In this document: positions 1 through 64,000 of the stretch, piece by piece | How positions within the stretch are numbered: position 1 is the stretch's first letter | Layout of the letters: every line of letters starts with the position of its first letter | NCBI GenBank assembly: GCA_947428835.1 | Contig: CANENE010000002.1 | Span: forward strand, 16,901-80,900 | Length of the DNA: 64,000 nucleotides | Direction: 5' to 3' | Source of the DNA: an uncultured bacterium | GTDB taxonomy: Bacteria; Cyanobacteriota; Vampirovibrionia; Gastranaerophilales; Gastranaerophilaceae | Made by a program: the position numbers and the translations under genes | The notes under the pieces: generated by a model | The model's database searches: none | The model's input: only the letters and a program-made list of their open reading frames with translations | What the model was told of the DNA's origin: nothing

Positions 1-190
1 GGTTTTTTGCAATAAAATAAGGTACTCCCATAGGAACACCAAGGTTTTTAGCCTCGTTTGATCTGCTTACAACGCAGCCGTCGTTGTTGGATAAAACGCA
101 GACAGGTTTGTTTTTTAATTTTGGATTAAATAGTCTTTCACACGAAACAAAGAAATTATTGCAATCTACAAGGGCTATGACTTTTTTCAT
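1..190 (-). CDS. umuC: Y-family translesion DNA polymerase (UmuC-like), N-terminal fragment running off the window
   Basis: Reverse translation from ATG at 190 gives MKKVIALVDCNNFFVSCERLFNPKLKNKPVCVLSNNDGCVVSRSNEAKNLGVPMG. This matches the UmuC/ImpB N-terminus (VDxNxFYxSCE, VLSNNDGCV). It starts 2 nt after the lexA stop. Confidence 0.85.
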   Translation of the reverse strand, partial: MKKVIALVDCNNFFVSCERLFNPKLKNKPVCVLSNNDGCVVSRSNEAKNLGVPMGVPYFIAKN

Positions 191-191
191 T

Positions 192-773
192 TTAAAATTT
201 CCTTAAAATGCCTGTTGCAACGCCAAATATTTTTAAAGATTGCTTTGGCCTGAAGATGGGATAATTATCATTTTCGGCTTTAAGATAGTACCCTAAATTA
301 TCTTTTTTATAGGTTTTTAGGGTGTATTCACCGTCAAGCTCGGCTAAAACTATATCGTTTATTTTTGCTTCAGGTTGTTTTTTGACTACGACATAGTCGC
401 CTTCAAAGATACCGATATCCATCATGGAATCTCCGCTTACTTTGAAAATAAAAGCAGAGGGGGAATTTAAATTCATTATCTCATCAAAAGAAACCCTTTT
501 TTCTATCCTATCTTCTATAAAAGATGCAAAACCTGCCTTAATGGCTGTTGAACATAAGGGTGCACCTAAAAAGTTTTTGTTAATATAAAATTTATTATCA
601 ATTATTGTAATAAAATTTTTTTTAACTAAGACTTCAATATATTGCTTGATTGAATTTTTGGATTTGAAATTAAATTCATTTTTCAAAACTTCATAGCTTG
701 CAAGGGCTCTATTCGAATAGCTTTCTTTAAGTTTTTCAAAGAATATTTTTTGTTTTTTGGTCAAAGTCTCCAT
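192..773 (-). CDS. lexA: LexA-type repressor (winged-helix N-domain plus S24 peptidase C-domain)
   Basis: C-terminal GDSMMD...VVVKK Ser/Lys dyad region and an Ala-Gly cleavage-type site (IKAGF). Start trimmed to the METLTKKQ ATG at 773. Forms an operon with umuC. Confidence 0.8.
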   Translation of the reverse strand: METLTKKQKIFFEKLKESYSNRALASYEVLKNEFNFKSKNSIKQYIEVLVKKNFITIIDNKFYINKNFLGAPLCSTAIKAGFASFIEDRIEKRVSFDEIMNLNSPSAFIFKVSGDSMMDIGIFEGDYVVVKKQPEAKINDIVLAELDGEYTLKTYKKDNLGYYLKAENDNYPIFRPKQSLKIFGVATGILRKF

Positions 774-782
774 AGTTATAAT

Positions 783-800
783 TATGTACTTTTGTACATA
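783..800. promoter_or_regulatory. Candidate SOS/LexA box, perfect inverted repeat TATGTAC-TTTT-GTACATA
   Basis: 7-bp arms with a 4-nt spacer, 10 nt upstream of the lexA ATG. On the minus strand it lies between TTGACT and CATAAT hexamers. The GTAC-N4-GTAC core resembles the cyanobacterial-type LexA box. Confidence 0.5.
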
Positions 801-919
801 AAAAGTCAAGATGCTGCAAAAATTCATACTTTATTTTTATTATACTTTTGTCTATTATAAAGTTAGAGATATAGATTTATAATACTTTTATCAAGGTACT
901 GTCTTAAAAGGGAATAAAA

Positions 920-2137
920 ATGGAAAACAATGGATTAAAATTTACCAAAACAAGATTTTTTATAATCTTAATCTTGCTTTTAATTGGAATTGGGCTTTGC
1001 GTTGAATTGAGTATGATTTTTTATAAGACAAATTTTCTAGATACATATGCGGCAAGCTTTTGTTCCGTTAGTGAATTAATAGATTGTGATGGTGTTGCAA
1101 AAACAAACTATAGCTTGTCTTTCGGTGTTCCAAATGCTCTTTGGGGCTTGTTTGTATATATTATTATGCTATTTTTGCTTTTTGTAGACAGAATTCAGGC
1201 TAAATTTAAAAACACAATTTTTGATGTTTTTAAAAACCCGAGAAGCTATATTGTTACACTTGGACTTTTAACTTTTTCTTTATCAATGATACTTGCTTTT
1301 ATTTCAATATTTAAAATTCATAAAATCTGCGCTCTTTGCTTTTGCACATATTTTATAGATTTGTTTGTAGCACTCGCTGCAAAGCATAAAGGATTTTTCA
1401 TTGAAGATATTAAAACCACAATTATGGATTTTATTGATGGAGCCAAAAAATACTTTGTGCTTTTCATAATTGTCTTAGTTGCCTTTGTTTCAGCTCTTGT
1501 TTATTTTGATAAATCTGTTGTTTTTTCTCCAAAACTTAAAAAAGAAAAAGCAATGAAAGAATTTATTGATGCAAAAGTTAACAAATACGCTGTTAAAGGA
1601 AATATCCTGGGCAAAAAAGACGGACTTGTAAAAATAAGAATATATAGTGACTATAATTGTCCATTTTGCAGAGTCTTAAATATTATGGTGCACAAAGCCG
1701 TAAAAAACAAAGATGTTACAGTTGAAGAAGTCAATTTCCCTCTTGATACTACTTGTAATTTCAGAGTTGCAAGAACACTGGGCGGACACGAAGCTTCCTG
1801 TGTATATGCAAAATATGCTCTCGCTGCTAAAAAACAAGGAAAATTTTGGGGTGCAAGCAATGTCTTATTTGACAAACACCCGAAAAATTATGATGAAATG
1901 ATTGAAGAATTTGACCGTGCAAAGCTCAATCTCGATGTTCAACAACTGAATAGCGATGCAAACAGTTCTGAAATTTTAAACGAACTGAATGAAGATATCA
2001 ACTATACTGCAAATCGTGGAATAGATGGCACTCCTGCTATTGAAATTAATGATGTTTTGTATATGGGCGTGCTTCAATACGATGAGCTTGTTGAAAAAAT
2101 TGATCTTGCAATAAAAAGGGCAAAAAATGAAGGATAA
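920..2137 (+). CDS. VKOR (vitamin K epoxide reductase)-DsbA/thioredoxin-like fusion, disulfide bond formation protein
   Basis: N-terminal multi-TM domain with loop cysteines (CSVSELIDCDG) and a membrane CxxC (CALC). C-terminal thioredoxin-fold domain with CPFC. Confidence 0.8.
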   Translation: MENNGLKFTKTRFFIILILLLIGIGLCVELSMIFYKTNFLDTYAASFCSVSELIDCDGVAKTNYSLSFGVPNALWGLFVYIIMLFLLFVDRIQAKFKNTIFDVFKNPRSYIVTLGLLTFSLSMILAFISIFKIHKICALCFCTYFIDLFVALAAKHKGFFIEDIKTTIMDFIDGAKKYFVLFIIVLVAFVSALVYFDKSVVFSPKLKKEKAMKEFIDAKVNKYAVKGNILGKKDGLVKIRIYSDYNCPFCRVLNIMVHKAVKNKDVTVEEVNFPLDTTCNFRVARTLGGHEASCVYAKYALAAKKQGKFWGASNVLFDKHPKNYDEMIEEFDRAKLNLDVQQLNSDANSSEILNELNEDINYTANRGIDGTPAIEINDVLYMGVLQYDELVEKIDLAIKRAKNEG

Positions 2138-2678
2138 AATCCTGATTCATTGTTGCTGTGCCCCTTGCGCAAGCTATCCTTTGCAAAAGCTTCAACAAGA
2201 TGGATTTGAGCCTATAATTTATTTCTATAATCCCAATATTTATCCTGTTGAAGAATATAATATAAGAAAAAATGAACTTAAAAACTATGCCGGAGAACTT
2301 GGCATAGTTTTTATTGATGAAGACTATGAAAATGAAATATTTTCACAAAACATCAAAGGTTATGAAAATGAACCTGAAAAAGGTGCAAGATGCAGTATTT
2401 GTTTTTATTTGAGACTCGATAAAACCGCCAAAAAAGCGCTTGAACTTAATATAAAATATTTTACAACAACGCTTAGCGTTTCTCCTCATAAAAATTCAGC
2501 TCAGATTTTTGAGCAGGGAAGAAAAGTTCAACAAAAAATGGCAGAGAAGTTATATGATGTTGAATTTTTGGAGTATAATTTTAAGAAACAAGACGGTTTT
2601 AAAATCTCAAGACAAATTGCTAATCAAAATAATATGTATGCCCAAAAATACTGTGGCTGTAAGTATTCAATGAGATAA
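2127..2678 (+). CDS. queH: Epoxyqueuosine reductase QueH (DUF208)
   Basis: N-terminal LIHCCCAPCASYPL and C-terminal CGC Cys motifs typical of QueH. 183 aa. Confidence 0.85.
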   Translation: MKDKILIHCCCAPCASYPLQKLQQDGFEPIIYFYNPNIYPVEEYNIRKNELKNYAGELGIVFIDEDYENEIFSQNIKGYENEPEKGARCSICFYLRLDKTAKKALELNIKYFTTTLSVSPHKNSAQIFEQGRKVQQKMAEKLYDVEFLEYNFKKQDGFKISRQIANQNNMYAQKYCGCKYSMR

Positions 2679-2704
2679 ACCAACCTAAAAAAGCCGGGGG
2701 ATTG

Positions 2705-3517
2705 ATGAAAAAGATTATAGTTTTATTATTTTTGATGTTTATTCCATTAGCAAATGCTCAAAACTGGAATTCAACAGAAGCTTTAAACAGAGTTAACACC
2801 ATAGGAACAAAGATTTTAAAAGCAAATAATATTAATCATAAAATTCAATTTAAAGTTTCAGATACTGAAGACATCAATGCTTATGCTAATTTGGACAAAG
2901 AAATCTATGTCTATAGAGGGCTTTTGGAATACGTTACGGACGATAATGAACTTGCAGGAGTAATTTCTCATGAGATGGGCCATATCATAAACGGCCACTG
3001 TGCAAAACAAGGTGTCTTAAACACAGGTATAGCGGTTGCAGCAAGCATGGTAAATGTAAATAATACTGCAAAAGCTCTGGGTCAGCAGCTTGCAGTAAGC
3101 AAAATTTCAAGAAATGATGAGCTGGAAGCCGATATTACAGGAGCTGATTTAATGGCAAAAGCAGGATATAATCCGCTTGCTATGGTTTCTTTATTGAATA
3201 AAATTTCAGGAAACTATCTTGATATCCTCCAAAGCCATCCAACCGGCTCTAAAAGAATTTTAAATGTATATAATTATGTTGAATATAATTATCCAAACAG
3301 TCTTAAAAAAGGCTTTAATTCTGATTCATACAAAAAAGCGCTTCTGATTATAAATCCGACTGTTGAAAAAAGAAAAAATTCAAAAAGATTGCAAAATAAA
3401 TTTGAAAAAGAACAAAAGAAACTTTTAGCAAAAAAACAAAAAAGAATGATAAAAATGCAAAAAAGCAACACTGTTTGGGATGGCTACTTTACAACGCTGC
3501 AATATTTGGCCGGTTAA
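2705..3517 (+). CDS. Secreted M48-family Zn metallopeptidase
   Basis: Signal peptide followed by a HEMGHIINGH (HExxH) motif, with a Lys-rich C-terminal tail. Confidence 0.8.
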   Translation: MKKIIVLLFLMFIPLANAQNWNSTEALNRVNTIGTKILKANNINHKIQFKVSDTEDINAYANLDKEIYVYRGLLEYVTDDNELAGVISHEMGHIINGHCAKQGVLNTGIAVAASMVNVNNTAKALGQQLAVSKISRNDELEADITGADLMAKAGYNPLAMVSLLNKISGNYLDILQSHPTGSKRILNVYNYVEYNYPNSLKKGFNSDSYKKALLIINPTVEKRKNSKRLQNKFEKEQKKLLAKKQKRMIKMQKSNTVWDGYFTTLQYLAG

Positions 3518-3584
3518 AAATCGTTACAAAATGGTTATTTTGTATTGTTTAAGATAAAATAATGAATATATTCGAGGTGATAAT

Positions 3585-4922
3585 TTGCAATTTAGCTTAA
3601 GTGAAATAATAGAATGTTTGGAATGTGAAATATTATATAAAAAAGAAGGTTTTGATAAAGATTTTCTTTTTGATATTTCAACCGACACAAGAAAAATTAA
3701 ACAAAATGACTGCTATATGCCATTGAGAGGCGAAAATTTTGACGGTCATAATTTTATAGATAAAGCTATTGAAAATGGAGCAATAGGCTATTTTACGCAA
3801 GATAAATTTAAAATAAATAAAAATGCAAAATTTGTTCTTTATGTTAAAAACTCCCTAAATGCTTATTTAAGTCTTGCAAATTATATAAGAAATAAAATTA
3901 ACCCGACAGTTATTGCAATAACAGGTTCGTGCGGAAAAACTACAACAAAAGAAATGCTCTATAGTGTTTTTTCTACTGCTAAAAAAACCCATAAGACGGC
4001 GCTAAATCATAATAACGAAATCGGTCTTTGTGAAACAATGTTTCTTATGCCAACGGATACAGAAGTTTTAATAGTTGAAATGGGTATGAGAAATTTAGGA
4101 GAAATTGAGCTTCTTTCAAAATATGCAAACCCTGATATAGGAATAATATCCAATATCGGTTCTGCTCACGTTGAAAGACTTGGAACGGTCAGAAATATTG
4201 CAATTGCAAAATGTGAAATTGCGACAAACCTTAAAAAAGACGGTCTTTTTATTGGTGTAGATTGTCTAAAAATTAAAGATAATCTTAAATACGAAGGCAA
4301 AAAGACTTTTGTTAGTATCAATGATGTCAAAGATATTAAAATTGCAATTGATAGCACAAAATTCAACTATAAAGGCGAAGATTTTGAACTTAGTGTTACA
4401 GGGGAATATAATATTTCAAATGCGCTTTTGGTAATAGAGGCAGCATTAAGTCAAAATATTTCTATAGAAGATATTAAAAAAGGCTTAAAAAACTATAAGC
4501 CCATAGAAAAAAGATGGGAAAAGACTGTTATAGATGGGCTTACATTTATAAATGACAGCTATAATGCAAATCCTGAATCTATGCATGCTGTTTTAAAGGC
4601 ATTTTTGGCAGTTTATCAAAAACCTGTTGTGCTTGTGCTTGGCGATATGGGAGAGCTTGGAAAAGATGAGATTGCCTATCACAAGGAAATTGGCGAATTT
4701 TTATCCGGCTATGAAGATATAAAACTTCTTACAGTTGGAAGGCTTGCAAGCTATATTGCAAAAAATACAACTCTTGAAACCAAAGAATTCGAAAACAATT
4801 CTCAGTGTGCTGATTATATTAAAAATAATCTTGAAAAAGGTACAACAATTCTTTTGAAAGCATCAAGAAGTATGAAATTTGAAGAAATAATTGAATTTGT
4901 AAAAAAAGGTAGTAAGTTATGA
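3585..4922 (+). CDS. murF: UDP-N-acetylmuramoyl-tripeptide--D-alanyl-D-alanine ligase
   Basis: Mur ligase P-loop ITGSCGKTTTKEM. TTG start preceded by GAGGTGA. Lies in the dcw cluster. Confidence 0.9.
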   Translation: MQFSLSEIIECLECEILYKKEGFDKDFLFDISTDTRKIKQNDCYMPLRGENFDGHNFIDKAIENGAIGYFTQDKFKINKNAKFVLYVKNSLNAYLSLANYIRNKINPTVIAITGSCGKTTTKEMLYSVFSTAKKTHKTALNHNNEIGLCETMFLMPTDTEVLIVEMGMRNLGEIELLSKYANPDIGIISNIGSAHVERLGTVRNIAIAKCEIATNLKKDGLFIGVDCLKIKDNLKYEGKKTFVSINDVKDIKIAIDSTKFNYKGEDFELSVTGEYNISNALLVIEAALSQNISIEDIKKGLKNYKPIEKRWEKTVIDGLTFINDSYNANPESMHAVLKAFLAVYQKPVVLVLGDMGELGKDEIAYHKEIGEFLSGYEDIKLLTVGRLASYIAKNTTLETKEFENNSQCADYIKNNLEKGTTILLKASRSMKFEEIIEFVKKGSKL

Positions 4923-5881
4923 TAATGATGGCAACTGCGGCATTAATTGCCCTTATTTTATGTTTATTGTTGGGTATCCCATATATAGTTTTTATGAAAA
5001 AGAAGGCATATTCTCAATATTTGCGCGAAGAAGTTGCCCAAATGCATTCGTATAAAGAAAAGACACCTACAACAGGCGGTGTTTTTGTTGTGATTTCTAT
5101 TTTAATTGCATCTTTTATATCGCTATTTATGGCACAAAAGACTTCAACAAGTGCAATTATCGTTCTTATGACATTGATTTTTTATAGTTTTACAGGTTTT
5201 GAAGATGATATCAAAAAAATCAAAGCCCAGCAAAACTTGGGATTGTCTGCAAGAGCAAAACTTATGCTTCAAATAGCAGTTGCAATGCTTCCTGCTTTTT
5301 ATATTATATTTTCTAATCAAACAGAAATTTCTTTTTTAAACTTCAAATTTGACCTAGGCTGGTTTTATCCTGTTTTTGTTGTGTTTATGATGGTTGGAGC
5401 GTCAAATGCAGTTAATTTAACAGACGGGCTGGACGGTCTTGCTGCAAGTTCAAGTGTATTTGCATTTCTTGCATGCGCTGTTATTTGTTTCTTTAATGGC
5501 AATATGGATTTAGCTATTATTTCAATTGCAGCTTGCGCATCTTGCCTGGGTTTTTTATATTTTAATCATAAGCCTGCAAAAATCTTTATGGGAGATACAG
5601 GTTCACTTGCACTTGGCGGACTTCTTGCAACAATTGCGATTATGGGAAAATTTGAGCTTTGGCTTATTCCGATTGGAATTTTATTTATAGTGGAAACAGT
5701 TTCCGTTATGATACAGGTCACAAGTTTTAAAACAACCGGAAAAAGAGTATTTAAAATGACTCCTATTCACCACCATTTCGAACTTTCAGGTTGGAGTGAA
5801 AACAAGATTGTGGGAGTTTTTACTTTTATCACATTTATTTGTTCGCTAATGACAGTCGTATTATATTATTTAAAGGCATAA
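4919..5881 (+). CDS. mraY: Phospho-N-acetylmuramoyl-pentapeptide transferase
   Basis: Polytopic membrane protein with NAVNLTDGLDGLA and HHHFE motifs. Overlaps the murF stop. Confidence 0.95.
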   Translation: MIMMATAALIALILCLLLGIPYIVFMKKKAYSQYLREEVAQMHSYKEKTPTTGGVFVVISILIASFISLFMAQKTSTSAIIVLMTLIFYSFTGFEDDIKKIKAQQNLGLSARAKLMLQIAVAMLPAFYIIFSNQTEISFLNFKFDLGWFYPVFVVFMMVGASNAVNLTDGLDGLAASSSVFAFLACAVICFFNGNMDLAIISIAACASCLGFLYFNHKPAKIFMGDTGSLALGGLLATIAIMGKFELWLIPIGILFIVETVSVMIQVTSFKTTGKRVFKMTPIHHHFELSGWSENKIVGVFTFITFICSLMTVVLYYLKA

Positions 5882-5896
5882 TTGAAGGTTTTAAAA

Positions 5897-7240
5897 ATGG
5901 ACAATAGCTTAAAAGAAAAAAAAGTTTTAATATTGGGGTTTTCAACGACAGGAATTGCTGCCGCTAAATATTTTGCATCAAAGGGTGCAAATGTTTTTTT
6001 AAGTGAAAGCTGCCAAATGTCGGATAAAAACAAAGTAAAAGTAGAAGAGCTTAAAAAATTAGGTATAAAAATTGAATTTGGTTTTCACAGCGATGATTTT
6101 ATCAACAATAGTGAATTTTGCATAATATCTCCTTCTATTCCAACCGATGCTGAAATTTTAAAAAGACTGGAAGAGCAAAATGTCAAATATTTTAGCGATA
6201 TTGAATATGTTTCATTTTTTGAAAAAGATAAAATGATTCTTGTAACCGGAACTAATGGCAAAACCACAACAACAGCGCTTACAAGCCACATGTTATCCGA
6301 AAAATATTTTGCTCCCTACTGCGGCAACATTGGAATAAGTCCTTTAGAATATTTAGATAAAGGCGTTGATTATTATGTGATAGAGGCAAGCTCTTATCAA
6401 CTTAATTATTCAAACGAAATTAAGCCAAAAATTGGAATTTTTTGCAATTTGACACCTGACCATTTATTGTGGCATAAAACAATTGAAAATTATTTTGAAG
6501 CAAAAGCGAAACCATTTAGAAATATGGATGAAAATGACTATGCTATTTTAAATTACGATGATGATTGGACTAAAAAATTAGGCCAAGAAATAAAAGCAAA
6601 TGTGTATTATTTTTCGCTCAACAAACAGGATATAAAAAATTGTATTTATCTAAATAATAATAAGATTATTTTAAATGAAGTTGAAATTATTGATGTAGAC
6701 GAACTTCAAATAGTGGGCCCTCATAATATTCAAAACGCAATGTGTGCTATTTTGGCTTCTAAAATATTAAATATTGATATTGAAACTATCAAAAAAGCAC
6801 TTAGAAATTTCAGAGCAATTGAACACAGACTTGAATTTGTAAGAACTATAGATGGCACCTCTTATTATAATGATTCGAAAGGAACAAATCCTGAAGCAAG
6901 TATAGTTGCGATAAATTCTTTTATCGGCAAAAGAACAGTCCTTATAGCAGGAGGCAGAGATAAAAAAACGACTTTACAAGATTTTGTTAAAGCAGTTAAA
7001 GAAAATATCTCAAAAGTTGTTTTAATAGGAGAAGCTACAGAAAGATTTAAAAATGAACTATCCAAAGAAGGATATTTAAATATTGTTAATTCTAAAACTC
7101 TTGAAGAAGCAATAGATATAGCTTCGCTTGATAAACCGGAAATTGTTTTATTGTCGCCTGCTTGTGCAAGTTTTGATATGTTTGAAAACTACGAAAAACG
7201 TGGAGATGCCTTTAAAAACTATGTATTATCAAAGAAATAA
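5897..7240 (+). CDS. murD: UDP-N-acetylmuramoylalanine--D-glutamate ligase
   Basis: Rossmann-like N-terminus (VLILGFSTTGIAAAKYF) and Mur ligase motif VTGTNGKTTTTAL. A TTG at 5882 is an alternative start. Confidence 0.9.
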   Translation: MDNSLKEKKVLILGFSTTGIAAAKYFASKGANVFLSESCQMSDKNKVKVEELKKLGIKIEFGFHSDDFINNSEFCIISPSIPTDAEILKRLEEQNVKYFSDIEYVSFFEKDKMILVTGTNGKTTTTALTSHMLSEKYFAPYCGNIGISPLEYLDKGVDYYVIEASSYQLNYSNEIKPKIGIFCNLTPDHLLWHKTIENYFEAKAKPFRNMDENDYAILNYDDDWTKKLGQEIKANVYYFSLNKQDIKNCIYLNNNKIILNEVEIIDVDELQIVGPHNIQNAMCAILASKILNIDIETIKKALRNFRAIEHRLEFVRTIDGTSYYNDSKGTNPEASIVAINSFIGKRTVLIAGGRDKKTTLQDFVKAVKENISKVVLIGEATERFKNELSKEGYLNIVNSKTLEEAIDIASLDKPEIVLLSPACASFDMFENYEKRGDAFKNYVLSKK

Positions 7241-8366
7241 GTATACAACAAGAACAGATACTGTTTATACGCAAACACCGGCCGATAATTTGCTTGTTAT
7301 CGTAGTCGTTTTTCTTATTGTCTTTGGAATGATGGCTGTTTTTTCGGCATCTGCTCCAAAAGCTATTGGCTATGGCGAAAATCCTCTTTCATTTTTGATA
7401 AGGCAGCTTATATGGCTAGTACCAAGTTTATTCGGGGTAATATTTTTCTCAAAATTTGATTATAAAAGACTAAAACCTTTTGCAGGAATGCTTGGGCTTT
7501 TTGTTCTTGCAACTTTGCTTTTAGTACAGTTTTCGCCCTTAGGGGTAACAGTCAATGAAGCTAAAAGATGGCTTGTTTTAGGACCTTTGCAGTTTCAGCC
7601 TTCGGAACTTGCAAAACCTGCGCTTGTGTTATATTTTGCAACACTATTTTCAAAAGACTGCATTATATTGGATAACAGAAAATATCCTTTTTATTTTATA
7701 TTTGCTGCAATGCTGGGCTTAATTTACTTGCAGCCGAATTTATCTATGATAATTCTTTTACTTACAACTTCTGTTGCAATGTACTATGTTGCAGGAGGAT
7801 CGGTTAAAATTATATCCTGGCTTTTTGCGCTGGGTAGTGCAGCTGTCGCGCTTACAATAAGAGGTTATCAGTTAAAACGTATCAAAGTTTGGTGGAATCC
7901 TTTTTCTGATGCATTGGGTGCCGGCTATAACATAATTCAATCTATGGTTGCGTTTTCGTCAGGTGGCTTTTTTGGGGTCGGTTTTGGAAATTCAAAACAA
8001 AAATTATCCTGGCTTCCTGAAGGACATACAGATTTCATTTTTGCAATAATAGGTGAAGAATTTGGTTTTTTAGGGTGTTTTTTCCTTATTTGTTTGTTTG
8101 GAATATTTCTGCACAGAGGATTTTTTATTGCAAAAAAATGTCCTGATATGTTTGGAAAGATTTTAGCTGTTGGCATAACTTTTTCAATTTGTTTTCAGGC
8201 TTTTACAAATATGGCAGTTGCAAGCTCTTTTGTTCCTGCAACAGGAATTCCTTTACCTTTTATAAGCTATGGTGGCTCAAGCCTTTTTGTTTCATTATGT
8301 ATGATTGGTGTATTAATTAATATTTCTAAAAAAAGAGTACAAAGGACAATTCACTATGTCGAATAA
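7221..8366 (+). CDS. ftsW: SEDS-family peptidoglycan glycosyltransferase FtsW/SpoVE
   Basis: Polytopic protein with QPSELAKP, SGGFFGVGFGNS and PFISYGGSS motifs. Start trimmed from 7128 to avoid a 113-nt overlap with murD (7206 is also possible). Confidence 0.85.
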   Translation: MYYQRNKYTTRTDTVYTQTPADNLLVIVVVFLIVFGMMAVFSASAPKAIGYGENPLSFLIRQLIWLVPSLFGVIFFSKFDYKRLKPFAGMLGLFVLATLLLVQFSPLGVTVNEAKRWLVLGPLQFQPSELAKPALVLYFATLFSKDCIILDNRKYPFYFIFAAMLGLIYLQPNLSMIILLLTTSVAMYYVAGGSVKIISWLFALGSAAVALTIRGYQLKRIKVWWNPFSDALGAGYNIIQSMVAFSSGGFFGVGFGNSKQKLSWLPEGHTDFIFAIIGEEFGFLGCFFLICLFGIFLHRGFFIAKKCPDMFGKILAVGITFSICFQAFTNMAVASSFVPATGIPLPFISYGGSSLFVSLCMIGVLINISKKRVQRTIHYVE

Positions 8367-9474
8367 AAATAAAGTTTATTTCATAACAGGCGGCGGAACA
8401 GGCGGACACATATATCCTGCGGTTTCTGTTATCAATGGCTTGATTGAAAGCGGCGTTGATAAAAAAGATATTTATTATCTGGGAAATGAAAAAAATCTTG
8501 AATATGAAATAGCGTCTAAAAACGGGTTTCAATTTTTGAGCTACAGTGCGAAAGGAATGCCAAGAAAATTTAATTTACAATTTGTATTTTGGCTTTTTGG
8601 CTTGTTTGTTTCAACTATGAAAGCATTTATGTATGTTTTAAAATATAAGCCTGATGTTGTTTTTGCAACAGGCGGCTATGTATGTGCGCCGATATTATTT
8701 TGTGCTTTAATTTTAAAGATTCCATACGTGCTCCACGACAGCGATATTCAACCCGGAATTGTTACAAGATTTTTTGCCCGGGGGGCAAAAAGTGTCTCTG
8801 CTTCCTTCGAAGATGCGAAAAGATACATAAAATCAAAAAATGTCTTTGTAAACGGTAACCCCATAAGGCAGGAATTTAAAACTATATCTAAAAAGCAGGC
8901 AAGAGAAGAATTGTGTCTTAAAGATAGTTTTACAATCCTTATTATGGGAGGTTCATTAGGTGCCAGAAATATTAATAATTCCTCTTTTAAAATTTTAAAA
9001 GAGTATGCAAATAAGCCTGAAATTGAAATAATATGGCAGACAGGAAAAAAGAATTTTGATGATGTAACAAAAAAAATATTGGAAGAATTTAAGGTTTTGC
9101 CTGATAATCTCGTTTTGCAGCCGTATTTTGATAAGATGTATTTAGCGCTTTTAGCAAGCGATCTTGTAATTTCAAGAGCGGGCTCACTTTCGTTATCTGA
9201 AATTTGTGCTTCTTCCCTTCCTTCTATATTAATCCCATATCCTTATGCTGCAGCAGATCATCAAAAGAAAAATGCCTTAAGTATGAAAAAAAATAATATC
9301 GCGCTTATGCTTGAAGATAAAGACTGCAATAATGAAACGCTTTTTGATATGATAGATAATTTGATGAACGATAAAAAAATGCTATCGGATTTAGCTTATA
9401 ATGCATATAAGGCTGCTAAATTAAATGCTGTTGAAAAAATAGTGGAACAAATAAAAGCTGCGATAGGAAAATAA
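8356..9474 (+). CDS. murG: Undecaprenyldiphospho-muramoylpentapeptide beta-N-acetylglucosaminyltransferase
   Basis: N-terminal GGGTGGHIYPA motif and dcw context. Confidence 0.9.
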   Translation: MSNKNKVYFITGGGTGGHIYPAVSVINGLIESGVDKKDIYYLGNEKNLEYEIASKNGFQFLSYSAKGMPRKFNLQFVFWLFGLFVSTMKAFMYVLKYKPDVVFATGGYVCAPILFCALILKIPYVLHDSDIQPGIVTRFFARGAKSVSASFEDAKRYIKSKNVFVNGNPIRQEFKTISKKQAREELCLKDSFTILIMGGSLGARNINNSSFKILKEYANKPEIEIIWQTGKKNFDDVTKKILEEFKVLPDNLVLQPYFDKMYLALLASDLVISRAGSLSLSEICASSLPSILIPYPYAAADHQKKNALSMKKNNIALMLEDKDCNNETLFDMIDNLMNDKKMLSDLAYNAYKAAKLNAVEKIVEQIKAAIGK

Positions 9475-9482
9475 TATTATTT

Positions 9483-10718
9483 ATGGAAAATAAAAATGCT
9501 GATGAGATTTTGACGTCTACTTCTAAATTTCATATAACCTTAGGACTCGATAGAATAAAACAAATTCTTGAAATTCTCGGAAATCCCCAAGACTTTTATA
9601 AAATAATCCACATTGCAGGAACAAACGGCAAAGGTTCTACCTGTAAAATACTAAATGAACTTCTTATAAAAAATCTGCCTGATAAAAAAATAGGATTATT
9701 TACAAGTCCTCATATTTTTTCTTACAGTGAAAGAATTAAAATAAATAATGTTGATATTTCAAAAAATATTTTTGATAACCTGATTTTTAAAATTAATGAT
9801 TTGGCTCAAAAAAACAACATAGATTTAAGTGAATTTGAGCTTATAACAGCTGTCGCATTTTATTATTTTTATATCAAAAAAGCTGACTATGTGGTTTTGG
9901 AAGTAGGTCTTGGCGGCTTGTATGATGCAACAAATGTGGTAAATCCTGAAGTTTCGGTGATTACAACAATTGATTTTGACCATACAGAAAGACTTGGCAG
10001 TACAATAGAAAAAATTGCATCTCAAAAAGCAGGAATAATTAAACAAACACGTCCCGTTATTATTTTAAAAGATAATTTGGGTTTTGACATTATAAAAAAA
10101 GAAGCTAAAGAAAAAAATGCTCCTTTGATTGCAGCTGATGCCATTAAAACCGAAATAAAAAATACGAAAAATTATGCTTTTATAGATGGAAAAGAGTATG
10201 AATTTAATTTAAAAGGCTCTCATCAGGGGCAAAATTTATCCTTAGCGCTTGAAGCTGCTAAAATCATACTCGAACCAAAAAAAATAAAAATCAAAAATGT
10301 CCTAAAAGATATAAAATGGGATTTTAGGCTTGAATATAAAAAAGATAAAAATATAGTAATTGATTGTGCTCATAATCCAAGCGGCATAAAGACACTGGTT
10401 AATTTTATCAATGAAAGCTTCAAAGATGAAAATAAAATCTTTATTTTCGGGTGTCTTAAAAATAAAGATTATAAAAAGATGATGGGGTTATTATTTGATA
10501 ATATTAAAAATGCAAAATTTTATTTTTTTGAATTTGATTATCCTTCCGCACTTAAGTTTGATGAAATGGAAGAAAAAGACAAGATGTATTTTGAAGATGT
10601 TATAAAATATGAAAATAAAAAAGAACATTTTTCAAAAATTTTAAATGAAAAAACTTTGAAAATAATCTGCGGTTCAATGTATATGCTAAAGCAAATTTTA
10701 AATGATAATAAAAGTTGA
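9483..10718 (+). CDS. folC: Folylpolyglutamate synthase/dihydrofolate synthase (Mur ligase family)
   Basis: HIAGTNGKGST P-loop and FTSPH motif. 411 aa. Confidence 0.8.
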   Translation: MENKNADEILTSTSKFHITLGLDRIKQILEILGNPQDFYKIIHIAGTNGKGSTCKILNELLIKNLPDKKIGLFTSPHIFSYSERIKINNVDISKNIFDNLIFKINDLAQKNNIDLSEFELITAVAFYYFYIKKADYVVLEVGLGGLYDATNVVNPEVSVITTIDFDHTERLGSTIEKIASQKAGIIKQTRPVIILKDNLGFDIIKKEAKEKNAPLIAADAIKTEIKNTKNYAFIDGKEYEFNLKGSHQGQNLSLALEAAKIILEPKKIKIKNVLKDIKWDFRLEYKKDKNIVIDCAHNPSGIKTLVNFINESFKDENKIFIFGCLKNKDYKKMMGLLFDNIKNAKFYFFEFDYPSALKFDEMEEKDKMYFEDVIKYENKKEHFSKILNEKTLKIICGSMYMLKQILNDNKS

Positions 10719-10783
10719 CAGGCAAAATTATTTATTGAGGGCTTTTATAGTCTATATCAAAAAAAGAAAAGTGTAATATTAAT

Positions 10784-11425
10784 ATGAATATATCCCCTGT
10801 TGGAGTTTATAGTTCTAATTTTAATAGAAGTGGCGCCTTTCAAAAAACTATTGGGTTTCAAAAAGCAGACGAAAAGAAATTAATTGAAATGCAAAAAAAG
10901 ACTGCCAAACAGTTTGAAAGAGCCCAAAGGCTCTATGAAGAGCAAAAAAGAAGCGAAATACATTATATTTATGATGATGAACTTATAAAAAGACTTGTAT
11001 GTAATCCGGATGGCAAAATTGATTATGATAAATTGTCTTGCGTTGCAAGAGTTTCTTCAAAATTAGATAATATTATTGAATCAGATTTGAGTCAAAAAAC
11101 AGCAAGAAAATACCATAATGTTATAGCGGATTTAAAAAGTGAAATAATAGAATCTCTTGTAGAAGAAAATAGAATATATGGTAATGGTAACTATAAACCC
11201 GATAAAGTTGAACAGGATTTAGACAATTGGATAGAATATTTAAACAGTTCTTATAAATATTTGAATGAAAATTTAGAAATAATGCCTTTGCATCTATCTA
11301 TAGAAGATTCAAAAGCGCCTGATGATAATCTTGCAATTATTGAAAATAGTTTTATATATAAACTATGTCTTCTTGTCAGATATAACAAACCGAGACTTAC
11401 CTATACCATTATAAATAAAGATTAA
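10784..11425 (+). CDS. Hypothetical protein
   Basis: 213-aa ORF in an otherwise empty slot. No motif recognised. Confidence 0.5.
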   Translation: MNISPVGVYSSNFNRSGAFQKTIGFQKADEKKLIEMQKKTAKQFERAQRLYEEQKRSEIHYIYDDELIKRLVCNPDGKIDYDKLSCVARVSSKLDNIIESDLSQKTARKYHNVIADLKSEIIESLVEENRIYGNGNYKPDKVEQDLDNWIEYLNSSYKYLNENLEIMPLHLSIEDSKAPDDNLAIIENSFIYKLCLLVRYNKPRLTYTIINKD

Positions 11426-11426
11426 A

Positions 11427-12944
11427 TTAGTCTTTATTCGGGCTAAAATATTGACAGCCGTTCCATACAAGGATATCGTTTCCTGAAATTTGACATTTGC
11501 CATTTAAACAATCTAATGTCCCATCAGGGCAAAGGGTGAAATTAGAACAATTCTGACATGTTTTTAAAGTCAGCCCCTTGGTTTTTAACTTGTATGCTAT
11601 GTCATTTAATGCATCATACATTCTAAGATGCGAATCTGTTCTTATAAACTTGCCGCCCTCTCTAAAAACTACTTTTCTCATGCCATCTTCTGAAACAAGG
11701 TCCAATTTGCATACAAAATCTTTTTTGCCATTGTTTGCAACAGCGCTTATTGTTGCGGAATTTATATTTTCTTCTTCGTATTTTCCTTCGATGATGGAGC
11801 GCATTGTAAGATTGTTAATTAAAATTTTGATTTTTTGCCAGCTTAGACAAAGGGGATAAAAGCCAAGCCAAAACACTTCGCTTATATTCATTTTAGACAC
11901 ATTTACGGCAACAATCAAATTAAGAAGTGCAAACAATATAAGAATAGCAGTCAATGTTTTAACAATCATTGTGTGACTGATTATAGCGATTGCAACAATA
12001 GCTGCAAATGCAAAAATCACAACAAGAGCATTTGGTTTTAAAAGAAATAATACAAATTCTTTGAAAGAATTGCTTTTAAATATAAGCAGGGGAAAATATC
12101 TTAAAAAAAGCGATATTTTATTTTTAATGGATGGGGAAGAAAAATCATAGTTTTTAACATCAATTGCAGAAATTATATACGGTGAATATGTCGATTTGAT
12201 GTTATTTGAAGCAAGGTCATATGAAAATTCCAAAGCTGAATCCTTATCTTCAAGTCCGACATAGCCCATTTTTTCAAGTACATCTGAAGTTATTACAACA
12301 TTTCCTTCATCAATTAAGAAAGGAAGCTCAAACATAGAGCGGACAATATTATTTGTTCTGTTTAAATATTTTAAATAAGAAGCTAAAATTGAATTTTTAA
12401 TTTTTTTGGCAAAACTGTCCTTATTATTTAAAGGAACTTTCGAACCTATATAAACGCCTGAATCTAATACGGTTTTGTTTATGTTTTCCAGGTACTTTTC
12501 GCCAACAATTCTATCTGCATCTAAGAAAATATAACAATCAAATTCTTTTTCCGGAATAAATTTGTTAACCAAAAGATTAATTGCTTTGTCTTTTGAAAAA
12601 AAGTCGGGATTTTTGATATTATGAAATTTTGCGCCCATTGCAAAATCTCTGTCGGGTGTTGTGTCGTTTTGTGCTTTTTCAAAGACAACATGGACTTCAT
12701 AATCTTCTTTGTCGTATGTTTGATTGTTTAAAATGTCAAGCAGCTTATCAAGGTTTTTATCGGATAAATTGGCATAAACAATGACGCAAAGCCTTTTTTT
12801 ATCCAAATTTATACTTCTTGTCTTTTCATTTATTTCAAAGTATTTATCAATATCTTTAGCTTTAATGAAAAAAGACAGCCTATAAAAACCATATATTAAA
12901 AGATAAACAAACAGTACTATAAATAAAATATCTGCTACTATCAT
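11427..12944 (-). CDS. Membrane glycosyltransferase (GT2-like) with a Cys-rich C-terminal domain
   Basis: N-terminal TM, GT-A-like region (CVIVYANLSD..., FLDADRIV DxD), central TM bundle and a C-terminal domain with 8 Cys (CQNCSNFTLCPDGTLDCLNGKC...CQYF). Confidence 0.6.
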   Translation of the reverse strand: MIVADILFIVLFVYLLIYGFYRLSFFIKAKDIDKYFEINEKTRSINLDKKRLCVIVYANLSDKNLDKLLDILNNQTYDKEDYEVHVVFEKAQNDTTPDRDFAMGAKFHNIKNPDFFSKDKAINLLVNKFIPEKEFDCYIFLDADRIVGEKYLENINKTVLDSGVYIGSKVPLNNKDSFAKKIKNSILASYLKYLNRTNNIVRSMFELPFLIDEGNVVITSDVLEKMGYVGLEDKDSALEFSYDLASNNIKSTYSPYIISAIDVKNYDFSSPSIKNKISLFLRYFPLLIFKSNSFKEFVLFLLKPNALVVIFAFAAIVAIAIISHTMIVKTLTAILILFALLNLIVAVNVSKMNISEVFWLGFYPLCLSWQKIKILINNLTMRSIIEGKYEEENINSATISAVANNGKKDFVCKLDLVSEDGMRKVVFREGGKFIRTDSHLRMYDALNDIAYKLKTKGLTLKTCQNCSNFTLCPDGTLDCLNGKCQISGNDILVWNGCQYFSPNKD

Positions 12945-13014
12945 AAGAGTATTTTATAACAAAAGAACTATAAAAATCTAGCATTTTTTAAATTATATAT
13001 AGTATAATTAACTT

Positions 13015-13749
13015 GTGTTAAATTTTTTGGGTCAATTAGTATTAAATTTTACCCAAGCGGCAAAATATACCTTAAAAGGTAATGTGCGCTTAAGTTCTGT
13101 TATAAATCAAATTGCTGCAATAGGATTTGATTCTCTTGCTATTTGTTTGTCTGTGGTATTTATATCGGCTGCAGTTATCGCTCTTCAAGTAAGCGAGCAA
13201 TTTTTAATGTCAGGAGGCGATAGCTATATAGGAGGCTTTTTAACGGTTGCTTTAATCAGAGAGATAGCTCCCGGGTTTGCAGCATTGGCGCTTGCGGCAA
13301 GAAGCGGAACGGCAATAACAGCACAAGTTGCAAATATGCAGGTAACAAATCAAATTGATGCCATTGATGTTTTAAAAGTTGATTCTATCGGATATTATTT
13401 TGCACCAAGAATTATTGCAGGAGCAATCAGTGTTTTTTGTATTGTGCTTTTGGCGGAATTAATCGGGGTTTTGGGCGGATGCCTTGTTTCTTATTTTACA
13501 ATAGGGCTTCATCCCATAAGATATTTTAATTCTGTTTGGCTGATGCTTGTTATGAAAGATATATGGATAAGCCTTTTTAAAGGTTTAATTTTTGGGGGCC
13601 TTATAGCGCTTGTTGCTTCAACTGTCGGATATAACACAAAAGGCGGTGCCAAAAATGTCGGAGAATCCACCACAAAAGCAGCAATATATTGCACAATTTA
13701 TATTCTTGTTGCTGATTTAATTATAGATATACTTTTTTATATGGGTTAA
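13015..13749 (+). CDS. mlaE: MlaE/YrbE-type lipid ABC transporter permease
   Basis: [38 protein letters not shown] matches the MlaE signature. GTG start. Confidence 0.8.
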
Positions 13750-13985
13750 GCTAAATTTTGATGAAATGTTCTTGAAATAACGTCATCTTGCTGTTCTTTT
13801 GTAAGCTTGATAAAGTTTACTGCATACCCTGAAACGCGTACTGTAAGCTGCGGATATTTTTCAGGATGTGCTTGAGCATCAAGCAGAGTTTCTTTATTGA
13901 ATACATTAACATTTAAGTGATGACCGCCTTTTTCAACGTAACCGTCTAAAAGATTAATTAAATTTTCTTCTTGTTGAGTTGTCAT
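13746..13985 (-). CDS. Stand-alone glycyl-radical domain protein (equivalent to the PflB C-terminus, GrcA-like)
   Basis: GGHHLNVNV...[32 protein letters not shown] contains the RVSGYAV glycyl radical motif. Own ATG preceded by AAAGGAG. Confidence 0.85.
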
Positions 13986-14006
13986 AATTTATCACTCCTT
14001 TAAAAA

Positions 14007-16049
14007 CTATTTTATACTTCCGACACAGCAGCCTTCATCAAGCTGAATATCAAGGTCGCCCATAAATACTTCATCTTTTCCTAATGCGTTTGGAACAATT
14101 GAAAAAGTATTTGAAATACCATCTTGTGCATCATCAAACGGAAGCTTGGCGACGGATGCTAAAGAAGCAACAGCTCCATTTGTGTCGCGGCCATGCATTG
14201 GGTTTGCCCCCGGCGCCAATGGAATTCCTTCTTTTCTTCCATCCGGAGTGTTACCTGTTTTTTTGCCGTATACAACATTAGATGTAATAGTTAAAATTGA
14301 CATTGTAGGAATTGAATTTCTATATGTATAATGTTTTCTAATCATGGCCATAAATTTTCTTACAATATTTACGGCAAGTGTATCGACTCTGTCGTCGTTG
14401 TTTCCGTATTTTGGGTAATCGCCTTCAATTTCATAATCTACAACAATGCCATTTTCATCTCTTATTGTTTTTACTTTTGCGTATTTAATCGCAGAAAGTG
14501 AATCGGCAACGACGGATAGTCCTGCAATTCCTGTTGCAAAATATCTTTTAACGTCTCTATCATGAAGTGCCATTTGAGAGCGCTCATAAGCATATTTATC
14601 ATGCATATAATGAATTATATTTAATGTATTTACATACAAACCTGCAAGCCATTCCATCATATCTGTGTATTTTTCCATGACTTCATCAAAATCCAGATAC
14701 TCGCTTGTTACAGGGCGATATTTTGGACCTATTTGTTCTTTTAATTTTTCATCGATGCCGCCATTTATCGCATAAAGGAGGCATTTTGCAAGATTAGCTC
14801 TTGCTCCAAAAAATTGCATTTCTTTACCTACGACCATAGATGAAACACAGCAGGCAATAGCATAATCGTCCCCGTGGGTTGCTCTCATAAGGTCATCATT
14901 TTCATATTGAACGGATGAAGTTTTAATTGAGATGTGAGCTGCGTATTGCTTGAAATTATGCGGTAATTTTGTTGACCAAAGGACTGTCATATTGGGTTCA
15001 GGTGCAGTTCCAAGGTTTTCTAAGGTATGAAGATATCTAAATGAATTTTTGGTAACCAATGGTCTTCCATCAATTCCGACACCTGCAATAGATTCGGTTA
15101 CCCAAGTAGGGTCTCCTGAAAACAATGAATTATATTCAGGAGTCCTTGCAAATTTAACAAGTCTTAATTTCATAATGAAATGGTCAATCATTTCCTGTGC
15201 TTGGGATTCTGTAATGATACCTCTGTCTAAATCTCTTTGAATATAGATATCAAGAAATGTAGAAGTGCGCCCGATTGACATTGCGGCGCCATTTTGCTCT
15301 TTAACTGCCGAAAGATAACCAAAATACAACCACTGGATTGCCTCTTTAGCATTTTGGGCAGGTTTTGAGATATCAAATCCATATATTTCGCCAAGAACCT
15401 TCATTTGTTGAAGGGCATCAATTTGATCCGCTATTTCTTCTTTGAGTTGGATTTTATCAGGAGTCATCTCTCCATCTAATGAAGAGTGCTGCGCTTTTTT
15501 ATCTTCAATTAATCTATCTATCCCATATAAAGCAACACGCCTATAGTCGCCTATAATTCTTCCTCTGCCATAGGCATCAGGGAGCCCTGTTAAAATTGCA
15601 GCATGACGGGCTTTTTTCATTTCGGGAGTGTAGCAATCGAAAACACCTTGGTTGTGGGTTTTTCTATATTTTGTAAAAATCTCCGTTACATCCGTATCAA
15701 CACTGTAACCATATGATTTGCAGCTTGTCTGCGCCATTCTTATGCCGCCAAATGGCTGCAGGGAGCGCTTTAGCGGTTTATCTGTCTGCAATCCTACAAT
15801 GGTTTCTAAATTTTTATCAATATAACCTGCGCCATGGGAAGTTATAGAGGATATTATTTTTGTATCCATATCTACAACGCCGCCATTGTTTCTTTCTTGT
15901 TTAAATAAATCCAGGCATTTATTCCAAAGTTCAACAGTTGCTTTGGTTGGTCCTTCTAAAAAGCTGCTGTCGCCTTCATATGGTGTATAATTTTTTTGTA
16001 TAAAATCTCGAACATCTATTTCTGTTTGCCATTTTCCGGGTTTAAACAC
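14007..16049 (-). CDS. pflB: Pyruvate formate-lyase, catalytic part lacking the glycyl-radical domain
   Basis: Collinear with PflB from [15 protein letters not shown] through the active-site ACCVS to [12 protein letters not shown]. It then gains a unique 20-aa tail and a TAG stop. GTG start with AAGGAGA RBS. Confidence 0.9.
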
Positions 16050-16236
16050 AATAATTCTTCTCCTTTATATCCAATTTAATATCTAGCTGATTTCAATATT
16101 ATATTTTAGCATAAACAAATAATCATGGGTAAGCATGGCCAAAGCAAAAAAATCTTTATCTAATCTTTATAAAAAAATAAAAAATATATGATAGTATAAT
16201 TATAATAATTGGTTTTTAGTTGAGGAGTAGAAATTT

Positions 16237-17370
16237 ATGAAGATACCTATTATTAATTCAAAAAGACAATATGAAACTATAGCAGCTAAAGCAGAAAGTG
16301 CTGTTTTGGATGTTATGAGAAGCGGTTCATATATTTTAGGTGCCAATAATAAAGAATTTGAAAAAGAAATGTGTAATTATCTTGGATGCAGCCATACAGT
16401 TGCCTTAAATTCAGGAACAGATGCACTTCATTTAGCTTTAAGAGCTCTAAATATAGGCGAAGGTGACGAAGTTATTTCAACTGCTTTTACTTTTGTTGCA
16501 ACATCAGAATCAATCGGAATAGTTGGGGCAAAACCTGTTTTTGTTGATATTGACCCTGATACATTCAACCTTGATGCAGAAAAAATCGAAGCGGCAATTA
16601 CCCCAAAAACAAAAGCAATTATACCTGTGCATTTATACGGTCAGCCATGTGATATGGATAAAATCATGGAAATTGCAAAACGTCATAATTTATATGTAAT
16701 TGAAGACGCATGTCAGGCAATTGGTGCCGAATACAAAGGTAGAAAAGTTGGAACCATAGGTGATATCGGATGCTTTAGCTTTTATCCAACTAAAAACCTT
16801 GGAACAATGGGTGATGGAGGCTTGTTATCTACAAATAGCGAAGAAATTAAAGACAGAGTAATTGCCCTTAGAAATCACGGCGGAGCCGTTCGTTATCACC
16901 ATGATGAAATCGGTGTTAATTCAAGACTTGATGAAATTCAGGCAGCAATTTTAAGAGTAAAACTTCCATATATTGATAGTTGGAACAAATCAAGAAGAGA
17001 CCACGCTGCTTATTATAATGAATTATTTGCTTCTTGCGATTTAATTAAGACTCCAAAAGAATTGAATGATACATATTGTGTTTATCATCAATATACAATC
17101 AAAGTTCCAATGAGAGACGAAGTCCACAAAATGTTATCTGAAATGGGAATCGGTGCAATGATTTATTATCCTATTCCTTTGCACCTTCAAAAAGTCCACG
17201 AAAAATACAATTTTAAAGAAGGAATGCTTCCCAATACAGAAAAAAATACTAAGCTTGTATTATCTATACCAATGTTTGCTGAAATCACAAAAGAAGAACA
17301 GCAGGAAGTTGCTAAATGTGTGATTGAATGTGTTACAAAACTTGCGGGTAAACAAACGGTTATTGCATAA
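16237..17370 (+). CDS. DegT/DnrJ/EryC1/StrS-family PLP-dependent sugar aminotransferase
   Basis: Family-typical motifs (NSGTDALHLAL, SFYPTKNLG with the PLP lysine). Confidence 0.85.
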   Translation: MKIPIINSKRQYETIAAKAESAVLDVMRSGSYILGANNKEFEKEMCNYLGCSHTVALNSGTDALHLALRALNIGEGDEVISTAFTFVATSESIGIVGAKPVFVDIDPDTFNLDAEKIEAAITPKTKAIIPVHLYGQPCDMDKIMEIAKRHNLYVIEDACQAIGAEYKGRKVGTIGDIGCFSFYPTKNLGTMGDGGLLSTNSEEIKDRVIALRNHGGAVRYHHDEIGVNSRLDEIQAAILRVKLPYIDSWNKSRRDHAAYYNELFASCDLIKTPKELNDTYCVYHQYTIKVPMRDEVHKMLSEMGIGAMIYYPIPLHLQKVHEKYNFKEGMLPNTEKNTKLVLSIPMFAEITKEEQQEVAKCVIECVTKLAGKQTVIA

Positions 17371-17478
17371 AATATTAAGTAATGTTACAATTTATAAAAA
17401 AACATGCAATAAAAATGATTTACCATCATTATAGAATATGTAAAGGTTAGTAAAGTAATTAAGAAAGTAAGGTGTTTT

Positions 17479-17874
17479 ATGTCAATTCAACCAGTTCAAT
17501 CTTTTAAAGAAATGTCTACAGCAAAGAAAGCTGCAGTTGTTGCAGGTGCTACAGCAGCAGCTGCAGGTATTGCAGCAACAACTGCAGCCTATATTAAAGG
17601 TAGAGGCGTTAAAGCAGGCGATGAGTATATTAAACTTGTTACCGGCAGCACTACCGGCGAAAAAGCAGATAAAATAAGAAAAAAAGGTTTCAAAAAAGTA
17701 GAAGGCCAAGAAGATACATTAAAATTCGGACAAAAAATCAGAGCCGGATACAAAAAAATGTTTGACGGTGTTAAAAATGGTTTTTCTAAACTATTCAAAG
17801 GCAAAAAAACAGAAGGTCAAGCTCCCGAAAAAGAAGCTCCGGTAGCTCCAAAAGCAGAAGGCACAGCTGAATAA
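17479..17874 (+). CDS. Hypothetical membrane-anchored Lys-rich protein
   Basis: Ala-rich TM (AAVVAGATAAAAGIAATTAAYI) followed by a basic low-complexity tail. Followed by a terminator. Confidence 0.5.
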   Translation: MSIQPVQSFKEMSTAKKAAVVAGATAAAAGIAATTAAYIKGRGVKAGDEYIKLVTGSTTGEKADKIRKKGFKKVEGQEDTLKFGQKIRAGYKKMFDGVKNGFSKLFKGKKTEGQAPEKEAPVAPKAEGTAE

Positions 17875-17939
17875 GCTTAGCAATTAGATTAAAATTAGAT
17901 TATTAAATCGATGTAAAACCTTTATATTATATATAAAAA

Positions 17940-17966
17940 GGCACAGTTTTGGCTTGTGCCTTTTTT
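17940..17966 (+). terminator. Rho-independent terminator
   Basis: GGCACA-N9-TGTGCC followed by TTTTTT. Confidence 0.7.
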
Positions 17967-18017
17967 GTCGTCTTTTTGTTATTTCTTCTATTTTATGTTT
18001 ATGTTAGAATTAATTTG

Positions 18018-18515
18018 ATGTTTGAGATAATAAAACTAGACCCTTTAAGAAGAAGAATAGTGGAGGTTTTTGTTGAACTTGAAAAAAAACTTCTTGTTGA
18101 CTGCTATCAAAATGTCTTAAATAAAGAAGAATTTCAAGAACTTAATAAAAGAATCAACTATGACTTATTAAAAAAAGAATATATAGACTATGGAGATAAC
18201 TACTATCTGATGCAGTTGAATGATGAGTATATAGGTTTATTTCAAACCAGAAGAGAAGATAGGGAAATTGAGATTTTAAAAATATACATAGATGAAAAAT
18301 ACAGGCAAGAAGGTTTTGGGTATAAAAGTTTTTTGAAGATATTAGAGTCTACCCAAAATAAAAGAATAGAAAAAATTAAAATATGCGTAAATGAAAATTT
18401 TACAAAATCAATAGATGCTATTGAAAAATGGGGATTTAAATTCAAAGAATTAACTGCCAGATACTTAGGTTCAAATATATACCTTTATGAAAATTGTTAT
18501 GAATTATTAATATAA
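18018..18515 (+). CDS. GNAT-family N-acetyltransferase
   Basis: IDEKYRQEGFGYKSF acetyl-CoA binding-type motif. Start trimmed because 17949-18017 overlaps the upstream terminator. Confidence 0.7.
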   Translation: MFEIIKLDPLRRRIVEVFVELEKKLLVDCYQNVLNKEEFQELNKRINYDLLKKEYIDYGDNYYLMQLNDEYIGLFQTRREDREIEILKIYIDEKYRQEGFGYKSFLKILESTQNKRIEKIKICVNENFTKSIDAIEKWGFKFKELTARYLGSNIYLYENCYELLI

Positions 18516-18536
18516 TAAATAGGAGATTATGTAATT

Positions 18537-20201
18537 ATGAGAGAAATTTCACCTCTTCAAAAAGAAAGACTAAACTATAACCCAAAATTAGCAGGGGTTT
18601 TAGCAAAAGGAATTAACAATATCAAGCTTGCACTTGGTGCTAATACTACAAGTGTTCAAGACAAAGAAGAAATAGAAAAGCTATTCGGGCATGTTTATGG
18701 CAAACCAATTGCAAAATTCGATGCCGTTGGTGATGCTTTAAGCAATCAAAAAAGAAATGTCGGAGTTATTTTATCAGGAGGTCAGGCACCCGGTGGTCAT
18801 AATGTAATTGCAGGTCTGTTTGATGCGATTAAAATTTCAAATCCTGAAAATAAATTATATGGTTTCTTGGGCGGCCCAAGCGGTATAGTTGACGGGAAAT
18901 ATATAGAATTAACCTCTGAAATAATGGATAAATACAGAAATACAGGTGGTTTTGACATTATAGGTTCCGGAAGAACCAAGCTTGAAGAGGAAGATCAATT
19001 TGAAAAAGCCCTAGAAGTATGCAAAAAGCTTGATATTACAGCTATTGTCATAATTGGAGGAGACGACTCTAATACAAATGCCTGCCTTCTTGCCGAATGG
19101 ATGGCAAAAAATAACACAGGAATTTCTGTTATTGGATGCCCCAAAACAATAGATGGCGACCTTAAAAATGACCAGATTGAAATTTCATTTGGTTTTGATA
19201 CAGCAACCAAAACATACGCTGAATTAATAGGCAACATTCAAAGAGATGCAAATTCCGCTAAAAAATATTGGCATTTTATCAAATTAATGGGAAGAAGTGC
19301 TTCTCATGTATGCCTTGAGGCGGCCCTTCAAACACAACCTAATATTACGCTAATTGGCGAAGAAGTTGAAAATAAAAAACAATCTTTAAAAGAAATTGTT
19401 GATTATATGGCAGATATTATTGCACGCCGCTCTGATAACGGCAAAAACTTTGGTATTGCCCTAATTCCTGAAGGACTAATCGAATTTATTCCCGAAATGA
19501 AAGTTATGATTGCTTCTTTAAATGACCTTTTAGCAGGACTGGAAAAAGATGAATCATATAAAAACGCTTCAAGCAACGAAAAATATTCAATAATTACTTC
19601 AAAACTAGATGATTCAAGCTCTAAATTATTTAATTCTCTCCCATCAACTATCAAAGCACAGTTATTGATGGATAGAGACCCTCACGGCAATGTTCAGGTT
19701 TCAAAAATCGAAACAGAAAAGCTTTTAATTGAAATGATTAAAGTAAAACTTGATGAAATGAAAAAAGAAGGCAAATTTAAAGGAAAATTTGCTGACCAGG
19801 CACATTTCTTTGGTTACGAAGGAAGATGCGCAGCGCCTTCTAATTTTGATGCAGATTATTGCTATAGCCTTGGATATAATGCTTTTGCGCTTATTCAAAG
19901 CGGCTTAAACGGCTATCTTTCATCTATCAAAAATACAACAAAACCAGCAAGCGAATGGGTTGCAGGAGGAGTTCCATTGACTATGATGATGAATATGGAA
20001 CGCCGCCATGGGGCAATGAAACCTGTAATTAAAAAAGCATTAGTTGAGCTTGATGGCCCTGTATTTAAGGCACTTCAAAATAACAGAGAAAAATGGGCAA
20101 TGAATGATTGTTATATTTTCCCAGGTGCTATCCAATACTTCGGTCCAAGCAGCGTTTGTGATATAACCACAATCACATTACAGTTGGAACAAGCAAAATA
20201 G
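18537..20201 (+). CDS. pfp: Diphosphate--fructose-6-phosphate 1-phosphotransferase (long-form PPi-PFK)
   Basis: 554 aa with SGGQAPGGHN, IGGDDSNTNA, PKTIDGDL and MGRSASH motifs. Confidence 0.9.
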   Translation: MREISPLQKERLNYNPKLAGVLAKGINNIKLALGANTTSVQDKEEIEKLFGHVYGKPIAKFDAVGDALSNQKRNVGVILSGGQAPGGHNVIAGLFDAIKISNPENKLYGFLGGPSGIVDGKYIELTSEIMDKYRNTGGFDIIGSGRTKLEEEDQFEKALEVCKKLDITAIVIIGGDDSNTNACLLAEWMAKNNTGISVIGCPKTIDGDLKNDQIEISFGFDTATKTYAELIGNIQRDANSAKKYWHFIKLMGRSASHVCLEAALQTQPNITLIGEEVENKKQSLKEIVDYMADIIARRSDNGKNFGIALIPEGLIEFIPEMKVMIASLNDLLAGLEKDESYKNASSNEKYSIITSKLDDSSSKLFNSLPSTIKAQLLMDRDPHGNVQVSKIETEKLLIEMIKVKLDEMKKEGKFKGKFADQAHFFGYEGRCAAPSNFDADYCYSLGYNAFALIQSGLNGYLSSIKNTTKPASEWVAGGVPLTMMMNMERRHGAMKPVIKKALVELDGPVFKALQNNREKWAMNDCYIFPGAIQYFGPSSVCDITTITLQLEQAK

Positions 20202-20222
20202 GCAAAATTAATTTATAAAACC

Positions 20223-20253
20223 AAAAGCCCTGCTATATTCAAGCAGGGCTTTT
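20223..20253. terminator. Bidirectional terminator between convergent genes
   Basis: AAAAGCCCTGC-N9-GCAGGGCTTTT. Confidence 0.75.
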
Positions 20254-20258
20254 AAATA

Positions 20259-21194
20259 TTAATTTGCCAGTCTTTTTTGAATTTGATTTTTTAGATTTCT
20301 TTTAACTGTAAGCTGCTCTAAATATTTCTTTGCCGTTTCAGAGCCAAGTTCCGCCTTTCCATAGGCGTTTTGGAGTTTAACTATTTCATCGTCCGTTTTC
20401 TTTAGGGCTTTTTGTAAATTTTCAGTTATTTGAGAATTTTTAGCAGTATTTACTAATTTTTGAAGGCTACTGCTGCTGTCGGAATTGCCAAGAGTTGCTT
20501 TTTTAATATATCCTTCTATTTGCTCAATTTCCTTATTGATTGCTTCTTTGTCTGCTTCATCCGCGCTTGAAAGAAGTTTTTTCTTTGAAGCCAACAACTC
20601 CTGACCTTCTTTTAGCGTTTTTTGCATGTCGCCGTCGGTATGAACAAAATCTTGCATAACATTAGTTTTTATCTGTGCTTTTTCAACGATTTGTCTTTTT
20701 GTATTAATATTTCGTTGGATGCTATCTTCTATCTTTTTGATGCTTGTTTGTGTTTCTGTAATTTCTTTGCTTAATTTGCCAAATTCTTCGCTTCCTTCTT
20801 GGGCTGCTTTTTTCAAATCTTGTAATTCGGCCAAGTGTTTTTGCTTATCGCCTAAACGCTTATTCATATTAGCAATACCATCATCTGAAGCTTTGAATAT
20901 TTTTTCAAGAGTGTTTTGATCTGCAGTATTAATTTTTTCTGTTAATTCCTTATTTACTTTTGTGGAATTTTTAGTAAAGAAATTTTTAGCTTTATTTATT
21001 GCTCCGGTTTTATACAAAACAACCCCTGCAGCAGCTGCGACACCAAGACCAATCAGTGCGTTTTTAAGTTTGCTATCTCCATCTTTAATCTGTTGCGGTT
21101 TGGTTTGAATATCAGGCTCTGTCTGATAGCTGTTTCCTTGAAAGTTGACCTGTTGAGTCGGTGCAACTTGATAGTTGTTTTGTAATCCGTCCAT
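20259..21194 (-). CDS. Hypothetical membrane-anchored coiled-coil protein
   Basis: Gln-rich N-terminus, one Ala/Gly-rich TM (LIGLGVAAAAGVVLY), then about 240 aa of heptad-like K/E/Q-rich sequence. Confidence 0.55.
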   Translation of the reverse strand: MDGLQNNYQVAPTQQVNFQGNSYQTEPDIQTKPQQIKDGDSKLKNALIGLGVAAAAGVVLYKTGAINKAKNFFTKNSTKVNKELTEKINTADQNTLEKIFKASDDGIANMNKRLGDKQKHLAELQDLKKAAQEGSEEFGKLSKEITETQTSIKKIEDSIQRNINTKRQIVEKAQIKTNVMQDFVHTDGDMQKTLKEGQELLASKKKLLSSADEADKEAINKEIEQIEGYIKKATLGNSDSSSSLQKLVNTAKNSQITENLQKALKKTDDEIVKLQNAYGKAELGSETAKKYLEQLTVKRNLKNQIQKRLAN

Positions 21195-21369
21195 TATTAA
21201 TTCCTCTATTAAAATAAAATTCTTCGTGCCTTATGTTTATAAAGTAATTTTTTGAAAAAAAATTTACACATGCTGCTAAAAGGTACCGGTTTCTTGTAAT
21301 ATTTCTTAATAATTCCCAAAGGGTTTTTATGATATTATTAAAGACGATATTAAAAGTCGGAGCAGATAT

Positions 21370-21843
21370 ATGATTAATCATTTGAAAAAATATTTGGATG
21401 AATTCAAAACATTTGCAATTAAAGGCAATGTTATTGATATGGCAGTGGGGATAATAATCGGTGCTGCATTTGGAAAAATAGTTGATTCAATGGTAAAAGA
21501 TATCATTATGCCTCCTATGGGCTGGCTTATGGGGAAAGTTGATTTTACTAATCTTTATTTAACATTTCCAAATGAAGCAGGCGAAATTGTAAAATATCCT
21601 TCACTTGAGGCAGCACAAGCTGCAGGAGCTGTTACAATAAATTACGGGCTTTTTATAAATACATTGATAAGCTTTATATTTGTTGCTTTTGCAGTGTTTT
21701 TGCTAATTAAATTTATAAATAAATTAAAAGCAAGTGTTGAAAAACCTGTTGAAGTTGCACCTGAGACAAAGACGTGTCCAAAGTGCTTTAGTGAAATTAA
21801 TATAAAAGCTACAAAATGCCCGTATTGTACATCTGAAATATAA
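21370..21843 (+). CDS. mscL: Large-conductance mechanosensitive channel with a C-terminal zinc-ribbon extension
   Basis: [35 protein letters not shown] matches MscL. Extra C-terminal CPKC-N12-CPYC. Confidence 0.85.
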
Positions 21844-21861
21844 GAATTTGAAGGAAAAAAT

Positions 21862-22956
21862 ATGTTAAAAGTAGGAATAGTGGGACTTCCAAATGTTGGA
21901 AAATCAACTTTATTTAATGCACTTACAAGTGATAAAAATGCCCAAAGTGCTAATTACCCTTTTTGCACAATTGAACCAAATGTGGGGGTAGTAAGTGTGC
22001 CTGATGAAAGGCTTTATAAGTTGCAGCCTTTGGTAAATACAAATAATGTTGTACCGACTACAATAGAATTTGTTGATATTGCAGGGCTTGTTAAAGGTGC
22101 AAGCAAAGGTGAAGGGCTCGGAAACCAGTTTTTACACAATATCAGAGAAACAGATGCCATTGTTCAGGTTGTAAGATGTTTTGATGATATAAATACAATC
22201 CATGTTAATGGAAAAGTCGATCCTATTGATGATATTGAAACTATTAATATGGAGCTTGCTTTGGCTGATATGGCAACTCTTGAAAATATTCAAAAAAGAA
22301 TTTCAAAACAGGTTAAAGCAAAAGATAAAGAAGCTATATTACAGCAAAGCGTTATTGATAAATGCATACCATACCTTGAAAAAGGTCAATTTATAGATAC
22401 ATCTGAACTAACAGATGATGAAAAAGGCGCACTTCATTTTTTCCATCTTTTAATGGCAAAACCTGTTATATATTGTGCAAATGTTTCCGAAACCGACTTA
22501 AAGGAAGGAAATGACTATACAAAGCGTGTGCAAGAGTATGCGGGAAAAACAAATGCGCTTGTAGTTTTAATCTGCGCTAATCTTGAAGAAGAACTCGTCG
22601 ATTTAGGGCCTGATGAAGCTAAAAATTATCTATCTGAACTTGGAATTGAAAATTCCGGAATTGAAAGAATGATTAAAGCCGCTTATGATATTTTAAATCT
22701 TAGAACTTATATAACAGCAGGTGAAAAAGAGGTTAAAGCCTGGACAATTACAAAAGGAACCAAAGCACCAAAAGCCGCAGGAGTAATCCACACAGACTTT
22801 GAAAAAGGCTTTATTAAAGCGGAAGTCGTATCATACGATGATTTTATTGCCTGCAAAAGCTGGGCAGCAGCCCGTGAAAAGGGCCTTGCGCGCTTGGAGG
22901 GCAAAGACTATGTCGTTGAAGATGGCGATATTATGATATTCAGGTTTAACAATTAA
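21862..22956 (+). CDS. ychF: Ribosome-binding ATPase YchF
   Basis: GIVGLPNVGKSTLFNALT, FCTIEPN, DIAGLVKGAS and a C-terminal TGS-like domain. Confidence 0.95.
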   Translation: MLKVGIVGLPNVGKSTLFNALTSDKNAQSANYPFCTIEPNVGVVSVPDERLYKLQPLVNTNNVVPTTIEFVDIAGLVKGASKGEGLGNQFLHNIRETDAIVQVVRCFDDINTIHVNGKVDPIDDIETINMELALADMATLENIQKRISKQVKAKDKEAILQQSVIDKCIPYLEKGQFIDTSELTDDEKGALHFFHLLMAKPVIYCANVSETDLKEGNDYTKRVQEYAGKTNALVVLICANLEEELVDLGPDEAKNYLSELGIENSGIERMIKAAYDILNLRTYITAGEKEVKAWTITKGTKAPKAAGVIHTDFEKGFIKAEVVSYDDFIACKSWAAAREKGLARLEGKDYVVEDGDIMIFRFNN

Positions 22957-23006
22957 ATATTCGCAAAAAAGCAAAAAATATTTTTCATACACATTATATA
23001 GCTGCT

Positions 23007-23978
23007 ATGAAAATAAATTTTAATACAATAACCAATATTAATCGCATATCTTTTAAATCACAAACCGCTCTAAGAGCGGGTATAAATGCTAACCCCCTCC
23101 TCGACACATTTATTAGAAATAACAATGTTTCATTTACTTCTTCAAAATTTAATGAGACATATCCGAAATTAAAACAGGATTTATGCGACTATATTCTGTC
23201 TGATAGAGATTTAACGTTTGATTCTTTAAATGATATTATTCATAAATATCGTCCGAATATTGATGCTTGTGATTTTAAAGATGCGCCGAAAAATTCAAAT
23301 ATAACAGAAATTACTGATGCTTATTTTAGAAATTATGTTAAATTTGCAATTTCGCAAGATAAAGGTATAAAGGTTTTAGGTGAGCCCGAACAGGCTTTGT
23401 ATATAGAATTTCCCAAAAGCAAAGATTATTCCGAAAGAGCGATATTTGCAAGCAAAGCCTTGCATGAATCAACCCATATGCTGCAGCAAAATTCACCAGA
23501 TAGAATATCCAAGCTTCAATCAATAAAAGAGTTTTTAGTAAAAGAACAAAATCCCAAAAGAGCTATGGCAACTATACAAGCGGGCAACTTAGGTGCCAAT
23601 ATTACATATGATGAGCTTTCAAAAATATATTTGTTTGGAGCGCAAAAAGTAAATGAAATTCCAATTAGAATTAAAGGCAAAAGCTCAAAAAATTTAGATT
23701 CATTATTTTTAAAAACAACGCAAATGGATGCACAGACTGCTTCTAAGCAACTTCTTGTTAATGTTTTTGATATATTAAATAAACAATTTGGTACGTTGTA
23801 TGATAAAAAGTACACATTAAATACAATTATACAAAATTTACTAAATGAAAAAGAAGCATATGACAATGGTTATTCGTTTTTAAAAGAAGCTTTAAATATT
23901 GTCGGAAATACTGATTTGGATTTAAAACCAATGATGCTTGGCGTATTTTGTGATGTTGCAAAGAATTTTAACATATAA
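23007..23978 (+). CDS. Hypothetical protein
   Basis: 323-aa ORF filling its slot. No family recognised. Confidence 0.5.
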   Translation: MKINFNTITNINRISFKSQTALRAGINANPLLDTFIRNNNVSFTSSKFNETYPKLKQDLCDYILSDRDLTFDSLNDIIHKYRPNIDACDFKDAPKNSNITEITDAYFRNYVKFAISQDKGIKVLGEPEQALYIEFPKSKDYSERAIFASKALHESTHMLQQNSPDRISKLQSIKEFLVKEQNPKRAMATIQAGNLGANITYDELSKIYLFGAQKVNEIPIRIKGKSSKNLDSLFLKTTQMDAQTASKQLLVNVFDILNKQFGTLYDKKYTLNTIIQNLLNEKEAYDNGYSFLKEALNIVGNTDLDLKPMMLGVFCDVAKNFNI

Positions 23979-24099
23979 TATAACCTTAAAAGTGTTTTAG
24001 CTACATTATTTCAAGATGTTTCAATTATTTTAAAAAAGTTATTTGAAATTTTATAAAGGGCATTATAATATTAAAAGGTAGCTTAAAGGTGACAGGAAA

Positions 24100-25698
24100 A
24101 TGAGCGAAATGCAATTTCAAAATGATATTGAAAAATTAATTGAGATTTTGCCCAATCGAATTAAAAGAAGCATACAGCAAGAATCGCTTGATGATGCTAT
24201 AGAAATTGTGCTTGACATCGGAAGAATTCCCGAAATTCGTCTTGGAAACGGAAAAATTATATCCGTTGGAAATGACAATATTACAAGAGAAGATTTGGAT
24301 TTTATAACCGAAAAAATTCCTGAATTCACTTCCGATAATCGTTCGGGAATTGCAGGAACCCTGCATAGAATTAGTGCCATCAGAAACAGACAGGGAAAAA
24401 TCGTTGGTCTTACCTGCCGTATAGGTAGAGTAATTACAGGAACAATCGATTGTATCAAAGATTTTGTTGTTCAAAATAAATCTATATTATTTTTAGGGCG
24501 CCCCGGTGTAGGTAAAACCACAAAGCTTAGGGAAATTACCCGCCTTATGGCAGATATTATGGGAAAAAGAGTTGTTGTAGTAGATACATCAAACGAAATT
24601 GCAGGAGACGGTGACGTTGCGCATCCTGCAATCGGAAAAGCAAGAAGAATGCAGGTATCTCAGCCTGAATTTCAAAAAGATATCATGATAGAAGCTGTTG
24701 AAAACCATACGCCTGAAGTTATTGTAGTTGATGAAATTGGAACAGAGCTTGAAGCACAAGCTGCAAGAACAATAGCTGAAAGAGGCGTTATGCTTATTGC
24801 AACAGCCCATGGAAACACTCTTGATAATCTGATTAAAAACCCGACACTATCCGATTTAATCGGAGGAGTAGACACTGTTACTTTAGGTGATGATGAAGCA
24901 AAACACAGAGGCTGCCAAAAGACCGTTCTTGAAAGACAAAAGCAGCCGACATTTGATATTGTAATTGAAATTATAGACAGAAACACTCTTTCAATATACA
25001 AAGAAACTGCAACGGCTGTAGATTATATTTTAAGAGGTTGGCCTATTACTCCTGAAATCAGAAAAGTTGATGCAAATTATGAAGAAAAATCACAGGAAAA
25101 AACTGATATTATAAAAAAAGTTGAAGAATTAGACAGCAAAATTGAAGCAAATAGTTCACCTTTGAGCTTTAAATTCGACAGGCAACAATACATCAAAGAA
25201 AACAAAAAACACAAAAAAATCTATATCTATGCTGTTTCAAGGTCAATAGTGGATAAAATTATTGAAAGGCTTGATATAGATGCAACGATTGTTCGAAACG
25301 TTGAAGAAGCTGATTTTGTAATAGCGCACAAAAATTTTGCAAAAGGCGGCACAAAGATTTTATCGACTGCAAACGAGTATCATCTGCCCGTGTTTTTTGT
25401 TCGCACAAATTCTATGAGCCAAATTCAAAGAGTTTTAAAAGAAGCTTTAAATTTAACCCAGGAAAATCAAGAAATTTATAGCTATAAAAATTATAAAGAT
25501 GCAACGGAACTGGCACTTGATGAGTGTAATGCAGCAATAGCGAAGCTATCTGAAGGACTGGAAGTGATTGAACTTCAGCCGCAGGAAAAAACCGTAAGAA
25601 AGCTCCAGCACGAACTTGTTGATGCCCACGGATATAAATCAACAAGTGTCGGCGAAGGTAAACAAAGACATCTTAAAATTTTTAAAGACGAATGCTGA
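24100..25698 (+). CDS. Ycf45/SpoIIIAA-like AAA ATPase with a C-terminal R3H domain
   Basis: Walker A GRPGVGKTT, Walker B VIVVDEIG, and an R3H-like C-terminus (LQPQEKTVRKLQHELVDAHGYKSTSVGEGKQRHLKI). Confidence 0.8.
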   Translation: MSEMQFQNDIEKLIEILPNRIKRSIQQESLDDAIEIVLDIGRIPEIRLGNGKIISVGNDNITREDLDFITEKIPEFTSDNRSGIAGTLHRISAIRNRQGKIVGLTCRIGRVITGTIDCIKDFVVQNKSILFLGRPGVGKTTKLREITRLMADIMGKRVVVVDTSNEIAGDGDVAHPAIGKARRMQVSQPEFQKDIMIEAVENHTPEVIVVDEIGTELEAQAARTIAERGVMLIATAHGNTLDNLIKNPTLSDLIGGVDTVTLGDDEAKHRGCQKTVLERQKQPTFDIVIEIIDRNTLSIYKETATAVDYILRGWPITPEIRKVDANYEEKSQEKTDIIKKVEELDSKIEANSSPLSFKFDRQQYIKENKKHKKIYIYAVSRSIVDKIIERLDIDATIVRNVEEADFVIAHKNFAKGGTKILSTANEYHLPVFFVRTNSMSQIQRVLKEALNLTQENQEIYSYKNYKDATELALDECNAAIAKLSEGLEVIELQPQEKTVRKLQHELVDAHGYKSTSVGEGKQRHLKIFKDEC

Positions 25699-25715
25699 GA
25701 AATTAGAAATTTAAG

Positions 25716-26390
25716 ATGACAAAAACCGAACAGCTGGAAAATTATTTAATTAACTATAAAAAGCACACATTTTCAAAATCTATCAAGATAACTTTGAAAA
25801 AAGAAAATGAACTTTTGGTGACCCTGCCTATATATTGCCCATATAAAAAGGCAAGAGATTTTGTGCTTTCTAATTTTGAAAAAATAAAAAGCTTTAAAAT
25901 GCCTAAAAATGATATTTCAGAAGATATTAAAACAAAATTTGATACTCTTGAAATTATAAAATCAGATAGCTTTAAAACCGTTTCAAAAAAAGGAAAAGTA
26001 TATTTTTATTATCCCGATTATCTTGATTTTAACTCTTCCAAAATTCAAAAAGAGCTTATGCAGGCATATAAAAAAGCACTCAAAATAGAAGCCAAGAACT
26101 ATCTGCCTGAAAGGCTTGAATTTTTATCTAAAAAATTTGGTTATGAATATAATAATGTTGCTTTAAGAAATCAAAAAACACGCTTTGGAAGCTGTTCTTA
26201 TTGTAATAATATCAATTTAAATATAAATCTTATGCAATATGATTTTGATGCAATTGATTATGTTTTAATCCATGAATTGGTTCATACAAAAATAAAAAAT
26301 CATTCCATAAAGTTTTGGTCAGAAGTTGAAAAGAATTGTCCTAATTACAAAGATTTAAGAAAAAAATTAAAAGCACAAAGATTTATATAA
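25716..26390 (+). CDS. YgjP-like (DUF45) metal-dependent hydrolase
   Basis: RFGSCS...INLN...IDYVLIHELVHTK matches the DUF45/M48-like signature. Confidence 0.75.
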   Translation: MTKTEQLENYLINYKKHTFSKSIKITLKKENELLVTLPIYCPYKKARDFVLSNFEKIKSFKMPKNDISEDIKTKFDTLEIIKSDSFKTVSKKGKVYFYYPDYLDFNSSKIQKELMQAYKKALKIEAKNYLPERLEFLSKKFGYEYNNVALRNQKTRFGSCSYCNNINLNINLMQYDFDAIDYVLIHELVHTKIKNHSIKFWSEVEKNCPNYKDLRKKLKAQRFI

Positions 26391-26494
26391 TATGTAAAGA
26401 AAGATAAATTAAGCCTTCAAAAAAGCAAAAAAAATTATTTTTTGGTTTATTATTAGTGTTGAAAAGTTATTTGCTTTAAATATGGAGGCACAAG

Positions 26495-26758
26495 ATGAAA
26501 AAAATATTAGTTTTATCATTACTTGCTATGATGGCTTGTCAAATGAGTGTTTTAGCTCGTGTAAAATATGATTCAACAGGAAGAACAATTATTTATGATG
26601 ATACAATCAGAGGTCAGCAAAGAGCACAGCAAGCAAGACAAATTGAACAAAAAAGACAAGGTATGGCTGCTGCAAAAATAGACTATGGATATACAAAATC
26701 GCAGCCGGATAGAATGCAAAACAATCTCAAAGACAACTATATCCAAAACAGAAAATAA
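26495..26758 (+). CDS. Small secreted hypothetical protein
   Basis: Signal peptide MKKILVLSLLAMMACQMSVLA, GGAGG RBS, terminator downstream. Confidence 0.5.
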   Translation: MKKILVLSLLAMMACQMSVLARVKYDSTGRTIIYDDTIRGQQRAQQARQIEQKRQGMAAAKIDYGYTKSQPDRMQNNLKDNYIQNRK

Positions 26759-26851
26759 AATAGTTTTAAAGATTGAAAAAATAAAAATAAAGCCCTTCTA
26801 CTTCTAATTTTAGAGGGGCTTTTTAAATATTTATCCAAACAGAAATTGCAG

Positions 26852-27253
26852 TTATTTTGCAAGATTTAGCACCTGTTCGGGTAAACTCCTATATAATGTT
26901 CCATCTTTTTTAATTGCTGCAATTTTGACAATTGCTTCAATTAGTATTGTTTCATTCTTTTTTATTACTTGCTTGAAAGTCAGATAAAATCTCGCCGTAT
27001 CAATTATTTCGGTTTCAACTGTGATGTTGTCTTCAAGATGTGCAGATTGTTTGTATTTAATATTCATTTCAATAACAGGGAGAATAATATCATCTTTTTC
27101 AAGAGCGGATAATTTTAAACCTTTGCTTTCGCAAAATAACACGCGGCCTTTTTCGAGCCATCTTAGGTAGCTTCCGTGCCAAACAACACCATAAGCATCA
27201 GTATCCGAGTAGTAAACCGTTTCTTGTTGGATTATTTTTTTATCATGCTCCAT
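26852..27253 (-). CDS. Acyl-CoA thioesterase, 4HBT/YbgC family
   Basis: YSDTDAYGVVWHGSYLRWLEKGR hotdog-fold motif. Confidence 0.8.
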   Translation of the reverse strand: MEHDKKIIQQETVYYSDTDAYGVVWHGSYLRWLEKGRVLFCESKGLKLSALEKDDIILPVIEMNIKYKQSAHLEDNITVETEIIDTARFYLTFKQVIKKNETILIEAIVKIAAIKKDGTLYRSLPEQVLNLAK

Positions 27254-27321
27254 AGATAGATTTTACCATAAACAAATGAGTCTAATAGCTTTTTTTTTCA
27301 TATCTTGCTAGAATTAATTTT

Positions 27322-28377
27322 ATGGAAAATAATATAAAATACTTTAAAGGTTCTTTTATTTTTACTTTTGCTGCTCTTATTTTCGGGTTTTTGTGGGCTC
27401 ATCATATGAACCCCGGAAGTGAATTTAAAAGCATTTTTGTAGTTTTTGTTTTGAGTATTTTGGAAGTGAGCTTATCTTTTGATAATGCTGTAATAAATGC
27501 AGCCAAGCTTGAGAAAATGTCTGCACTTTGGCAGCATCGGTTTTTGACTTGGGGTATATGGATAGCTGTATTTGGAATGAGGTTTTTATTCCCTTTGCTT
27601 GTGGTTGCAGTTTTTTCAAAGTTATCAATAATAAAAGTCTTTGATATGGCGCTAAATAGCCCTAATGATTATGCTCATTATCTTCATATATCGCATCCAT
27701 TTGTAATAACCTTTGGTGCAAGTTTTTTAATAATGCTTTTTTTCAATTATTTCTTTAATAGCGAAAAAAAAGTTTTTTGGCTCAAACCAATTGAAAAAAG
27801 AATAGCATTATTAGGTAAAATTAAAGGGTTGAATACGATATTAACTCTTGCAATTTTATATTTTACATCTTCTTTTATAGGGCCAAATAGCAGATTAGAT
27901 ATGATTATATCGGGGCTTTGGGGTATCGGTATTTATCTTTTTATAGACGGGCTTTCTTCTTTTCTTGAAAAACAAGCTGAAAATACGATGACAAAACCTG
28001 CTGATTGCAGCCCTCATTTTAATCTTGCAAATCACTGCTTTATAAATTTTTTGTATTTAGAATTGATAGATGCATCTTTTTCGCTCGACGGGGTGCTTGG
28101 AGCTTTTGCTTTAAGCAAGGATATTTTAATAATTGCTATCGGTCTTTCAATCGGGGCTATGTTTGTCAGGTCTTTAACCATTATGCTTGTTGAAAAAAAG
28201 ACCTTAAAAGAATATATCTATCTTGAACATGGCGCCCACTGGGCAATTGGGGCACTTGCTGTAATAATGTTTATTTCTTCCATAAAAGAAGTAAGTGAAA
28301 TTATAACAGGGTTGATTGGTGTAATTTTTATTTCAGCTTCTTTTGTATCTTCTCTAAAAGAAAAAGATAACGGTTAG
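27322..28377 (+). CDS. DUF475/TerC-like integral membrane protein
   Basis: Polytopic, with repeated SLSFDNAVINA / DASFSLDGVLGAFA motifs. Confidence 0.7.
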   Translation: MENNIKYFKGSFIFTFAALIFGFLWAHHMNPGSEFKSIFVVFVLSILEVSLSFDNAVINAAKLEKMSALWQHRFLTWGIWIAVFGMRFLFPLLVVAVFSKLSIIKVFDMALNSPNDYAHYLHISHPFVITFGASFLIMLFFNYFFNSEKKVFWLKPIEKRIALLGKIKGLNTILTLAILYFTSSFIGPNSRLDMIISGLWGIGIYLFIDGLSSFLEKQAENTMTKPADCSPHFNLANHCFINFLYLELIDASFSLDGVLGAFALSKDILIIAIGLSIGAMFVRSLTIMLVEKKTLKEYIYLEHGAHWAIGALAVIMFISSIKEVSEIITGLIGVIFISASFVSSLKEKDNG

Positions 28378-28673
28378 GCTTTATTTTTTATAACGCCGTA
28401 TTTTTCCATTACTTCTACAATTTTTTGTTCAAGGTTGTCGTTTTCCGTTGGTTTTTTTGTGCTTTGATTAAACATCTCTCCTTTTCCTGATACAAGCCAA
28501 TTTAGATTTGCATTAACTTTTTTGTCCAACTGAACAAAAAGATTTAAAGAAGGAGCTCTTCTATTTTGTTCATAATTAGTCAAAGTGTTTGCTGACATCT
28601 CTAACCTATCGGCAAATTTAGAGACTGATAAACCTAATTCTATTCGAAGCTTTTTTAAATTTTGCGCAAACAT
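28374..28673 (-). CDS. XRE-family HTH regulator, long class (cassette 1)
   Basis: MFAQNLKKLRIELGLSVSKFADRLEMSANTLTNYEQNRRAPS HTH, then the NLNWLVSGKGEMF motif shared with the 57674, 63452 and 50163 genes. Divergent from the pilin-like gene. Confidence 0.85.
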   Translation of the reverse strand: MFAQNLKKLRIELGLSVSKFADRLEMSANTLTNYEQNRRAPSLNLFVQLDKKVNANLNWLVSGKGEMFNQSTKKPTENDNLEQKIVEVMEKYGVIKNKA

Positions 28674-28706
28674 TTTTTGCCCTTGACTGTAAAATTTTAT
28701 TAATTA

Positions 28707-28747
28707 TGTTCATTTGAACTTGACAATTTTGTTCATTTGACTATAAT
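28707..28747 (+). promoter_or_regulatory. Candidate promoter (TTGACA-16-TATAAT) with two direct operator-like repeats TGTTCATTTGA
   Basis: TTGACA at 28720-28725 and TATAAT at 28742-28747. Repeats at 28707-28717 and 28730-28740, the second lying inside the spacer. Confidence 0.5.
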
Positions 28748-28806
28748 TAGAATAAGAATAGTTTCTTTTCTATCACTATTCTATAACTATAACATATAAA
28801 CCATAA

Positions 28807-28864
28807 AATTTGGCAAAATTTGCCTCATTTTTTGTACACAAAATATTTTTTTAAGGAAAATAAC
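28807..28864 (+). promoter_or_regulatory. Conserved 5' leader of the long-class cassettes (two small hairpins plus AAGGAAAATAAC-ATG)
   Basis: GGCA-N5-TGCC (28812-28824) then TTTTGT-AC-ACAAAA (28830-28843). The same layout occurs at 58069-58137 and 63234-63317(-). Confidence 0.5.
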
Positions 28865-30109
28865 ATGAAAGATATAAACAAGCCTTTAAAGGCGCATTTG
28901 TTCTGCATTGATTTTTGGTTCAGGGAGGAAAAAGCCTTTTCTCTTATAGAACTGCTTGTGACACTCATTATAATGTCTTTGCTTATATCGGCCTTTATGC
29001 CTGTAGTAACTAAGAAATTAAAATCTTCTGCGACGGTATTGGGTGGTGGTTCGGGTGATGGAGGTTTTTCATCCGATATACTTTTTTCTAAAGAATGTGA
29101 AAAATTTTCAACAGAAGAATATAAATGCTTGATGTGTTCAACAACATCTTGCACATTGTGTTCAACTCAATTAAGTACAATAACAGGTTATTATGTAGAT
29201 CCGTCCGAAGGCTGTGAGCCTAAAAATTGTGCAGATAAGTTTGGAAGCAATTGTATGGATTGTAAAAAAGATTCTTGCAGCGCTTGTATTCCGGGAAGTG
29301 CTTTTGATGCTGAAACGAATAGTTGCAAAGAATGCGAAGCAGGATATTATTCTTTAGGAGGGTTGTCAAATTGTGAAAAATGTCCCGCAGGTTCGGTTTC
29401 AACAAAAGGTTCATCAGGCTGCGTATCTTGTCCTTCTGAATGTAAAAGCTGCACGACGGCGGAAATGTGTACCGAGTGCAATCAAGGCTATATATTAAAC
29501 TCGGGAAAATGTGTTTTAGGTTGCAATCCGCAAACGGTTACACTTTCAGGTACAAATACAAAAGTTACCAGATTCAATATGGGAGATGATCCAAACTGCC
29601 CAAGAGATGTTATACAATCTATGTCAGGTGTAATATTTGTACCTGTTGGTACAAACTGCCCGGATTCAAGAAATAATAAATTATGCTGCTGGTATGGCGT
29701 AACTGCTGTCGGCAATACCTGTACAAATAAGGGTGGTGTCTATTCTGGCTGTAATAGAACAGTATGTATGTGGCCTGCTGCAAAGAAAATATGCGAGTCT
29801 ATCGGTAAAGGTTGGAAACTTCCTGATACGGCAAATTCTATGGCAACCTGGTATCCTAATAATTCTACGGCATCAACAGGGCTTATGCTTTGTAGACATG
29901 CAGTGGGACGCGATGATTCCGATCTTTGTACGGATGCTATTACCAGCTGCCCGGACGCTGATGGCGGTTGTGCTCCATCGGGCGTATGGGCGAATGCTCT
30001 TAGTGCTAATCGTAACGGGCATGAATATAGCTGGATGTATTTCGGCTGGGATACCAGTAAATGGACCGGCATAACTCATGCATTTTCTGTGCGCTGCGTA
30101 AAAGAATAA
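28865..30109 (+). CDS. Prepilin-N-terminus protein with CXXC/furin-like Cys-rich repeats and one DUF1566/FISUMP-like module (P1, 414 aa)
   Basis: 24-aa leader then FSLIELLVTLIIMSLLISAF (class III signal type, Glu at +5). Contains CKECEAGYYSLGGLSNCEKCPAGSV...CVSCPSECKSC repeats. C-terminal CCWYG...YSGCNRTVCMW..AAKKIC...GWKLPD...FSVRCVKE. Confidence 0.85.
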   Translation: MKDINKPLKAHLFCIDFWFREEKAFSLIELLVTLIIMSLLISAFMPVVTKKLKSSATVLGGGSGDGGFSSDILFSKECEKFSTEEYKCLMCSTTSCTLCSTQLSTITGYYVDPSEGCEPKNCADKFGSNCMDCKKDSCSACIPGSAFDAETNSCKECEAGYYSLGGLSNCEKCPAGSVSTKGSSGCVSCPSECKSCTTAEMCTECNQGYILNSGKCVLGCNPQTVTLSGTNTKVTRFNMGDDPNCPRDVIQSMSGVIFVPVGTNCPDSRNNKLCCWYGVTAVGNTCTNKGGVYSGCNRTVCMWPAAKKICESIGKGWKLPDTANSMATWYPNNSTASTGLMLCRHAVGRDDSDLCTDAITSCPDADGGCAPSGVWANALSANRNGHEYSWMYFGWDTSKWTGITHAFSVRCVKE

Positions 30110-30113
30110 AATT

Positions 30114-30167
30114 TGTTATTTTTTTGTGTTAGATTATGCGCCTTTGGTTTTCAAAGGTGCTTTTTTT
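30114..30167 (+). terminator. Conserved 3' box (TGTTATTTTTTTGTGTTAGATTA) plus rho-independent terminator
   Basis: Box begins 5 nt after the stop. Hairpin GCGCCTTTG-N5-CAAAGGTGC plus T7 at 30138-30167. Confidence 0.75.
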
Positions 30168-30235
30168 ATGGATTTCTGCGGTATATTAAAAATATGCCTC
30201 GCAATGACAAGTATAAACATTAATTTAAACAACTC

Positions 30236-30337
30236 GTCACCCTGAACTCGTTTCAGGGTCTAACCAGCTTTGGGATATTATATGAAATTTATTATTCATA
30301 CTAACACATCAAATGCTGAAACAAGTTCAGCATGATG
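30236..30337. repeat. REP/MITE-like composite repeat (L hairpin plus inverted R hairpin), copy A
   Basis: L is GTCACCCTGAACTCGTTTCAGGGTCTAACC (30236-30265). R is AAATGCTGAAACAAGTTCAGCATGATG (30311-30337). GCCTCGCAATGA boxes at 30196 and 30371. Confidence 0.8.
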
Positions 30338-30410
30338 TATGGAAGCCAGAATTGCCACGGCGATAAAATTGCCTCGCAATGATGATTGTCTACAACACCC
30401 TTTCAAAATT

Positions 30411-30437
30411 AAAAAAAACGCAAGGGGTAACCTTGCG
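30411..30437 (-). terminator. Rho-independent terminator of the 30476..31696 gene
   Basis: Minus strand reads CGCAAGG-N5-CCTTGCG followed by T8. Confidence 0.8.
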
Positions 30438-30475
30438 TTAAGTAATTTAAGTTAAGCGGAATGTGGGTGTGTAGA

Positions 30476-31696
30476 TTATGCAAATGCTTTGAATGAACCT
30501 TCAATGTTATCGTCAATTACTTTCTTTACAGAATCAACTTCTGTTGTAACTGCGCTACGTTGAGTTTCAATACTATCTAATTCAAGTTCAAGTTTTTTAT
30601 CTTGGTTTTGAATTTGGGTTTGTAATCTGTCATATTTTGCTTTAGCTTTATCGTCGTCTTGGGTATAATATGAGTCGCTGATGTTTGCTGTAGCGTCCCA
30701 AGATAAGCTTCTCCATTTAACTTTTTGAGTTTCGGAATCTAAGTTTCCTTTTTCAATCAGATATTTTCCGTTTCTCAAACAGTCTTGAAGATAATTTGGA
30801 CCATCGGTTGCTCCGGCTGAATCTGTTGTGCCGTATTTAAGGCTTGAATCAACAACATATCTTGCAACAACAACGCCGTTTGCATCCAATAAGCTGAATC
30901 TTCCATCTGATCCTTCGCTAATTTTAGCATTGCTTGCTTGTTTAACAACTGATTGAGGAATAGCGTTAGCGTTATTTGCAATAGTTGCAAGTTCGGAACT
31001 TGAAAAACCGTTGATTTCAGCTTGGCTTGCAAGAGCACCTGTTAAATAATTATAATAAACTTTGTCGCCTGTTTGTTTTTTAAGTTCGATTAAACCTTGT
31101 TTAGTATCTATCTGCAGGTTATTTCTTATAATTTCGCCTGTTTTATCTTCATCAAGATAGTTAGCCAAAGCGCTTCCTGCTAAAGGTAATACATAAGAAC
31201 TTCCTGTTTTTTGTCTGTTGCCCATAGCATCAGTTGTAGTTACTCTATAGATACCGTCTTTGTCTTGCGAAGTATTAACATTAACGTCTTTTGAGACGGC
31301 TCCGGGGATTTCATCTACGCTTGAAACAACGATTGCGCCATATGCATCTACAAGACGATATGCAGAAGTGCTTGCATATTCTTGATTTTCGGTTCTTTCA
31401 TATGGCTTAATGCCGCTGTCTTCGGATGAAAATTGAGCCAAAGTGCCGCTTACTAAAGCAGCATAAGTTAAATTTGTTGTCTTTTTCACTACATCATCAT
31501 CAGCACCTGCTGAAGTTAGAGAAAGTGAAATTTTCATTTGCCTGTTTGATGTCGCATCTTCGTATTCGCAGCTGATTTCTTCAAGTTGTTGAGATAATAC
31601 CAGCCTTTTTTGAGAAATTTGCTGGGCGCGATACTCCAGGTCACTTTTCCTGGCAGTTAATAATAACATTCTGCCTTGACTTGCTGATAGACCCAT
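30476..31696 (-). CDS. Hypothetical protein with coiled-coil termini and a Ser/Thr/Gly/Ala-rich central domain (possible filament or surface structural protein)
   Basis: 406 aa, no signal peptide. Helical N-terminus (MGLSASQGRMLLLTARKSDLEYRAQQISQKRLVLSQQLEE) and C-terminus (YDRLQTQIQNQDKKLELELDSIETQRSAVTTEVDSV). AAGGTGG RBS and own terminator, so monocistronic. Confidence 0.6.
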   Translation of the reverse strand: MGLSASQGRMLLLTARKSDLEYRAQQISQKRLVLSQQLEEISCEYEDATSNRQMKISLSLTSAGADDDVVKKTTNLTYAALVSGTLAQFSSEDSGIKPYERTENQEYASTSAYRLVDAYGAIVVSSVDEIPGAVSKDVNVNTSQDKDGIYRVTTTDAMGNRQKTGSSYVLPLAGSALANYLDEDKTGEIIRNNLQIDTKQGLIELKKQTGDKVYYNYLTGALASQAEINGFSSSELATIANNANAIPQSVVKQASNAKISEGSDGRFSLLDANGVVVARYVVDSSLKYGTTDSAGATDGPNYLQDCLRNGKYLIEKGNLDSETQKVKWRSLSWDATANISDSYYTQDDDKAKAKYDRLQTQIQNQDKKLELELDSIETQRSAVTTEVDSVKKVIDDNIEGSFKAFA

Positions 31697-31872
31697 TTTT
31701 TACCACCTTTACTTTTAAATTACTTACAGATTTAGCATTTTTATACTTTACCCAAATATTAAATTCCCGAATTTTTTATCTTCTAACTTGCTTTTAACAG
31801 TAACTTTATATTTTTTAACATTTGTTAACATATTTTCTTTAAGTTTTTGCATGTTTTACTTTTTGCTATAAC

Positions 31873-33996
31873 ATGGAACCTATGAATAGTGTAAGACGTA
31901 AAAGAGTTCAAAAAAGAGGACCAAAAAAGAGAAATATACTGATGTGTTTATTTTCAATGGCAGTATCTGCGATGCTTGCAGCGGTTGCAGCATTTAATAT
32001 ATATTTAGCTTCGCTTCCTCCGATTTCAAATTTTGAAGATATAAAACCAAATCCTGTAACTACAATATATTCTTCCGACGGTGAAGTTATAAAAACATTT
32101 ACCGCATTTAAATTTGAAAAAGTTTCAATTGATGAAATTCCTGAATATCTTAAGCAAGCTGTAATTGCAACAGAAGATAAAAATTTCTATCACCACAGAG
32201 GTTTTGATACTATCGGTATGATAAGATCAATTGTAACGAATGTATCATCGGGAAAAGTTAAGCAAGGTGCATCAACTATAACACAGCAGCTTGCAAGAAT
32301 ACTATTCTTGTCGAACGAAAGAACGTTTGACAGGAAAATCAAAGAATTAATCATAGCACACAGAATTGAAAAAACAATTTCCAAAGATGAAATTCTTGAA
32401 ATGTATCTTAATTCTGTTTATCTAGGCTCCGGTGTGTATGGTGTTTCATCTGCTGCAAGAACATTTTTTGATAAAGACCTAAAGCAGCTGACGTTAGCTG
32501 AACAAGCTCTTATTGCAGGGCTTCCGCAGGCACCATCCATATATTCTCCTTTTGCAAATAAAAAAGCCGGTCTTAAACGAAGGGACCAGGTCTTAAGAAG
32601 AATGTACAGAAACAAGTACATTACAAAAGAGCAAATGGAAGCTGCCCAAAAAGAAAAACTTCATCTTTCAAATAAGCCCAGGATATATTCTTACAATAAA
32701 GCACCCTATTTTATAGATTTTGTTTTAAATGAATTAAAAAATATCGGTTTCGAAGAACAGGAAATTTCGCAAGGGGGCTTGAGAATTTACACAACTCTTG
32801 ATTACAAATCTCAAAATGTAGCACAAGAAGCTGTACAAAATTCAATGACAAAATCAGGCTTAACAAAACCGCACAACCAAGTGGCCTTGTTTTCATTTTC
32901 TCCTACAACAGGAAAGATTTTTTCATACATAGGCGGAAAAAACTACGAACAAAGTCAATATGACAGAGTTACAAAAGCAATAAGGCCGTCGGGGTCTTCT
33001 TTTAAACCTTTTGTATATACAACTGTTCTGCAGCAAGGAGCAGGAGTTGATGATATTGTAGAAGATACTCCTTTGACTATCAAAGACTGGTCTCCCAAAA
33101 ACTATGGTAAAAAATACAGAGGTAAATTACACTTATGGCAGGCACTTGCAGTTTCATCAAATGTTGCTGCCGTTCGTTTAATTAAAAAAGCAGGAATAGA
33201 TGCCGTTATTCAAACAGCACGGGAAATGGGAATAACTACCCCTCTTTCAAATGATATGACAATTGCTCTTGGTTCAAACGGTGTTAAATTATATGATATG
33301 GTAGTAGCCTATGGCGCATTTGCAAATGGCGGTTATAGAGTTCGTCCTTATTGTATTGAAAGAGTCGAAAATTCAAGAGGTGTCACCATTTATGAAAATT
33401 CCGGACCAAAGATTGTTAAAGTTATAAATTACGAAACAGCGGCCGGTATGACATATATGCTGAGAAAAGTTGTTGAAATCGGTACGGGTAAGGCTGCAAA
33501 TGTTTCATCAAGTGTTGCAGGAAAAACCGGAACAACTAACGATTACAGAGATGCCTGGTTTATGGGTTATACCCCTGATATCGTTACAGGTGTATGGATT
33601 GGCAATGATAACAATTCAAAACTCCCCGGGATTACGGGTGGTGCTTTGCCTGCAAGAATTTTTGCAAGTTATATGAAAACAGCTATACAAAATTTCCCCA
33701 AAAGCTCGTTTGATTATCCAAAAGTCAGCGGTTCATCAGGCAAAGAATTCATAGATGATGCCGACGAAACTGTTGATGAAAGCGAAGAGAGAAATGCTGA
33801 AAAAAATCTAAAACCGCAGGAAGGTCAAATGGATGACCAAAATGAAAATCCTGATACTTCTTCAAAAGGTAGTCAGCAAATTCAAGAAAATCAACCGCAG
33901 CAGCTCCCTCAAAATCCTGCACCTCGCCCACAAAAGGCTCCATTTAATGTAGAAGATGAAGGTGCTCCATATGTAGCACCACTACCCGGAGCATAA
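31873..33996 (+). CDS. Class A penicillin-binding protein (PBP1A-type transglycosylase/transpeptidase)
   Basis: GT51 motifs (EDKNFYHHRGFD, GASTITQQLAR) and transpeptidase motifs (SGSSFKP, SSN, KTGTT). Pro/Gln-rich C-terminal tail. Confidence 0.9.
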   Translation: MEPMNSVRRKRVQKRGPKKRNILMCLFSMAVSAMLAAVAAFNIYLASLPPISNFEDIKPNPVTTIYSSDGEVIKTFTAFKFEKVSIDEIPEYLKQAVIATEDKNFYHHRGFDTIGMIRSIVTNVSSGKVKQGASTITQQLARILFLSNERTFDRKIKELIIAHRIEKTISKDEILEMYLNSVYLGSGVYGVSSAARTFFDKDLKQLTLAEQALIAGLPQAPSIYSPFANKKAGLKRRDQVLRRMYRNKYITKEQMEAAQKEKLHLSNKPRIYSYNKAPYFIDFVLNELKNIGFEEQEISQGGLRIYTTLDYKSQNVAQEAVQNSMTKSGLTKPHNQVALFSFSPTTGKIFSYIGGKNYEQSQYDRVTKAIRPSGSSFKPFVYTTVLQQGAGVDDIVEDTPLTIKDWSPKNYGKKYRGKLHLWQALAVSSNVAAVRLIKKAGIDAVIQTAREMGITTPLSNDMTIALGSNGVKLYDMVVAYGAFANGGYRVRPYCIERVENSRGVTIYENSGPKIVKVINYETAAGMTYMLRKVVEIGTGKAANVSSSVAGKTGTTNDYRDAWFMGYTPDIVTGVWIGNDNNSKLPGITGGALPARIFASYMKTAIQNFPKSSFDYPKVSGSSGKEFIDDADETVDESEERNAEKNLKPQEGQMDDQNENPDTSSKGSQQIQENQPQQLPQNPAPRPQKAPFNVEDEGAPYVAPLPGA

Positions 33997-34015
33997 AAAA
34001 TAAATCTACAAAACA

Positions 34016-34041
34016 AAAGGCGCTTTTAAAAGCGCCTTTTT
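34016..34041. terminator. Bidirectional terminator
   Basis: AAAAGGCGCTTTTAAAAGCGCCTTTTT palindrome between convergent genes. Confidence 0.75.
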
Positions 34042-34058
34042 GATAATTGTTAATATTT

Positions 34059-34796
34059 TTATTTAACTTTGAAGACAACATTTGCAACAGCTGTAATTTT
34101 TTTATCAATTGTGGAAGTATCATTTACGCCCATATCTGAAACATTTGTGCTATCAGGAGGTGTAATTTGAAAAACCCCCATTCTCATTTGTTTAACTTTT
34201 CCAACACGCGCATTTGTTGCAGATAACATTGATGCTGCTCTTTGTTTGGCGTCTTTCGTTGCTTCTTTAAGAAGATCAATTTTTAATGAAGCAAGGTCAG
34301 AATAAAAATATTCAGGTTGGTCAATATTCAAGCTAATACCTTTGTCTACAAGAGAGGTTATGTCTGTTGAAATTTCTTTAATTTTTTCAACATCATCGGA
34401 TTTAATTTCCATATCCATATTTGCACTGTAGCCTGCAATTTCGTTTGTAGTGTAGCCGTTTGCATTTTGTTTGTAGTTATAGTAGCCATTCATTGTTCTT
34501 TGGTTAATGTCTTCTTTTTTGATGTCTTTTGAAGTCAGATAGTTGATTACAATCGGGGTTTGAGACTTAATTATATTAAAAGCATCTTTTTGGCTCATTG
34601 CTCTTGCTTGAATTGTGAAAGATAATTTTGCGCTATCTGATTTAACAATTTTAGAAGAGGAGCCGGTAACAGTAATTGTATCTCCTTTTGGCATACGGGA
34701 AGCAAAAAGCAGCCCTGTTAAAATTAGCCCTAAGGCAATAATTGCACAAGAAATTATAATTTGAAATTTCTGTACAAGTTCCAATTTTTCATTCAT
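34059..34796 (-). CDS. SIMPL-domain (DUF541) protein
   Basis: N-terminal TM followed by a SIMPL-like pattern (KEATKDAKQRAASMLSATNARVGKVKQMRMGVFQI). Confidence 0.7.
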   Translation of the reverse strand: MNEKLELVQKFQIIISCAIIALGLILTGLLFASRMPKGDTITVTGSSSKIVKSDSAKLSFTIQARAMSQKDAFNIIKSQTPIVINYLTSKDIKKEDINQRTMNGYYNYKQNANGYTTNEIAGYSANMDMEIKSDDVEKIKEISTDITSLVDKGISLNIDQPEYFYSDLASLKIDLLKEATKDAKQRAASMLSATNARVGKVKQMRMGVFQITPPDSTNVSDMGVNDTSTIDKKITAVANVVFKVK

Positions 34797-34842
34797 AATG
34801 TTTTCTCCTTTTTGAAAATTATAATTTATGAAAACATTATAA

Positions 34843-35898
<1,056 letters not shown>

Positions 35899-35946
35899 AT
35901 TCTTCTTCTTGCTTACTATAAGGCTATTATACAATAAAAATTAAAT

Positions 35947-36162
35947 TTAATCTTCAAAATCAAACAGTTCTTTAATATTAATTCCAAGGTTATCGGCTAT
36001 TATTTTTAGTTTTGTGATTGTAACGTCGGTTGCTCCTATTTCAAGCAGGCTAATCATTGACCTTGAAATGCCGTTTGTTCCGATATCATCTTGCGTAAGG
36101 TGTTTTTCTTTTCTTATTTTTTTTAAGTTTTTTGCAAATTTTTGTAAAAAAACCTTGTTCAT
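35947..36162 (-). CDS. XRE-family HTH regulator, short class (cassette 2)
   Basis: 71 aa. LKKIRKEKHLTQDDIGTNGISRSMISLLEIG HTH. Divergent from P2. Confidence 0.8.
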   Translation of the reverse strand: MNKVFLQKFAKNLKKIRKEKHLTQDDIGTNGISRSMISLLEIGATDVTITKLKIIADNLGINIKELFDFED

Positions 36163-36242
36163 TTTTAAATTGTTAGCTATACTAGCATTAAATACAACTA
36201 GTCACACTAGCAAAATTATTCAAGGAAAGGACGGAAATTCTT

Positions 36243-37796
36243 TTGAAACGCGGATTTTCACTAATTGAACTTTTAATAACATTGATTATCATCTCTCTTC
36301 TAATTGGAGCTTTCAGCCCAATTATTACAAAAAAACTCAAAGCCTCGGATGTAGCAGTCGGAAACTTTAACGGCAATTCTTCCAATGCTCTTATCACAAG
36401 AGAAGTTACCGAGGAGGATTGTAAAAAATTCAAAGCAGTATTTATTCCAAAAGAAAAAAGTGACGGCATAAGAAATATTTGTGTCAGCAAATATAATGTC
36501 GGAGACAACATAGGTAAAGGCGGAGTTCCTTTTGCAAGCAGGGTAAAAAAAGTGCCTATCGGTCAAACCTGTACGCAGGCAGGTAATTGCTGCTGGCAAG
36601 GAAAAACAGCTGCTGCTTGTACAGATGATACCAATTATAGCGGATGTAACAGGACAGTGTGCCAGTGGAGTGCTGCAAATGCTAGCTGCCAAAGTTATGC
36701 GCCAATCGGAACCAAAGCCGGAAATTGGAGATTGCCTAACGAAAACGAGCTTATAGGCTGGGCAAAGAGCGGGAATATAAATGAAACAGGGTTGCAATTA
36801 TGCGCTGCAGATTCTGATTCTGTTGCAATTTTAGGCATAAGCTGCCATTACGCGGAAAATCAATGTTTAAAAAATCCTTATGATTTTCAAAATTTCAACT
36901 GCCACCCTTATATGTTATTTTCCAATTCATTTAGTGCTCAATATACAAAATATAACCATAGTAATAATATAGCGCATTTTATATTGTCTTTTGAAAGCGG
37001 TGATTTTTTGAGCCAGTCATATAACAGACCCGATTCTATGGCGGCTTCTGCAAGATGTGTGCTTGATGAAATAACCGACCATGGTCCTATCCGGGAACCT
37101 GACGATAATGAAGATAATAAACCATTTGCAGGTGAACCCAAAGACCAGGCAGACTGTGATAAATTGACTGCAATATTTATAGATAAACTTATGTCAGGTG
37201 CAAAAAGAAACATCTGTGTATCCAAGTACAATGTCGGAGATATCGGTCCGGATGGAAGCGGTCCTAATATACCCGAAGAATTTAAGCGGTATGTAATAGG
37301 TGCAGGACAAAGCTGCCCTTCTCAAGGTTATTGCTGCTGGATGGGGAAAACAGCAAGAAGTTGCAGTACTGATGGAAACAATGGAGCTAATTATTCCGGT
37401 TGCAATAGGACTATTTGTCAATGGAATGTAGCAAACGAAGCTTGCAAGCAATATAGTGCTTTTGGTGCAACTAAAGCGGGAGCTTGGAGATTGCCTAAAA
37501 CTTATGAATTGGAGGTGTGGTTACAGAATTTGGACAAATTGGATAATAATAAAGGTTCTGATGGTCTACAATTATGTACAAAAAATAACAGAAACGGTTT
37601 TATATTGTGTTCGCCTATTGGCAATTATAGTTCAAGCATTCCCGATGGGTATAGCAGACCATATAACCTTTTGTCAAATCTTGCGACTGTTAATTTATAT
37701 TTAGGTGATAGTCATATTGTTGAAGCAACATATTCCGAGAACTTCTCAGCTAGTGCAAGATGCGTCTATGATGGACTTGACCATTCACAGGAGTGA
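36243..37796 (+). CDS. Prepilin-N-terminus protein with two DUF1566/FISUMP-like Cys-rich modules (P2, 517 aa)
   Basis: TTG start. MKRG then FSLIELLITLIIISLLIGAFSPIITKKLKAS. Each module has RNICVSKYNVGD, CCW.GKTA, YSGCNRT.CQW..AN..C, WRLP, GLQLC and SARCV.D. Confidence 0.85.
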   Translation: MKRGFSLIELLITLIIISLLIGAFSPIITKKLKASDVAVGNFNGNSSNALITREVTEEDCKKFKAVFIPKEKSDGIRNICVSKYNVGDNIGKGGVPFASRVKKVPIGQTCTQAGNCCWQGKTAAACTDDTNYSGCNRTVCQWSAANASCQSYAPIGTKAGNWRLPNENELIGWAKSGNINETGLQLCAADSDSVAILGISCHYAENQCLKNPYDFQNFNCHPYMLFSNSFSAQYTKYNHSNNIAHFILSFESGDFLSQSYNRPDSMAASARCVLDEITDHGPIREPDDNEDNKPFAGEPKDQADCDKLTAIFIDKLMSGAKRNICVSKYNVGDIGPDGSGPNIPEEFKRYVIGAGQSCPSQGYCCWMGKTARSCSTDGNNGANYSGCNRTICQWNVANEACKQYSAFGATKAGAWRLPKTYELEVWLQNLDKLDNNKGSDGLQLCTKNNRNGFILCSPIGNYSSSIPDGYSRPYNLLSNLATVNLYLGDSHIVEATYSENFSASARCVYDGLDHSQE

Positions 37797-37823
37797 TTTC
37801 AACAAAATTATTAATAAGTTTCA

Positions 37824-37876
37824 TGTTATTTTTTGTGTTAGATTACGCACCTTTGGTTTTCAAAGGTGCTTTTTTT
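37824..37876 (+). terminator. Conserved 3' box plus rho-independent terminator
   Basis: TGTTATTTTTTGTGTTAGATTA, then GCACCTTTG-N5-CAAAGGTGC plus T7 (37847-37876). Confidence 0.75.
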
Positions 37877-37988
37877 AAAGGCTTCTGCCAGAGTACTCTG
37901 CCGGACTTGAAGTGCATTGAATTGCACTTCAAGACAGAGGGAAGTTAAAAAATGGCAAACGTTGAGTTTGACATTTTCTGCATACCGA

Positions 37989-38203
37989 CACCTCAGATGC
38001 TGAAACAAGTTCAGCATGACGTATGTGGACATTGGGGCTTGCATTCGTTATTATGAGAGTTTCTATAAGAAATTCAGGATATTCCAGAAAAACAAAATTT
38101 GCGCAATTCGTCACCCTGAACTTGTTTCAGGGTCTGACCAAGTTTGTGGCAACGCATAAAGTCAGTTATTGTTCATTACTTAGATGCTGAAACAGATTCA
38201 CTT
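37989..38203. repeat. REP/MITE-like repeats, copy set B (R, L, degenerate R)
   Basis: R is CACCTCAGATGCTGAAACAAGTTCAGCATGACG (37989-38021). L is GTCACCCTGAACTTGTTTCAGGGTCTGACCA (38110-38140, with tail AGTTTGTGGCAACGCATAAA). Degenerate R at 38181-38203. A separate 11-bp-stem hairpin lies at 37906-37933. Confidence 0.8.
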
Positions 38204-38270
38204 CGACATAATCACACCTAATTGTAAACAAATGTAACAAATAACTTTGACGAGGCAATTATTTCAATTA

Positions 38271-38424
38271 AATATACTTTATATATATGTAAGACATAAG
38301 AAACCTAACTAAAAAAAGATATACACACAAAACACACTATACTACACTACAACACACTAACCTTTCACACGAGAATCAAGCAAAAAGATTTTCAAGCCTC
38401 TTAAATTTAAGAGGCTTTTCGTTA
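38271..38424 (+). ncRNA. Candidate small RNA, copy 1 (shared 5' box, CA-rich body, conserved 3' block, terminator)
   Basis: AATATACTTTATATATATGTAAGA box. CA-rich ACACACAAAACACACTATACTACACTACAACACACTAA. 35-nt block CCTTTCACACGAGAATCAAGCAAAAAGATTTTCAA. Hairpin AAGCCTCTTA-N4-TAAGAGGCTT. A paralogous copy lies at 49449. Confidence 0.35.
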
Positions 38425-38432
38425 TTTAAATA

Positions 38433-40514
38433 TTATTTTAATTTAATCTCGTCTTTAAGTGCATTTATAAATTCATCTCTATACATAAATCCCAAATGCG
38501 AGCCATTATTAAAAAATGTTATTTTATTATCACAATATTTTTTCAATTCTTTAAGCTGTCCTTTTGTGTTTAAATAATCATCGATACTATGGAAAATTCT
38601 GTAATTATCAGATGAAATTAAATAATCTGAGATGGAAGCAAGACTTGTTGCTTTATTAAGTTCATCTACGCTATGATTTACCAAAATGTATTTTGACATG
38701 TAATCCCCGAAATTTGATTTATATATGGCATCATAAATTTCTTTTCTATCTTTATTTGGGTTTTCATCAAGCTCTATTGTTGAAATCAAATCGGATAATT
38801 TTTGATGAAAAACAAAGGCGCTTATCATTTTTGCTTCATAATTCGAAAAGGGAAGATTATTAAAATTTTTGCTGTATTCGTCTTTTTCGTTGTATGCTTT
38901 CATAACTTTTGCTGCAACGACTGCGACTTTTTCTTTATAGTCGTTGGGATAATTTTTCCAGCATTCTATAATCTTATCAATTTCTCCTATTGCATATAAA
39001 AGCTCAAACGGAGGGCATACTGCAATGAATTTATCTATATTGTTTGCTCCTGTTTCAAATTGTGAATTTCCAAGAAACAAAACCGAATATGCGCCAAGTG
39101 AGGTTCCTATTGCTGTTCTTGATAAAAATGTTCTATCGTATTTTTTTGATAAATAACTTATGGCGTTATTAATCATAGTATTTATATATTGTACATCATC
39201 TTTTATGTAACCTAATTTATGGCCTTTTTCAATACTTTTTAAAAATTCCCACTGAAAATGCGAGCCAAAAATCATAACACTATAGCCTTCATCATAAAAA
39301 AGCTTTGCAATGATTGCATTATGATTATTTTCGACGCCTTCTCCAACAGATGGGAATATAATTGCAAGAGGGCTTTTTTTATCTTTTTGAAGAAGATATT
39401 TAAAAGTATAAGGTTTTCTTCCTTTTGAAATTTCAATATTTGCGCTTTTCAACTGCTTAATAAAGCATCTGTTCCAAATAGAAAACTCGCTCCAAAAATA
39501 TTTTCTTTCGTTTTTTAAGTCAAATAGTGCCGTTCTCATGGAATCTGTCACAGGATGCTGGGGATTATAATTATTCAAAATAATATCTGCTTTTAATTCA
39601 TCATCGTTAAGGCCGCTAACTACAATATTATTAGTTGAATTATCATTAATTTTTCCTTTTACATCAAGCAATTCTTTCTTTTCCTGATTTAATACAAGGT
39701 CGATTTCATCATAATCATCTTTAAGATTTTCCAAAACTTTTTTTCTATCGTAATTTGAAAGCTTAATATATTTATCGACTCCAAAGAATTTTTTAGCTAT
39801 GTCATATGGATCTGAAAAATTACTTTCAACCATTCTTATCATAGGCTGAATAACGGTTGTTCTATTTATCAAAAGCCCCATTTTGATTGCTGCGGCAATC
39901 GGGCTTGCTATGTATGTTGAAGGATTTAAAAGAAAATCAAAAATTCTTCCTGTTATATCTCTGCTTGTTGTTGAAGATATACAAGGTAAAACCAGATAAT
40001 TCCCGCATTTCATTTTGCATTTTGCAAAAGCCTGCTCCATATCTTCGTTATATGCTTCAAGCTTAAATACTTTATAAGCAACATCAATAAGCCCTGCCGC
40101 GCCTAAGGTGGTATTTATTAAAAACCTTTTGGTTTCTTGTCTTACTGCATCAAAATCTTTTTGAAGAAGGGAACTTACTAATCTTTTTGGGTATTCGATA
40201 TTTTGATAAGCCAAAGAAAGTGCATCTATCACGGGATTTGGGAAAATAGAAGACCATAGAATATGAACAGGTTTTGCAAACATCTTATTTAATCTTAAAT
40301 TAAGATTAAATACTTTGCGGTTAAATTTTTCGTATTTGTCATATCCTAAAAATATATCCGAATACGAAGGATATTTTATGCTTTCATTGGTGTTTTTCAG
40401 TGATTCTGCAGCATAAATTACACCAATATTTGAATTTAGAAAAATAATTGAAACTAAAATAGCTGTACTAATAAATTTTTTCACTTTGTAAACTCTTCTT
40501 ATATAACTACACAT
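38433..40514 (-). CDS. MlaA/VacJ-like domain fused to an alpha/beta-hydrolase (lipase/esterase-like) domain
   Basis: Signal peptide. N-terminal FNRKVFNLNLRLNK...P..V...L.....N...P......LQKDF......RFLINTTLGAAGLIDVA matches MlaA. C-terminal half has a GTSLGAY nucleophile elbow. Confidence 0.7.
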   Translation of the reverse strand: MCSYIRRVYKVKKFISTAILVSIIFLNSNIGVIYAAESLKNTNESIKYPSYSDIFLGYDKYEKFNRKVFNLNLRLNKMFAKPVHILWSSIFPNPVIDALSLAYQNIEYPKRLVSSLLQKDFDAVRQETKRFLINTTLGAAGLIDVAYKVFKLEAYNEDMEQAFAKCKMKCGNYLVLPCISSTTSRDITGRIFDFLLNPSTYIASPIAAAIKMGLLINRTTVIQPMIRMVESNFSDPYDIAKKFFGVDKYIKLSNYDRKKVLENLKDDYDEIDLVLNQEKKELLDVKGKINDNSTNNIVVSGLNDDELKADIILNNYNPQHPVTDSMRTALFDLKNERKYFWSEFSIWNRCFIKQLKSANIEISKGRKPYTFKYLLQKDKKSPLAIIFPSVGEGVENNHNAIIAKLFYDEGYSVMIFGSHFQWEFLKSIEKGHKLGYIKDDVQYINTMINNAISYLSKKYDRTFLSRTAIGTSLGAYSVLFLGNSQFETGANNIDKFIAVCPPFELLYAIGEIDKIIECWKNYPNDYKEKVAVVAAKVMKAYNEKDEYSKNFNNLPFSNYEAKMISAFVFHQKLSDLISTIELDENPNKDRKEIYDAIYKSNFGDYMSKYILVNHSVDELNKATSLASISDYLISSDNYRIFHSIDDYLNTKGQLKELKKYCDNKITFFNNGSHLGFMYRDEFINALKDEIKLK

Positions 40515-40583
40515 AAAGTTATATTCAGTATTTATGAAAAAATTAATTAGCTTATTAGTTTAATTATGTTCTACAATCAGCTT

Positions 40584-42665
40584 TTATGCTACCCGTGCAA
40601 AACCGAAGATTCTGCTGCCTTCTGTGATTTTGTATTTTCTTTCATTGACTTTTCCGGATGTATTTCCTTCGATTGTATAAACATAACCGTCTTCGACTTT
40701 TGTAACTATGCCTGTATGTCTGCAGTTACCTCTTTTTGTATTAAAGAAAATAAGGTCACCTGCTTGTGCTTGTTGGGTATCTTTAAATGCTGCATTATTA
40801 TTTTGTGCTGCTGCATATACTTCAGAACAAGAATTAGTATTTGCTTTTAAATACCAATCAGGAAGGTTATTTATGCCGATAGAATCTTTCATCATTTGGG
40901 TTGCAAATGCCGAACACCATAAACCATCAGGGAAATCTACGCCATTATTAAGCATTCTTTCAACGCCTTTTTCATCAAGTCCGAGGAATTGTTTGGCATA
41001 TTCTATGATGTTCCCGTTAGGATTTAATTTTTGAGTGTCTTTTTGGTCATTGACTTTTGCAAGAGCAGTATTAACTTCATCTAGGTTTTGCTGGCTTGTT
41101 TCAAGCTCTGCTTTCGCTTGTTGCGTCATTTGACTTTGGGTTTGCTGGAGCTTTTCTTTGGAATTATCGTAATTTTGTTTCAGTGTTTGAAGTTGGGGAT
41201 TTGTTTCGCAAAGGTTTGAAACTTGTCCTTCGAGTGCTGCCATACCATTTTCAGGGTCATTTTGAAGAGCAGCAAGCTGTTCTTCAAGAGCGGCTTTTTC
41301 TTCTTTTAGTCTTTCGAGGTTTTCTTGCGCTTCTTGGGTTGCCTGCTTAGCTTCTTCTTGTTTCTGCTTAGCTTCTTCAAGCTGCGATTGAGCCTGTGAA
41401 ATATTATTTTGAACTGCTGCTTTTTGTTCGCCTTGAGCGCCTGATGCTGATGCTTGAAGAGACGAAAGATTGGATTCAAGATTGCTGACTGTATTTTGAG
41501 CATTGGATTCATTTGTTTGAGCTTGACTTAAAGCAGCTTCACCTGAAGCAATTTCAGCATCTTTGCTTGCAATTTGCTGCTCTACGGCTTCAATTTCCTG
41601 TTTCTTTTCATCCAATTTTTGAGCAAGCTCTTCATCAATTTCTTTCAAAGTTTCTTGGAATTTATCGTAGCTGTTGTCTACATTTTCCTGCAGCCCCTTA
41701 ATAGTCGGGTTGCTTCCATCTGCGATACCTGAAAGATTTGTTTTATTTTCTTTTACTTTGTCTTGTCTTGTCTTTTTCTCTTTTTCAAGCTCTTCTTTTG
41801 TCATGTTGGATAGTATTGAATTGCCGTCTTTGTCTTTTTTGGGTAGGCTTGAAGGAGTTCCTAAGCTATCTGCAGTTACTTTGCTGGATGGAGAGCTTAA
41901 CCCTGCCTTATCAGCATTTGGAGTTCCTATTTGTCCGTTTTCTGTTACTGTATTTTGAATTTGCTCATTAGTCAGATTTCTAAAGACACCATCTTGAATA
42001 TCTTGGGTTGCCGACATCAAATCTTCTAAAGAAAGATTGCCTTTTTGCTCATCATAACATTGAACAATATTTAAGAAGTTGGCAAGATTTTCGCTTGTCA
42101 CTTTGCCATTCGGGTCGCCTCCTATGACTGCCTGTTTAAAATCTTCATCTTCCAATAAATCATTTAAAACATCTGCCATAAAATCGGCACCTTCAATTTG
42201 GACATTGTTTTGATTTGCCCAGTTTTGAAGACCTTCGCCTGTGACATTTAATTTTGTTGGAGCGGTCCCATCATCATTTAACGGAGCACTTTCGTCGATT
42301 TCTTCCGTTACAAGAGGAGCGTCATCGATATTTTCTGTTTCTGCGATGCCTTCTTCGTTATCAATTTCCATTGACTTTTGTTCAAGTTCTTTTTCATATT
42401 GGGTAAATTCTTCATCGGTCATATCATTTACATCGACAAGTTTTCCGTCAATAAGCTCCATATCTAGAATATCACTCAAGCTTGCCATACTATCTGACCA
42501 ATTAAAATCAAATTGGCTTTTTAAATATTCTTTAAATTCGCTTGAATGGCTGAAAATACTGACATCTTTAATGTCTTCGCTTTCAGCTTGTCCTTGCCCT
42601 TGAATATCAGAATTTTTTCTTTCAAGATATTCAATAAAACCTGCTTTTAATACATTGTAATCCAT
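40584..42665 (-). CDS. Coiled-coil protein with a C-terminal CHAP/NlpC-P60-like peptidoglycan hydrolase domain
   Basis: Acidic N-terminus, about 300 aa of Q/E/A-rich coiled coil, and a C-terminal LWCSAF...GDLIFFN...RHTGIVT...TIEGNTS (Cys/His CHAP pattern). Start trimmed to the ATG at 42665. Confidence 0.7.
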   Translation of the reverse strand: MDYNVLKAGFIEYLERKNSDIQGQGQAESEDIKDVSIFSHSSEFKEYLKSQFDFNWSDSMASLSDILDMELIDGKLVDVNDMTDEEFTQYEKELEQKSMEIDNEEGIAETENIDDAPLVTEEIDESAPLNDDGTAPTKLNVTGEGLQNWANQNNVQIEGADFMADVLNDLLEDEDFKQAVIGGDPNGKVTSENLANFLNIVQCYDEQKGNLSLEDLMSATQDIQDGVFRNLTNEQIQNTVTENGQIGTPNADKAGLSSPSSKVTADSLGTPSSLPKKDKDGNSILSNMTKEELEKEKKTRQDKVKENKTNLSGIADGSNPTIKGLQENVDNSYDKFQETLKEIDEELAQKLDEKKQEIEAVEQQIASKDAEIASGEAALSQAQTNESNAQNTVSNLESNLSSLQASASGAQGEQKAAVQNNISQAQSQLEEAKQKQEEAKQATQEAQENLERLKEEKAALEEQLAALQNDPENGMAALEGQVSNLCETNPQLQTLKQNYDNSKEKLQQTQSQMTQQAKAELETSQQNLDEVNTALAKVNDQKDTQKLNPNGNIIEYAKQFLGLDEKGVERMLNNGVDFPDGLWCSAFATQMMKDSIGINNLPDWYLKANTNSCSEVYAAAQNNNAAFKDTQQAQAGDLIFFNTKRGNCRHTGIVTKVEDGYVYTIEGNTSGKVNERKYKITEGSRIFGFARVA

Positions 42666-42782
42666 ATTAAGACACACCTTTTCCCTATACTGTATTTTTA
42701 GTAACGGCATAATTCATATAAAACTAAAGGTTTTTAAGCAAAAATTTACAAATTGTTACATATTTATGTTATAATTAGCTTT

Positions 42783-43136
42783 ATGAAAGCAGTCGGAATT
42801 GATATAGAAGAAATTTCAAGATTTGAGAATAAAACGCTTGAAAAAGATTTAAAATTTTTACATAGAATTTTTACTAAAAATGAAATTGAATATTGTTTTA
42901 AATATAAAAATCCAAGCTCTCATTTGGCAGTGAGGTTTTGTGCAAAGGAAGCTGCAGTTAAGGCACTTTGCAACTTAAAAAATAAAAAAATTTCTCTAAA
43001 TAAAATTGAGATTTTAAATAGAGAAAATGGTGTTCCTTGCCTAAAAATTTTAGATGATGAATTTAAAGATTTAAATTTTCAAATTTCTCTTTCGCATGAA
43101 AAAAGCAAGGCGATTGCAATAGTTATTATAGTATGA
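42783..43136 (+). CDS. acpS: Holo-[acyl-carrier-protein] synthase
   Basis: MKAVGIDIEEISRF...FTKNEIEYC...RFCAKEAAVKAL...ISLSHEKSKAIAIVI. Confidence 0.85.
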   Translation: MKAVGIDIEEISRFENKTLEKDLKFLHRIFTKNEIEYCFKYKNPSSHLAVRFCAKEAAVKALCNLKNKKISLNKIEILNRENGVPCLKILDDEFKDLNFQISLSHEKSKAIAIVIIV

Positions 43137-43204
43137 TTACTTATTGTAATTTGTTTTTTGTGATAATATTTATTTAACAAAAACATCTAAAAAAAGGAAA
43201 ACAA

Positions 43205-43402
43205 ATGTATAACGTATATGTAAAAAAACAAGGCTCTTATAATCCGGATTTGATGGGAGAATTTTCAAAAATCAATGATGCAATAAAACTTGCAAATGAT
43301 TTAAAAGAAAAAGATGAGACAATTACTTATACAATTGAAGAAATTTCAGGACACTTTGATAGCTACGGAGAACCTATTTCAACCGTTGTTAAAAGAGGCT
43401 AG
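43205..43402 (+). CDS. Small hypothetical protein
   Basis: 65-aa ORF with a GGAAA-type RBS, tightly followed by the TPR gene. Confidence 0.45.
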   Translation: MYNVYVKKQGSYNPDLMGEFSKINDAIKLANDLKEKDETITYTIEEISGHFDSYGEPISTVVKRG

Positions 43403-43406
43403 ATAA

Positions 43407-45188
43407 ATGGATGAAAAAGATAATTTGCTTGAAAATGCCCTTGATTTAATAGTTAAAGAAGAATTTCAAGAGGCGAAAGTCGTTCTTGAAAATATTATTT
43501 CAAATGAGCCTGATAATGTTGAAGCATATAAAAACCTAGGTCTCGTTGAAGTTAATCTTGATAATCCTATAAAAGCAATTGAGGCATTATCTAAAGTTCT
43601 TGAATTCGAAAAAGAAGATGCTGTAAGTTTATTTTATCTTGCAAACTGCTACAATAGAATCGGTCAAAAAGAAATAGCTATTGATTATTTTAAAAAAGTT
43701 TGCAATATCCGCCCTGATTACCTAGATGCTTATAAAAGCCTAGCTATGATATATATTGAATACGCAGATTCCGCCTCTGCACTTGAACTTGTTCAAAAAG
43801 CGCTAAATAATAAAAATCTTGAAATGGACTATACTATCTATTATATAGGCGCAACTGCTTCTTTGATGCAAAAGGATTATAATAGAGCTATTGAATATTT
43901 AAAAGAGGGAATAAAATTAAATCCCGAACATTTCGGACTCAAAAATAGTCTTGCTTCTTGCTATATTGCACTAAAAGACTATGAAAAAGCAATTAAAGTA
44001 TTAGATGAAGTTGTAAAATCAGATGAAAATAATTCTCTTGCATATTATAACCTTGGAACTTGTTATCAGGCGCTTGAAGATTATAAAAAGGCTCTTGAAA
44101 ACTACAACATATCATATAAGCTTGAACCGACAGTTACAATGCTATCCACTCTTGCATTTTGCGCTTATAAGGCAGGAGAATTTGATTTTGCTGTAACCTT
44201 GTATCAAAATCTGGTTTCATTATATCCAAATAGCAGCGAATATAGATTGTCTTATATAGAAACCCTGGAAGCTCTTGAAAGATACAAAGAAGCACTCGAT
44301 AACGTTAATTTGATGCTTGGAATAGATGAAAAGAATGTTGTTTTGGTAAAACGAAAAGGTGCTCTTTTAAGGAAGCTTGGATTTCATGCCGAATCAATCG
44401 ATACTTTTCAATCTCTTGTAAAAAGAGGCAAAATTGATGTAGAAGTCTATTATAATTTGGCTTTTGACTACGTTGAAGAAAATGATTTTGATAATGCAAA
44501 AGAAATGTTTAAAAAATGCATTATGCTTGAACCCAATAACCCTTATGCCCATAAGGATTTAGGTGTTTTATATTTAAAGATGAATCTTTATGACTGGGCG
44601 CTTGAGGAGATGCTAGAGGCGATAAATCTTGAAGATGATATAGCTGAATTTCATTATTCGCTTGGTGTAACATATATGATGCTAAGTGATATGGAAAATG
44701 CTAAAAAGGCATTTTTAAAAGCGGATGAGCTTGAAAAAGATAATCCTGATAACCTTGCATACTTAGGTTATGTTTATCTTTTAGAAAATAAAAAACAAGA
44801 AAGCCTTGAGCTTTTAAACAGAGCCTTAAAAATTGACCCTAATAATTTCCTTGCAAAAGCGCATATTGCAAAGCTTTATTATTCAGAAAGTAAATATGAT
44901 ATTGCAAAAGAATTTCTGCTTGATGTTGTTTGTACAACTAAAGATGATGAGACAATGAATATGCTTGCCTGCTGCTATATGGAAACAGGTGAAGAAGAAA
45001 ACGCTGCAGGAATTTTTTCAAAACTTATCAAAAATTATCCGAATAATCACGTGATTTTGACAAATCTTGCAAAGTGTGAAATAAAAATTGGCAAAAAAAA
45101 TGAAGCAATGGAACATCTAAGACAGGCTTTAATGATTTTTGAAGATTATGAGCCTGCGCTTGAACTTATAAAGGAGGCAAGTATATAA
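43407..45188 (+). CDS. Tetratricopeptide repeat protein
   Basis: Multiple 34-aa TPR units (A..YYNLG..Y......A...Y..AL...P) across 593 aa. Confidence 0.85.
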   Translation: MDEKDNLLENALDLIVKEEFQEAKVVLENIISNEPDNVEAYKNLGLVEVNLDNPIKAIEALSKVLEFEKEDAVSLFYLANCYNRIGQKEIAIDYFKKVCNIRPDYLDAYKSLAMIYIEYADSASALELVQKALNNKNLEMDYTIYYIGATASLMQKDYNRAIEYLKEGIKLNPEHFGLKNSLASCYIALKDYEKAIKVLDEVVKSDENNSLAYYNLGTCYQALEDYKKALENYNISYKLEPTVTMLSTLAFCAYKAGEFDFAVTLYQNLVSLYPNSSEYRLSYIETLEALERYKEALDNVNLMLGIDEKNVVLVKRKGALLRKLGFHAESIDTFQSLVKRGKIDVEVYYNLAFDYVEENDFDNAKEMFKKCIMLEPNNPYAHKDLGVLYLKMNLYDWALEEMLEAINLEDDIAEFHYSLGVTYMMLSDMENAKKAFLKADELEKDNPDNLAYLGYVYLLENKKQESLELLNRALKIDPNNFLAKAHIAKLYYSESKYDIAKEFLLDVVCTTKDDETMNMLACCYMETGEEENAAGIFSKLIKNYPNNHVILTNLAKCEIKIGKKNEAMEHLRQALMIFEDYEPALELIKEASI

Positions 45189-45191
45189 CTT

Positions 45192-46205
45192 ATGGAAAAT
45201 AATAAAAAAGTAATAATGTCCGGTATGCGCCCGACAGGAAAACTTCATTTAGGACACTATTTTGGTGTTCTTGAAAATTGGAAGAAATTGCAAGAAGAAT
45301 TTGAGTGTTACTTTTTTATTGCAGACTGGCATGCACTTACTACGAAATACAATGAAACTTCTTCAATGAAGCAAAATGTGTATGATGTTGCTCTTGATTG
45401 GCTTGCCTGCGGGCTTGATGAAAATAAATCCGTTATATATCTTCAATCCAAGCTTCCTCAAACAGCCGAGCTTCATATATATCTTTCTATGATTACTCCT
45501 CAAAATTGGGTTGAACGAGACCCTACTTTAAAAGATTTGGCAAAAATTATGAAAGATAAACAGGAAAATGTTTCAGACCTTTCTTATGGATTGTTTGGTT
45601 ATCCTGTTTTGATGACAGCCGATATTTTATCTTTTAATGCCGATTTTGTTCCTGTTGGAATTGACCAGGTAGCCCACGTCGAGCTTACCCGCGACATTGC
45701 AAGAAGATTTAATAATATCTATAAAACCGATTATTTTGTTGAAACCAAACCAAAGCTTACAGAAATTCCTCTTTTAAAAGGCTTGGATGGCAATAAAATG
45801 GGAAAATCCTTTAATAACGATATTAAAATTTCAGATGACGAAGAGATGACTTTGAAAAAAGTCAAAACAGGTATCACGGATAGAAACAGAATGAGAAGAG
45901 ATGATAAAGGAAATCCCGATAACTGTGAAGTCATCTATAGCTATTGGAAAATTTTTGGAAGCGAAGACGAACAAAAAGAAATCTGCCAAGGCTGTAAAAG
46001 TGCATCATTAGGCTGTGCTGATTGTAAAAAGATGCTTGCGGATAAAATTAACCAAAGATTTGCTCCGATAAGACAAAAAAGAATAGAACTTCAAAAAGAC
46101 CCTGATTATATCAGACAAGTTTTAATTGAAGGCTCTAGAAAAGCTGCAATTAAAGCACAAGAAATTTTAGATGGTGTAGTTGATGTTATTGGAATGTATA
46201 AATAA
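45192..46205 (+). CDS. trpS: Tryptophan--tRNA ligase
   Basis: Class I HIGH-type (GKLHLGHY) and KMSKS-type (KMGKS) motifs. 337 aa. Confidence 0.95.
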   Translation: MENNKKVIMSGMRPTGKLHLGHYFGVLENWKKLQEEFECYFFIADWHALTTKYNETSSMKQNVYDVALDWLACGLDENKSVIYLQSKLPQTAELHIYLSMITPQNWVERDPTLKDLAKIMKDKQENVSDLSYGLFGYPVLMTADILSFNADFVPVGIDQVAHVELTRDIARRFNNIYKTDYFVETKPKLTEIPLLKGLDGNKMGKSFNNDIKISDDEEMTLKKVKTGITDRNRMRRDDKGNPDNCEVIYSYWKIFGSEDEQKEICQGCKSASLGCADCKKMLADKINQRFAPIRQKRIELQKDPDYIRQVLIEGSRKAAIKAQEILDGVVDVIGMYK

Positions 46206-46225
46206 ATTTCTAAGGAGTTTTAAAA

Positions 46226-47431
46226 ATGGATATTATAGAATTATTTAAAAGCCTTGCCGTTATTCCATCTCCAAGCTATATGGAATACAACGTATCTGAA
46301 AAAATAAAAGAATATACATATATAAATGGCATAAATGCCTATTATGATGATTATCAAAATTTAATCGTTAAAGTTCCTGCAACCGACCCTTCCAAAAAGC
46401 CTTTGCTTTTATCTTCTCATATGGATGTAGTTGGCGATAGTTCACCTGTTAATATAATTGAAAATGATGGTTTCTTAGAAACAGATAAAACAAGAACACT
46501 TGGAGCTGATGATAAAGCCGGTGTTGCCGTAGCGCTTAATCTTGCAATTTATCTTGCACATAATCCAAATATAGCCCACGGCGGCTTAGAAATTGTCTTT
46601 ACAAGAGATGAAGAAACAAATATGACAGGTATAAATCACGTTAAATTTAATGAGCTTGAAAGTGAGCATGTGCTTGTATTGGATTCTGATATGTTTGGAA
46701 ACTTTGAAATTGCAGGCGCAAGTTATACAAAGCTTGATATAGAAGTTGAAACATTACTTGGAGGACATAGCGGAAACGATATTCAAGATAAAAAACGCTA
46801 TAATGCTGCAAATCTTATAGCCCAATTAGTTGCAAAGCTTCCAAGTGGTGTCTATAAAAAAGAAAAAGGTTTTACCATAACATCTTGTAATCTAGGCTCA
46901 ATTGTTGCGGGGGCAACTGATATAGGACTTGAAAGGTTTATCAAAAACCCTCAAAGGCCATATTCAAAAAACTTAGTTTCCCTTTGTGCGGATAATATAA
47001 TAAATACTTGTGCTTTTGCTCACTATTCGCTTAGAAGTTCAAACAAAAAATACGAACAGGATTTAATAAATAAATTTCAAAAACAAATCGATAAATTTAA
47101 TAAAAAATACGGAAAATGGGCAAGTGCAAAACTTGTTGCAAAAAGTCATATGCCGGCTTTTGAAAAATCCAACGATAAAACAATGCAAAAAATTGCAACT
47201 GCTGCAGCTAAAAACTTAAATATTGATATTAAAATACAACCATTCCACGCTGGAGCTGAAACCCATATTTATGCAAACAAGCAAAACAAAAACAATATCA
47301 CATTTAAACCTGTTTTGGTTGGGGTTGCAAATATATATTCAATGCATTCAAACAATGAAAAAGTTGAAATTGAAAGTTTGAAAAAGGGTTTTGATTTTGT
47401 CAAAGAAATCTTTTTAGAGTACAACAAGTAA
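46226..47431 (+). CDS. M20-family metallopeptidase (PepT/PepD-like)
   Basis: SSHMDVV, LGADDKAGVA and FTRDEET metal-ligand motifs. Confidence 0.8.
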   Translation: MDIIELFKSLAVIPSPSYMEYNVSEKIKEYTYINGINAYYDDYQNLIVKVPATDPSKKPLLLSSHMDVVGDSSPVNIIENDGFLETDKTRTLGADDKAGVAVALNLAIYLAHNPNIAHGGLEIVFTRDEETNMTGINHVKFNELESEHVLVLDSDMFGNFEIAGASYTKLDIEVETLLGGHSGNDIQDKKRYNAANLIAQLVAKLPSGVYKKEKGFTITSCNLGSIVAGATDIGLERFIKNPQRPYSKNLVSLCADNIINTCAFAHYSLRSSNKKYEQDLINKFQKQIDKFNKKYGKWASAKLVAKSHMPAFEKSNDKTMQKIATAAAKNLNIDIKIQPFHAGAETHIYANKQNKNNITFKPVLVGVANIYSMHSNNEKVEIESLKKGFDFVKEIFLEYNK

Positions 47432-47445
47432 ACAAAGGAAAAGAT

Positions 47446-48234
47446 ATGTCTGTAAAATTTGAAAAATGGCAGGGACTCGGCAACGACTTTATAATTTTAT
47501 ATGATGATATTGCAACATCTGATTTGGCAATAAAAATGTGCGACAGAAACTTTGGTGTTGGAGCAGATGGTCTGTTTTGTCCGACAAAAAGTGATATCGC
47601 AGATATTGGCTGGAAGTTTTTTAATTCGGATGGCACAATTGCGCAGATGTGCGGAAACGGCATACGCTGTTTTGCAAAGTTTGCAAGAAAACAAGGGTTA
47701 ATTAATAAAGACAAATTTTCTGTTGAGACCCTGGCAGGTGTAAAGATGCCAACTATTCTTGAAAATGGAAATGTTCTTGTAGATATGGGAATTCCGAATT
47801 TCAAAAAAGAAGAAATTCCTGTTATATGTGATGATGTTTTAAATTTCACAGTTGAAGGATATGAAGCAAGTGCTGTTTCTATGGGAAATCCTCATTGTGT
47901 AATTTTCACAGATGAAGATGGTGAAAACCTTGCAAAAACCATAGGACCTAAAATTGAAATTAATCCGATGTTTCCTCAAAAAACCAATGTTGAATTTATA
48001 AATATAATTTCAAACAACAGAATTAAAATGAATGTGTGGGAAAGGGGCTGCGGTATAACTTTAGCCTGTGGTACTGGAGCCTGTGCAAGTGTCGCTGCGG
48101 GAGTCAAAAAAGGGCTTATTTCAAATATTGTTGATGTGGTTTTGCCGGGTGGCATTTTAAACATTGAATATAAAGACGATGAACATATTTATATGCAAGG
48201 AAGTGCAAATTTGAGTTTCATTGGTGAGTATTAA
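47446..48234 (+). CDS. dapF: Diaminopimelate epimerase
   Basis: FEKWQGLGNDFI, NSDGTIAQMCGNGIRC and ERGCGITLACGTGACA (both catalytic Cys motifs). Confidence 0.9.
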   Translation: MSVKFEKWQGLGNDFIILYDDIATSDLAIKMCDRNFGVGADGLFCPTKSDIADIGWKFFNSDGTIAQMCGNGIRCFAKFARKQGLINKDKFSVETLAGVKMPTILENGNVLVDMGIPNFKKEEIPVICDDVLNFTVEGYEASAVSMGNPHCVIFTDEDGENLAKTIGPKIEINPMFPQKTNVEFINIISNNRIKMNVWERGCGITLACGTGACASVAAGVKKGLISNIVDVVLPGGILNIEYKDDEHIYMQGSANLSFIGEY

Positions 48235-48322
48235 TAACTTTTAATATTTTCTTGTTTAAAAAATGTGTTTATGCTAACATTTCTTGGTATATTACAATTA
48301 ATCACCAAAAGAAAGGTTAAAA

Positions 48323-48613
48323 ATGACTAAATACGATTTATTCACAATAATTAAACCAAATCTTGATAACGATGAAGCAGATAAAGTTGTAGCTCGCGTT
48401 GAAGATGCAGTTAAAGCTCTTGGCGGTGAAGTATTTTCTTGTGATAAAGCAGGAAGAAAAAAACTTGCTTATGAAGTTGCAGGATATATGGACGGCTTCA
48501 TGGTAAATCAACTGGTATCTATTCCATCTGATAAAATAGTTGAATTCAAAAGACAACTTAAGCTTAATGATTCAATTATACGTACAATGTTTACAAAAAA
48601 GGAAAATGCGTAA
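48323..48613 (+). CDS. rpsF: 30S ribosomal protein S6
   Basis: Size, sequence pattern and the rpsF-ssb-rpsR gene order. Confidence 0.9.
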   Translation: MTKYDLFTIIKPNLDNDEADKVVARVEDAVKALGGEVFSCDKAGRKKLAYEVAGYMDGFMVNQLVSIPSDKIVEFKRQLKLNDSIIRTMFTKKENA

Positions 48614-49024
48614 ATGACTTTAGCAAAAGCTTTTGTAACAGGTGTTGTAACCAAGGCTCCTGAAAAAAGATTTACCCAAAATGATATGGCAATAGCTGCT
48701 TTTTCATTAAATATTGATGCAAATACAAATACGATTTTAAGAGTAACTGCTTTTGGTCAATTAGCTGAAACCGTTTCGAATATGGTGGCCGAAGGAGATA
48801 GCGTTGCTGTTGAAGGAAAGTTGCAGGTAAATTCTTATAAACTTCCAAATGGTAAAGATAAAAAAGTTTTTGAAATAAATGCAAGTGCAGTTGAAAAAAT
48901 GTCAGCTTCGGTGGTTTCATCAAATGCTTCAGGTTCTCAATCAACTGAACAAAATATTGTTACTTTTGATGAAGCGGTGGAAGCTTCAAATGATTTAATA
49001 GACGAAGATGAGATTCCATTTTAA
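48614..49024 (+). CDS. ssb: Single-stranded DNA-binding protein
   Basis: OB-fold N-domain and acidic C-terminal tip DEDEIPF. Confidence 0.85.
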   Translation: MTLAKAFVTGVVTKAPEKRFTQNDMAIAAFSLNIDANTNTILRVTAFGQLAETVSNMVAEGDSVAVEGKLQVNSYKLPNGKDKKVFEINASAVEKMSASVVSSNASGSQSTEQNIVTFDEAVEASNDLIDEDEIPF

Positions 49025-49102
49025 ATTGTAGAATAAATAAAACAAACAAAGGTCGTTTTAATATAAAATATTAATAAACTAGAAAAGGAAATTAAAATAA
49101 AA

Positions 49103-49336
49103 ATGGCTAAAGATTTAAAAGACTTAAAAAAGAAGAAAAATTGCACATTCTGTTCTGATAAAATCGATACATTAGATTATAAAGATGTATCAAAATTAAA
49201 AAGATATTTATCAGAAGCAGGTAAAATTCTTCCAAGAAGAATTACAGGCACATGTGCAAAACATCAAAGAATGTTATCTAATGCTGTTAAAAAAGCAAGA
49301 GAAGCAGCATTGTTAGATTACGTTTTTGAAAATTAG
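49103..49336 (+). CDS. rpsR: 30S ribosomal protein S18
   Basis: C.FC...[29 protein letters not shown] pattern. Confidence 0.9.
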
Positions 49337-49367
49337 TCTAAACATAGTTTAAGCACGATGATATCAA

Positions 49368-49400
49368 AAGACCGGCATTTATATGGTGCCGGTCTTTTTT
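49368..49400 (+). terminator. Rho-independent terminator of rpsR
   Basis: AAGACCGGCA-N8-TGCCGGTCTTTTTT. Confidence 0.8.
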
Positions 49401-49448
49401 ATTAAATTTTGTAACGAAAATATTTATTTTAATCAATTATTCAAAGAA

Positions 49449-49612
49449 AATATACTTTATATATATGTAAGATATAAATACTCCAATTTAGAGTTTAAAA
49501 AAGAATTATTTATAAAACTAATATCAACACTACAACTACACACTACTAACCTTTTCACACGAGAATCAAGCAAAAAGATTTTCAAAGACTTCGATAAAGA
49601 AGTCTTTTTTAT
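49449..49612 (+). ncRNA. Candidate small RNA, copy 2
   Basis: Same 24-nt 5' box as 38271, a CA-rich stretch (CAACACTACAACTACACACTACTAA), a near-identical 3' block CTTTTCACACGAGAATCAAGCAAAAAGATTTTCAA, and terminator AGACTTC-N6-GAAGTCT plus T6. Confidence 0.35.
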
Positions 49613-49734
49613 TGTCTAAATAATCTAAAAAAAGGACTATTGCATAAATAAAATAAAAAAAGCGATAGCCCAAAAACGAATAAGTAGAGAGTTAAGAAGT
49701 AAAGCTAGACTTCTTTTCCTGTATCAAAAACTTT

Positions 49735-50043
49735 TTATTTAGTCTTATTTTCAAGTTGTTTAATTGTTGATAATAGTTTTTTAATTTCTTTATCTTTTTG
49801 CTTAATGAGCATGGATTTATTTTTTATAATTTCTCCAAAAGAGTTTATAATAAATTCGTGTCTTGTGTGCGCATTATATGCCTTAAACAGCTCTGTCAGG
49901 CGATTTGAGACTGTAGAAGGGGAATAATTAAATTTCTTTGCAATTTGAGAAATTGTGAATCCTTGAAATACGCATTTGGCAATGAGTTTGCGCTCTTGAG
50001 CATACTCTTTTTTTAAGTTTTTTTTCATAATTTGGCAATCCAT
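49735..50043 (-). CDS. Small HTH protein (LuxR/sigma-70 region-4-like)
   Basis: GFTISQIAKKFNYSPSTVSNRLTELFKAY helix-turn-helix. Divergent from an XRE gene. Confidence 0.55.
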   Translation of the reverse strand: MDCQIMKKNLKKEYAQERKLIAKCVFQGFTISQIAKKFNYSPSTVSNRLTELFKAYNAHTRHEFIINSFGEIIKNKSMLIKQKDKEIKKLLSTIKQLENKTK

Positions 50044-50162
50044 AAAAATAATACTGTAAATAATTAATTTATTATGTTATAATGTAATTGACTTTATATA
50101 AGTAGAGTATATCAAGAATTGACTGATGTCAAGTATTTTTTGTACAATGTTAAGGTTTTGTA

Positions 50163-50459
50163 ATGAAAGCACTTGGAACAAGATTTAAATATGTAAGAAA
50201 GTTATTAAACAAGTCACAAGAAGAGCTTGCGACAGATTTTAGTGTGACAAAACAAGCAATTTCAAATATTGAAACTTGCAAATGTTTTCCAAGCATCCCT
50301 CTGTTATACAAGCTTGCAAACGATTATGATGTTAATCTTAACTATCTTGTATTAGGTAAAGGTGATATTTTCATAGTTAAAGAAAAGACTTACCAATCCC
50401 TTAGAGAGACTCTTATACAAGAGGTTGAGACGATTCTAAATGCAAGAGGTATAAAATAG
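50163..50459 (+). CDS. XRE-family HTH regulator, long-class relative with no adjacent pilin-like gene
   Basis: HTH (LLNKSQEELATDFSVTKQAISNIE) and an NLNYLVLGKGDIF motif related to the cassette regulators. Upstream TTGACT-18-TACAAT. Confidence 0.8.
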   Translation: MKALGTRFKYVRKLLNKSQEELATDFSVTKQAISNIETCKCFPSIPLLYKLANDYDVNLNYLVLGKGDIFIVKEKTYQSLRETLIQEVETILNARGIK

Positions 50460-50568
50460 TTTTCTTAAGTTTTGTAACACTTTTTACACAAATGCTCTTT
50501 TTTTCTTAAGTTATTGAAAAAAAATCCGTAATACTTATAAGAAAAGAAAATTGTGTAAGGAGATTGCT

Positions 50569-50754
50569 ATGGCAAGAATTGAACAAAAAACTGCACATGC
50601 AAATGATACTGTGTTGAAATATGGTGTAAGAGAATCAATGGCTGCTATTGAACTTAGAGATGTTGAATTTGTTGAGTTTGAAAATCGCATGCGTGAACTT
50701 AAATTTTCAAAAAAAGAAGCGAAAAATACCTGGAGAATTTTATCAGGCAGGTAA
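50569..50754 (+). CDS. Small hypothetical protein (61 aa)
   Basis: ATG preceded by AAGGAG at a 6-nt spacing. No motif recognised. Confidence 0.45.
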   Translation: MARIEQKTAHANDTVLKYGVRESMAAIELRDVEFVEFENRMRELKFSKKEAKNTWRILSGR

Positions 50755-51016
50755 TTTAAAAAATAATTGTGCATCGTTAAAGTATGAAAAAGAAAATGCC
50801 TTAAACTGTGTGAAGTTTAGGGTATTTTAATATGTGAAAATGATAGTATATGTAACAATTTAGTAATAAATTTGCAATACTATTTGTTTTTATGTAATAA
50901 TATTTTCAGTTAATAGTCTAACCATTCCTTTCTTGACTTATGCGGTTTGTATAAACCGCATTATTTTTATCAAAAATTCCTGAATTTATTTTATTTTTTT
51001 ATGTTAAAATACTTGT

Positions 51017-51370
51017 ATGTTTAATGAGTTTTTATATGCGAAGATACATAGAGCTACAGTAACTGAAGCTAATTTAGATTACGTTGGCTCAATTACAATA
51101 GATAAAACATTGCTTGAAAAGGCAGGTATAAAGCAAAACCAAAAAGTAGAGATTTTGAATATAAATAATGGTGAAAGATTTTCAACTTATGTAATAGAAG
51201 GTGAAGCAAACTCGGGCATTATTTGCCTAAATGGTGCTGCTGCAAGAAAAGCTCAGGTAAAAGATAAAGTAATAATAGTATCCTATGCTTTTTTAGATGA
51301 AAAAGAGCAGCAAAACCATCAGCCAAAAATTGTCCATGTTGATGAAAAAAATAGAATTATTAATTTATAA
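51017..51370 (+). CDS. panD: Aspartate 1-decarboxylase
   Basis: [21 protein letters not shown] including the Gly-Ser self-processing site. Confidence 0.9.
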
Positions 51371-51371
51371 T

Positions 51372-51896
51372 TTAATAAACATCAGAGCTATCAGATTCTT
51401 CTTCATCTTCTCTTAATGAGGATAAATCGTAGTTATAAGTACAATCAAAGTCTTCGGGGAGCTTTTCAATTTCAGGCCAAACAGTACCTTCATCAAATCT
51501 GCAGGAATCAAGATTTTCGCTTGTTGAAAAGTCGCTATCTGTTAAATCGGCTTCCTGAAAGCTGGCACCCGCCATATCTGCATCTGAAAAATTGCAGAAA
51601 TGAACCTGAGCATAATTAAAAACAGTTCCATTTAAAATGGCGCCCGTGAATGAGCATTCAGTTAAATTTGACCTTGAAAAATCAACACTTGTAAGATCGC
51701 AGTCATCAAATTTGCAGTTTTCAAGCGTTCCTTCAAGAAATGTTGAACCTGAAAAATCTATATTTGCGAAATCCATATCGACAAGATTTGCTCTTGAAAA
51801 ATCAGCCTCGAGGATTTCTATATTATTATCTTCGTTATGAAGTTTTGCAAATTCTTCTTTATTTTCAAGTATTAATTCAACTAAATTATCTTTCAT
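51372..51896 (-). CDS. Pentapeptide repeat protein with an acidic tail
   Basis: Tandem A(D/N)LXX units (ANLVDMDFANIDFSGSTF...). Confidence 0.85.
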   Translation of the reverse strand: MKDNLVELILENKEEFAKLHNEDNNIEILEADFSRANLVDMDFANIDFSGSTFLEGTLENCKFDDCDLTSVDFSRSNLTECSFTGAILNGTVFNYAQVHFCNFSDADMAGASFQEADLTDSDFSTSENLDSCRFDEGTVWPEIEKLPEDFDCTYNYDLSSLREDEEESDSSDVY

Positions 51897-51911
51897 TTTA
51901 TATTGTCCTTT

Positions 51912-52532
51912 TTATATAATTTCCGTTTGTTGTGCAAGCAATACTGCTTGAATTCTATTTTCTACTTTTAATTTCTTATAGATATTATTAAGATGTGTTT
52001 TGATGGTAACTTCTCTTACAAAAAGCTTTTGTGCTATTTGAGAATTTGTCTGCCCTTTGGATACGAGGGATAAGATTTCTTTTTCTCTGGTAGTCAGTGG
52101 AGAAATTTTATCTCCTTTGACAAAGGATAAGACGTTTTTTTGTCTTTCTTCTTTATTCCACGAAGAGCGCCTTAATAACGCCTCGATTCTTGCAAGCAGA
52201 TTTGGAAGTATAAACGGCTTTACCACATAATCGTCTGCTCCAAACTTAAGCCCTGCTGTTTGTTTGTTGCTATCTGTAACGGAAGTTAGCATAATAATCG
52301 GAATTTTTTCGGTTTTTGGATTTTTTCTGATGGCACTCAGCGTTTCCCAGCCATCCAAATTTGGCATCATAACATCAAGCAGAATTAAATCAAAATTGCT
52401 GTCCTCATCAAGCGCTTTAAGCCCTAAAAGCCCGTCTGTTGCGCTTTTAACTTCATAACCATACATAGGAAGAGCATCTTCCATTAGCTTTGGATTATCG
52501 TCTATGATTAAAATTCTTGCCATCAAAGACAT
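51912..52532 (-). CDS. Response regulator, NarL/LuxR-type output domain (orphan, no adjacent kinase)
   Basis: Receiver domain (ILIIDD...DLILLDVMMP...KP) plus LTTREKEILSLVSKGQTNSQIAQKLFVREVTIKTHLNNIYKKL. Confidence 0.9.
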   Translation of the reverse strand: MSLMARILIIDDNPKLMEDALPMYGYEVKSATDGLLGLKALDEDSNFDLILLDVMMPNLDGWETLSAIRKNPKTEKIPIIMLTSVTDSNKQTAGLKFGADDYVVKPFILPNLLARIEALLRRSSWNKEERQKNVLSFVKGDKISPLTTREKEILSLVSKGQTNSQIAQKLFVREVTIKTHLNNIYKKLKVENRIQAVLLAQQTEII

Positions 52533-52643
52533 TAGATAAAAATTCCTTGTGCGTCCTCTACTTGTTTGTAATTATAAATTAATTTAATAATAAATTGCAA
52601 TATCTTGTAGTTTTTGTTAAGTTATTAGTATGAGAGGTAAATT

Positions 52644-52925
52644 ATGATTACTATAAAAGATGTAGAACATGTTGCAAAACTTGCAAGATTGGAATTAACT
52701 GAAGAAGAAAAACAAAAATTCACCGGCCAGTTGGGTGATGTTTTAAAACATGTTGAAATGATGAATGAGGTTGATACAACAAATGTCGAACCTATGAACC
52801 ATCCGATAGATTTCTCTAACGTTATGAGGGCGGACAATCCGATTTATGAAAATACAAGAGAAGAACTTATGCAAAATGCACCGGATAGTGAAGGTGATTT
52901 TTTCAAAGTTCCAAAAATTAATTAA
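52644..52925 (+). CDS. gatC: Asp/Glu-tRNA amidotransferase subunit C
   Basis: VEHVAKLARLELTEEEKQKFTGQLGDVLKHVE pattern. 93 aa. Confidence 0.9.
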   Translation: MITIKDVEHVAKLARLELTEEEKQKFTGQLGDVLKHVEMMNEVDTTNVEPMNHPIDFSNVMRADNPIYENTREELMQNAPDSEGDFFKVPKIN

Positions 52926-52946
52926 AACTACACTTAAGGAAAAATA

Positions 52947-54575
52947 ATGACAAAATATATTTTTATAACAGGCGGCGTTGTAAGTTCCCTTGGAAAGGGA
53001 ATTGTAGCTGCCTCTCTTGGTAGGTTACTGGTTTCGCGCGGATTTAGTGTTACAATTCAAAAATTTGACCCTTATATAAATGTGGACCCCGGTACTATGA
53101 GTCCTTTCCAACACGGAGAAGTATTTGTTTGTGAAGATGGAGCAGAAACTGATCTTGATTTAGGGCATTATGAAAGATTTATTGATACATACCTTTCGCA
53201 GGCAAATAATGTAACATCAGGAAGTGTTTATCAAACTGTAATAAATAAAGAAAGACGTGGCGAATACTTGGGCGCTACTGTTCAGATGATTCCTCATATT
53301 ACAGGTGAAATTAAATCCCGTCTTATTATGGCATCAAAAAGAACAAACCCCGATTTTTTAATAGCAGAAGTCGGTGGAACCATAGGCGACATTGAAGGGC
53401 TTCCATATATAGAAGCAATCCGCCAGTTTAGATCCGAAATCGGTTATAGAAATTCAATGTCAATCCATGTGACTTTGCTTCCCTATCTTCCTACATCAGG
53501 AGAGCTTAAAACAAAGCCTTCTCAGCATAGTGTAAATGTTTTAAGAAGCTATGGAATACAGCCTGAAATGCTTGTATTAAGAACACAGGTTCCTGTTGGA
53601 AAAACAGAAAAAGACAAGCTTGCGTTATTTTGTTCGATGGATAAAAATTGTGTTATTGAATGTAAAGATATGAAATCTATCTATGAAGTGCCACTGGCGC
53701 TTGAAGCGCAAAATATGACAAGCGAAGTTTTGAAAATATTAGATGTTGAAGACAGACCCTCTAATCTTGATGACTGGAAAGAATTGGTTCACAAAATCAA
53801 AAACCCAAAAAGCGAAATAACAATAGGATTGGCCGGAAAATATACGGAATTAAACGATGCTTATATTTCTGTTGTTGAAAGCTTAAAACATGCCGGGCTT
53901 AAGTTTGATACAAAAGTCAATATCAAATGGATTGCTTCAGAAGAAATTGTAGATGACAAAGAAGCTGCCTCGCATCTTGCCGATGTGGATGGTATTGTAG
54001 TCCCCGGGGGTTTTGGAGTGAGGGGAATTGAAGGCAAATTAAAAGTAATTAAATATGCAAGAGAAAATAATATTCCATATTTGGGCTTGTGTTTAGGAAT
54101 GCAATGCGCTGTTATTGAATTTGCAAGAAATATGGCAGGGCTTGAAAATGCCAATTCAACAGAATTTGATAAAAATACTAAACATAAAGTAGTTGATCTT
54201 ATGGAAGAACAAAAAAACATAGCAGGCTACGGTGCCACTATGCGTCTTGGCTCTTACCCTTGTAAGATTGAAAAGAACACAAAGGCATTTTCTGCTTATA
54301 ATAAAGAATTAATTTTAGAGCGCCACAGACACAGATTTGAATTTAACCATGAATATAAAGAAGCTCTTGAAAAAGCAGGGCTTAAGATTTCAGGAACAAG
54401 CCCTGACGGCTTGCTTGCTGAAATTGTTGAATATCCTAAAAATGATTGGTTTGTGGCATGTCAATTCCATCCGGAATTTAAATCCCGCCCGCAAAATCCT
54501 CATCCTTTATTTTTGGGACTTATGGAAAACGCTGTCAAAAGAAATAGAAATATTAATAAGCAGTTTGCTATTTAA
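52947..54575 (+). CDS. pyrG: CTP synthase
   Basis: [17 protein letters not shown]-terminus and glutamine amidotransferase GLCLGMQ / HRHRFE motifs. Confidence 0.95.
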
Positions 54576-54786
54576 ATTTAAAAATGCTATAAGGTTCGAT
54601 TTTTAGTGCATTTGCAAGTTTAAGGATAGTTTTAAGGCCGGGCTTATTTATGCATACTTCAATTTTGCCTAAATAGTCCAAACTTATGCCTGATTTTTCG
54701 GCTAATTTTTCTTGTGTAAAACCGGCTTTTTCTCTAAGCTGTTTTATTCTTGTACCTAGTTTTTGATAAAAAATCGCTTCTTCCAT
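54568..54786 (-). CDS. XRE-family HTH regulator, short class (cassette 3)
   Basis: 72 aa. [33 protein letters not shown]. Divergent from P3. Confidence 0.8.
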
Positions 54787-54795
54787 ATTTAAACT

Positions 54796-54839
54796 TTACT
54801 GGAAAATATAACATATTTTTACTGGACATTTTCCAGTAA
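54796..54839. promoter_or_regulatory. Operator-like inverted repeat TTACTGGA-N5-TCCAGTAA plus an upstream half-site
   Basis: Inverted repeat at 54819-54839 and an extra TTACTGGAA at 54796-54804, in the XRE/P3 intergenic region. Confidence 0.4.
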
Positions 54840-54885
54840 GTAGGGTATTATTTTTTGTAAGTAATCTTCACAAAAGGAATTTCAA

Positions 54886-56466
54886 ATGAAAAATACAATT
54901 AAACAAGCTTTCAGCTTGATTGAATTATTGGTAACGTTAATTATAATTTCTCTGTTAATAGGAGCATTCACACCAATTATTACAAAGAAATTAAAGGCAA
55001 GCGACGTTGCTGTCGGAAGTTTTAGTGCAGGCAGCAAGAACGATAACAGCAACAACATTGATAAAATTGTAATCAGAGATGTAACGGAAGAAGATTGTAA
55101 AAAAATCGGCGCATTATATATTTCTGCACAAATAAACGGAGGAAAAAATATATGTGTTACAAAATATAATGTAGGCGATGGCGATATTCCAATTGCAGAT
55201 ACTGTTAATGTTTCAAAAACCGGAGTTATTTGCCAAGATAAAGAAAACTGCTGTTATCAAGGAACTACATCAAATAATTGCGGTGGAACAAATGGTGATA
55301 GCAGCTATAATCCTTGTACAAGAACAGTGTGCGGCTGGAAGGCTGCATACGATTCTTGTGAAGCCTATAAAACAAATCCGGGTGGAAGATGGCGTCTTCC
55401 TACATTTGATGAATATAGTAATTGGGGCAAGAATTTCAGCACTTTGCAATTTTATAAAGGTGTAGGTGGTTTGCAACTTTGTGATGGGCATCAAAATTAT
55501 ACAAATTCCATGTTTTGTAATTATCATAATACTTGTCTTCCAACGGAAGGAAATTATAGCTGCTGGCCTCATGACCATTGGACAAATAATGTTGCGGATG
55601 CAACAGGTCAAAACTATTATTCGGCAGAGTTGGATTTATTTAAAAGCAATAATTTTATTAAAAAGAGTTTTTCAAAGCGTTCTGCTTTGTCTACTCGTTG
55701 TGTGCTCGATATGATTGTTGAAGGAGTTGAAGAACCTAAGCAAGATGATGACGGGCTTGAATATCGCGAACCCAAAAATCAAGCCGATTGCGATCCTTAT
55801 GATTCGATGTTTTTAGATAAAAAATACGTTGGCGGCGAAAAGAACCTTTGCATGATGAGATATAATATGGGCGATGGTACAATTACCCGTCTGACGGATA
55901 GTGACTTTTGGAATGTAGATGCAGGCGTTTTGTCTGTCGCTGGTGGGGTCGCAGGTAATCAATATTGGTGCTGGAAATATAGCGGAAGTTCTAATGCTAA
56001 TCAAACAGGTACCGGCGGTACATTCTATACCAGATATAGAGGCACAGCAAGGACTGTATGTGCATATGGCGGTGCAAATCTTTTGTGCGGCGGATGGCAC
56101 CATTACAAAACAAGGGAAGGATACTGGAGACTATTAAATTCAAATGAAGCAAAAGGTCTTGTAGAAACTTTAAAAACAGAAACAGCTGATAACCATTCTT
56201 TTAATCGTTGGTTACAAATTGGTGGGCTAAATTTGTGTAATGAAGGCAATGCAACCGATGGACTTGAAAGATGTGCATCTGTGGCAAATTGCAAAAGTGT
56301 CATGCCTAGTAATAACCGTTGTTACCCTTCGTACGTATGGGTTAGTCCGCAAGAAAACGGTTCCGGTTATTATTTCGGTTATAACGGGGCAAGTTTGGTT
56401 AATTCTTCAATTGCAATAGGAAACGCGCTTTCTGTAAGATGTGTAACTGATAAAATCTTAAAATAA
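54886..56466 (+). CDS. Prepilin-N-terminus protein with two DUF1566/FISUMP-like Cys-rich modules (P3, 526 aa, most divergent)
   Basis: MKNTIKQA then FSLIELLVTLIIISLLIGAFTPIITKKLKAS. Module 1 has KNICVTKYNVGD, CCYQG, CTRTVCGWKAAYDSCEAY, RWRLPT, GLQLC and STRCVLD. Module 2 ends SVRCVTD. Confidence 0.85.
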   Translation: MKNTIKQAFSLIELLVTLIIISLLIGAFTPIITKKLKASDVAVGSFSAGSKNDNSNNIDKIVIRDVTEEDCKKIGALYISAQINGGKNICVTKYNVGDGDIPIADTVNVSKTGVICQDKENCCYQGTTSNNCGGTNGDSSYNPCTRTVCGWKAAYDSCEAYKTNPGGRWRLPTFDEYSNWGKNFSTLQFYKGVGGLQLCDGHQNYTNSMFCNYHNTCLPTEGNYSCWPHDHWTNNVADATGQNYYSAELDLFKSNNFIKKSFSKRSALSTRCVLDMIVEGVEEPKQDDDGLEYREPKNQADCDPYDSMFLDKKYVGGEKNLCMMRYNMGDGTITRLTDSDFWNVDAGVLSVAGGVAGNQYWCWKYSGSSNANQTGTGGTFYTRYRGTARTVCAYGGANLLCGGWHHYKTREGYWRLLNSNEAKGLVETLKTETADNHSFNRWLQIGGLNLCNEGNATDGLERCASVANCKSVMPSNNRCYPSYVWVSPQENGSGYYFGYNGASLVNSSIAIGNALSVRCVTDKILK

Positions 56467-56471
56467 ATTCA

Positions 56472-56524
56472 TGTTATTTTTTGTGTTAGATTGAGGCTTT
56501 TTCTTTGATTGAGCCTCTTTTTTT
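56472..56524 (+). terminator. Conserved 3' box plus rho-independent terminator
   Basis: TGTTATTTTTTGTGTTAGATT, then GAGGCT-N13-AGCCTC plus T7. The stem sequence differs from the other copies. Confidence 0.7.
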
Positions 56525-56542
56525 AAAAAAGCTTTTTAATTT

Positions 56543-56684
56543 GTCGCCCTGAACTCGTTTCATGGTCTAACCAGGTCTGTGGCGTTACATCTTTTTTACA
56601 TACCAACACCTCAGATGCTGAAACAAGTTCAGCATGACGTAGCGCGTATATTAATGTTTCAATTTGTCACGGCGAGTGATTATA
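56543..56684. repeat. REP/MITE-like composite repeat, copy C (L, R, third box)
   Basis: L is GTCGCCCTGAACTCGTTTCATGGTCTAACC (56543-56572). R is CACCTCAGATGCTGAAACAAGTTCAGCATGACG (56607-56639). GTCACGGCGAGTGA at 56666-56679. Confidence 0.8.
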
Positions 56685-56688
56685 CAGC

Positions 56689-57381
56689 TTATCTAACTTT
56701 AAATTTCAACTTAACTACATTAAGCATAGCTTCAATAAAAATTCTGCTATTCATTTTAGAGTTCCCAAGCTTTCTGTCTTCAAAAATAATTGGAAATTCT
56801 TTATATTTTAAGCCTGCACGATGAGCTTTATATTTCATCTCAATTTGAAAAGAGTAACCGTTTGAAATAATATTATCTAAATCAATCTTATTTAGTGTTT
56901 CAAACTTATACCCGTTGAACCCTCCTGTTAAATCCTTAATCGGACAGTTTAAGATGGTTCTTGCATAAAGTGAGCCGCATTTTGAAATAATTTTTCTAAA
57001 AAACGGCCAATTGCTGACTCCGCCCTCTTCAACATTTCTTGAGGCTACAACGAAATCATTGTCTTTTAGATATTCAATCATATCAGGCAAATATTTCGGA
57101 TTATGTGAAAAATCGGCATCCATTTGGATAAATGCGTCATAGCCAAGACTTTGCCCCAATTTAAAGCCATCAATATAAGCACTTGCAAGCCCTAATTTTC
57201 CTTGTCTTTTTAGGATATTAACACCTTCTATTTTAGCGTCTTTAACAATTTGTGCAGTATTATCGGGGGAATTATCATCAACAATAAGAATATCGCAGTC
57301 GTATACTTTTTTGATTTCACCAATAAGCTCAATTATATTTAAAGCCTCGTTATATGTAGGAATTATAATAAGTAGTCTCAT
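56689..57381 (-). CDS. Polyprenol-phosphate mannose/glucose synthase (Dpm1-like GT2)
   Basis: LIIIPTYNEALNI, ILIVDDNSPDNT and QMDADFSHNP motifs. 230 aa, no TM. Confidence 0.85.
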   Translation of the reverse strand: MRLLIIIPTYNEALNIIELIGEIKKVYDCDILIVDDNSPDNTAQIVKDAKIEGVNILKRQGKLGLASAYIDGFKLGQSLGYDAFIQMDADFSHNPKYLPDMIEYLKDNDFVVASRNVEEGGVSNWPFFRKIISKCGSLYARTILNCPIKDLTGGFNGYKFETLNKIDLDNIISNGYSFQIEMKYKAHRAGLKYKEFPIIFEDRKLGNSKMNSRIFIEAMLNVVKLKFKVR

Positions 57382-57673
57382 ATCTAAATTCTAATATATA
57401 AAAGGCTTTTAGAGAATATATTAAGTTATATTACAAAAAGTATATACTCAAAGTCAATTTTTTGAAGCAAAATTACTTTATTAGAATATAAGAAAACGAT
57501 AGAATTGAAAGTTAAAAAGCCTAAGAGAATTTAAATAAGGCACCAAAAATTAAACAGTATTTTTTATACAACGAAGGATAATAAAACAGATATTTTTTAC
57601 TCTCTCTCTTGATATCCTCGTGTTTATAAATGTTTGGCACAAGTCAAACATTTTTTTTGTCTAAAAATTGATT

Positions 57674-57955
57674 CTACCCTATCAACCCTCGTTTTTTTAG
57701 AACAATATCAACTTTTCTGATAAATTCATCATCTATGTTATCTTTACTTACAAACATTTCGCCGTCGCCTGAGATAAACCAGTTTAAATTTACATTTAAA
57801 ATATTATACAATTGAATAGATAATTCTATGGATGGAACTCTTTTTTTACCTTCATAGCCCCAAAGTGTACTTGCAGGAATGCCAATCTTTTCTGCCATTT
57901 TTTCAACAGATAAATGCAGTTCTTTGCGAATTTTCTTTAGATTTTGAGCGTACAC
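57674..57955 (-). CDS. XRE-family HTH regulator, long class (cassette 4)
   Basis: MYAQNLKKIRKELHLSVEKMAEKIGIPASTLWGYE HTH and the NLNWFISGDGEMF motif. Divergent from P4. Confidence 0.85.
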   Translation of the reverse strand: MYAQNLKKIRKELHLSVEKMAEKIGIPASTLWGYEGKKRVPSIELSIQLYNILNVNLNWFISGDGEMFVSKDNIDDEFIRKVDIVLKKRGLIG

Positions 57956-57986
57956 AATTACCCCGAACGTATTAATTTTTGTAAAT

Positions 57987-58029
57987 TTCTATTCAATTGA
58001 GTTGACTATTCTGTTCAATAGAATATAAT
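57987..58029 (+). promoter_or_regulatory. Candidate promoter (TTGACT-16-TATAAT) with two operator-like repeats TTCT(A/G)TTCAAT(T/A)GA
   Basis: TTGACT at 58002-58007 and TATAAT at 58024-58029. Repeats at 57987-58000 and 58009-58022. Same geometry as cassette 1. Confidence 0.5.
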
Positions 58030-58068
58030 TAAAAGTAAGATAGATATTTCATAATAACTATATCACAG

Positions 58069-58137
58069 AATTGGTAAAAAATGGCATTTCTGCCTCACTT
58101 TTTTGTACACAAAAAAATAACTTTTAAGGAAAATAAC
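58069..58137 (+). promoter_or_regulatory. Conserved 5' leader (GGCA-N4-TGCC hairpin, TTTTTGT-AC-ACAAAAA hairpin, AAGGAAAATAAC-ATG)
   Basis: Alignable with 28807-28864 and 63234-63317(-). Confidence 0.5.
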
Positions 58138-61100
58138 ATGGAAAAATACAACAAGGCTCAAGGAGTTTATTTGCTGTGCTTGAAGGCTGATTTGAAATGC
58201 AAAAAAGCATTTTCACTTATAGAAATCCTGATAAGTTTAATCATCATCTCTCTTCTTATCGCGGCTTTTACTCCAATTATCACAAAGAAGCTTAAAGCAT
58301 CAGATATTTCAATAGGTTCTTTTGGAAGCGGAAGTAACATTAATATGACATTAGAAAGACAAGTCACAAAAGAAGATTGTGATAAATATGATGCAATTTT
58401 TATTCCTGCAGCAATGAACGGGGGCACAAGAAATCTTTGTGTTACAAGATATAATGTCGGAGATAATATAGATAATGGCGGAGTTCCAATTGCAAAAAGC
58501 GCTAAGACTCTTTCAGTCGGAAGTACATGTAATGACCATTTAAACTGCTGCTGGCAAGGAGCAACTGCAAACAGTTGTGCAAATGGTGATAGCAATAGTG
58601 ATTACTCGGGGTGTAATAGAACAGTCTGCGGATGGCAGGCAGCAAACGCCAGCTGTGCTGCGTATGCTCCAGATAATGAAAATGAAGGAAGCTGGAGACT
58701 TCCAACCAAAGAAGAAATATTAAACTGGCAGGACAACTTTTCTAATCTTCAAACAAACAAAGGTAAAGAAGGGCTTCAATTATGCAGTTATGAAGCAATT
58801 GATGGTTATACAAAATGCTCTGCAACAACAGCTTGCAATGATACAGGTCTTACCCATAACGGTTGTCATCCGCATCATATATTTTCAAACAATGCATTTG
58901 ACACATTTGCACTAAACCGAGCAAAATTTGACTATTCAAATAGTGAAAATATTACATATTCAGCAGGTGCAAGATGTGTATTGGATAAAATAGCTGTTGA
59001 TGTCTCTGAGCTTCCAAATGGTGGCGGGATAAAAGACCCGACAGTTGACCCTTTTTATGGAGAACCCAAAGATCAGGCAGATTGTGATAAAGTAGTTGCA
59101 ATATTCATAGATAAAAAAATGTCAGGAGCAAACAGAAACATCTGCGTTTCTAAATATAACGTAGGAGACGCTGGTCCCGATGGCTTTGGACCGCCTATAC
59201 CTGAAAGCTTCAATCAATATATAATGAATGCAGGCCAAACTTGTCCTTATAATGGCAATTGTTGTTGGAAAGGAAAGACTGCAAATGCTTGTGGTATTAC
59301 AGGCAATGCCGGAGCAAATTATAGTGGCTGTAACAGAACCGTATGCCAATATAATGCTGCAAACGCTGCCTGCAGACAATATAATGCTTTTGGAGCAACT
59401 GCCGTTGGAGCCTGGAGGTTGCCAACCGGTGCAGAATTTAGTGTATGGATGCAATACATGAAGGAAATAAGCAACAACAAAGGACCTGACGGTCTGCAGC
59501 TTTGTGTAAGTGGAACAAGCGCAGGATATGTACAATGTGCAAATATACAAAACTGCCCGGGCTTTTCAAGTGTTTCCGGATGGGGTGCTCATTGTACGCC
59601 ATTTAACAATTGGACTTCAACGATAATTTCAAAAACTTATCAAACCTATAATACTGCAGGAGGAGTATTTGGCGGAGGGAACGATATTCCTGCAAGTGCA
59701 AGATGTGTTTATGACGGCATTACAAAAGCCAATAATTATGAAGAAGATTTAAGCGACTATGACGATTCTAATGCTCCAAAAGATGAACCAAAGTCTCAAG
59801 CTGATTGCGACAAATTGACAGCTATTTTTATTCACAAAAAATATGCTGGAGGTTCAAGAAATCTTTGCATAAGTAAATATAACGTAGGGGATAGCGGACC
59901 AAGCGGCTCAGGGCCGACAATTCCATCAGCTTATAATACTTATATAATGAATGCAGCTCAAAGTTGCCCTTATAATGGTTATTGCTGCTGGAAAGGAAGG
60001 ACTGCAAATGCTTGTGGTATTACGGGTAATGTCGGAGCTAACTACAGCGGATGTAACAGAACCGTTTGTCAGTGGCACATTGCAAATGAAAGTTGTTTAT
60101 TGTGGACTGCGGGAGGAAAAACCCAAGCAAGAGCTTGGAGACTCCCAACACAGGCAGAATTTACAAATATTGTAAATTATATGAATATCATAAATAACGA
60201 TAGAGGTGCTGACGGTCTGCAGCTTTGTGTAAGTGGAACAAACGCAGGATATGTACAATGTGCAAATATACAAAACTGCCCGGGCTTTTCAAGTGTTTCC
60301 GGATGGGGTGCTCATTGTACGCCATTTAACAATTGGACTTCAACGACGGGTTTAACTTATGATGCTGCCGGTAATGCATATAGCGGGGGCGCAGATATTC
60401 CTGCAAGTGCAAGGTGCGTGTATGATGGAACCATAAATAAACCAAGCGATATAGGAGACTATGATGAAAGTAATGCGCCCGATGATGAACCAAAAAGCCA
60501 AGCAGATTGTGATAAATTAACCGCAATATTTGTACACAAAAAATACTCAGGTGACCCAAGAAATATTTGTATTTCAAAATATAACGTAGGAGATACCGGT
60601 CCAAGCGGTTCAGGACCCCAAATTCCTACTCAATATGCGCAGTATACAATTAATGCTGCTCAAGCTTGCGGTAAATCCGGCTATTGTTGTTGGAAAGGTA
60701 AAACCGCTAATTCTTGCGGAATAGTAGGAAATGCCGGAGCTGATTATTCGGGTTGTAACAGAACAGTATGCCAATGGTATGTTTCTGATGCTGCCTGCAA
60801 AGAATATACTGCAGGTGGAAAAACCCAAGCCGGTTATTGGAGACTACCTACCCAGGTTGAGTTTTCAAGCATGTTCCAATATATGGGAGAAATTAACAAT
60901 AATAGAGGTAAAAACGGAATTCAATTGTGCACCTCAGGAACTAATCCGGGTTTTGTACAATGTGCAAATATACAAAACTGCCCGGGCTTTTCAAGTGTTT
61001 CCGGATGGGGTGCTCATTGTACGCCATTTAACAATTGGACTTCAACATTGGGTATAACCTACAATTCCATTGGAAATACATTTAGCGGGGGCGCAGATAT

Positions 61101-61146
61101 TCCTGCAAGCGCAAGATGTGTTTATGATGGAACAAAGGTAGAATAA
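58138..61146 (+). CDS. Giant prepilin-N-terminus protein with four DUF1566/FISUMP-like Cys-rich modules (P4, 1002 aa)
   Basis: 24-aa leader then FSLIEILISLIIISLLIAAFTPIITKKLKAS. Module ends at ARCVLDK, SARCVYDG (three times). Modules 2-4 are tandem paralogues. Confidence 0.85.
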   Translation: MEKYNKAQGVYLLCLKADLKCKKAFSLIEILISLIIISLLIAAFTPIITKKLKASDISIGSFGSGSNINMTLERQVTKEDCDKYDAIFIPAAMNGGTRNLCVTRYNVGDNIDNGGVPIAKSAKTLSVGSTCNDHLNCCWQGATANSCANGDSNSDYSGCNRTVCGWQAANASCAAYAPDNENEGSWRLPTKEEILNWQDNFSNLQTNKGKEGLQLCSYEAIDGYTKCSATTACNDTGLTHNGCHPHHIFSNNAFDTFALNRAKFDYSNSENITYSAGARCVLDKIAVDVSELPNGGGIKDPTVDPFYGEPKDQADCDKVVAIFIDKKMSGANRNICVSKYNVGDAGPDGFGPPIPESFNQYIMNAGQTCPYNGNCCWKGKTANACGITGNAGANYSGCNRTVCQYNAANAACRQYNAFGATAVGAWRLPTGAEFSVWMQYMKEISNNKGPDGLQLCVSGTSAGYVQCANIQNCPGFSSVSGWGAHCTPFNNWTSTIISKTYQTYNTAGGVFGGGNDIPASARCVYDGITKANNYEEDLSDYDDSNAPKDEPKSQADCDKLTAIFIHKKYAGGSRNLCISKYNVGDSGPSGSGPTIPSAYNTYIMNAAQSCPYNGYCCWKGRTANACGITGNVGANYSGCNRTVCQWHIANESCLLWTAGGKTQARAWRLPTQAEFTNIVNYMNIINNDRGADGLQLCVSGTNAGYVQCANIQNCPGFSSVSGWGAHCTPFNNWTSTTGLTYDAAGNAYSGGADIPASARCVYDGTINKPSDIGDYDESNAPDDEPKSQADCDKLTAIFVHKKYSGDPRNICISKYNVGDTGPSGSGPQIPTQYAQYTINAAQACGKSGYCCWKGKTANSCGIVGNAGADYSGCNRTVCQWYVSDAACKEYTAGGKTQAGYWRLPTQVEFSSMFQYMGEINNNRGKNGIQLCTSGTNPGFVQCANIQNCPGFSSVSGWGAHCTPFNNWTSTLGITYNSIGNTFSGGADIPASARCVYDGTKVE
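59000..61143 (+). repeat. Intragenic tandem repeat, three modules of about 700-720 nt with near-identical cores
   Basis: The core ...GTACAATGTGCAAATATACAAAACTGCCCGGGCTTTTCAAGTGTTTCCGGATGGGGTGCTCATTGTACGCCATTTAACAATTGGACTTCAAC recurs from 59530, 60253 and 60955. Copies 1 and 2 share about 145 nt with one mismatch. Confidence 0.9.
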
Positions 61147-61153
61147 TTAAGTT

Positions 61154-61205
61154 TGTTATTTTTGTGTTAGATTACGCACCTTTGAAAAACAGAGGTGCTT
61201 TTTTT
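61154..61205 (+). terminator. Conserved 3' box plus rho-independent terminator
   Basis: TGTTATTTTTGTGTTAGATTA, then GCACCTTTG-N5-CAGAGGTGC plus T7. Confidence 0.75.
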
Positions 61206-61221
61206 AAAAGCTTCTTAACTC

Positions 61222-61486
61222 GTCACCCTGAATTCGTTTCAGGGTCTTACCAGGTTTGTGGTAACGCATAAAACCCGTTGTTACGCTTCAACACCTCAGA
61301 TGCTGAAACAAGTTCAGCATGACGCAACTGCGCATTGATGTTTATTTTCGTCACTGCAATGACATATTTTAAACATTAATTTATATAACCGTCACCCTGA
61401 ACTCGTTTCAGGGTCTTACCAAGTAAAGTAAAATAAATAATTATTATATTACACCTCAAAATATCAGATGCTGAAACAAGTTCACT
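61222..61486. repeat. REP/MITE-like composite repeats, two tandem units (copy set D) between convergent P4 and P5
   Basis: L1 at 61222-61252 (plus tail to 61272), R1 at 61292-61324, L2 at 61391-61422, degenerate R2 at 61465-61486. GTCACTGCAATGAC at 61350-61363 with its inverted partner ATTGCAGTGAC at 61611-61621. Confidence 0.8.
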
Positions 61487-61628
61487 TTGGTGTATAGAAG
61501 TCTTTTTGCACACATAGGTCATCATTATTTGTAAAAACAGTAAATTATAAATTTATCAATTTTTTAATTATATTTCGCACCTGCAACGAAACTGCTGCAA
61601 GCTAAAGACGATTGCAGTGACATAACAT

Positions 61629-61682
61629 AAAAAAAGAGGTCTGAAAAATTTCAAACCTCATAATCTAACACAAAAAATAACA
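61629..61682 (-). terminator. Conserved 3' box plus rho-independent terminator of P5 (minus strand)
   Basis: Minus strand reads TGTTATTTTTTGTGTTAGATTA, then GAGGTTTGAAA-N3-TTTCAGACCTC plus T7. Confidence 0.75.
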
Positions 61683-61685
61683 AAC

Positions 61686-63233
61686 TTATTTTGGAATTTT
61701 ATCTGTAACGCATCTTGCGGAAGTCCCTTCATGTCGTGGCCTTGCTATGACGGCTTGAAAAATATATTTATATGTTATATAAGAAACACCATTTTGCCCC
61801 CATAGTGCAATTGGAATGCAGCCCGTACCTGCTGCACTTGTGCACGCTGTTGATGAATAGCAATTAACAGCCCCGCCATTTATTCCGCCTTCATTGCAAA
61901 GTTGTAAACCTGCAGAACCCTTGTTTAGTGTTATAGTACTCAAATTTTTGCTCCATCCAATCAATTCCTCTTCTGTAGGAAGTCTCCAAAGTCCTTTTAT
62001 ATCGTCAGGTGCATAGCTATTGCAAGAAATGTCACTTGCCGCCCAGTTACATAGAGTTCTATTGCAGCCGCTATATGTGCTATTGCCGTTGCCTCCTGCG
62101 GTATCGCAATTGCTTGTTGTTTTGCCTTGCCAGCAGCAATACTTACTTGCGCAAGTGCCCCCTGTAATTTGAGTCACATTTACAATAGGGTCTGTATAAA
62201 TATCGCCGATATTGTATTTTGTAGCACAAACGCCGGTTTTGCCGCCATTCATATTCTTTGGAATAAAAAGTGCATTATATTTATCGCAATCTTCTTGGCT
62301 CTTTGGTTCTTTATAGTTAAATCCGTCATCGGCATCTTCTTCTTTTTTTGCATTTTCAATTACTGTATCTAATACGCATCTTGCACTTTGTGCATTAGTT
62401 GGCTCATATTCTCTGTAGGAATCAAATATTCCTTCGTGCAGATATTTATCCCAATACATGTTTGTATTTGTACCTGTTTCTGTCAACGACCAGTTATGAT
62501 ATGGCCAGCATGCATTATCAAATGAACCCGGGCACAATTTAGCAAAAGATACTCCGGGATTGGTATGTGTTATGCACACCACGGATCCGTAATTTTTGGC
62601 GCTATCGCACAGTTGCAAGCCGTCATAGCCTTTATTAAACTGTAAGTTATTTAAATGCTTTGCCCATCCGCTCATTTCAATATAAGTTGGAAGTCTCCAC
62701 TTGCCCCCTAGTGCCTTGGGGGAATATTCTTTGCAGCTCAAATTTGCAGCTTCCCACTGACACATTGTTCTGTAGCAGCCGCTGTAGTCTGTATTTCCGT
62801 TGCCTGTCGTGCCACAATAGCCGGAGGGTGATGTTTGCCCCTGCCAGCAGCAGAGGCTTTCATTTCCTTTAGTGCAGTTACTGCCTGCAGGAACCGTTTC
62901 TACGCTTTTAGATATAGTGATACCATTATCTCCCACATTATATTTAGTGACGCAAATATCATTAATGCCGTCATTCATTTCTTTTGGAATAAATAAGGCG
63001 TTAACTTTTTGGCAATCTTCTTTCGTCGGGGGTCTTGCGGCAGTCTCTGTGCTGCTTTCTTCCTTTTTGCCACTAAAGCTTCCAACCGTAATGTCTGATG
63101 CTTTGAGTTTTTTGGTGATAATTGGTGCGAAAGCTCCAATTAAAAGAGACATTATAATAAGACTTGTAAGAAGCTCAATAAGGCTAAAAGCGCATCGAAA
63201 TTGAGCCTTTTGAGGCTTTGGTTTTTTCTCCAT
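61686..63233 (-). CDS. Prepilin-N-terminus protein with two DUF1566/FISUMP-like Cys-rich modules (P5, 515 aa)
   Basis: 15-aa leader then FSLIELLTSLIIMSLLIGAFAPIITKKLKAS. Contains CCWQGQTS, YSGCYRTMCQWEAANLSCKEY, KWRLPT, GLQLC and SARCVLD. Module 2 ends SARCVTD. Confidence 0.85.
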   Translation of the reverse strand: MEKKPKPQKAQFRCAFSLIELLTSLIIMSLLIGAFAPIITKKLKASDITVGSFSGKKEESSTETAARPPTKEDCQKVNALFIPKEMNDGINDICVTKYNVGDNGITISKSVETVPAGSNCTKGNESLCCWQGQTSPSGYCGTTGNGNTDYSGCYRTMCQWEAANLSCKEYSPKALGGKWRLPTYIEMSGWAKHLNNLQFNKGYDGLQLCDSAKNYGSVVCITHTNPGVSFAKLCPGSFDNACWPYHNWSLTETGTNTNMYWDKYLHEGIFDSYREYEPTNAQSARCVLDTVIENAKKEEDADDGFNYKEPKSQEDCDKYNALFIPKNMNGGKTGVCATKYNIGDIYTDPIVNVTQITGGTCASKYCCWQGKTTSNCDTAGGNGNSTYSGCNRTLCNWAASDISCNSYAPDDIKGLWRLPTEEELIGWSKNLSTITLNKGSAGLQLCNEGGINGGAVNCYSSTACTSAAGTGCIPIALWGQNGVSYITYKYIFQAVIARPRHEGTSARCVTDKIPK

Positions 63234-63317
63234 GTTATTTTCCTTTAGATGTGTGTAAATTTTTTTGTATATATTTGTAATTTATGCATAAAAAATGAGG
63301 CATAATATGCCAAATTT
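63234..63317 (-). promoter_or_regulatory. Conserved 5' leader of P5 (GGCAT-N3-ATGCC hairpin, TTTATG/CATAAA palindrome, AAGGAAAATAAC-ATG)
   Basis: Minus strand reads AAATTTGGCATATTATGCCTCATTTTTTATGCATAAA...AAGGAAAATAACATG. Hairpin positions are conserved, but the second stem has a different sequence. Confidence 0.45.
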
Positions 63318-63338
63318 AAATTATATGGTATAGTATAA

Positions 63339-63416
63339 ATACAATTGTATTTATTTTATAAACTACATTACACTTATTATACATACAATCGTATGTAATA
63401 TGCAAGTACAATTGTA
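63339..63416. promoter_or_regulatory. Three operator-like palindromes (ATACAATTGTAT, CATACAATCGTATG, TACAATTGTA)
   Basis: Located at 63339-63350, 63382-63395 and 63407-63416 in the P5/XRE intergenic region. Confidence 0.45.
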
Positions 63417-63451
63417 TTATTGTAACAAAAATTAATACAAATAGAGTAATA

Positions 63452-63748
63452 ATGCTAGGTAAAAATCTTAGAAAAATCAGGGAAGAACTTAATTTGTCGG
63501 TTGCGGGGCTGGCAGAAAGACTGGATATGTCCCCCAATACACTTTCAGCTTATGAAAGAAATTTAAGAATGCCTTCGATGGAGCTTGCCATACAATTGTA
63601 TGCAAAATTAAATGTTAATACAAACTGGTTTGTATCAGGCAAAGGAAAGATGTTTAATGATGATATTGTGCCTGAATTTGAGCAAATCAAAGGCAAGCTT
63701 CTTGATGAAGTTAAAAAGCTTTTGAAAGATGAAGGACTAATCAAATAA
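63452..63748 (+). CDS. XRE-family HTH regulator, long class (cassette 5)
   Basis: MLGKNLRKIREELNLSVAGLAERLDMSPNTLSAYE HTH and the NTNWFVSGKGKMF motif. Divergent from P5. Confidence 0.85.
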   Translation: MLGKNLRKIREELNLSVAGLAERLDMSPNTLSAYERNLRMPSMELAIQLYAKLNVNTNWFVSGKGKMFNDDIVPEFEQIKGKLLDEVKKLLKDEGLIK

Positions 63749-63759
63749 GCAAATAAGCT

Positions 63760-64000
63760 TTATGAAAGTTTTTTGATTGTTTGATTAATTAATTCAATTT
63801 GTGCTGCAAGTTCTTGTTTTTGAGCTATTGCTTTCTCAACAACTTCTTTTGGAGCGGAATTAACAAATTTTTCATTATTTAATCTTGCTTCAAGAGGTTT
63901 GAGTTCATTATTTAATTTTTCAATTTTTTTATTCTGTCTTTTAATTTCAAGCTCAATATCGATTAATCCCTTCAAAGGAATTGTAATTTTGGTATCTGCA
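63760..64000 (-). CDS. valS: Valine--tRNA ligase, C-terminal coiled-coil fragment running off the window
   Basis: ...EIKRQNKKIEKLNNELKPLEARLNNEKFVNSAPKEVVEKAIAQKQELAAQIELINQTIKKLS is the typical ValRS C-terminal coiled coil. The reading frame stays open to the window edge. Confidence 0.75.
   Translation of the reverse strand, partial: ADTKITIPLKGLIDIELEIKRQNKKIEKLNNELKPLEARLNNEKFVNSAPKEVVEKAIAQKQELAAQIELINQTIKKLS

Follow-up and report, generated by a model that had tools for sequence, protein, structure and literature searches.

The window, i.e., the whole 64,000-nucleotide stretch of gut bacterial DNA that was analyzed, carries on its minus strand a pyruvate formate-lyase (PFL) locus in which the catalytic core and the glycyl-radical domain are encoded by two consecutive genes. 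The features of this locus are as follows.

16060..16066, minus strand: Shine-Dalgarno sequence AAAGGAG preceding the core gene's GTG start, from reading of the sequence
14007..16049, minus strand: gene of the PFL catalytic core, 680 aa plus a TAG stop, with a GTG start and without glycyl-radical domain
14847..14852, minus strand: codons of the catalytic Cys-Cys pair (Cys400/Cys401, motif IACCVSS), corresponding to C418/C419 of E. coli in a collinear PflB alignment
14010..14069, minus strand: 20-aa C-terminal extension of the core, absent from intact PflB
13986..14009, minus strand: TAG stop and 21-nt spacer (TTT TTA AAG GAG TGA TAA ATT)
13995-14001, minus strand: Shine-Dalgarno sequence AAAGGAG of the small ORF, inside the spacer
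13746..13985, minus strand: grcA3, encoding a 79-aa glycyl-radical subunit, plus a TAA stop (ATG at 13985, stop at 13746-13748)
13827..13829, minus strand: GGG codon of the predicted radical glycine (Gly53, within RVSGYAV), which aligns with E. coli G734

The core and the small ORF lie in one frame with three stops between them (TAG, TGA and TAA), and together they amount to 680 + 79 = 759 aa. The first-pass annotation had described a two-ORF split PFL, in which a 680-aa core ending with TAG is followed, after 21 nt containing AAAGGAG, by an ATG and a 79-aa ORF, and this arrangement was recovered as claimed. Its reading of a core collinear with PflB through IACCVSS, and of a small ORF that resumes PflB homology and contains RVSGYAV, was likewise confirmed. 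Indeed, residues 2-661 of the core align to residues 14-679 of E. coli PflB, and residues 6-77 of the small ORF to residues 682-758, putting Gly53 at G734. No terminator was detected between the core and grcA3 on the minus strand by a promoter and terminator scan, in which the counts equaled the shuffled expectation. Besides, a repeat search around the junction yielded only short chance matches, with no sign of a mobile cassette.

The core scored 1133.6 bits against TIGR01255 (formate C-acetyltransferase), for which the curated equivalog cut-off is 994.2 bits, the match covering positions 5-663 of a 744-position profile. It also matched the Pfam PFL-like family with an E-value of 7e-219. By its TIGR01255 score and its adjacent Cys-Cys pair, the core alone thus passes as PflB, whereas the radical glycine loop, expected on the same chain of about 760 aa, is found on the separate 79-aa ORF. 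The 79-aa protein belongs to the curated family GrcA3 (NF038360), with a score of 163.4 bits for a cut-off of 158 bits and an alignment of residues 2-78 on positions 2-78 of 78; its residues 50-56 form the glycyl-radical motif RVSGYAV. This cut-off is also passed by relatives in the genus and in Clostridia. The family is named “autonomous glycyl radical cofactor GrcA3” in NCBIfam, where it is presented as a radical “fix” cofactor. The small protein is neither a GrcA/YfiD according to TIGR04365 (95.2 bits, cut-off 170; residues 18-78 on positions 66-126) nor a GrcA2 according to NF008341 (110 bits, cut-off 145).

The absence of pflA from the window, noted by the first-pass annotation, holds; a PflA activase is encoded on contig C1 of the same genome (300.7 bits against TIGR02493). 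In the window, the gene next after grcA3 is a convergent MlaE gene, which stands in place of pflA. No intact PFL was found in the genome, which is 97.7% complete; the sole other glycyl-radical match is NrdD, and grcA3 is present in one copy only.

The split layout is common to many gut and rumen species. The best 80 contig matches are all small ORFs, with a truncated core upstream in 71 of them, and a PflA homologue was found in the flanks of 53 of the 80 loci, always on the same strand and nearly always just downstream of grcA3. The usual gene order in relatives is core, in some cases a mini-ORF, grcA3 and pflA. The window agrees with this order as far as the core is concerned, which immediately precedes grcA3 on the minus strand with a 21-nt gap, but does not have pflA directly downstream of grcA3. 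Small stand-alone genes of the GrcA3 type occur in about 5% of 400 sampled Clostridia species, and the complete genome of R. callidus ATCC 27760 and that of R. albus KH2T6 encode the split PFL only, where "complete" refers to R. callidus. In phylogenetic analysis, the split cores (72/72) fell into one clade (SH-aLRT 99), separate from the intact PflB found in other Gastranaerophilales, and a single origin of the split was not rejected (p-AU 0.17). The intact PflB sample was taken from genomes, the 50%-identity representative library having yielded mostly fragments. This grouping of the split cores suggests a transfer between phyla. A literature search found no paper describing a natural split PFL, though databases label the small protein, nor any paper using the family name GrcA3.

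The locus was then compared with known systems. Its two ORFs are collinear with E. coli PflB (PDB 2PFL, 1H16; TIGR01255), to which they are 64% identical, and share the Cys-Cys pair and RVSGYAV; a PflA equivalog (TIGR02493) is present in the genome as well. Unlike in E. coli, the enzyme is distributed over two polypeptides, the core bears an additional 20-aa Cys-bearing tail, and pflA is unlinked. The small protein resembles GrcA/YfiD (PDB 6OWR; TIGR04365) and the phage T4 Y06I “spare part” proteins in being small, free-standing and homologous to the PFL C-terminus, residues 68-127 of E. coli GrcA aligning to residues 19-78 of GrcA3, and like GrcA it presumably docks into a PFL body devoid of its own radical domain. 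However, GrcA3 is without the 60-residue disordered N-terminus of GrcA and has instead a helix corresponding to PflB 682-695. Moreover, its partner core is genetically truncated and no intact PFL is present, so that GrcA3 does not serve as a reserve for a complete enzyme. The 79-aa protein matches NF038360 end to end, the name of this family covering the small protein only, with no visible mention of a truncated-core partner.

The best PDB matches to the core were 38la and 38lb (“Formate acetyltransferase”, 687 and 739 residues), with 1168.8 and 1131.3 bits, respectively. The former ends with ...LGKED, i.e., exactly at the split point, while the latter continues with ...LGKSGNVMFGECDM, a VFxGD-type tail like that of the core; both are cores without radical domain. 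A PDB sequence search revealed no small-subunit chain of 38la or 38lb matching GrcA3, and no relevant paper was found for the two codes in a literature search. As they are missing from a fold library ending 2026-04-08, they were released later. An artificial split of the E. coli enzyme, combining tPFL 1-695 with truncYfiD 61-127, was poorly activated (2.7 vs 15.9 µM radical; Andorfer et al., 2021, PMC8683613), and hence a split PFL is not automatically functional. The engineered pair resembles the natural one in that a body lacking its last strand and Gly loop is complemented in trans, but in nature the break is about 14 residues closer to the N-terminus, the small subunit contributing the preceding helix and the core a tail.

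From these data, we consider with a probability of about 85% that the locus encodes an obligately two-subunit PFL. The 680-aa core would hold the substrate site and the Cys-Cys pair without any radical glycine, while grcA3 would share a transcript with the core gene but use a Shine-Dalgarno sequence of its own for translation. GrcA3 would contribute the part that spans residues 682-759 in PflB: a helix, the final strand of the barrel, the loop with the radical glycine (here Gly53) and the C-terminal helix. PflA, encoded on another contig, would put the radical on Gly53, and the docked pair would then act like a single-chain PFL, the radical passing from Gly to the two Cys in turn and to pyruvate, with formation of formate and acetyl-CoA. 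We infer the assembly of the two pieces, the loading of the radical onto GrcA3 and any advantage of dividing the enzyme. An AlphaFold model of the read-through fusion has a PFL fold (pLDDT 79.8, pTM 0.85) and superimposes on 2pfl_A with a TM-score of 0.91 and an rmsd of 2.8 Å, the GrcA3 part being modeled with moderate confidence only.

This explanation has to be weighed against others, starting with those that deny the split itself. An assembly or sequencing error, or a single chain restored by stop-codon read-through or recoding, would fit the frame shared by the two ORFs, but the probability of either is negligible. Indeed, the 171-nt junction is 100% identical in the Logan assemblies of SRR35046938, SRR32520746 and SRR29412558, i.e., in three independent run assemblies. 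Read-through or recoding was rejected because three different in-frame stops (TAG, TGA and TAA) separate the ORFs and because the two genes of relatives are found in different frames with gaps of 2 to 169 nt. It is also very improbable that the core is the pseudogene remnant of a decaying pflB and the small ORF a chance survivor or a spare part for another PFL, even if the stop codon breaks a gene that most bacteria keep as a single chain and if the PFL C-terminus, found in 235 of the 400 sampled Clostridia, is mostly located within frames of 740-790 aa. Against such a decay, a truncated core occurs in 35 of the 38 genomes of the genus and the layout is kept in dozens of Clostridia, a Shine-Dalgarno sequence precedes each gene, and no second PFL exists in this genome or in the complete genome of R. 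callidus. The first-pass annotation had proposed a comparison of orthologous loci as a check: grcA3 lies directly downstream of the core in 28 of the 30 genus loci examined. The gap varies from 2 to 169 nt (the two genes overlap in one locus), the relative frame differs among loci, and the stop codon is TAA or TAG. Two genomes (G043, G051) have the core with grcA3 elsewhere in the genome, and two others (G052, G053) have neither gene. Both genes are under strong purifying selection, dN/dS relative to the genus ranging from 0.011 to 0.066 in grcA3 and from 0.014 to 0.058 in the core, at dS values exceeding 0.9 and with saturated synonymous sites. Identical junctions, varied layouts within the genus, purifying selection and the lack of an intact PFL therefore support a natural and maintained split, and not an artefact, a pseudogene or, as the initial reading had already argued, a random frameshift.

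Other explanations accept the split and differ on the role of its parts. The core could have become radical-independent or regulatory, with GrcA3 acting alone or with another partner, as the word “autonomous” in its NCBIfam name and the stand-alone grcA3 copies of relatives might indicate. Such separate roles are improbable, as the core retains the Cys-Cys pair and exceeds the formate C-acetyltransferase equivalog cut-off, the four genus genomes mentioned above have either both genes (G043, G051) or neither of them (G052, G053), and grcA3 is usually found between the core and pflA. The rationale for the split offered by the first reading was repair, the small subunit being a consumable that is swapped after oxygen cleavage at Gly53, which would spare resynthesis of the 680-aa core. 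This rationale is plausible and compatible with the two-subunit explanation, but we hold it only tentatively. In its favor, oxygen-cleaved PFL is rescued by E. coli GrcA (PMC13450708; PMC8683613), most sister species have a second, stand-alone grcA3, one of these stand-alone genes (that of L023) adjoins a divergent Crp/Fnr-type regulator, and “fix” in the NCBIfam description points in the same direction. Conversely, this genome has a single grcA3 and these bacteria live as strict anaerobes in the gut. An advantage in activation is also conceivable, since a free domain may reach PflA without flipping out of the barrel, or the split might just be an inherited trait without selective effect.

The 20-aa extension of the core, which had been taken as unique, is not: the split PFLs of the genus and of Clostridia share a conserved VFxGDxD pattern with a Cys motif after it, which is missing from the linkers of intact PflB. 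The tail contains two Cys in the window vs three to four in the genus consensus, and, by eye, its Cys number shows no relation, within the genus, to whether GrcA3 bears a Cys tail. The counterpart in relatives is either a small independent Cys-motif protein encoded between core and grcA3 or additional Cys tails on GrcA3. A profile scan assigned no NCBIfam family to the core tail or to the Clostridial mini-ORF, and the tail could not be placed from the AlphaFold model (pLDDT < 50). It is conceivable, albeit speculative and rather unlikely, that the Cys-bearing extension is a metal-binding or redox-sensitive clamp controlling the docking and exchange of the radical subunit. If this were true, the protein cofactor of this PFL would be both exchangeable and regulated, and the zinc site that class III ribonucleotide reductase has beside its glycyl-radical domain would be an analogue.

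PFL plays a central part in anaerobic fermentation and is the textbook glycyl-radical enzyme, for which GrcA serves as an emergency spare part. To our knowledge, it has always been described as one chain. In a 2026 review of the field, YfiD/GrcA is the sole small protein of this kind listed (PMC13450708). In the split lineage, all cases examined have the radical domain as a subunit of its own, and among the members of this lineage are Ruminococcus species in culture and a considerable fraction of the Clostridia of gut and rumen. For annotation, split cores should hence not be labeled pseudogene or “partial”, and the small gene should be annotated as a PFL subunit. The split enzyme could also be a template for engineered spare parts for other oxygen-sensitive radical enzymes. 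Besides, it would offer a natural system for studying how the radical domain reaches its activase and docks into the core, and whether oxygen damage can be followed by its exchange.

Pyruvate formate-lyase (PFL) is encoded here by two separate minus-strand frames, the catalytic core and a small glycyl-radical protein, GrcA3, arranged as follows.

14007-16049, minus strand: PFL core, 680 aa, GTG start with AAAGGAG ahead, TAG stop
21 nt between core and grcA3, minus strand: spacer, TTT TTA AAG GAG TGA TAA ATT
ATG at 13985, end at 13746, minus strand: GrcA3, 79 aa, RVSGYAV with Gly53

The core aligned with residues 14-679 of E. coli PflB and was collinear with PFL through the Cys-Cys site (IACCVSS, Cys400/401) up to its tail, a 20-aa Cys-bearing C-terminal extension, while GrcA3 covered residues 682-758, Gly53 corresponding to G734. 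Sequence and PflB alignments thus bear out the two-ORF split with stop, AAAGGAG and ATG described in the first-pass annotation. Read-through to a single chain is contradicted, since the two ORFs share one frame but three different stops lie between them, making such joining impossible. The core alone exceeded the cut-off of the formate C-acetyltransferase equivalog TIGR01255 (1133.6 bits vs 994.2; profile positions 5-663 of 744). The 79-aa protein matched NCBIfam NF038360 (“autonomous glycyl radical cofactor GrcA3”) end to end (163.4 bits, cut-off 158) and failed the GrcA (95.2 vs 170) and GrcA2 (110 vs 145) models; the small protein is therefore already known, being curated as GrcA3. When the read-through translation, with the three stops as Gly, was modeled with an alignment of relatives, a PFL fold was obtained (pLDDT 79.8, pTM 0.85; TM 0.91 and rmsd 2.8 A to 2pfl_A) in which the tail position was not confident. 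Because identity is 64%, this fold was largely expected, and all that the model shows is that core and GrcA3 combined would make up a complete PFL.

The split could have been an assembly artefact, which is ruled out by the 171-nt junction, 100% identical between the window and contigs from three independently assembled runs (SRR35046938, SRR32520746, and SRR29412558) that also carry the identical 79-aa protein. On all three Logan contigs, as in the window, the grcA3 stop shares 4 nt (13746-13749) with the stop of a convergent MlaE permease gene (13015-13749, plus strand), and no terminator-like site was found between the two genes. Beyond it, at 11427-12944 (minus strand), lies a 505-aa ORF that has hydrophobic segments, a C-terminus rich in Cys (CQNCSNFTLCPDGTLDCLNGKCQ...) and no match in Pfam. 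A decaying pseudogene is contradicted by the presence of the core in 35 of 38 genomes of the genus, with open frames of 682-741 aa, and by pairwise dN/dS against the window of 0.011-0.066 for grcA3 and, over the final 180 codons of the core, 0.014-0.058 (dS > 0.9). As the proposed comparison of orthologous loci revealed, the small gene directly follows the core in 28 of the 30 genus loci examined, with gaps of 2-169 nt (one overlap), mixed frames and TAA or TAG stops. Such variation indicates that the split is old and maintained rather than one recent mutation; together with the low dN/dS, this genus-wide layout upholds the earlier view that it is not a random frameshift. G043 and G051, both genomes of the genus, have grcA3 not behind the core but on another contig. 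The G043 core is followed by about 450 nt without a long ORF (L117:2100-2530), holding just overlapping 55-60-aa ORFs, and then by an unannotated 347-aa ORF running off the locus end. Two further genus genomes have neither core nor grcA3.

The tail, called unique in the first-pass annotation, proved to be conserved in the genus, where it has a consensus, and in other lineages, as VFxGDIEVDLDCxxGACxxPTLFEGLD. In intact PflBs, ...ALGKD is followed by a linker of about seven residues and NLxxLLDGY; since TTQQEE at the start of GrcA3 already matches this linker, the VFMGD... tail is extra sequence. The window tail is the shortest form, with two cysteines only. In some lineages the tail is short and an independent protein of some 55-80 aa is encoded between core and grcA3; many Clostridia have such a gene, at L073:3686-3988 and about 30 other loci (e.g., L037, L053, and L085). 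By hhalign, the N-terminal half of this third protein is similar to the opening helix and strand of GrcA3 (probability 92.8%, E = 4e-7), and its C-terminal end to the fused tails (86.5%, E = 4.6e-6), with which it shares a Cys motif of DCxxxGAC(C)QPTE type; no NCBIfam family matched the protein. The window GrcA3 is devoid of the extra Cys tail found in some sister species; Cys-rich C-termini (GCC, CGAC, CGC, CNCGC) were seen in GrcA3 of L109, L113, L121, L122, L125, and L128, and no clear link with the core-tail Cys count was apparent by eye in the genus. Many sister species also have a second grcA3 without a core nearby (L023:4001-4243, L010-L012, L015, and L017-L021), the L023 copy having a histidine kinase and, in divergent orientation, a Crp/Fnr-type regulator beside it; the window genome has the linked copy only.

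The organism belongs to the Gastranaerophilales, non-photosynthetic relatives of cyanobacteria, as the placement of its nearest relatives beside same-genus genomes in the tree of PFL cores indicates. Among 151 genomes sampled from this order, 43 had a PFL, 36 split and seven intact. The best 80 matches to GrcA3 among species-representative genomes were all small ORFs, 71 with a truncated core just 5′, and came from Gastranaerophilales and many Clostridia, including Ruminococcus callidus ATCC 27760, R. albus KH2T6, Lachnospiraceae, Oscillospiraceae, and Acutalibacteraceae. The split form is the sole PFL in R. albus and in the complete genome of R. callidus, and one Blautia genome has both split and intact copies. 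Of 400 Clostridia species sampled evenly, 235 had a PFL C-terminus; 19 species exceeded the GrcA3 cut-off, each with an 80-106-aa frame, and about four more small frames fell just under it. A homologue of the PFL activase PflA was present on the same strand in the fetched flanks of 53 of the best 80 loci, nearly always just 3′ of grcA3, so that the usual operon is core-grcA3-pflA. Split-PFL contigs of Gastranaerophilales or Clostridia type recorded as Alphaproteobacteria, proteobacterium, Muribaculaceae, and Bacteroidaceae (L026, L029, L030, and L047) are probably mis-binned or mislabeled MAG contigs.

In a quick maximum-likelihood tree (657 core columns, 95 rows), all 72 split cores and one intact protein formed a single clade (SH-aLRT 99). 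The intact protein, a 743-aa PflB of a Clostridia genome (L140, G477:C31:3100-5900), sits at a fork without resolution and may be a re-fused copy or else the nearest intact relative. Gastranaerophilales split cores formed one subclade (SH-aLRT 98), and the seven intact PflBs of the order their own clade outside the split clade (SH-aLRT 100). The AU test did not reject a single origin of the split (p-AU 0.17). It marginally rejected a grouping of all Gastranaerophilales PFLs (p-AU 0.042), a result to be read with caution as that group was named once the tree had been inspected. Core identity between Clostridia and Gastranaerophilales was 71-79%, and the simplest reading of these sequences is that the split operon would have been transferred between them, in either direction.

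No published account of a natural split PFL was found in full-text literature searches, and the only spare part named in a 2026 review is YfiD/GrcA (PMC13450708). An engineered E. coli body 1-695 with truncated YfiD was poorly activated (PMC8683613); compared with it, the natural split is cut about 14 residues earlier and has the tail added. The best PDB matches to the core, 38la and 38lb (“Formate acetyltransferase”), are absent from a fold library ending on 2026-04-08, so their release must be later, and both are without the glycyl-radical domain: 38la (687 residues) ends ...LGKED, the exact split point, and 38lb (739 residues) continues ...LGKSGNVMFGECDM past it. By PDB sequence comparison, none of the chains in these entries matched GrcA3.

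The assembly (1.8 Mb, 24 contigs, 97.7% complete) contains no intact PFL, and its sole other glycyl-radical match is NrdD. Hence GrcA3 is the core's only possible radical source, and a radical-independent core is contradicted by the data of this analysis. The window contains no pflA, as initially observed; pflA has moved away from the split locus, PflA being encoded on contig C1 of the same genome (300.7 bits vs cut-off 231.75) among unrelated genes. That the split serves cheap replacement of the radical piece after oxygen damage is a plausible, if tentative, rationale. The most likely reading, to which we give a probability of about 85%, is that PFL would be an obligate two-subunit enzyme in this organism, made of core and GrcA3, with PflA installing the radical on GrcA3.

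Follow-up and report, generated by a model that had tools for sequence, protein, structure and literature searches.

Gene organization of the locus

The window, meaning the whole 64-kb stretch of DNA that was analysed, derives from an uncultured gut member of the Gastranaerophilales (non-photosynthetic Melainabacteria), a relative of the cyanobacteria, and carries five intact paralogous genes, P1-P5. P1 (28865-30109, plus strand) encodes a 24-aa leader, a prepilin-type helix, a Cys-rich furin-like region and one lectin-like module; P2 (36243-37796, plus strand) has a TTG start and encodes the 4-aa leader MKRG, a prepilin-type helix and two modules, and an identical protein is present in public assemblies (P0001). 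P3 (54886-56466, plus strand) has an 8-aa leader followed by two modules, of which the second is divergent, P4 (58138-61146, plus strand) a 24-aa leader and four modules, and P5 (61686-63233, minus strand) a 15-aa leader and two modules. All five are complete and have a promoter, an RBS and a signal of their own, and all five have a small XRE gene adjacent and in divergent orientation across an intergenic region of 80-218 bp. The term "cassette family" used in the preliminary description is not borne out, as the P/XRE pairs are not contiguous and form no array but are single loci dispersed among housekeeping genes, being separated by queA, class A PBP, MlaA, trpS, dapF, rpsF-ssb-rpsR, panD, pyrG and others, with a GC content close to that of their surroundings. 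Different P genes are at most 79% identical in nucleotide sequence, indicating that there is no recent conversion tract. MlaA and MlaE in the window indicate a diderm envelope, and a VKOR-DsbA fusion is also encoded there.

The prepilin-type N-terminus

The P proteins share one order of parts, in which a prepilin-type N-terminus (F+1, E+5, P22) is followed by a disordered linker and then by the modules. A six-frame scan of the 64 kb with the pattern FSLIE[LI]L...P[IV][IV]TKKLK[AS]S gives exactly five matches, all of them in P1-P5, and N_methyl (PF07963; gathering threshold 21.2) scores 21.2-25.4 bits in P1-P4, reaching the threshold, and 16.9 in P5, below it; together with the five ORFs, all present at the coordinates first given, these results support the original claim of five paralogous genes with such an N-terminus. 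Across the family Pro22 is found in 72 of 72 N-termini and Ser14 in 67. The canonical residue at -1 of a prepilin signal is Gly; here Ala occupies that position in four of the five window genes and in 34 of the 72 family members. The leaders of P1, P4 and P5 (15-24 aa) are long for type IVa pilins, which counts against a pilus reading. In the AlphaFold model the N-terminal helix (alpha1-N) stands alone, without the globular head of a pilin, so that the name "pilin" given to these proteins is overstated and their incorporation into a pilus is something we infer. Neither pilus assembly genes nor a prepilin peptidase were found within the 64-kb window, where a survey of the genes confirmed the earlier statement on assembly genes, and a crude search of related loci for their motifs, covering about 1 Mb, found none either. 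The order Gastranaerophilales does have pilA, pilB, pilC, pilT and pilD (PMC5877343), and ordinary GFTLAE pilins of 220-250 aa are encoded separately in the same MAGs as family members.

The lectin-like modules

Motif positions give 1, 2, 2, 4 and 2 modules for P1-P5, respectively, each of 204-229 aa (about 215 aa) and with 10-16 Cys residues (14 in nine of the 11 modules). Pairwise identity between modules is 23-74%, with modules 2-4 of P4 sharing 69-74%. The motifs had been called invariant; they are strongly conserved, but P3 module 2 (WCW, ARTVC, WRLL) and P1 (FNMGD, WKLPD, LMLC) depart from them. Lcl_C (PF07603; threshold 34.9) is passed by P2 (35.2) and P4 (60.4), with P5 (30.7) and P3 (18.6) below the threshold and P1 without a match. 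Membership in FISUMP, proposed at the outset, finds no support, since the TIGR02145 score of 21.4 stays below the cut-off of 41.65. The AlphaFold model of P2 (mean pLDDT 76) comprises a helix at 7-32, a disordered segment at 28-49 and two folded modules, and a single module is modelled with a pTM of 0.77. The closest structural matches form a coherent set, made up of Lcl-CTD (8q4e), C-type lectins, Mtd and phage DUF1566 proteins, in which none reaches significance (best E = 0.03-0.15); Lcl-CTD is the closest PDB structure to the single module, Mtd is the top PDB match of the whole P2 model, and phage DUF1566 proteins are the best matches in BFVD. Profile scores and models thus support the early assignment to DUF1566, and the modules are of the DUF1566/Lcl_C (C-type-lectin-like) kind. 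A search with the module profile retrieved 467 cluster representatives among 1.84 billion, indicating that the modules are a narrow subfamily. The hypervariable stretch of the module lies between the GLQLC and SxRCV motifs, and the maxima of entropy and indels fall at module positions 151-210, the same stretch that is mutated by diversity-generating retroelements (DGRs) in relatives.

The XRE genes and intergenic regions

The neighbouring small genes had been taken for XRE regulators, and all five products indeed pass HTH_3 (threshold 23) with 35.8-52 bits. XRE1 (28374-28673, minus strand; 99 aa; HTH_19/HTH_3/Phage_CI_repr), XRE4 (57674-57955, minus strand; 93 aa; 47% identical to XRE1) and XRE5 (63452-63748, plus strand; 98 aa) form a long class, whose members match Phage_CI_repr, and XRE2 (35947-36162, minus strand; 71 aa; HTH_3) and XRE3 (54568-54786, minus strand; 72 aa; HTH_3) a short one. 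A sixth XRE gene in the window (50163-50459) is without a P partner.

Each intergenic region carries repeated elements of its own. In region 1 (28674-28864), two copies of TGTTCATTTGA (28707 and 28730; core GTTCATTTGAAC) flank and sit inside a TTGACA-16-TATAAT promoter facing P1 (about 28720-28747), which is followed in the leader by the hairpin GGCAAAATTTGCC and a T-run. Region 2 (36163-36242) has the direct repeats TAGCTATACTAGCA and TAGTCACACTAGCA (36174 and 36199), and region 3 (54787-54885) a perfect 12-nt inverted repeat, TTACTGGAAAAT (54796-54807/54828-54839), bracketing the -35 element of TGGACA-17-TATTAT (54823-54851). The repeats TTCTATTCAATTGA and TTCTGTTCAATAGA of region 4 (57956-58137; repeats at 57987 and 58009) lie around TTGACT-16-TATAAT (58002-58029), after which come a conserved leader hairpin and a T-run, and the palindrome ATACAATTGTAT occurs three times in region 5 (63234-63451; at 63339, 63383 and 63406), with a terminator-like leader hairpin at 63311-63299 on the minus strand. 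The palindromes are thus repeated, overlap -35/-10 elements and differ from one region to another; the palindrome-over-promoter pattern is also visible in the intergenic regions of relatives. Gene-specific palindromes over a sigma-70-like promoter fit local repression, and such operator-like sequences are compatible with the idea that the regulators are "private", though the putative operators of regions 1 and 4 have the common core TTCA-N-TTGA, so that specificities may overlap. Judged solely from operator position, the XRE proteins would repress rather than activate.

Conserved 3' flanks

In all P genes the last module ends 2-10 codons short of the stop codon and is followed by a conserved 3'-UTR box (TTATTTTTTTGTGTTAGATTA) and a GC hairpin. 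Box and terminator lie at 30109-30167 after P1, 37819-37876 after P2, 56467-56520 after P3 and 61149-61205 after P4 (all plus strand), and at 61630-61687 after P5 (minus strand). The box is found almost exclusively downstream of P-family genes, conservation is higher in the 3' flanks than in the coding sequence, and the hairpins with their T-runs are ordinary terminators. Beyond them lies a hairpin-pair repeat, with inverted CTGAAAC[AG]AGTTCAG cores about 74 nt apart at P1 (30220-30339), cores in opposite order and 116 nt apart at P2 (37961-38170), and further copies at P3 (56527-56641), P4 (61206-61326) and P5 (61390-61490).

The family in related genomes

The family is confined to gut MAGs of the Gastranaerophilales/Vampirovibrionia, with dozens of paralogues per genome and up to four modules per protein in the window and five in relatives. 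The related loci examined, about 1 Mb in all, hold 72 intact family genes and 49 XRE-like ORFs. Of the family genes, 45 have a divergent XRE gene 93-406 bp upstream; 45 of the 49 XRE ORFs stand in such a pair, and co-directional ones are absent. The XRE/P pairing, whose conservation in relatives the preliminary description had named as its own test, is therefore kept, far beyond chance. In other family members the XRE position is taken by a MerR, RHH or S24-repressor gene. Relatives of the window family are true DGR targets: in the TR/VR pair of locus L013 all mismatches, 16 of 16, fall at template A, RVT_1 reverse transcriptases are encoded in L056 and L015, and L015 further carries bAvd and an array of 26 cassettes of the hypervariable segment. 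L013 and L015, with DGR or cassette elements upstream, have no XRE gene.

Proposed function and alternative explanations

We propose that P1-P5 belong to an expanded paralogous Gastranaerophilales family of exported, disulfide-rich, multi-module lectin-like proteins. A prepilin peptidase would cleave before FSLIE, the N-terminal helix would place the protein within a type IV pilus or pseudopilus or at its tip, and the modules displayed there would bind glycans carried by host mucus, by food particles or by other cells. Each P gene would be transcribed from its own sigma-70-type promoter overlapped by gene-specific palindromes, to which the divergent XRE protein would bind, repressing the P gene and itself, and the common 3'-UTR box and terminator would add a family-wide layer. 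With each P gene under its own XRE, the cell would hold a repertoire of individually switched adhesins. Taken as a whole, pilus and private repressors included, this explanation is the one we lean towards, at somewhat better than even confidence; the XRE pairing, conserved across the order, probably marks individually controlled sugar-binding surface proteins.

Alternatively, the class III-type N-terminus may serve for export and membrane anchoring only, or for a bindosome-like surface assembly, the modules capturing substrates at the envelope instead of being pilus-fibre subunits and the XREs still acting as local regulators. We regard this as unlikely, yet serious enough to weigh: the missing pilin head, the Ala that roughly half of the family has at -1, the absence of pilus genes adjoining any of about 70 loci examined and the separate GFTLAE pilins all speak for it, as do the sugar-binding proteins of Sulfolobus, which have class III signals and are not known to form classical pili. 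A plain membrane anchor is nevertheless hard to square with strict conservation of F+1, E+5 and Pro22, residues that in type IVa pilins matter for processing and for helix packing in filaments, and an inner-membrane anchor in a diderm would leave a lectin of 500-1000 aa in the periplasm.

The preliminary description also suggested a variation or contingency system. In one such system P1-P5 would be substrates of DGR mutagenesis or inter-paralogue gene conversion in this genome, with the flanking repeats, the hairpin and the 3' box acting as cis recognition or recombination sites. Such a role is improbable here, since no reverse transcriptase, Avd, template repeat, recombinase, silent copy or phase-variable repeat was found in the window, all five P genes are complete with their own expression signals, and the hairpins are those of ordinary terminators. 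The arguments for it are that DGR parts adjoin family members in L013, L056 and L015, the last with its cassette array, that the order of module end, box and GC hairpin in the window has the geometry of VR-IMH-hairpin in DGR targets, and that the 3' flanks are so conserved, but L013 and L015 lack an XRE gene. That the pairs are remnants of prophages or mobile elements, CI-like repressors beside phage receptor-binding (DUF1566/C-type-lectin) proteins, would explain the Phage_CI_repr matches of the long XREs, the BFVD matches and the hairpin-pair repeats flanking the genes. We consider it very improbable: no phage structural, integrase or replication genes were found near any pair in the window, the neighbours being core housekeeping genes of similar GC content, the proteins bear a cellular prepilin signal, and the family has spread vertically through one bacterial order.

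Comparison with known systems

The system had been put forward as a candidate undescribed one; for the protein architecture this is overstated, as the prepilin motif with DUF1566/FISUMP domains is already known and catalogued among "modular pilins", Dataset S1 of Raynaud et al. 2021 listing IPR012902-IPR011871 (40 proteins), IPR012902-IPR011460 (7) and IPR012902-IPR011460-IPR011460 (2) (PMC8179133). New are the conserved private-regulator pairing, the 3'-UTR box and the hairpin-pair repeat in the 3' flanks. Like the modular type IV pilins PilB (vWA) and PilC (lectin) of Streptococcus sanguinis (PMC8179133), the P proteins combine a prepilin motif with grafted adhesion or lectin modules, and the proposed role, filament-presented ligand binding, is the same. 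PilB and PilC, however, have a real pilin module (helix and beta-sheet) joined by a short loop to the extra module, whereas in the P family nothing but the alpha1-N helix and a disordered linker precedes the modules, which number up to four in the window and five in relatives, and there are dozens of paralogues per genome, each with its own regulator.

The C-terminal domain of Legionella pneumophila Lcl (DUF1566; 8q4e) shares the C-type-lectin-like fold and the proposed carbohydrate-binding role, but it has no disulfide bonds and forms a trimer on a collagen-like stalk of a T2SS substrate (PMC11162425); the P modules have about 14 Cys and an extra N-terminal subdomain (RNICVxKYNVGD ... CCWxGxT) and stand in tandem behind a prepilin helix. 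DGR targets with a C-type-lectin fold, such as Bordetella phage Mtd and those of DUF1566 type (PMC6642488), match in fold class and in the hypervariable stretch just ahead of the C-terminal strand, and differ in that the P genes of the window are paired with regulators instead of DGR components.

The regulatory arrangement resembles Cro-CI regions of the lambdoid/434 type: in both, a small HTH_3 protein is divergent from the gene that it faces and 2-3 palindromic sites about two helical turns (22-23 bp) apart overlap the promoters; the putative target is, however, one surface-protein gene instead of a lytic operon, and the P/XRE pairs have no partner anti-repressor or sensor domain. In the archaeal bindosome of Sulfolobus, class III signals precede large passengers that bind carbohydrates and differ from classical pilins. 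Although the bindosome belongs to another domain of life and has different passenger folds and dedicated assembly genes, of which no counterpart was identified here, the P family likewise joins a class III signal to large passengers of a putative carbohydrate-binding type.

Prepilin-type N-termini of P1-P5

The preliminary description of this region is supported in part as an interpretation and fully as an observation: the five paralogous prepilin-type genes P1 (28865-30109), P2 (36243-37796), P3 (54886-56466), P4 (58138-61146) and, on the minus strand, P5 (61686-63233) are all intact, real ORFs, and a six-frame scan of the 64 kb gives exactly five prepilin-like N-termini, every one in P1-P5. 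Each N-terminus consists of a leader ending in Ala or Gly, the motif FSLIE(L/I)L, about 20 hydrophobic residues and P(I/V)(I/V)TKKLK(A/S)S. P1-P4 reach the cut-off of PF07963 (N_methyl; 23.3, 25.4, 21.2 and 23.4 bits, cut-off 21.2) and exceed that of TIGR02532, the N-terminal methylation motif (16.3); P5, at 16.9 bits, is under the PF07963 cut-off. Residue -1 is Gly in P2 only and Ala in P1, P3, P4 and P5, and across the family the two are nearly balanced (38 Gly, 34 Ala); Ala is the only substitution that PilD is known to tolerate at this position. Phe+1, Glu+5 and the hydrophobic stretch are present in all five proteins, Pro22 in 72/72 family members and Ser14 in 67/72, the count for Glu+5 not being independent since this residue was built into the search pattern. 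The helices of type IVa pilins are typified by F1, E5 and P22, and the strict conservation of these residues argues that the helix of the P proteins does more than anchor. When the N-terminal 51 aa served as the only query, no homologue candidates came up.

The AlphaFold2 model of P2 (21 aligned homologues, mean pLDDT 76) has a helix at residues 7-32 and a low-confidence or disordered linker at 28-49, followed directly by the first of two well-folded, lectin-like modules; the globular head of pilins (alpha1-C packed on an antiparallel beta-sheet) is absent from it.

Cysteine-rich modules and their fold

Motif positions and a MAFFT alignment give 1, 2, 2, 4 and 2 modules of 204-229 aa for P1-P5, with 14 Cys in 9 of the 11 (range 10-16) and pairwise identities of 23-74%. 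P1 is composed of a furin-like Cys-rich region and one divergent module that aligns with the others at 23-33% identity. The module motifs, initially called invariant, are better described as highly conserved. Of the two domain relationships proposed earlier, DUF1566 holds and FISUMP is not supported: P2 (35.2 bits) and P4 (60.4) pass the gathering threshold of Lcl_C (PF07603; 34.9), with P5 (30.7) and P3 (18.6) under it and no match for P1, and in the FISUMP model TIGR02145 (cut-off 41.65) only P4 gives a match, far under the cut-off at 21.4 bits and with no stretch passing alone. A single-module model built with the 11 window modules reached a pTM of 0.77. In Foldseek its top match in the PDB is the Legionella Lcl-CTD (8q4e_A, weak at E 0.15 and TM 0.46 on the target), followed by CD94/NKG2, invasin, snaclecs and CD23; the whole P2 model retrieves Mtd, a target protein of a diversity-generating retroelement (DGR), and C-type lectins, and the BFVD list is headed by viral C-type lectins together with DUF1566 and FISUMP proteins of phages (E 0.03-0.6). 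These lists are coherent and their members individually weak, none reaching E <= 0.001; taken together with the Pfam scores, they suggest that the modules are DUF1566/C-type-lectin-like. A sequence search of the PDB with the module profile found no relative (best E 0.72). Across 145 modules the scaffold (Cys, W, RLP, GLQLC and SxRCV) is conserved, and entropy and indels are highest at profile positions 151-210, between GLQLC and SxRCV.

Distribution of the family

Public assemblies contain a protein identical to P2, and one relative, from Cyanobacteria bacterium SIG27, is named 'type II secretion system protein'. A genome scan with P2 alone as query found nothing; with the module alignment it returned 133 relatives, from which 78 loci were kept, some MAGs holding 8-10 loci, and all identifiable titles among the relatives belong to Gastranaerophilales, Melainabacteria or Vampirovibrio. 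HMMER recovered 467 proteins at E <= 0.001 (109 at E <= 1e-30) from 1.84 billion cluster representatives, with up to five modules and 1332 aa. Because these matches are so few and the titles limited to one lineage, the P family is, as judged by sequence, a narrow, lineage-specific and heavily expanded subfamily of the DUF1566 superfamily. It comprises two sub-types, one with FSL(I/V)E and multiple modules, as in the window, and one with FTLAELL, about 800 aa long, with one module and a Gly_rich_2 domain. Gastranaerophilales are widespread and uncultured in the human and animal gut microbiota; the P family is probably the chief set of proteins by which they adhere or recognise glycans.

XRE regulators and their pairing with P genes

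The five small genes divergent from P1-P5 all encode HTH_3/HTH_19 proteins, with HTH_3 (PF01381) scores of 35.8-52 bits against a gathering threshold of 23. They fall into two classes: XRE1, XRE4 and XRE5 are 93-99 aa long and CI-repressor-like, XRE4 and XRE5 each being 47% identical to XRE1, and these long-class proteins also pass Phage_CI_repr; XRE2 and XRE3 have 71-72 aa. A sixth, long-class XRE gene in the window (50163-50459, +) is divergent not from a P gene but from a gene (49735-50043, -) for a 102-aa HTH protein of HTH_38/sigma-70 region 4/GerE-like type, and no module remnant was found near this pair.

That the XRE/P pairing should be kept in relatives, which the preliminary description had named as a test of itself, is borne out. 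ORFs were called in all loci, modules were located by an HMM of the 11 window modules, and XRE proteins were detected by phmmer and jackhmmer seeded with the six of the window. A divergent XRE ORF (69-143 aa) lies upstream of 45 of the 72 family genes with an intact N-terminus, at a distance of 93-406 bp (median 178 bp); the remaining 27 are four second genes of tandem arrays, two genes at contig edges and 21 with other upstream content. Seen from the regulator side, about 975 kb contain 49 XRE-like ORFs, of which 45 are paired in this way with a family gene; a co-directional arrangement does not occur. Among the 21 genes with other upstream content, several carry another small DNA-binding gene in the same divergent slot, namely MerR (locus L022), an S24 LexA/CI-like repressor (L038 and L078) or a ribbon-helix-helix protein (L039). 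The pairs do not qualify as type II toxin-antitoxin systems: antitoxin models score far under their cut-offs, and the partner gene is divergent and encodes an exported protein of 414-1002 aa rather than a cytoplasmic toxin.

Intergenic control regions

The regions between XRE1, XRE4 and XRE5 and their P genes (regions 1, 4 and 5) have a common backbone consisting of a promoter facing the P gene, a conserved leader and AAGGAAAATAACATG at the start codon. Near-consensus promoters are found in region 1 (TTGACA-16-TATAAT) and region 4 (TTGACT-16-TATAAT, 58002-58029). The leader element (28806-28845, 58081-58114 and 63278-63317) consists of a short GGCA..TGCC hairpin, in which the two strands vary together at the centre (AAA/TTT vs ATA/TAT), and a TCA(C)TTTTTT T-run. 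It looks like a terminator within the 5'-UTR, although its fold statistics are weak. An attenuator role is unsupported, as only the leader of region 1 folds better than shuffled sequences (z -2.2, vs -0.5 for region 4 and +0.5 for region 5).

Candidate palindromic operators are present and gene-specific. In each of regions 1, 4 and 5 a palindrome is repeated 22-23 bp apart, just upstream of the -35 element and inside the spacer: GTTCATTTGAAC-type in region 1, TTCAATTGA / TTCAATAGA in region 4 and ATACAATTGTAT, in three copies, in region 5. A perfect 12-nt inverted repeat brackets the -35 element in region 3, and region 2 has two direct repeats; no repeated 8-mer is common to different regions, and relatives have the same control-region design with other palindromes. 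This is the classical anatomy of a Cro/CI-type repressor, from which we infer that each XRE protein would bind here and shut off the facing P promoter together with its own. 'Private' control may not be absolute, since the candidate operators of regions 1 and 4 have the core TTCA-N-TTGA in common. A perfect copy of ATACAATTGTAT, the candidate operator of XRE5, also lies within the coding sequence of XRE5 (63590-63601, codons IQLY), and a copy with one mismatch within that of XRE4 (57806-57817), which may reflect chance from a shared peptide or an extra autoregulatory site.

A 3' box and a hairpin-pair repeat downstream of every P gene

The box ATTTTTTGTGTTAGATTA stands 7-31 nt beyond the stop codon of each P gene. 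The five copies agree fully in a 15-nt core, TTTTTGTGTTAGATT (30121-30135, 37830-37844, 56478-56492 and 61159-61173 on the plus strand; 61662-61676 on the minus strand, after P5), which is absent elsewhere in the window, and a gene-specific GC terminator hairpin with a T-run lies downstream of the box. In related species of the order the box has a slightly different spelling, e.g. TTATGTTATTTTTTGTGTTTTGATA. A loose pattern of it has 28 matches in 975 kb, 25 of them no more than 60 nt downstream of a family ORF; it accompanies 18/35 FSLxE-type genes and 0/18 of the FTLAELL type, which have a box of their own. Pairing of the box with the 5'-UTR was dropped as a candidate, since the duplexes of the P genes (mean -9.4) are not clearly better than those of 50 control 5' regions (mean -8.1, minimum -12.4; p = 0.058).

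Two inverted CTGAAAC(A/G)AGTTCAG hairpins make up a repeat of some 110 nt that is present, another 50-150 nt downstream, in the 3' flank of each P gene (30220-30339, 37961-38170, 56527-56641, 61206-61326 and 61390-61490 for P1-P5) and nowhere else in the window; all ten hairpin cores of the window are in these flanks, against a chance expectation of 0. The repeat folds well (z -1.9 to -3.8), recurs in five loci of relatives (L003, L020, L028, L036 and L039) and is arrayed in four units in L078 (10411-10980); in appearance it resembles REP or MITE elements. An Rfam search of the whole window gave no family at gathering level, with chance-level matches only in the P4/P5 3' flanks, and a tRNA search of the window found none.

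Sequence variation in relatives

Among the relatives, locus L013 carries a pair of 204-nt repeats (778-981, -, and 2612-2815, +) of 92% identity, in which 16/16 mismatches fall at A of the template copy; the ORF of the template is rich in Asn, and the variable copy falls within the C-terminal, hypervariable half of a family module. By its sequence this pair of template and variable repeat (TR/VR) is a DGR signature. DGR-type reverse transcriptase (RT) ORFs of 381 aa with the motifs IGNLTSQ and YVDD lie directly downstream of family genes in L056 (1502-2647, +) and L067 (1297-2442, +), RVT_1 being confirmed for L056 and the assignment in L067 resting on the motif only. L056 also has a module-like fragment (2765-3037) that is 79% identical to the 3' end of the gene.

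In L015 the family gene (7518-9988, +) is followed by an RT (RVT_1) and bAvd (10128-11677, -) and preceded, head-to-head on the other strand, by an array of 26 tandem cassettes (107-7127, -). Each cassette (69-77 codons) holds the hypervariable segment only, from an LCD handle to an SxRCV handle; 24/26 are open and in frame, and spacers of about 49 nt break the overall frame, the array not being one ORF. Identity of the two handles to the expressed gene reaches 97-100%, and the assembly of that gene is frameshifted exactly in the LCD...SxRCV segment. No template repeat was found in L015, and a cassette array of this kind occurs there only, among 81 loci. The architecture resembles the silent-cassette archives of vls and pilS, as a single instance in a MAG. 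Since the DGR or cassette elements of L013 and L015 occupy the upstream slot and neither gene has an XRE, we infer that regulation and hypermutation may be alternative strategies within one family.

Genomic surroundings and interpretation

The XRE/P pairs do not form the contiguous block first envisaged, being separated by queA, a class A PBP, MlaA, a CHAP protein, a TPR protein and trpS, as well as by dapF, rpsF-ssb-rpsR, panD and pyrG; the first 28 kb of the window hold a dcw-type cell-wall cluster and housekeeping genes. A prophage origin was discarded, since the neighbours of the pairs are housekeeping genes. Near its start, the window of this anaerobic gut bacterium encodes a disulfide-forming system, a VKOR-DsbA/thioredoxin fusion (920-2137, +), whose gene faces one for an S24 repressor of LexA-like type (192-827, -). 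Convergent with P1 is a 406-aa ORF (30476-31696, -) whose product looks helical and coiled-coil-like at both ends and has no Pfam, NCBIfam or PDB match.

On balance, we consider it probable that P1-P5 form a set of lectin adhesins that are rich in disulfides, anchored by a prepilin-type helix and controlled one by one by a local XRE repressor. The chief rival retains the XRE regulation and denies incorporation into a pilus. Consistent with it are the headless model of P2 and the content of the 64-kb window, in which there is, as previously remarked, no pilus machinery, and none for secretion either, a prepilin peptidase and an assembly ATPase or platform being absent. A rough motif search of the fetched loci for T2SS-E ATPases and A24 peptidases also came back empty, which is uninformative given flanks of only 8-10 kb. 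Against it stand the conserved positions of the helix, and we regard this rival as doubtful. The pilA, pilB, pilC, pilT and pilD genes known from the order (PMC5877343), the ordinary GFTLAE pilins of 220-250 aa in the same MAGs, and the VKOR-DsbA fusion and Mla proteins encoded in the window fit an exported, oxidised protein in a diderm cell with pili. That a sequence-variation mechanism acts on P1-P5 is an outside possibility, given the elements of the relatives, and the preliminary suggestion of a variation system finds no support within the window, where there is no RT, Avd, recombinase, A-biased repeat pair, template repeat or silent copy, and no simple-sequence repeat able to vary the P genes, either in or before them; the sole repeat array found in the search for phase variation is that of the operator repeats of region 5. 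P1-P5 do not qualify as DGR targets, the window having neither an RT nor a TR/VR pair, and silent-cassette variation of the pilE/pilS or vlsE type was rejected, as every one of the five genes is complete and has its own promoter, RBS and signal. At the nucleotide level, the P genes are at most 79% identical to one another.

The repertoire of XRE-controlled, prepilin-anchored adhesins might be part of something wider, which as a whole we rate as unlikely: an undescribed, order-wide programmable lectin display, in which headless, prepilin-anchored C-type-lectin proteins, dozens per genome, would be combined with interchangeable upstream control layers, be these private repressors (XRE, MerR, RHH or S24), DGR mutagenesis or a vls-like cassette archive as in L015, and in which the 3'-UTR box would provide post-transcriptional coupling, with one or few paralogues displayed at once. 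The one-gene/one-regulator layout offers testable handles (operators, promoters and the 3'-UTR box) on the choice of surface lectin in an uncultured bacterium, and one family joins three ways to vary a ligand-binding surface: private DNA-binding regulators, DGR mutagenesis and a possible silent-cassette archive.

Comparison with known systems

In the literature searched there is no description of the Melainabacteria expansion, of the headless design, of the conserved pairing with a private regulator or of the shared 3' elements. The protein architecture itself, a prepilin motif joined to DUF1566/FISUMP, is of a known kind, because such InterPro combinations have been listed before; IPR011871 and IPR011460 are the entries for FISUMP and DUF1566. 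The definition of modular pilins goes back to Raynaud et al. (2021), whose count came to more than 1,200 proteins in 264 architectures and whose Dataset S1 includes IPR012902-IPR011871 (40), IPR012902-IPR011460 (7) and a double IPR011460 form (2) (PMC8179133). N_methyl and Lcl_C are found together in P2 and P4, as in modular pilins, and the present family would extend that idea to proteins keeping only the assembly helix. At the level of the module, the Legionella Lcl-CTD is free of disulfides and trimerises (PMC11162425), and the Cys-rich modules of the window differ from it.

Follow-up and report, generated by a model that had tools for sequence, protein, structure and literature searches.

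Switches built from a repressor and two promoters that face each other have been described in Enterococcus faecalis pCF10 and in coliphage 186. In the prgQ/prgX region of pCF10, transcriptional interference combined with leader termination gives rise to switch-like behaviour (PMC3181467): the XRE-type HTH repressor PrgX shuts a strong promoter (PQ), its own promoter (PX) lies downstream of the repressed one and faces it, and IRS1, a leader terminator, precedes the downstream genes, a surface adhesin among them. In coliphage 186, repression relieves interference between the face-to-face promoters pR and pL (PMC3675496), and there, as in P2, the gene for a CI-type repressor is driven by a weaker promoter, convergent with a strong, repressed one.

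We analysed a 64,000-nucleotide stretch of DNA (the window) from a human-gut Candidatus Gastranaerophilales genome, which contains about 41 cassettes pairing an XRE gene with a gene for a pilin-like protein (P gene). The XREs of cassettes 1, 4 and 5 (99, 93 and 98 aa) share the motif N(L/T)NW(L/F)(V/I)SG.G.MF, as a preliminary description of the window had noted, and they match Pfam Phage_CI_repr, whereas the 71- and 72-aa XREs do not. We refer to this CI-like type as class A. The division of all cassettes into just two classes, long and short, did not hold across the genome, where at least five XRE types occur and the non-A XREs span 70 to 119 aa and more. The sequence motifs set out below suggest that class-A cassettes are probably face-to-face promoter switches, in which the promoter of the cargo gene opposes that of the XRE gene. 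The class-A genes of the window are as follows.

28374–28673, minus strand: class-A XRE repressor gene of cassette 1, 99 aa (Pfam HTH_19, HTH_3 and Phage_CI_repr; 32 bits, cut-off 22)
57674–57955, minus strand: class-A XRE gene of cassette 4, 93 aa (Pfam Phage_CI_repr match)
63452–63748, plus strand: class-A XRE gene of cassette 5, 98 aa (Pfam Phage_CI_repr match)
50163–50459, plus strand: XRE gene of an orphan class-A module, facing a LuxR-like HTH gene (49735–50043, minus strand)

Class-A XRE genes number 16 in this genome, compared with 0–3 in each of 150 related genomes. They stand before cargo of several types (pilin-like, RHH-like, LuxR-like or a small helical protein), and the module with LuxR-like cargo is found here and in each of the four other genomes of the genus that were searched; a metagenome scan added only about five useful relatives. 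Among the PDB matches listed, the closest solved relatives of the class-A XRE are ImmR, SinR and the 434 and P22 repressors, and PrgX is among the profile matches listed. Passing the Phage_CI_repr cut-off is a likeness to 186 CI, although no 186 CI chain is among the PDB matches listed (60 of 73).

Upstream of the class-A P genes P1, P4 and P5, of cassettes 1, 4 and 5, we find near-consensus promoters, and at P1 a repeated palindrome.

28720–28747, plus strand: P1 cargo promoter, TTGACA-16-TATAAT, 12/12 matches
58002–58029, plus strand: P4 cargo promoter, TTGACT-16-TATAAT
63376–63405, minus strand: P5 cargo promoter, TTGCAT-18-TATAAT
28708–28741, no strand assigned: candidate operator GTTCATTTGA(A)C read from the sequence, in two copies (28708–28719 and 28731–28741)

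The two putative operator copies are cassette-specific; they flank the −35 hexamer and lie within the spacer of the P1 cargo promoter. The same candidate operators recur in L090/L091, beside an XRE with 87% identity over residues 1–69. P1 and L090 have XRE and operators in common and differ in their cargo; we considered a site-specific recombination junction at the hairpin of the leader, and rejected it because the homology between the two breaks near the cargo transcription start instead.

The leaders of P1, P4 and P5 lie where the preliminary description had placed them, and they are indeed alignable, with more similarity than chance would give: seven leaders in the genome match a covariance model of the element at E = 5e-10 to 4e-7, and three more match it more weakly. 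The order of parts in a class-A leader is a box, ACTATA-N-CAYA, then a hairpin (hairpin 1), then a T-run. The box, just upstream of hairpin 1, is the strongest conserved signal and had been absent from the earlier list of features. All ten covariance-model matches fall at class-A cassettes and none at the 26 other P genes (Fisher p = 2.7e-6, a value that counts paralogs, which are not independent). The conserved blocks vary no more than the −35 and −10 hexamers do, with drifting sequence between them, and box and hairpin 1 recur before different cargo in six or more other genera sampled from the family; the leader model R2 gave no match at the loci of distant XRE homologs in Firmicutes, Flavobacterium and other groups. 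These data support a leader that is confined to the long, CI-like XRE subclass and under constraint. The similarity could in principle be a functionless relic of a recent expansion of paralogs, as might be read from the 16 class-A XREs here against 0–3 in other genomes of the family, and from a first leader model that matched almost nothing in the 150 relatives. We consider this highly improbable: even the four closest class-A XRE proteins have pairwise identities of only 44–47%, yet box and hairpin 1 are near-invariant between diverged flanks, and both occur with different cargo in those other genera.

On the strand of the XRE gene, the box reads TRTG-N-TATAGT, that is, as an extended −10 element. 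Extended −10 promoters carry TG at −15/−14, one base before a TAnnnT hexamer near TATAAT, and TRTGn is the form in Gram-positive bacteria. All conserved positions of the box map onto TRTGnTATAAT, and its sole variable base is the "n" of that consensus, which is Gram-positive and may not be that of the host, a member of the Melainabacteria. The relevant elements in the window are these.

28786–28796, minus strand: P1 box TATGTTATAGT (TRTGnTATAGT), candidate extended −10 toward the XRE gene
28811–28816, minus strand: TTGCCA, −35-like hexamer of the candidate XRE promoter of cassette 1, spacer 19
58057–58067, minus strand: P4 box TGTGATATAGT, candidate extended −10 toward the XRE gene
63307–63334, plus strand: candidate XRE promoter of cassette 5, ATGCCA-16-TATAGT, with TG before the −10
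63324–63334, plus strand: P5 box TATGGTATAGT
50073–50083, plus strand: box TATGTTATAAT of the orphan module with LuxR-like cargo, a perfect extended −10 with no hairpin 1 after it
36179–36187, minus strand: extended −10 TGCTAGTAT of cassette 2 (71-aa XRE), 16 nt before the XRE start
54805–54813, minus strand: extended −10 TGTTATATT of cassette 3 (72-aa XRE), 18 nt before the XRE start

The motif TRTGnTATAGT occurs 21 times in 3.6 Mb (both strands), and eight of these occurrences are in class-A leaders (P1, P4, P5 and five more). The box is the top promoter candidate on the XRE strand in 9 of 15 class-A cassettes, 74–124 nt before the XRE ATG, and its target gene has no better candidate. An antisense TGnTAnnnT (at least 4 of 6 matches) 19–56 bp past the cargo −10 is present in 42 of 62 class-A modules against 3 of 26 others, a count read off the list by eye that holds whatever the cargo type. 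A clean TGnTAnnnT is missing from about a third of the class-A modules, and in the ACTATACTACAAAA group the TG is one base out of register. Modules with LuxR-like cargo have a perfect TGTTATAAT or TGCTATAAT as box and no hairpin. The left arm of hairpin 1, read as its reverse complement, is TTGCC(A/G), a −35-like hexamer, and six modules from other genera (L090, L102, L161, L168, L074 and L020) have a −35-like TTGCCG, TTGTCG or TTGCCC at a 17-bp spacer. The −35 spacer of the candidate XRE promoters in this genome is 16–19 bp, often 19, so that the XRE promoter would rely on its extended −10. The box reads better as a putative opposite-strand extended −10 promoter driving the XRE gene, a DNA-level reading that would also account for the −35-like left arm of hairpin 1. 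In cassettes 2 and 3 the extended −10 lies 16–18 nt from the XRE start, which would place the promoters back-to-back, unlike class A.

Hairpin 1 was confirmed as GGCA/TGCC in P1, P4 and P5, each with a T6 run after it.

28812–28824, plus strand: P1 hairpin 1 GGCAAAATTTGCC, GGCAA-AAT-TTGCC, 5 pairs (3 G-C), with an A-run before it
28828–28833, plus strand: P1 T6 run, 3 nt after hairpin 1
58083–58104, plus strand: P4 hairpin 1 GGCATTTCTGCC, GGCA-TTTC-TGCC, 4 pairs (58083–58094), then TCAC and T6 (58099–58104)
63290–63311, minus strand: P5 hairpin 1 GGCATATTATGCC, GGCAT-ATT-ATGCC (63311–63299), then TCA and T6 (63295–63290)

With its A-run, G+C-cored stem and T-run, hairpin 1 resembles intrinsic terminators and attenuators, specifically the weak bidirectional terminators of this clade, and at P1 it is flagged as terminator-like on both strands. 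All seven close leaders have a T6–T7 run, which begins 1–3 nt past the stem (3 nt in P1 and P5). Terminator-like sites occur in 7 of 15 class-A leaders against 1 of 26 others. Because the hairpin-1 covariance model cross-matches genuine 3′-end terminators in relatives, for example AAAGAGGCAAAATTTGCCTCTTTTTTT, hairpin 1 and the A- and T-runs around it are built like the clade's real intrinsic terminators, and this makes a role as attenuator reasonable. A terminator is also favoured by hairpins of unrelated sequence that occupy this position in L022, L023, L165, C14 and C3-39845, and by the distance between the GGCA and TGCC half-sites, which ranges from 4 to 9 nt. It is unlike a typical intrinsic terminator in having only 4–5 pairs (5 with 3 G-C; 4 in P4) and a 3-nt gap before the T-run; the terminators after P1, P4 and P5 have 9–10 pairs, 4–5 of them G-C. 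Neither an antiterminator alternative pairing nor a regulator was identified for hairpin 1.

The conserved blocks sit in the predicted 5′ UTR, and the preliminary description had proposed a post-transcriptional element of one subclass. The subclass specificity and the constraint were borne out. If the whole leader worked at the RNA level, it would be a cis-regulatory 5′ UTR: a protein or an sRNA would attach to the single-stranded box and to hairpin 1, or these would make up an attenuator, and the promoter match would be coincidental. The terminator-like anatomy, the varying loop and stem lengths, several G-U wobbles on the sense strand and two double compensatory changes fit such an element; in one of the two, the fifth pair of P5 hairpin 1 is U-A in place of A-U, and in the other, pair 2 of C12 changes from G-C to A-U. 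Against it, the expected covariation was not significant among 17 sequences (0.157 versus 0.131 ± 0.019 for shuffles, 40 of the 500 scoring at least as much). Pairing in the inner helix is 89%, but the helix is mostly invariant, and two of the six inner pairs never vary. Folding z-scores of the leaders are modest, only −0.6 to −2.6; in P1 the fold extends the hairpin 1 stem by pairs between A-run and U-run (−8 kcal/mol, z = −2.1), and the minimum-free-energy fold of P4 lacks the hairpin 1 stem. No known RNA family in Rfam reached its gathering score in the window, and when E was allowed up to 10, the leader drew only chance-level matches (E of 2 or more). No partner complementary to the box was seen in the genome, where a search for antisense partners, a further candidate that we dropped, gave no enrichment. 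Since the conservation of the box also follows TRTGnTATAAT base for base, and modules lacking a hairpin retain the box, we regard a purely RNA-level element as fairly unlikely.

Conservation in hairpin 1 is mainly of sequence, with a 13-bp GGCAA-N3-TTGCC core in 13 of 18 leaders compared by eye (A4 plus L093), and its position, about 36–41 bp upstream of the XRE start and overlapping the −35, would fit a palindrome in duplex DNA that serves as operator for a common dimeric regulator of the XRE promoter. A candidate for this regulator is the LuxR-like protein of the orphan module (49735–50043), whose class-A module is found in this and the four other genomes searched in its genus and itself lacks the palindrome. 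The half-site spacing, however, varies (total lengths of 12, 13, 14 and 17 bp), hairpins of unrelated sequence replace hairpin 1 in L022, L023 and L165, and the RHH-like cargo, taken as a Cro-like factor, has no homolog in the genome, for which reason an RHH-like master regulator in trans was also rejected. Such an operator is distinctly unlikely.

The remaining parts of the P1 leader are shared more widely.

28830–28843, plus strand: P1 hairpin 2 palindrome TTTTGTACACAAAA
28836–28843, plus strand: its 3′ half ACACAAAA, a copy of the CA box shared by every class of P gene
28852–28867, plus strand: SD box TAAGGAAAATAAC and ATG of P1, not class-specific

The hairpin 2 palindromes described earlier are present in P1, in P4 (T6GTACACA6, 58099–58116) and in P5 (TTTATGCATAAA, 63292–63281). 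Their conservation, however, goes no further than P1 and P4, the 3′ half being the pan-family A(C/T)ACAAAA box, and hairpin 2 appears in the minimum-free-energy fold of P4 only. The SD box TAAGGAAAATAAC precedes the ATG in P1 and P4, with the variant AAAGGAAAATAAC in P5; P genes outside class A have it too. Both hairpin 2 and the SD box belong to P-gene leaders in general and lie outside the class-specific element. The prepilin leader lengths of 24, 24, 15, 4 and 8 aa were reproduced, but length tracks the XRE class only loosely (median 17 aa in class A versus 10 aa, p = 0.016), with exceptions in one class-A cassette that has a 5-aa prepilin leader and in the relatives L022 and L023 (4–5 aa).

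Several other identities were considered for the leader and rejected. The box resembles CUUUAACA, which raised a NusB/NusE boxA or nut-like site, but the best boxA-consensus matches in rRNA leaders from two genomes of the family, GAAC(T/A)TTGAAAACAG, are unlike it. A specialised NusG system of the RfaH/LoaP/UpxY type was set aside on finding one NusG locus only in the genome (97.7% complete). A sigma-54 promoter (TGGCAC-N5-TTGC) in hairpin 1 does not fit a TGGCA–TTGC gap of 4 to 8 nt instead of 6, and a search for rpoN found no Sigma54_DBD match in the genome. A conserved upstream ORF was discarded because the start codons in hairpin 1 differ in frame and stop across P1, P4, P5 and C1-136; RHH-type leaders have no ATG.

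By motif position, the leader holds two predicted promoters on opposite strands, each of which starts downstream of the other. The motifs and their positions are restricted to class A and conserved across all its cargo types. The best-conserved part of the leader would thus be an XRE promoter that faces the pilin promoter, with a weak terminator-like hairpin behind it, which suggests a phage-style two-state switch and not a plain RNA element. The near-consensus cargo promoter would carry two palindromic operator copies for the cassette's own CI-like XRE repressor, and the XRE gene would be transcribed from the opposite-strand extended −10 (TRTGnTATAGT with TTGCC(A/G)), 19–56 bp downstream of the cargo −10. 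This places the predicted start sites about 6–40 bp apart and facing; in cassette 1, the predicted XRE start near 28779 is ~25 bp past the predicted P1 start near 28754. On this geometry alone, the two promoters would exclude or interfere with each other. XRE bound at the cargo promoter would then repress the cargo and free its own promoter, so that each cassette would be bistable. Cargo transcripts that run past the XRE promoter would reach hairpin 1, which may act before the pilin-like gene as a weak intrinsic terminator, in the manner of an attenuator or insulator.

Compared with pCF10, class A would have the same arrangement of an XRE-type repressor, a strong repressed promoter, a facing promoter downstream of it and, in hairpin 1, a counterpart of IRS1, but the promoters would overlap by about 6–40 nt rather than 223 nt, the repressors are only 93–114 aa, the hairpin is much weaker, and the module sits on the chromosome in about 16 copies. 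A countertranscript like Anti-Q, a peptide pheromone and a peptide-binding domain are not evident in the class-A cassettes. 186 CI is larger and has a 14-mer wheel, flanking sites and looping, none of which is seen in class A; in place of the lytic operon of 186, the class-A cargo is a pilin-like, RHH-like or LuxR-like gene, with a terminator-like hairpin after the promoters.

It is possible, if doubtful, that each of the ~16 class-A cassettes is a self-contained bistable switch. This one small gut genome could then make many independent, heritable ON/OFF choices among pilin-like surface proteins without DNA rearrangement, with the shared hairpin as a handle for one common factor and a module portable before different cargo. 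For annotation more generally, this is a warning that what looks like a conserved "5′ leader" can turn out to be a promoter that serves the neighbouring gene on the other strand. The human gut commonly harbours Gastranaerophilales, which are uncultured; if our reading is true, a convergent-promoter switch of the phage or plasmid type has been multiplied in one of their genomes and governs a large family of pilin-like proteins with lectin domains. It would provide phase-variable surface display without invertases or repeats, through a compact and reusable design of ~200 bp that consists of a repressor, two facing promoters and a leader terminator.

Pfam searches identified five divergent pairs in the window, each an XRE-type gene facing a pilin-like gene (P1–P5) whose product carries N_methyl and Lcl_C (DUF1566) domains; among these pairs, only the three long XREs, those of cassettes 1, 4 and 5, also pass the Phage_CI_repr cut-off. 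The surrounding genome (1.8 Mb, 32.5% G+C, Candidatus Gastranaerophilales), of which human-gut assemblies contain close copies, holds ~41 P paralogs, all except one opposite a small HTH or XRE-type gene. A division into long- and short-XRE cassettes, as drawn in the preliminary description, does not describe this family, since at least five XRE types are recognised genome-wide: a CI-like type, class A (N(L/I)NW/Y..G.G..F plus a C-terminal helix), accompanying 15 P genes and one orphan, and types of 70–74 aa, 104–119 aa, 87–94 aa ending FSLI(D/E), and 71–85 aa. Intergenic gaps are longer in class A (~215 bp vs ~135 bp in the rest, p = 5e-5), and the proposed link between pilin leader-peptide length and class survives loosely, with medians of 17 and 10 aa (p = 0.016). 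The C-terminus of the 87–94 aa type, ...LP..FSLI(D/E), resembles the FSLIEL start of the paired mature pilin-like proteins (P genes C7+80019, C9-87518, C12-33504, C13-23472 and C23+8995).

The leader features previously listed for P1, P4 and P5 are all in place: hairpin 1 (GGCA...TGCC) with TCA(C)-T6 after it, a palindrome without a loop, and TAAGGAAAATAAC ahead of the ATG. The observation is real, and the classes need redefining. Elements in and around these leaders are as follows.

28374–28673, minus strand: XRE gene of cassette 1 (99 aa)
28865–30109: P1, across a 191-bp gap from this XRE gene
28685–28705, 57978–57998, 63420–63440 (minus strand): GTATTAA-N-TTTTGTAAAT beside the XRE start
28836–28843, 58108–58115: CA box, A(C/T)ACAAAA
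28852–28867, 58125–58140, 63231–63246: AAAATAACATG, spacer from SD box to ATG

R1, a covariance model of the class-A leader, matches ten leaders, all of class A (seven with E = 5e-10 to 4e-7, three with weaker scores), and none of the other 26 P genes (Fisher p = 2.7e-6, overstated since paralogs are not independent, as holds for all counts over paralogs and relatives here). The leader as a whole is therefore subclass-specific as claimed, but two of its parts are not: the SD box is found in P genes of further XRE classes, and what forms the 3′ arm of hairpin 2 in both P1 and P4 (ACACAAAA) is the CA box. In 17/41 P genes this box lies no more than 70 nt from the ATG, whereas 4.5% of random 70-nt windows contain it. 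Located 16–45 nt 5′ of the ATG in all XRE classes and often preceded by CTAA, it may have a role in translation or stability. The AAAATAACATG spacer is likewise conserved in P genes of several classes (also on contigs C13, C15, C12 and C19); its opposite strand, TGTTATTTT, bears a weak resemblance to an extended −10, positioned at the start codon.

Alignment of seven close leaders, from XRE start to P gene, shows these conserved blocks.

Block 1: TTTTGTAAAT, near the XRE start
Block 2: −35 and −10 hexamers
Block 3: the box (T)AACTATA-N-CAYATAA
Block 4: TTTGGCA...TGCCT.ATTTTTT
Block 5: SD box

Because these blocks are kept while the operators (cassette-specific palindromes at the cargo promoter) and the inter-block sequence have diverged, and the XREs of close class-A cassettes are just 44–47% identical, the pattern is more indicative of selection than of recent copying. 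The GTATTAA-N-TTTTGTAAAT block, conserved in class-A cassettes, may serve the cargo promoter as an UP-like element or belong to a long 5′ UTR of the XRE gene.

The box, ACTATA-N-CAYA, was absent from the preliminary description; read on the XRE strand it is TRTG-N-TATAGT. Where the box is invariant it matches the extended −10 consensus, and its sole variable base falls at the "n"; this TRTG consensus is that of Gram-positive bacteria, from which Melainabacteria may differ in promoter preference. Of the 21 genomic copies of TRTGnTATAGT, eight are within class-A leaders, and the box is the top XRE-strand promoter candidate in 9/15 cassettes. A TGnTAnnnT motif (at least 4/6 matches, tallied by reading the list) lies 19–56 bp past the cargo −10 in 42/62 class-A modules of all cargo types, against 3/26 non-A cassettes, all three poor matches. 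Additionally, the sequence of hairpin 1's left arm on the XRE strand is TTGCC(A/G), a −35-like hexamer 16–19 bp from the box in this genome; six modules from other genera carry a hexamer of the TTGCCG, TTGTCG or TTGCCC type with a 17-bp spacer. Cassettes 2 and 3, with their short XREs, have an extended −10 just 16–18 nt upstream of the XRE ATG. Read from the box and from this placement, the classes differ in how their predicted promoters are arranged: class A has them face-to-face, and those of cassettes 2 and 3 stand back-to-back. Several other readings were rejected: a NusB/E boxA at the box (compared with boxA-consensus matches in rRNA leaders of two family genomes), a specialised NusG-paralog system, a sigma-54 promoter, a conserved upstream ORF in the leader, a trans-acting RHH regulator and presence of the leader at distant XRE homologs; no known Rfam family matched.

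Evidence for hairpin 1 as an RNA structure is mixed, and the earlier interpretation as an RNA control element is supported in part. Its inner helix is 89% paired yet mostly invariant, covariation in 17 aligned leaders is close to that of shuffles (0.157 vs 0.131 ± 0.019; 40/500 as high), folding z-scores are modest (−0.6 to −2.6), and hairpin 1 is missing from the minimum-free-energy fold of P4. On the other side stand two double compensatory changes (P5 and the C12 cassette), several sense-strand G-U wobbles, and hairpins of unrelated sequence in the same position at six loci (L022, L023, L165, C14, C17, C3-39845). Hairpin 1 could possibly be an operator in duplex DNA that overlaps the −35 of the XRE promoter, but the gap between its half-sites ranges from 4 to 9 nt, a variation more in keeping with a hairpin than with a rigid operator of that kind. 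A second leader model, R2, cross-matches ordinary 3′-end terminators of related genomes, e.g. AAAGAGGCAAAATTTGCCTCTTTTTTT; hairpin 1 therefore resembles the clade's bidirectional terminators in anatomy, although its stem is far shorter (5 pairs vs 9–10 in the terminators after P1, P4 and P5). Terminator-like sites occur in 7/15 class-A leaders vs 1/26 others. With less confidence than the promoter reading, we regard hairpin 1 as a weak attenuator or insulator.

Class-A XREs occur in 29/151 family genomes sampled, with 16 copies here and 1–3 in each other carrier, a lineage-specific expansion of the module. Relatives' cassettes also show the conservation looked for, with the box kept in all the modules described below and a hairpin after it in most. 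The module is portable: in contigs L090 and L091, both from human gut, a small RHH-like gene takes the place of the pilin-like one, opposite an XRE that shares 87% identity with the cassette 1 XRE in residues 1–69 and has the same operators; other cargo comprises a LuxR-like HTH gene, a small helical protein or pilin-like genes. The RHH-group hairpin is a two-tier stem, ACACGAAAA-CGGCAAA...TTTGCCG-..TTTTCGTGT, alignable with the leaders of this genome, whose T-run is the counterpart of its outer-stem 3′ arm. This RHH-cargo form (L090, L091, L102, L159–L161, L168/L169, L024) is highly conserved over several genera, suggestive of an origin in a mobile element or a phage. A LuxR-like HTH gene of 102 aa opposite a class-A XRE (49735–50459; L078, L080–L082) is present in 5/5 genomes searched in the genus; these modules carry an exact TGTTATAAT or TGCTATAAT box without a hairpin, and the LuxR-like protein is a candidate master regulator. 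In one relative (L019/L158, G150:C3), a G+C-rich, repeat- or MITE-like insert of ~100 bp lies between cargo promoter and box.

By motif geometry, the predicted start sites of cargo and XRE are convergent and 6–40 bp apart, so close that the two promoters would not be freely occupied by two polymerases at once. A strong cargo promoter would suppress the XRE promoter, and XRE bound to the operators would silence the cargo and free the XRE promoter from that suppression. The same logic operates at pR/pL of coliphage 186 (PMC3675496) and at PQ/PX of pCF10 (PMC3181467), where the leader terminator IRS1 follows the antisense promoter ahead of the downstream genes (PMC3181467), a position like that of hairpin 1. 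Judged from sequence, the class-A leader is thus most likely a repressor switch built on convergent promoters, with a leader hairpin that resembles a terminator; it would be a variant of a known switch type, and bistability, if shown, would raise its interest.

Follow-up and report, generated by a model that had tools for sequence, protein, structure and literature searches.

A conserved box upstream of the terminators of a prepilin-type gene family in a gut Gastranaerophilales genome is complementary to the family's own translation-initiation regions and may act as a 3′-UTR antisense element

In bacteria, the few known examples of regulation by 3′ untranslated regions (3′ UTRs) each concern single genes. 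In Staphylococcus aureus, the 3′ UTR of icaR pairs with the Shine-Dalgarno (SD) region, blocks initiation and creates a substrate for RNase III (PMC3868564), and in Listeria monocytogenes the hly 3′ UTR base-pairs in trans with the prsA2 5′ UTR (PMC8722363). Enterobacteria produce Hfq-dependent small RNAs (sRNAs) derived from 3′ UTRs, of the CpxQ, SroC, and GlnZ type (e.g., bioRxiv 10.1101/2022.04.01.486790). Coordination among adhesin variants has usually been ascribed to DNA inversion or to transcription-factor cross-talk; in Enterobacteriaceae, fimbrial cross-talk via PapB-family regulators results in hierarchical adhesin expression (PMC12388093). In the genome described here, one candidate antisense box recurs across a whole paralogous family.

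The DNA analyzed (the window) is a stretch of 64,000 nucleotides, C2:16901-80900 of the assembly, from an uncultured gut Gastranaerophilales genome (G000; 1.8 Mb in 24 contigs, 32% GC, 97.7% complete), a lineage of the non-photosynthetic Melainabacteria; positions given below are window positions. Five paralogous genes, P1 to P5, were found in it, all of which (5/5) encode a prepilin-type N-terminal cleavage/methylation motif (PF07963, TIGR02532). Cysteine-rich Lcl_C/DUF1566-like modules ending in ...ARCV were matched in 4/5; the C terminus of P1 reads ...VRCV, and a furin-like repeat was identified there instead of an Lcl_C match. The neighbors of the five genes are housekeeping genes (PBP1, QueA, CTP synthase, and MlaA). 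A small divergent ORF lies upstream of every complete family gene in the genome, and those upstream of the five window genes were confirmed to be XRE-type HTH_3 regulators. The coordinates of the genes, their leaders, boxes, and terminators are collected in Table 1.

Table 1. Features of the five window genes, and the corresponding 3′ boxes of related genomes (energies are predicted; sender and receiver are putative classes)
Feature	Window position	Strand	Sequence and remarks
P1 distal-half match	28836-28843	+	ACACAAAA
P1 translation-initiation region	28853-28867	+	AAGGAAAATAACATG: SD, spacer, ATG at 28865-28867; complements proximal half CAUGUUAUUUUUU, SD GG opposite UU
P1 coding sequence	28865-30109	+	Prepilin-type N terminus, Cys-rich repeats, one ARCV module
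P1 3′ box	30112-30136	+	Variant TTTGTTATTTTTTTGTGTTAGATTA; without CA of CATG; 7 T; 3 edits vs canonical; receiver
P1 intrinsic terminator	30138-30167	+	GCGCCTTTGGTTTTCAAAGGTGC then T7; hairpin 30138-30160
P2 coding sequence	36243-37796	+	N_methyl + Lcl_C-like modules; leader non-complementary to box, −9.1 kcal/mol
P2 3′ box	37819-37845	+	Canonical TTTCATGTTATTTTTTGTGTTAGATTA; sender
P2 intrinsic terminator	37847-37876	+	GCACCTTTGGTTTTCAAAGGTGC then T7; hairpin 37847-37869
P3 coding sequence	54886-56466	+	N_methyl + Lcl_C-like modules; leader non-complementary to box, −11.4 kcal/mol
P3 3′ box	56468-56492	+	Canonical TTCATGTTATTTTTTGTGTTAGATT; sender
P3 terminator	56493-56524	+	GAGGCTTTTTCTTTGATTGAGCCTC then T7; hairpin 56493-56517; found by eye, loop exceeding the scan rule
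P4 leader	58107-58140	+	ACACAAAAAAATAAC (58107-58121) and AAGGAAAATAACATG (58126-58140; ATG 58138-58140); both box-complementary; −15.1 kcal/mol
P4 coding sequence	58138-61146	+	N_methyl + four Lcl_C-like modules
P4 3′ box	61152-61174	+	Variant TTTGTTATTTTTGTGTTAGATTA; without CA; 5 T; receiver
P4 terminator	61176-61205	+	GCACCTTTGAAAAACAGAGGTGC then T7; hairpin 61176-61198
P5 terminator	61629-61659	−	GAGGTTTGAAATTTTTCAGACCTC then T7; hairpin 61659-61636
P5 3′ box	61661-61684	−	Variant TTTGTTATTTTTTGTGTTAGATTA; without CA; receiver
P5 coding sequence	61686-63233	−	N_methyl + Lcl_C-like modules
P5 leader	63231-63260	−	ATTTACACACATCTAA then AAGGAAAATAACATG (ATG 63233-63231); box-complementary; −17.8 kcal/mol
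G031 3′ box			CATGTTATTTTTTAAATCGTGTT, then invariant GGAGAGG..CCTCTCC stem
G002, G005, G001, and G015 3′ box			CATATTATTTTTTGTGTTTTGGTTA
G018 and G032 3′ box			ATGTTATTTTTTGTGTTT(T)GATAT
G006 3′ box			CATATTATTTTTTGTTTTAGTATAG

The initial annotation had described an invariant box shortly after the stop codon of all five genes, followed directly by a hairpin and a T-run. The box is present in 5/5, and its core, TTGTGTTAGATT, is exact at 30124, 37833, 56481, and 61162 on the forward strand and at 61673-61662 on the reverse strand; a scan of the window returned these five exact copies and seven at ≤1 mismatch, against a chance expectation of 0.89. Invariance does not extend to the full 21-mer, which is exact at three sites only (37824, 56472, and 61682 on the reverse strand); the sole departure is the length of the T-run, with 7 T in P1 and 5 T in P4. 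Measured to the box start used in that annotation, the gaps from the stop codons are 4, 27, 5, 7, and 3 nt, and in 5/5 genes a hairpin with T7 lies 0 to 2 nt 3′ of the box. The initial observation is confirmed. The coding 3′ ends, said to be divergent, and also the stop-to-box spacers could not be aligned among the window genes.

Throughout G000, 36 modules of box plus terminator were identified, all with the box on the sense strand and located 0 to 3 nt before a hairpin followed by T6-8. Of these, 34 follow genes of the prepilin-type (N_methyl plus Lcl_C/DUF1566-like) family, with the box core beginning 9 to 55 nt past the stop codon, presumably within the transcript; of the other two, one sits at the edge of a contig and the other, at C3:81112 on the minus strand, is an orphan. 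Among the 36 complete N_methyl genes, 31 have a box (degraded in two), and those lacking one are a single family member and four small pilin-like genes outside the family. No unrelated gene carrying the box was found in the whole-genome search that yielded the 36 modules. The 31 complete box genes all share a single orientation (31/31), with the divergent XRE gene upstream and the box and terminator downstream.

The extended consensus of the box is (G)TTTCATGTTATTTTTTGTGTTAGATTA(C/T)G, within which the core GTGTTAGAT is 97 to 100% conserved over the 36 copies, and sequence conservation ends abruptly at the end of the box. By comparison, the paralogous proteins are only about 38 to 52% identical. 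The T-run varies from 1 to 8 over the 36 modules (mode, 6), and approximately one-third of the boxes do not contain the ATG. A small peptide initiated at this ATG was considered and rejected, because the varying length of the T-run shifts the reading frame. The terminators fall into 10 stem variants with a mean hairpin ΔG of −11.5 kcal/mol, and a path of compensatory changes could be traced from GAGGCT/AGCCTC through GAGGTT/AGCCTC, which retains a G.U pair, to GAGGTT/AACCTC; structure rather than stem sequence is thus maintained, as the five window terminators had already suggested.

A search of the whole genome and of related genomes had been proposed in advance as the means of establishing whether the box is exclusive to this family. 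It proved to be limited to the family, with no general occurrence behind unrelated genes, and homologous genes in relatives have kept variants of it. Selection on the box, as first proposed, is supported by its presence in 31/32 complete family genes, its absence from unrelated genes, and the variants kept in relatives. Rfam returned no match in the window at the gathering score and none at an E value of ≤1 in five box-bearing loci. The exact 24-mer box had no match in metagenome contigs, and a scan of public genomes with the 17-mer ATRTTATTTTTTGTGTT was dominated by single chance matches in AT-rich genomes. The modules were also compared with MITE and REP-type mobile repeats; 34 of the 36 lie behind family genes and, in our reading, no consistent target-site duplication accompanies them, and this classification was rejected.

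Many family genes have a 5′ leader with AATCTAACAC...(AAGGA)AAATAACATG, which ends on the start codon; read as its reverse complement, this stretch gives the box, (T)CATGTTATTTTTTGTGTTAGATTA, and it spans both the SD site (via G.U pairs) and the AUG. RNAduplex predicted a two-part duplex in which the leader segment AAUCUAACAC pairs with GUGUUAGAUU and (AAGG)AAAAUAACAUG pairs with CAUGUUAUUUU(UU); the two G of the SD are placed opposite U, and most of the strongest predicted duplexes have the ATG as their end point. For a genome-wide comparison, duplex energies were computed between the consensus box and positions −90 to +70 around each gene start. Family leaders gave a mean of −15.0 kcal/mol (n = 32), with 20/32 at ≤−15 kcal/mol, compared with −10.0 ± 1.9 kcal/mol for 1403 other ORFs of at least 150 aa, where 20/1403 reached this value (Mann-Whitney p = 3e−11). 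The reversed box, used as a control, gave a mean of −10.2 kcal/mol with the family leaders. In an intergenic scan, the best sites were mostly family leaders once the boxes' own antisense strands were set aside. Within the window, AAGGAAAATAACATG occurs exactly three times, at the start codons of P1, P4, and P5; the predicted duplex of the P1 leader with the canonical box is −15.0 kcal/mol.

The leaders are far less conserved than the box, and about one-third of those in the family do not pair with it. The duplexes are rich in A/U and G.U pairs and mostly bipartite, with internal loops of 0 to 17 nt, so their specificity would be modest in a 32% GC genome. A strict two-part motif search recovered mainly the boxes' own antisense strands and was uninformative because the leaders are too degenerate. 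Separately, two CA-rich sRNA candidates in the window (38271-38424 and 49449-49612) were evaluated as partners and rejected, with energies of −10.9 and −10.0 kcal/mol compared with −9.6 ± 2.2 kcal/mol for shuffled boxes. A TGGCA..TGCC motif in the leaders was also considered as a sigma-54 promoter; its spacing is 1 to 3 nt short and variable, and the motif instead forms a small hairpin.

All-by-all pairing of leaders and boxes from the 31 complete G000 genes revealed that the two elements are unevenly distributed. Leaders paired with their own box at a mean of −12.5 kcal/mol and with the boxes of other genes at −15.3 kcal/mol (Wilcoxon, 5.6e−5), the own-own mean being weaker than all 20,000 permutations. 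The pairing strength of a leader was anticorrelated with the box strength of the same gene (Spearman rho, −0.79; p = 1.5e−7). Boxes were classed as canonical when ≤1 edit from TCATGTTATTTTTTGTGTTAGATTA (an exact canonical 25-mer in eight genes, and two more at one edit) and as variant when two or more edits were present, typically removal of the CA of CATG or alteration of the T-run. A complementary leader was found in 0/10 canonical-box genes and in 19/21 variant-box genes (Fisher, 1.5e−6). The leaders of the ten canonical-box genes gave −8.3 to −11.9 kcal/mol, which is background level, and with ten canonical boxes lacking a partner in their own leader, conservation of these ten needs a partner on another molecule. 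Canonical boxes paired with the complementary leaders of variant-box genes at −15 to −23 kcal/mol, against a background of −10 ± 1.9 kcal/mol.

Self-pairing thus appears to be avoided, a pattern that fits selection against it. Expression is inhibited by anti-SD sequences located far from the ribosome-binding site, and genes show a depletion of them (PMC12697547), which supports the kind of selection proposed here. In a protein tree, genes of the two classes are interspersed, and in 6/7 two-leaf sister pairs the difference runs as predicted; an independent-pairs test on this tree was underpowered (four pairs on well-supported branches; median p, 0.5), and the paralogues are not independent. The split could in part represent two ancestral flank types, given that the XRE type with an NLNWFVSG motif was found only beside variant boxes. 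Gene-by-gene covariation of leader and box within one mRNA was looked for and was absent, the opposite pattern being seen.

We give an even chance to the reading that the box is a 3′-UTR antisense element acting mainly in trans, through which mRNAs of one class, here termed senders, would repress translation of paralogues of the other, the receivers. With the stop codon on one side and the intrinsic terminator on the other, the box would form the final single-stranded segment of every family mRNA, or alternatively of a fragment of approximately 55 nt processed from it; no conserved promoter between stop codon and box was seen in our reading of the aligned modules. As RNA, the box CAUGUUAUUUUUUGUGUUAGAUUA is antisense in sequence to the translation-initiation region common to many members. 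Its CAUG would pair with the start codon and the preceding base, GUUAUUUU with the spacer, the U-run with the purine-rich SD sequence AAGGA via G.U pairs, and GUGUUAGAUU with the upstream AAUCUAACAC. Such pairing is predicted to occlude the ribosome-binding site and repress translation, and the duplex might also be a substrate for RNase III.

Genes with a perfect box and a non-pairing leader (P2 and P3 in the window) would act as senders, and those with a complementary leader and a degraded box (P1, P4, and P5) as receivers. Transcription of a sender, each presumably under its own divergent XRE repressor, could then silence receiver paralogues post-transcriptionally and produce a hierarchy or exclusivity among approximately 35 to 45 pilin-like surface proteins. 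The initial annotation had suggested that the box is a site for an RNA-binding protein or sRNA that coordinates the family. Coordination via RNA pairing fits the present data; the likely partner, judged from complementarity, is the family's own leader, SD, and start codon and not a separate sRNA or protein.

The box is conserved within the genus in variant form (Table 1). An exact 15-mer of the G000 box was missing from the same-genus genomes searched, except for one isolated match without a terminator in G017. The proximal half, CAT(G/A)TTATTTTTT, is common across the genus, and the distal half differs from species to species, reading GTGTTAGATT in G000, AAATCGTGTT in G031, GTGTTTTGGTTA in G002/G005, and GTGTTTTGATAT in G018/G032. 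In G031 the module was located behind 18/18 large prepilin-type genes examined (three with a degraded box), some of which encode unrelated C termini; it is thus large prepilin-type secreted proteins, and not the Lcl_C domain itself, that the box accompanies. Leaders carrying the matching distal complement were identified for some genes per species, namely, AAACGGATTTAAGGAAATAATATG, AAACGATTAAGAGATAACATG, and AATACGGTTTAAAAAATATG in G031, TAACCAAAACA..GGAAAATAATATG in G002/G005, and AATATCAAAACGGAAAAATATCATG in G032. In the G031 examples, departures from full complementarity are, in our reading, mostly A>G or C>T changes in the leader that retain G.U pairs, which fits RNA-RNA pairing better than identity of a DNA repeat.

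Pairing across species was compared at the same threshold. In G000, 25/41 leaders reached ≤−15 kcal/mol with their own box, compared with 4, 6, and 0 with the boxes of other species, and in G002/G005 the corresponding values were 6/12 compared with 3, 0, and 1. The own-species box had no clear advantage in G031 and G018/G032, because the shared proximal half dominates the energy; as a group, G031 leaders gave −11.5 kcal/mol with their own box and −11.8 kcal/mol with that of G000. Strict 10-nt distal motifs were counted 8, 0, 3, and 1 times in own-species pairs, almost never in cross-species pairs, and in 6/1402 non-family genes. It is suggestive, though not conclusive, that the distal half of the box and the leaders covary between species. 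Wobble-aware motif counts across species were too permissive to be informative.

The uneven distribution of boxes and leaders recurred in relatives. The five most complementary leaders of G031 all belong to genes with variant boxes (Fisher, 0.036), and in G002/G005 box and leader were anticorrelated with a rho of −0.95 (n = 8). A similar split was noted by eye in the few genes of G018/G032.

An alternative, which we consider unlikely, is that the box is a protein-binding site or an element for 3′-end stability or mRNA localization, where an RNA-binding protein reads the U/G-rich strand, for instance in delivering prepilin-like mRNAs to the membrane or the secretion apparatus, and leader complementarity is secondary. 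In its constant spacing from the terminator and its strictly conserved sequence, the box does resemble a protein-binding module, and in G031 the box follows the secreted-protein class, not one domain. However, this explanation accounts neither for the identity of the box with the reverse complement of the family SD and AUG region nor for the anticorrelation of box integrity with leader complementarity in three species groups. A profile search of the 97.7% complete genome for Hfq, ProQ, CsrA, and RRM proteins also identified no homologue above the cut-off, the Hfq model having likewise missed Hfq in a cyanobacterial control.

Also quite unlikely is a closed-end model on the icaR pattern. In that case each box would fold onto its own ribosome-binding site and start codon, limiting translation to the co-transcriptional period or triggering decay. 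This has the icaR precedent (PMC3868564) and the presence of a box and a complementary leader on the same transcript in 19 to 25 genes, with receivers keeping moderate self-pairing at −9 to −19 kcal/mol. The weaker own-own than own-other pairing argues against it, as do the ten canonical boxes (0 to 1 edit) on mRNAs whose leaders are at background level. Covariation gene by gene is also lacking, boxes with the TAGTGT variant having no matching leaders, and a species-uniform box with differing leaders would be unexpected if the pairs had evolved separately.

DNA inversion is often used by variable surface-protein families. The leader motif and box could be sites at which genes are inverted or cassettes exchanged by recombination, as in phase variation or in a shufflon, or else the inverted repeats at the ends of a mobile gene cassette, although we regard this as decidedly improbable. 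The repeat of approximately 23 bp brackets the coding sequence exactly, from the ATG to just before the terminator, conservation stops sharply where the box ends, and six tyrosine recombinases are encoded in the genome. Against this, the ten canonical-box genes (0 to 1 edit) have no 5′ partner arm, and elsewhere the arms are split by loops of 0 to 17 nt and partly matched through G.U pairs only, which fits RNA pairing and not the core site of a recombinase. The same orientation was found for 31/31 complete genes in the assembly, no serine invertase was identified in the genome, and no recombinase adjoins the five window genes. No consistent target-site duplications were seen in our reading, and no copies were found near unrelated genes. 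Perfect-box genes without a 5′ repeat, variable loops, a single orientation, and housekeeping neighbors also make the recombination or gene-conversion boundary mentioned in the initial annotation unlikely. That the box is an inherited relic without sequence-specific function, copied along with the genes as part of the terminator module, is extremely unlikely; terminator stems do sort into a small number of inherited classes that go together with the box, but the core is 97 to 100% identical in 36 copies despite protein identities of approximately 38 to 52% and unalignable spacers, and the box persists across species of the genus.

The antisense reading can be extended, tentatively, to the family as a whole. 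Approximately 35 to 45 pilin-like genes of gut Gastranaerophilales might form a self-contained mRNA-mRNA silencing network, operating with neither an sRNA gene of its own nor a known chaperone, in which surface proteins are displayed hierarchically or exclusively and box and leaders co-evolve as a species-specific code; we consider this possible rather than probable. In the literature, no description was found of one seed carried by approximately 36 paralogues and targeting its own family, with a sender/receiver split and species-specific variants. If true, it would be a first point of entry into how uncultured gut Melainabacteria regulate their expanded pilin-like families.

Compared with the described systems, the box resembles that of icaR in being a short 3′-UTR motif complementary to a ribosome-binding region. 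It shares the position upstream of a terminator in a 3′ UTR that is presumably transcribed, and it does not share complementarity within the same mRNA. icaR is a single, self-acting gene whose long 3′ UTR carries the C-rich anti-SD motif UCCCCUG (PMC3868564), whereas this box is found in approximately 36 paralogues, is U/G-rich with a single C, directly precedes the terminator, and extends over the SD (via G.U pairs), the spacer, and the AUG. In partner arrangement there is a likeness to hly and prsA2: complementarity connects the 3′ UTR of one full-length mRNA with the 5′ UTR of another, and genes for secreted proteins would be linked, in the present case by prediction. However, hly and prsA2 are one pair of unrelated genes, and the target is stabilized (PMC8722363); the pairing predicted here is many-to-many within one paralogous family, and a target comprising SD and AUG predicts repression. 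With the 3′-UTR-derived sRNAs the box has in common a conserved single-stranded seed directly before the intrinsic terminator of its parent gene, and initiation regions as predicted targets. It differs in that approximately 36 genes share one seed and its predicted targets lie within this same family, neither Hfq nor ProQ was detected, and a processed fragment is putative.

In invertons and shufflons, too, short inverted repeats stand on either side of a functional unit within a family of variable surface proteins. The repeats of the present family are imperfect and variably spaced, not near-perfect at a fixed spacing; they are absent at the genes with the best boxes (a 5′ arm in 0/10 canonical-box genes), a single orientation is seen in the assembly, and the five window genes have no invertase nearby. 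The proposed outcome is similar to fimbrial cross-talk, in which one surface-adhesin locus suppresses others and few types are shown at once. Cross-talk among fimbriae relies on transcription factors and phase-variable promoters, whereas direct mRNA-mRNA pairing is proposed here, which, if true, would be an RNA-only means to coordinate dozens of adhesin-like variants or make them mutually exclusive.

A divergent small ORF was found upstream of all complete family genes (31/31), as in the region of window positions 36080-36240 upstream of P2, and for the five prepilin-type genes in the window (P1 to P5) these ORFs were confirmed as HTH_3/XRE regulators. One regulator subtype, carrying the motif NLNW(F/L)(V/I)SG.G.MF, occurred only beside genes with a variant 3′ box, the receiver class (10 of 21).

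The start codons of P1 and P4 lie ∼110 nt downstream of near-consensus σ70 promoters, and the 5′ UTRs would therefore be long and contain the leader hairpin and its associated motifs. This small hairpin, TGGCA..TGCC, was also present in the leaders of several family genes outside the window. It is followed by (T/C)CA(C)TTTTTTGT, and a AACTATAACATA motif lies 15 to 20 nt upstream. At C12:17082, the stem carries a compensatory change (GACA/TGTC), and two of the leader hairpins were flagged as terminator-like by the terminator scan. The hairpin could act as a leader attenuator or as a protein-binding site.

Leader, promoter and 3′-flank features of the family, with stray copies elsewhere in the genome
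Feature	Gene	Location	Strand	Detail
Leader hairpin	P1	window 28812-28835	+	TGGCA..TGCC
Leader hairpin	P4	window 58083-58106	+	TGGCA..TGCC
Leader hairpin	P5	window 63311-63288	-	TGGCA..TGCC
Near-consensus σ70 promoter	P1	window 28720-28747	+	TTGACA-16-TATAAT
Near-consensus σ70 promoter	P4	window 58002-58029	+	TTGACT-16-TATAAT
REP-like hairpin repeats		window 30238-30262, 38109-38135		just 3′ of family terminators
Orphan canonical box and terminator		C3:81060-81127, outside window	-	no family ORF upstream
Near-perfect leader-type copy		C2:154536-154590, outside window		AATCTAACACAAAAGATAACATC; 3′ of unrelated gene's stop codon

A crude count of GC-clamped hairpins followed by at least six T residues gave only ∼58 in the whole genome. 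Comparison of the totals suggests that the 36 box-plus-terminator modules of the family may make up a large share of the genome's strong intrinsic terminators. The orphan module on contig C3 is located ∼800 nt upstream of C3:80208, the sole family gene lacking a 3′ box. The leader-type copy on C2 has no neighboring family gene and is embedded in a longer hairpin, GATAACATC..CCCAAAGGA...TCCTTTGGG..GATGTTAT. REP-like hairpin repeats (GTCACCCTGAACTCGTTTCAGGGTC, GGATTGCCACG.., and AAAGCTTCTGCCGGAGT...) were identified in many family 3′ flanks genome-wide. Four contigs (C2, C8, C12, and C14) end 100 to 130 nt past a box and many others break off within family genes; thus, the size of the family is underestimated.

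Further 3′-flank features were noted in two related species. In G015, a subfamily with the C-terminal sequence ...SVRCVSEL (loci L206, L207, L209, and L211) lacks the box and carries another conserved 3′ flank, TAACAATGAAGTGTCAATACTTTAGTCATTTTACAATTTAA, in its place. In G031 (loci L041 to L046 and L181 to L193), 18 genes whose coding sequences are unrelated also share an almost unchanging terminator stem (GGAGAGG/CCTCTCC) with variable loops, and the whole box-terminator module is more uniform than in the genome that contains the window.
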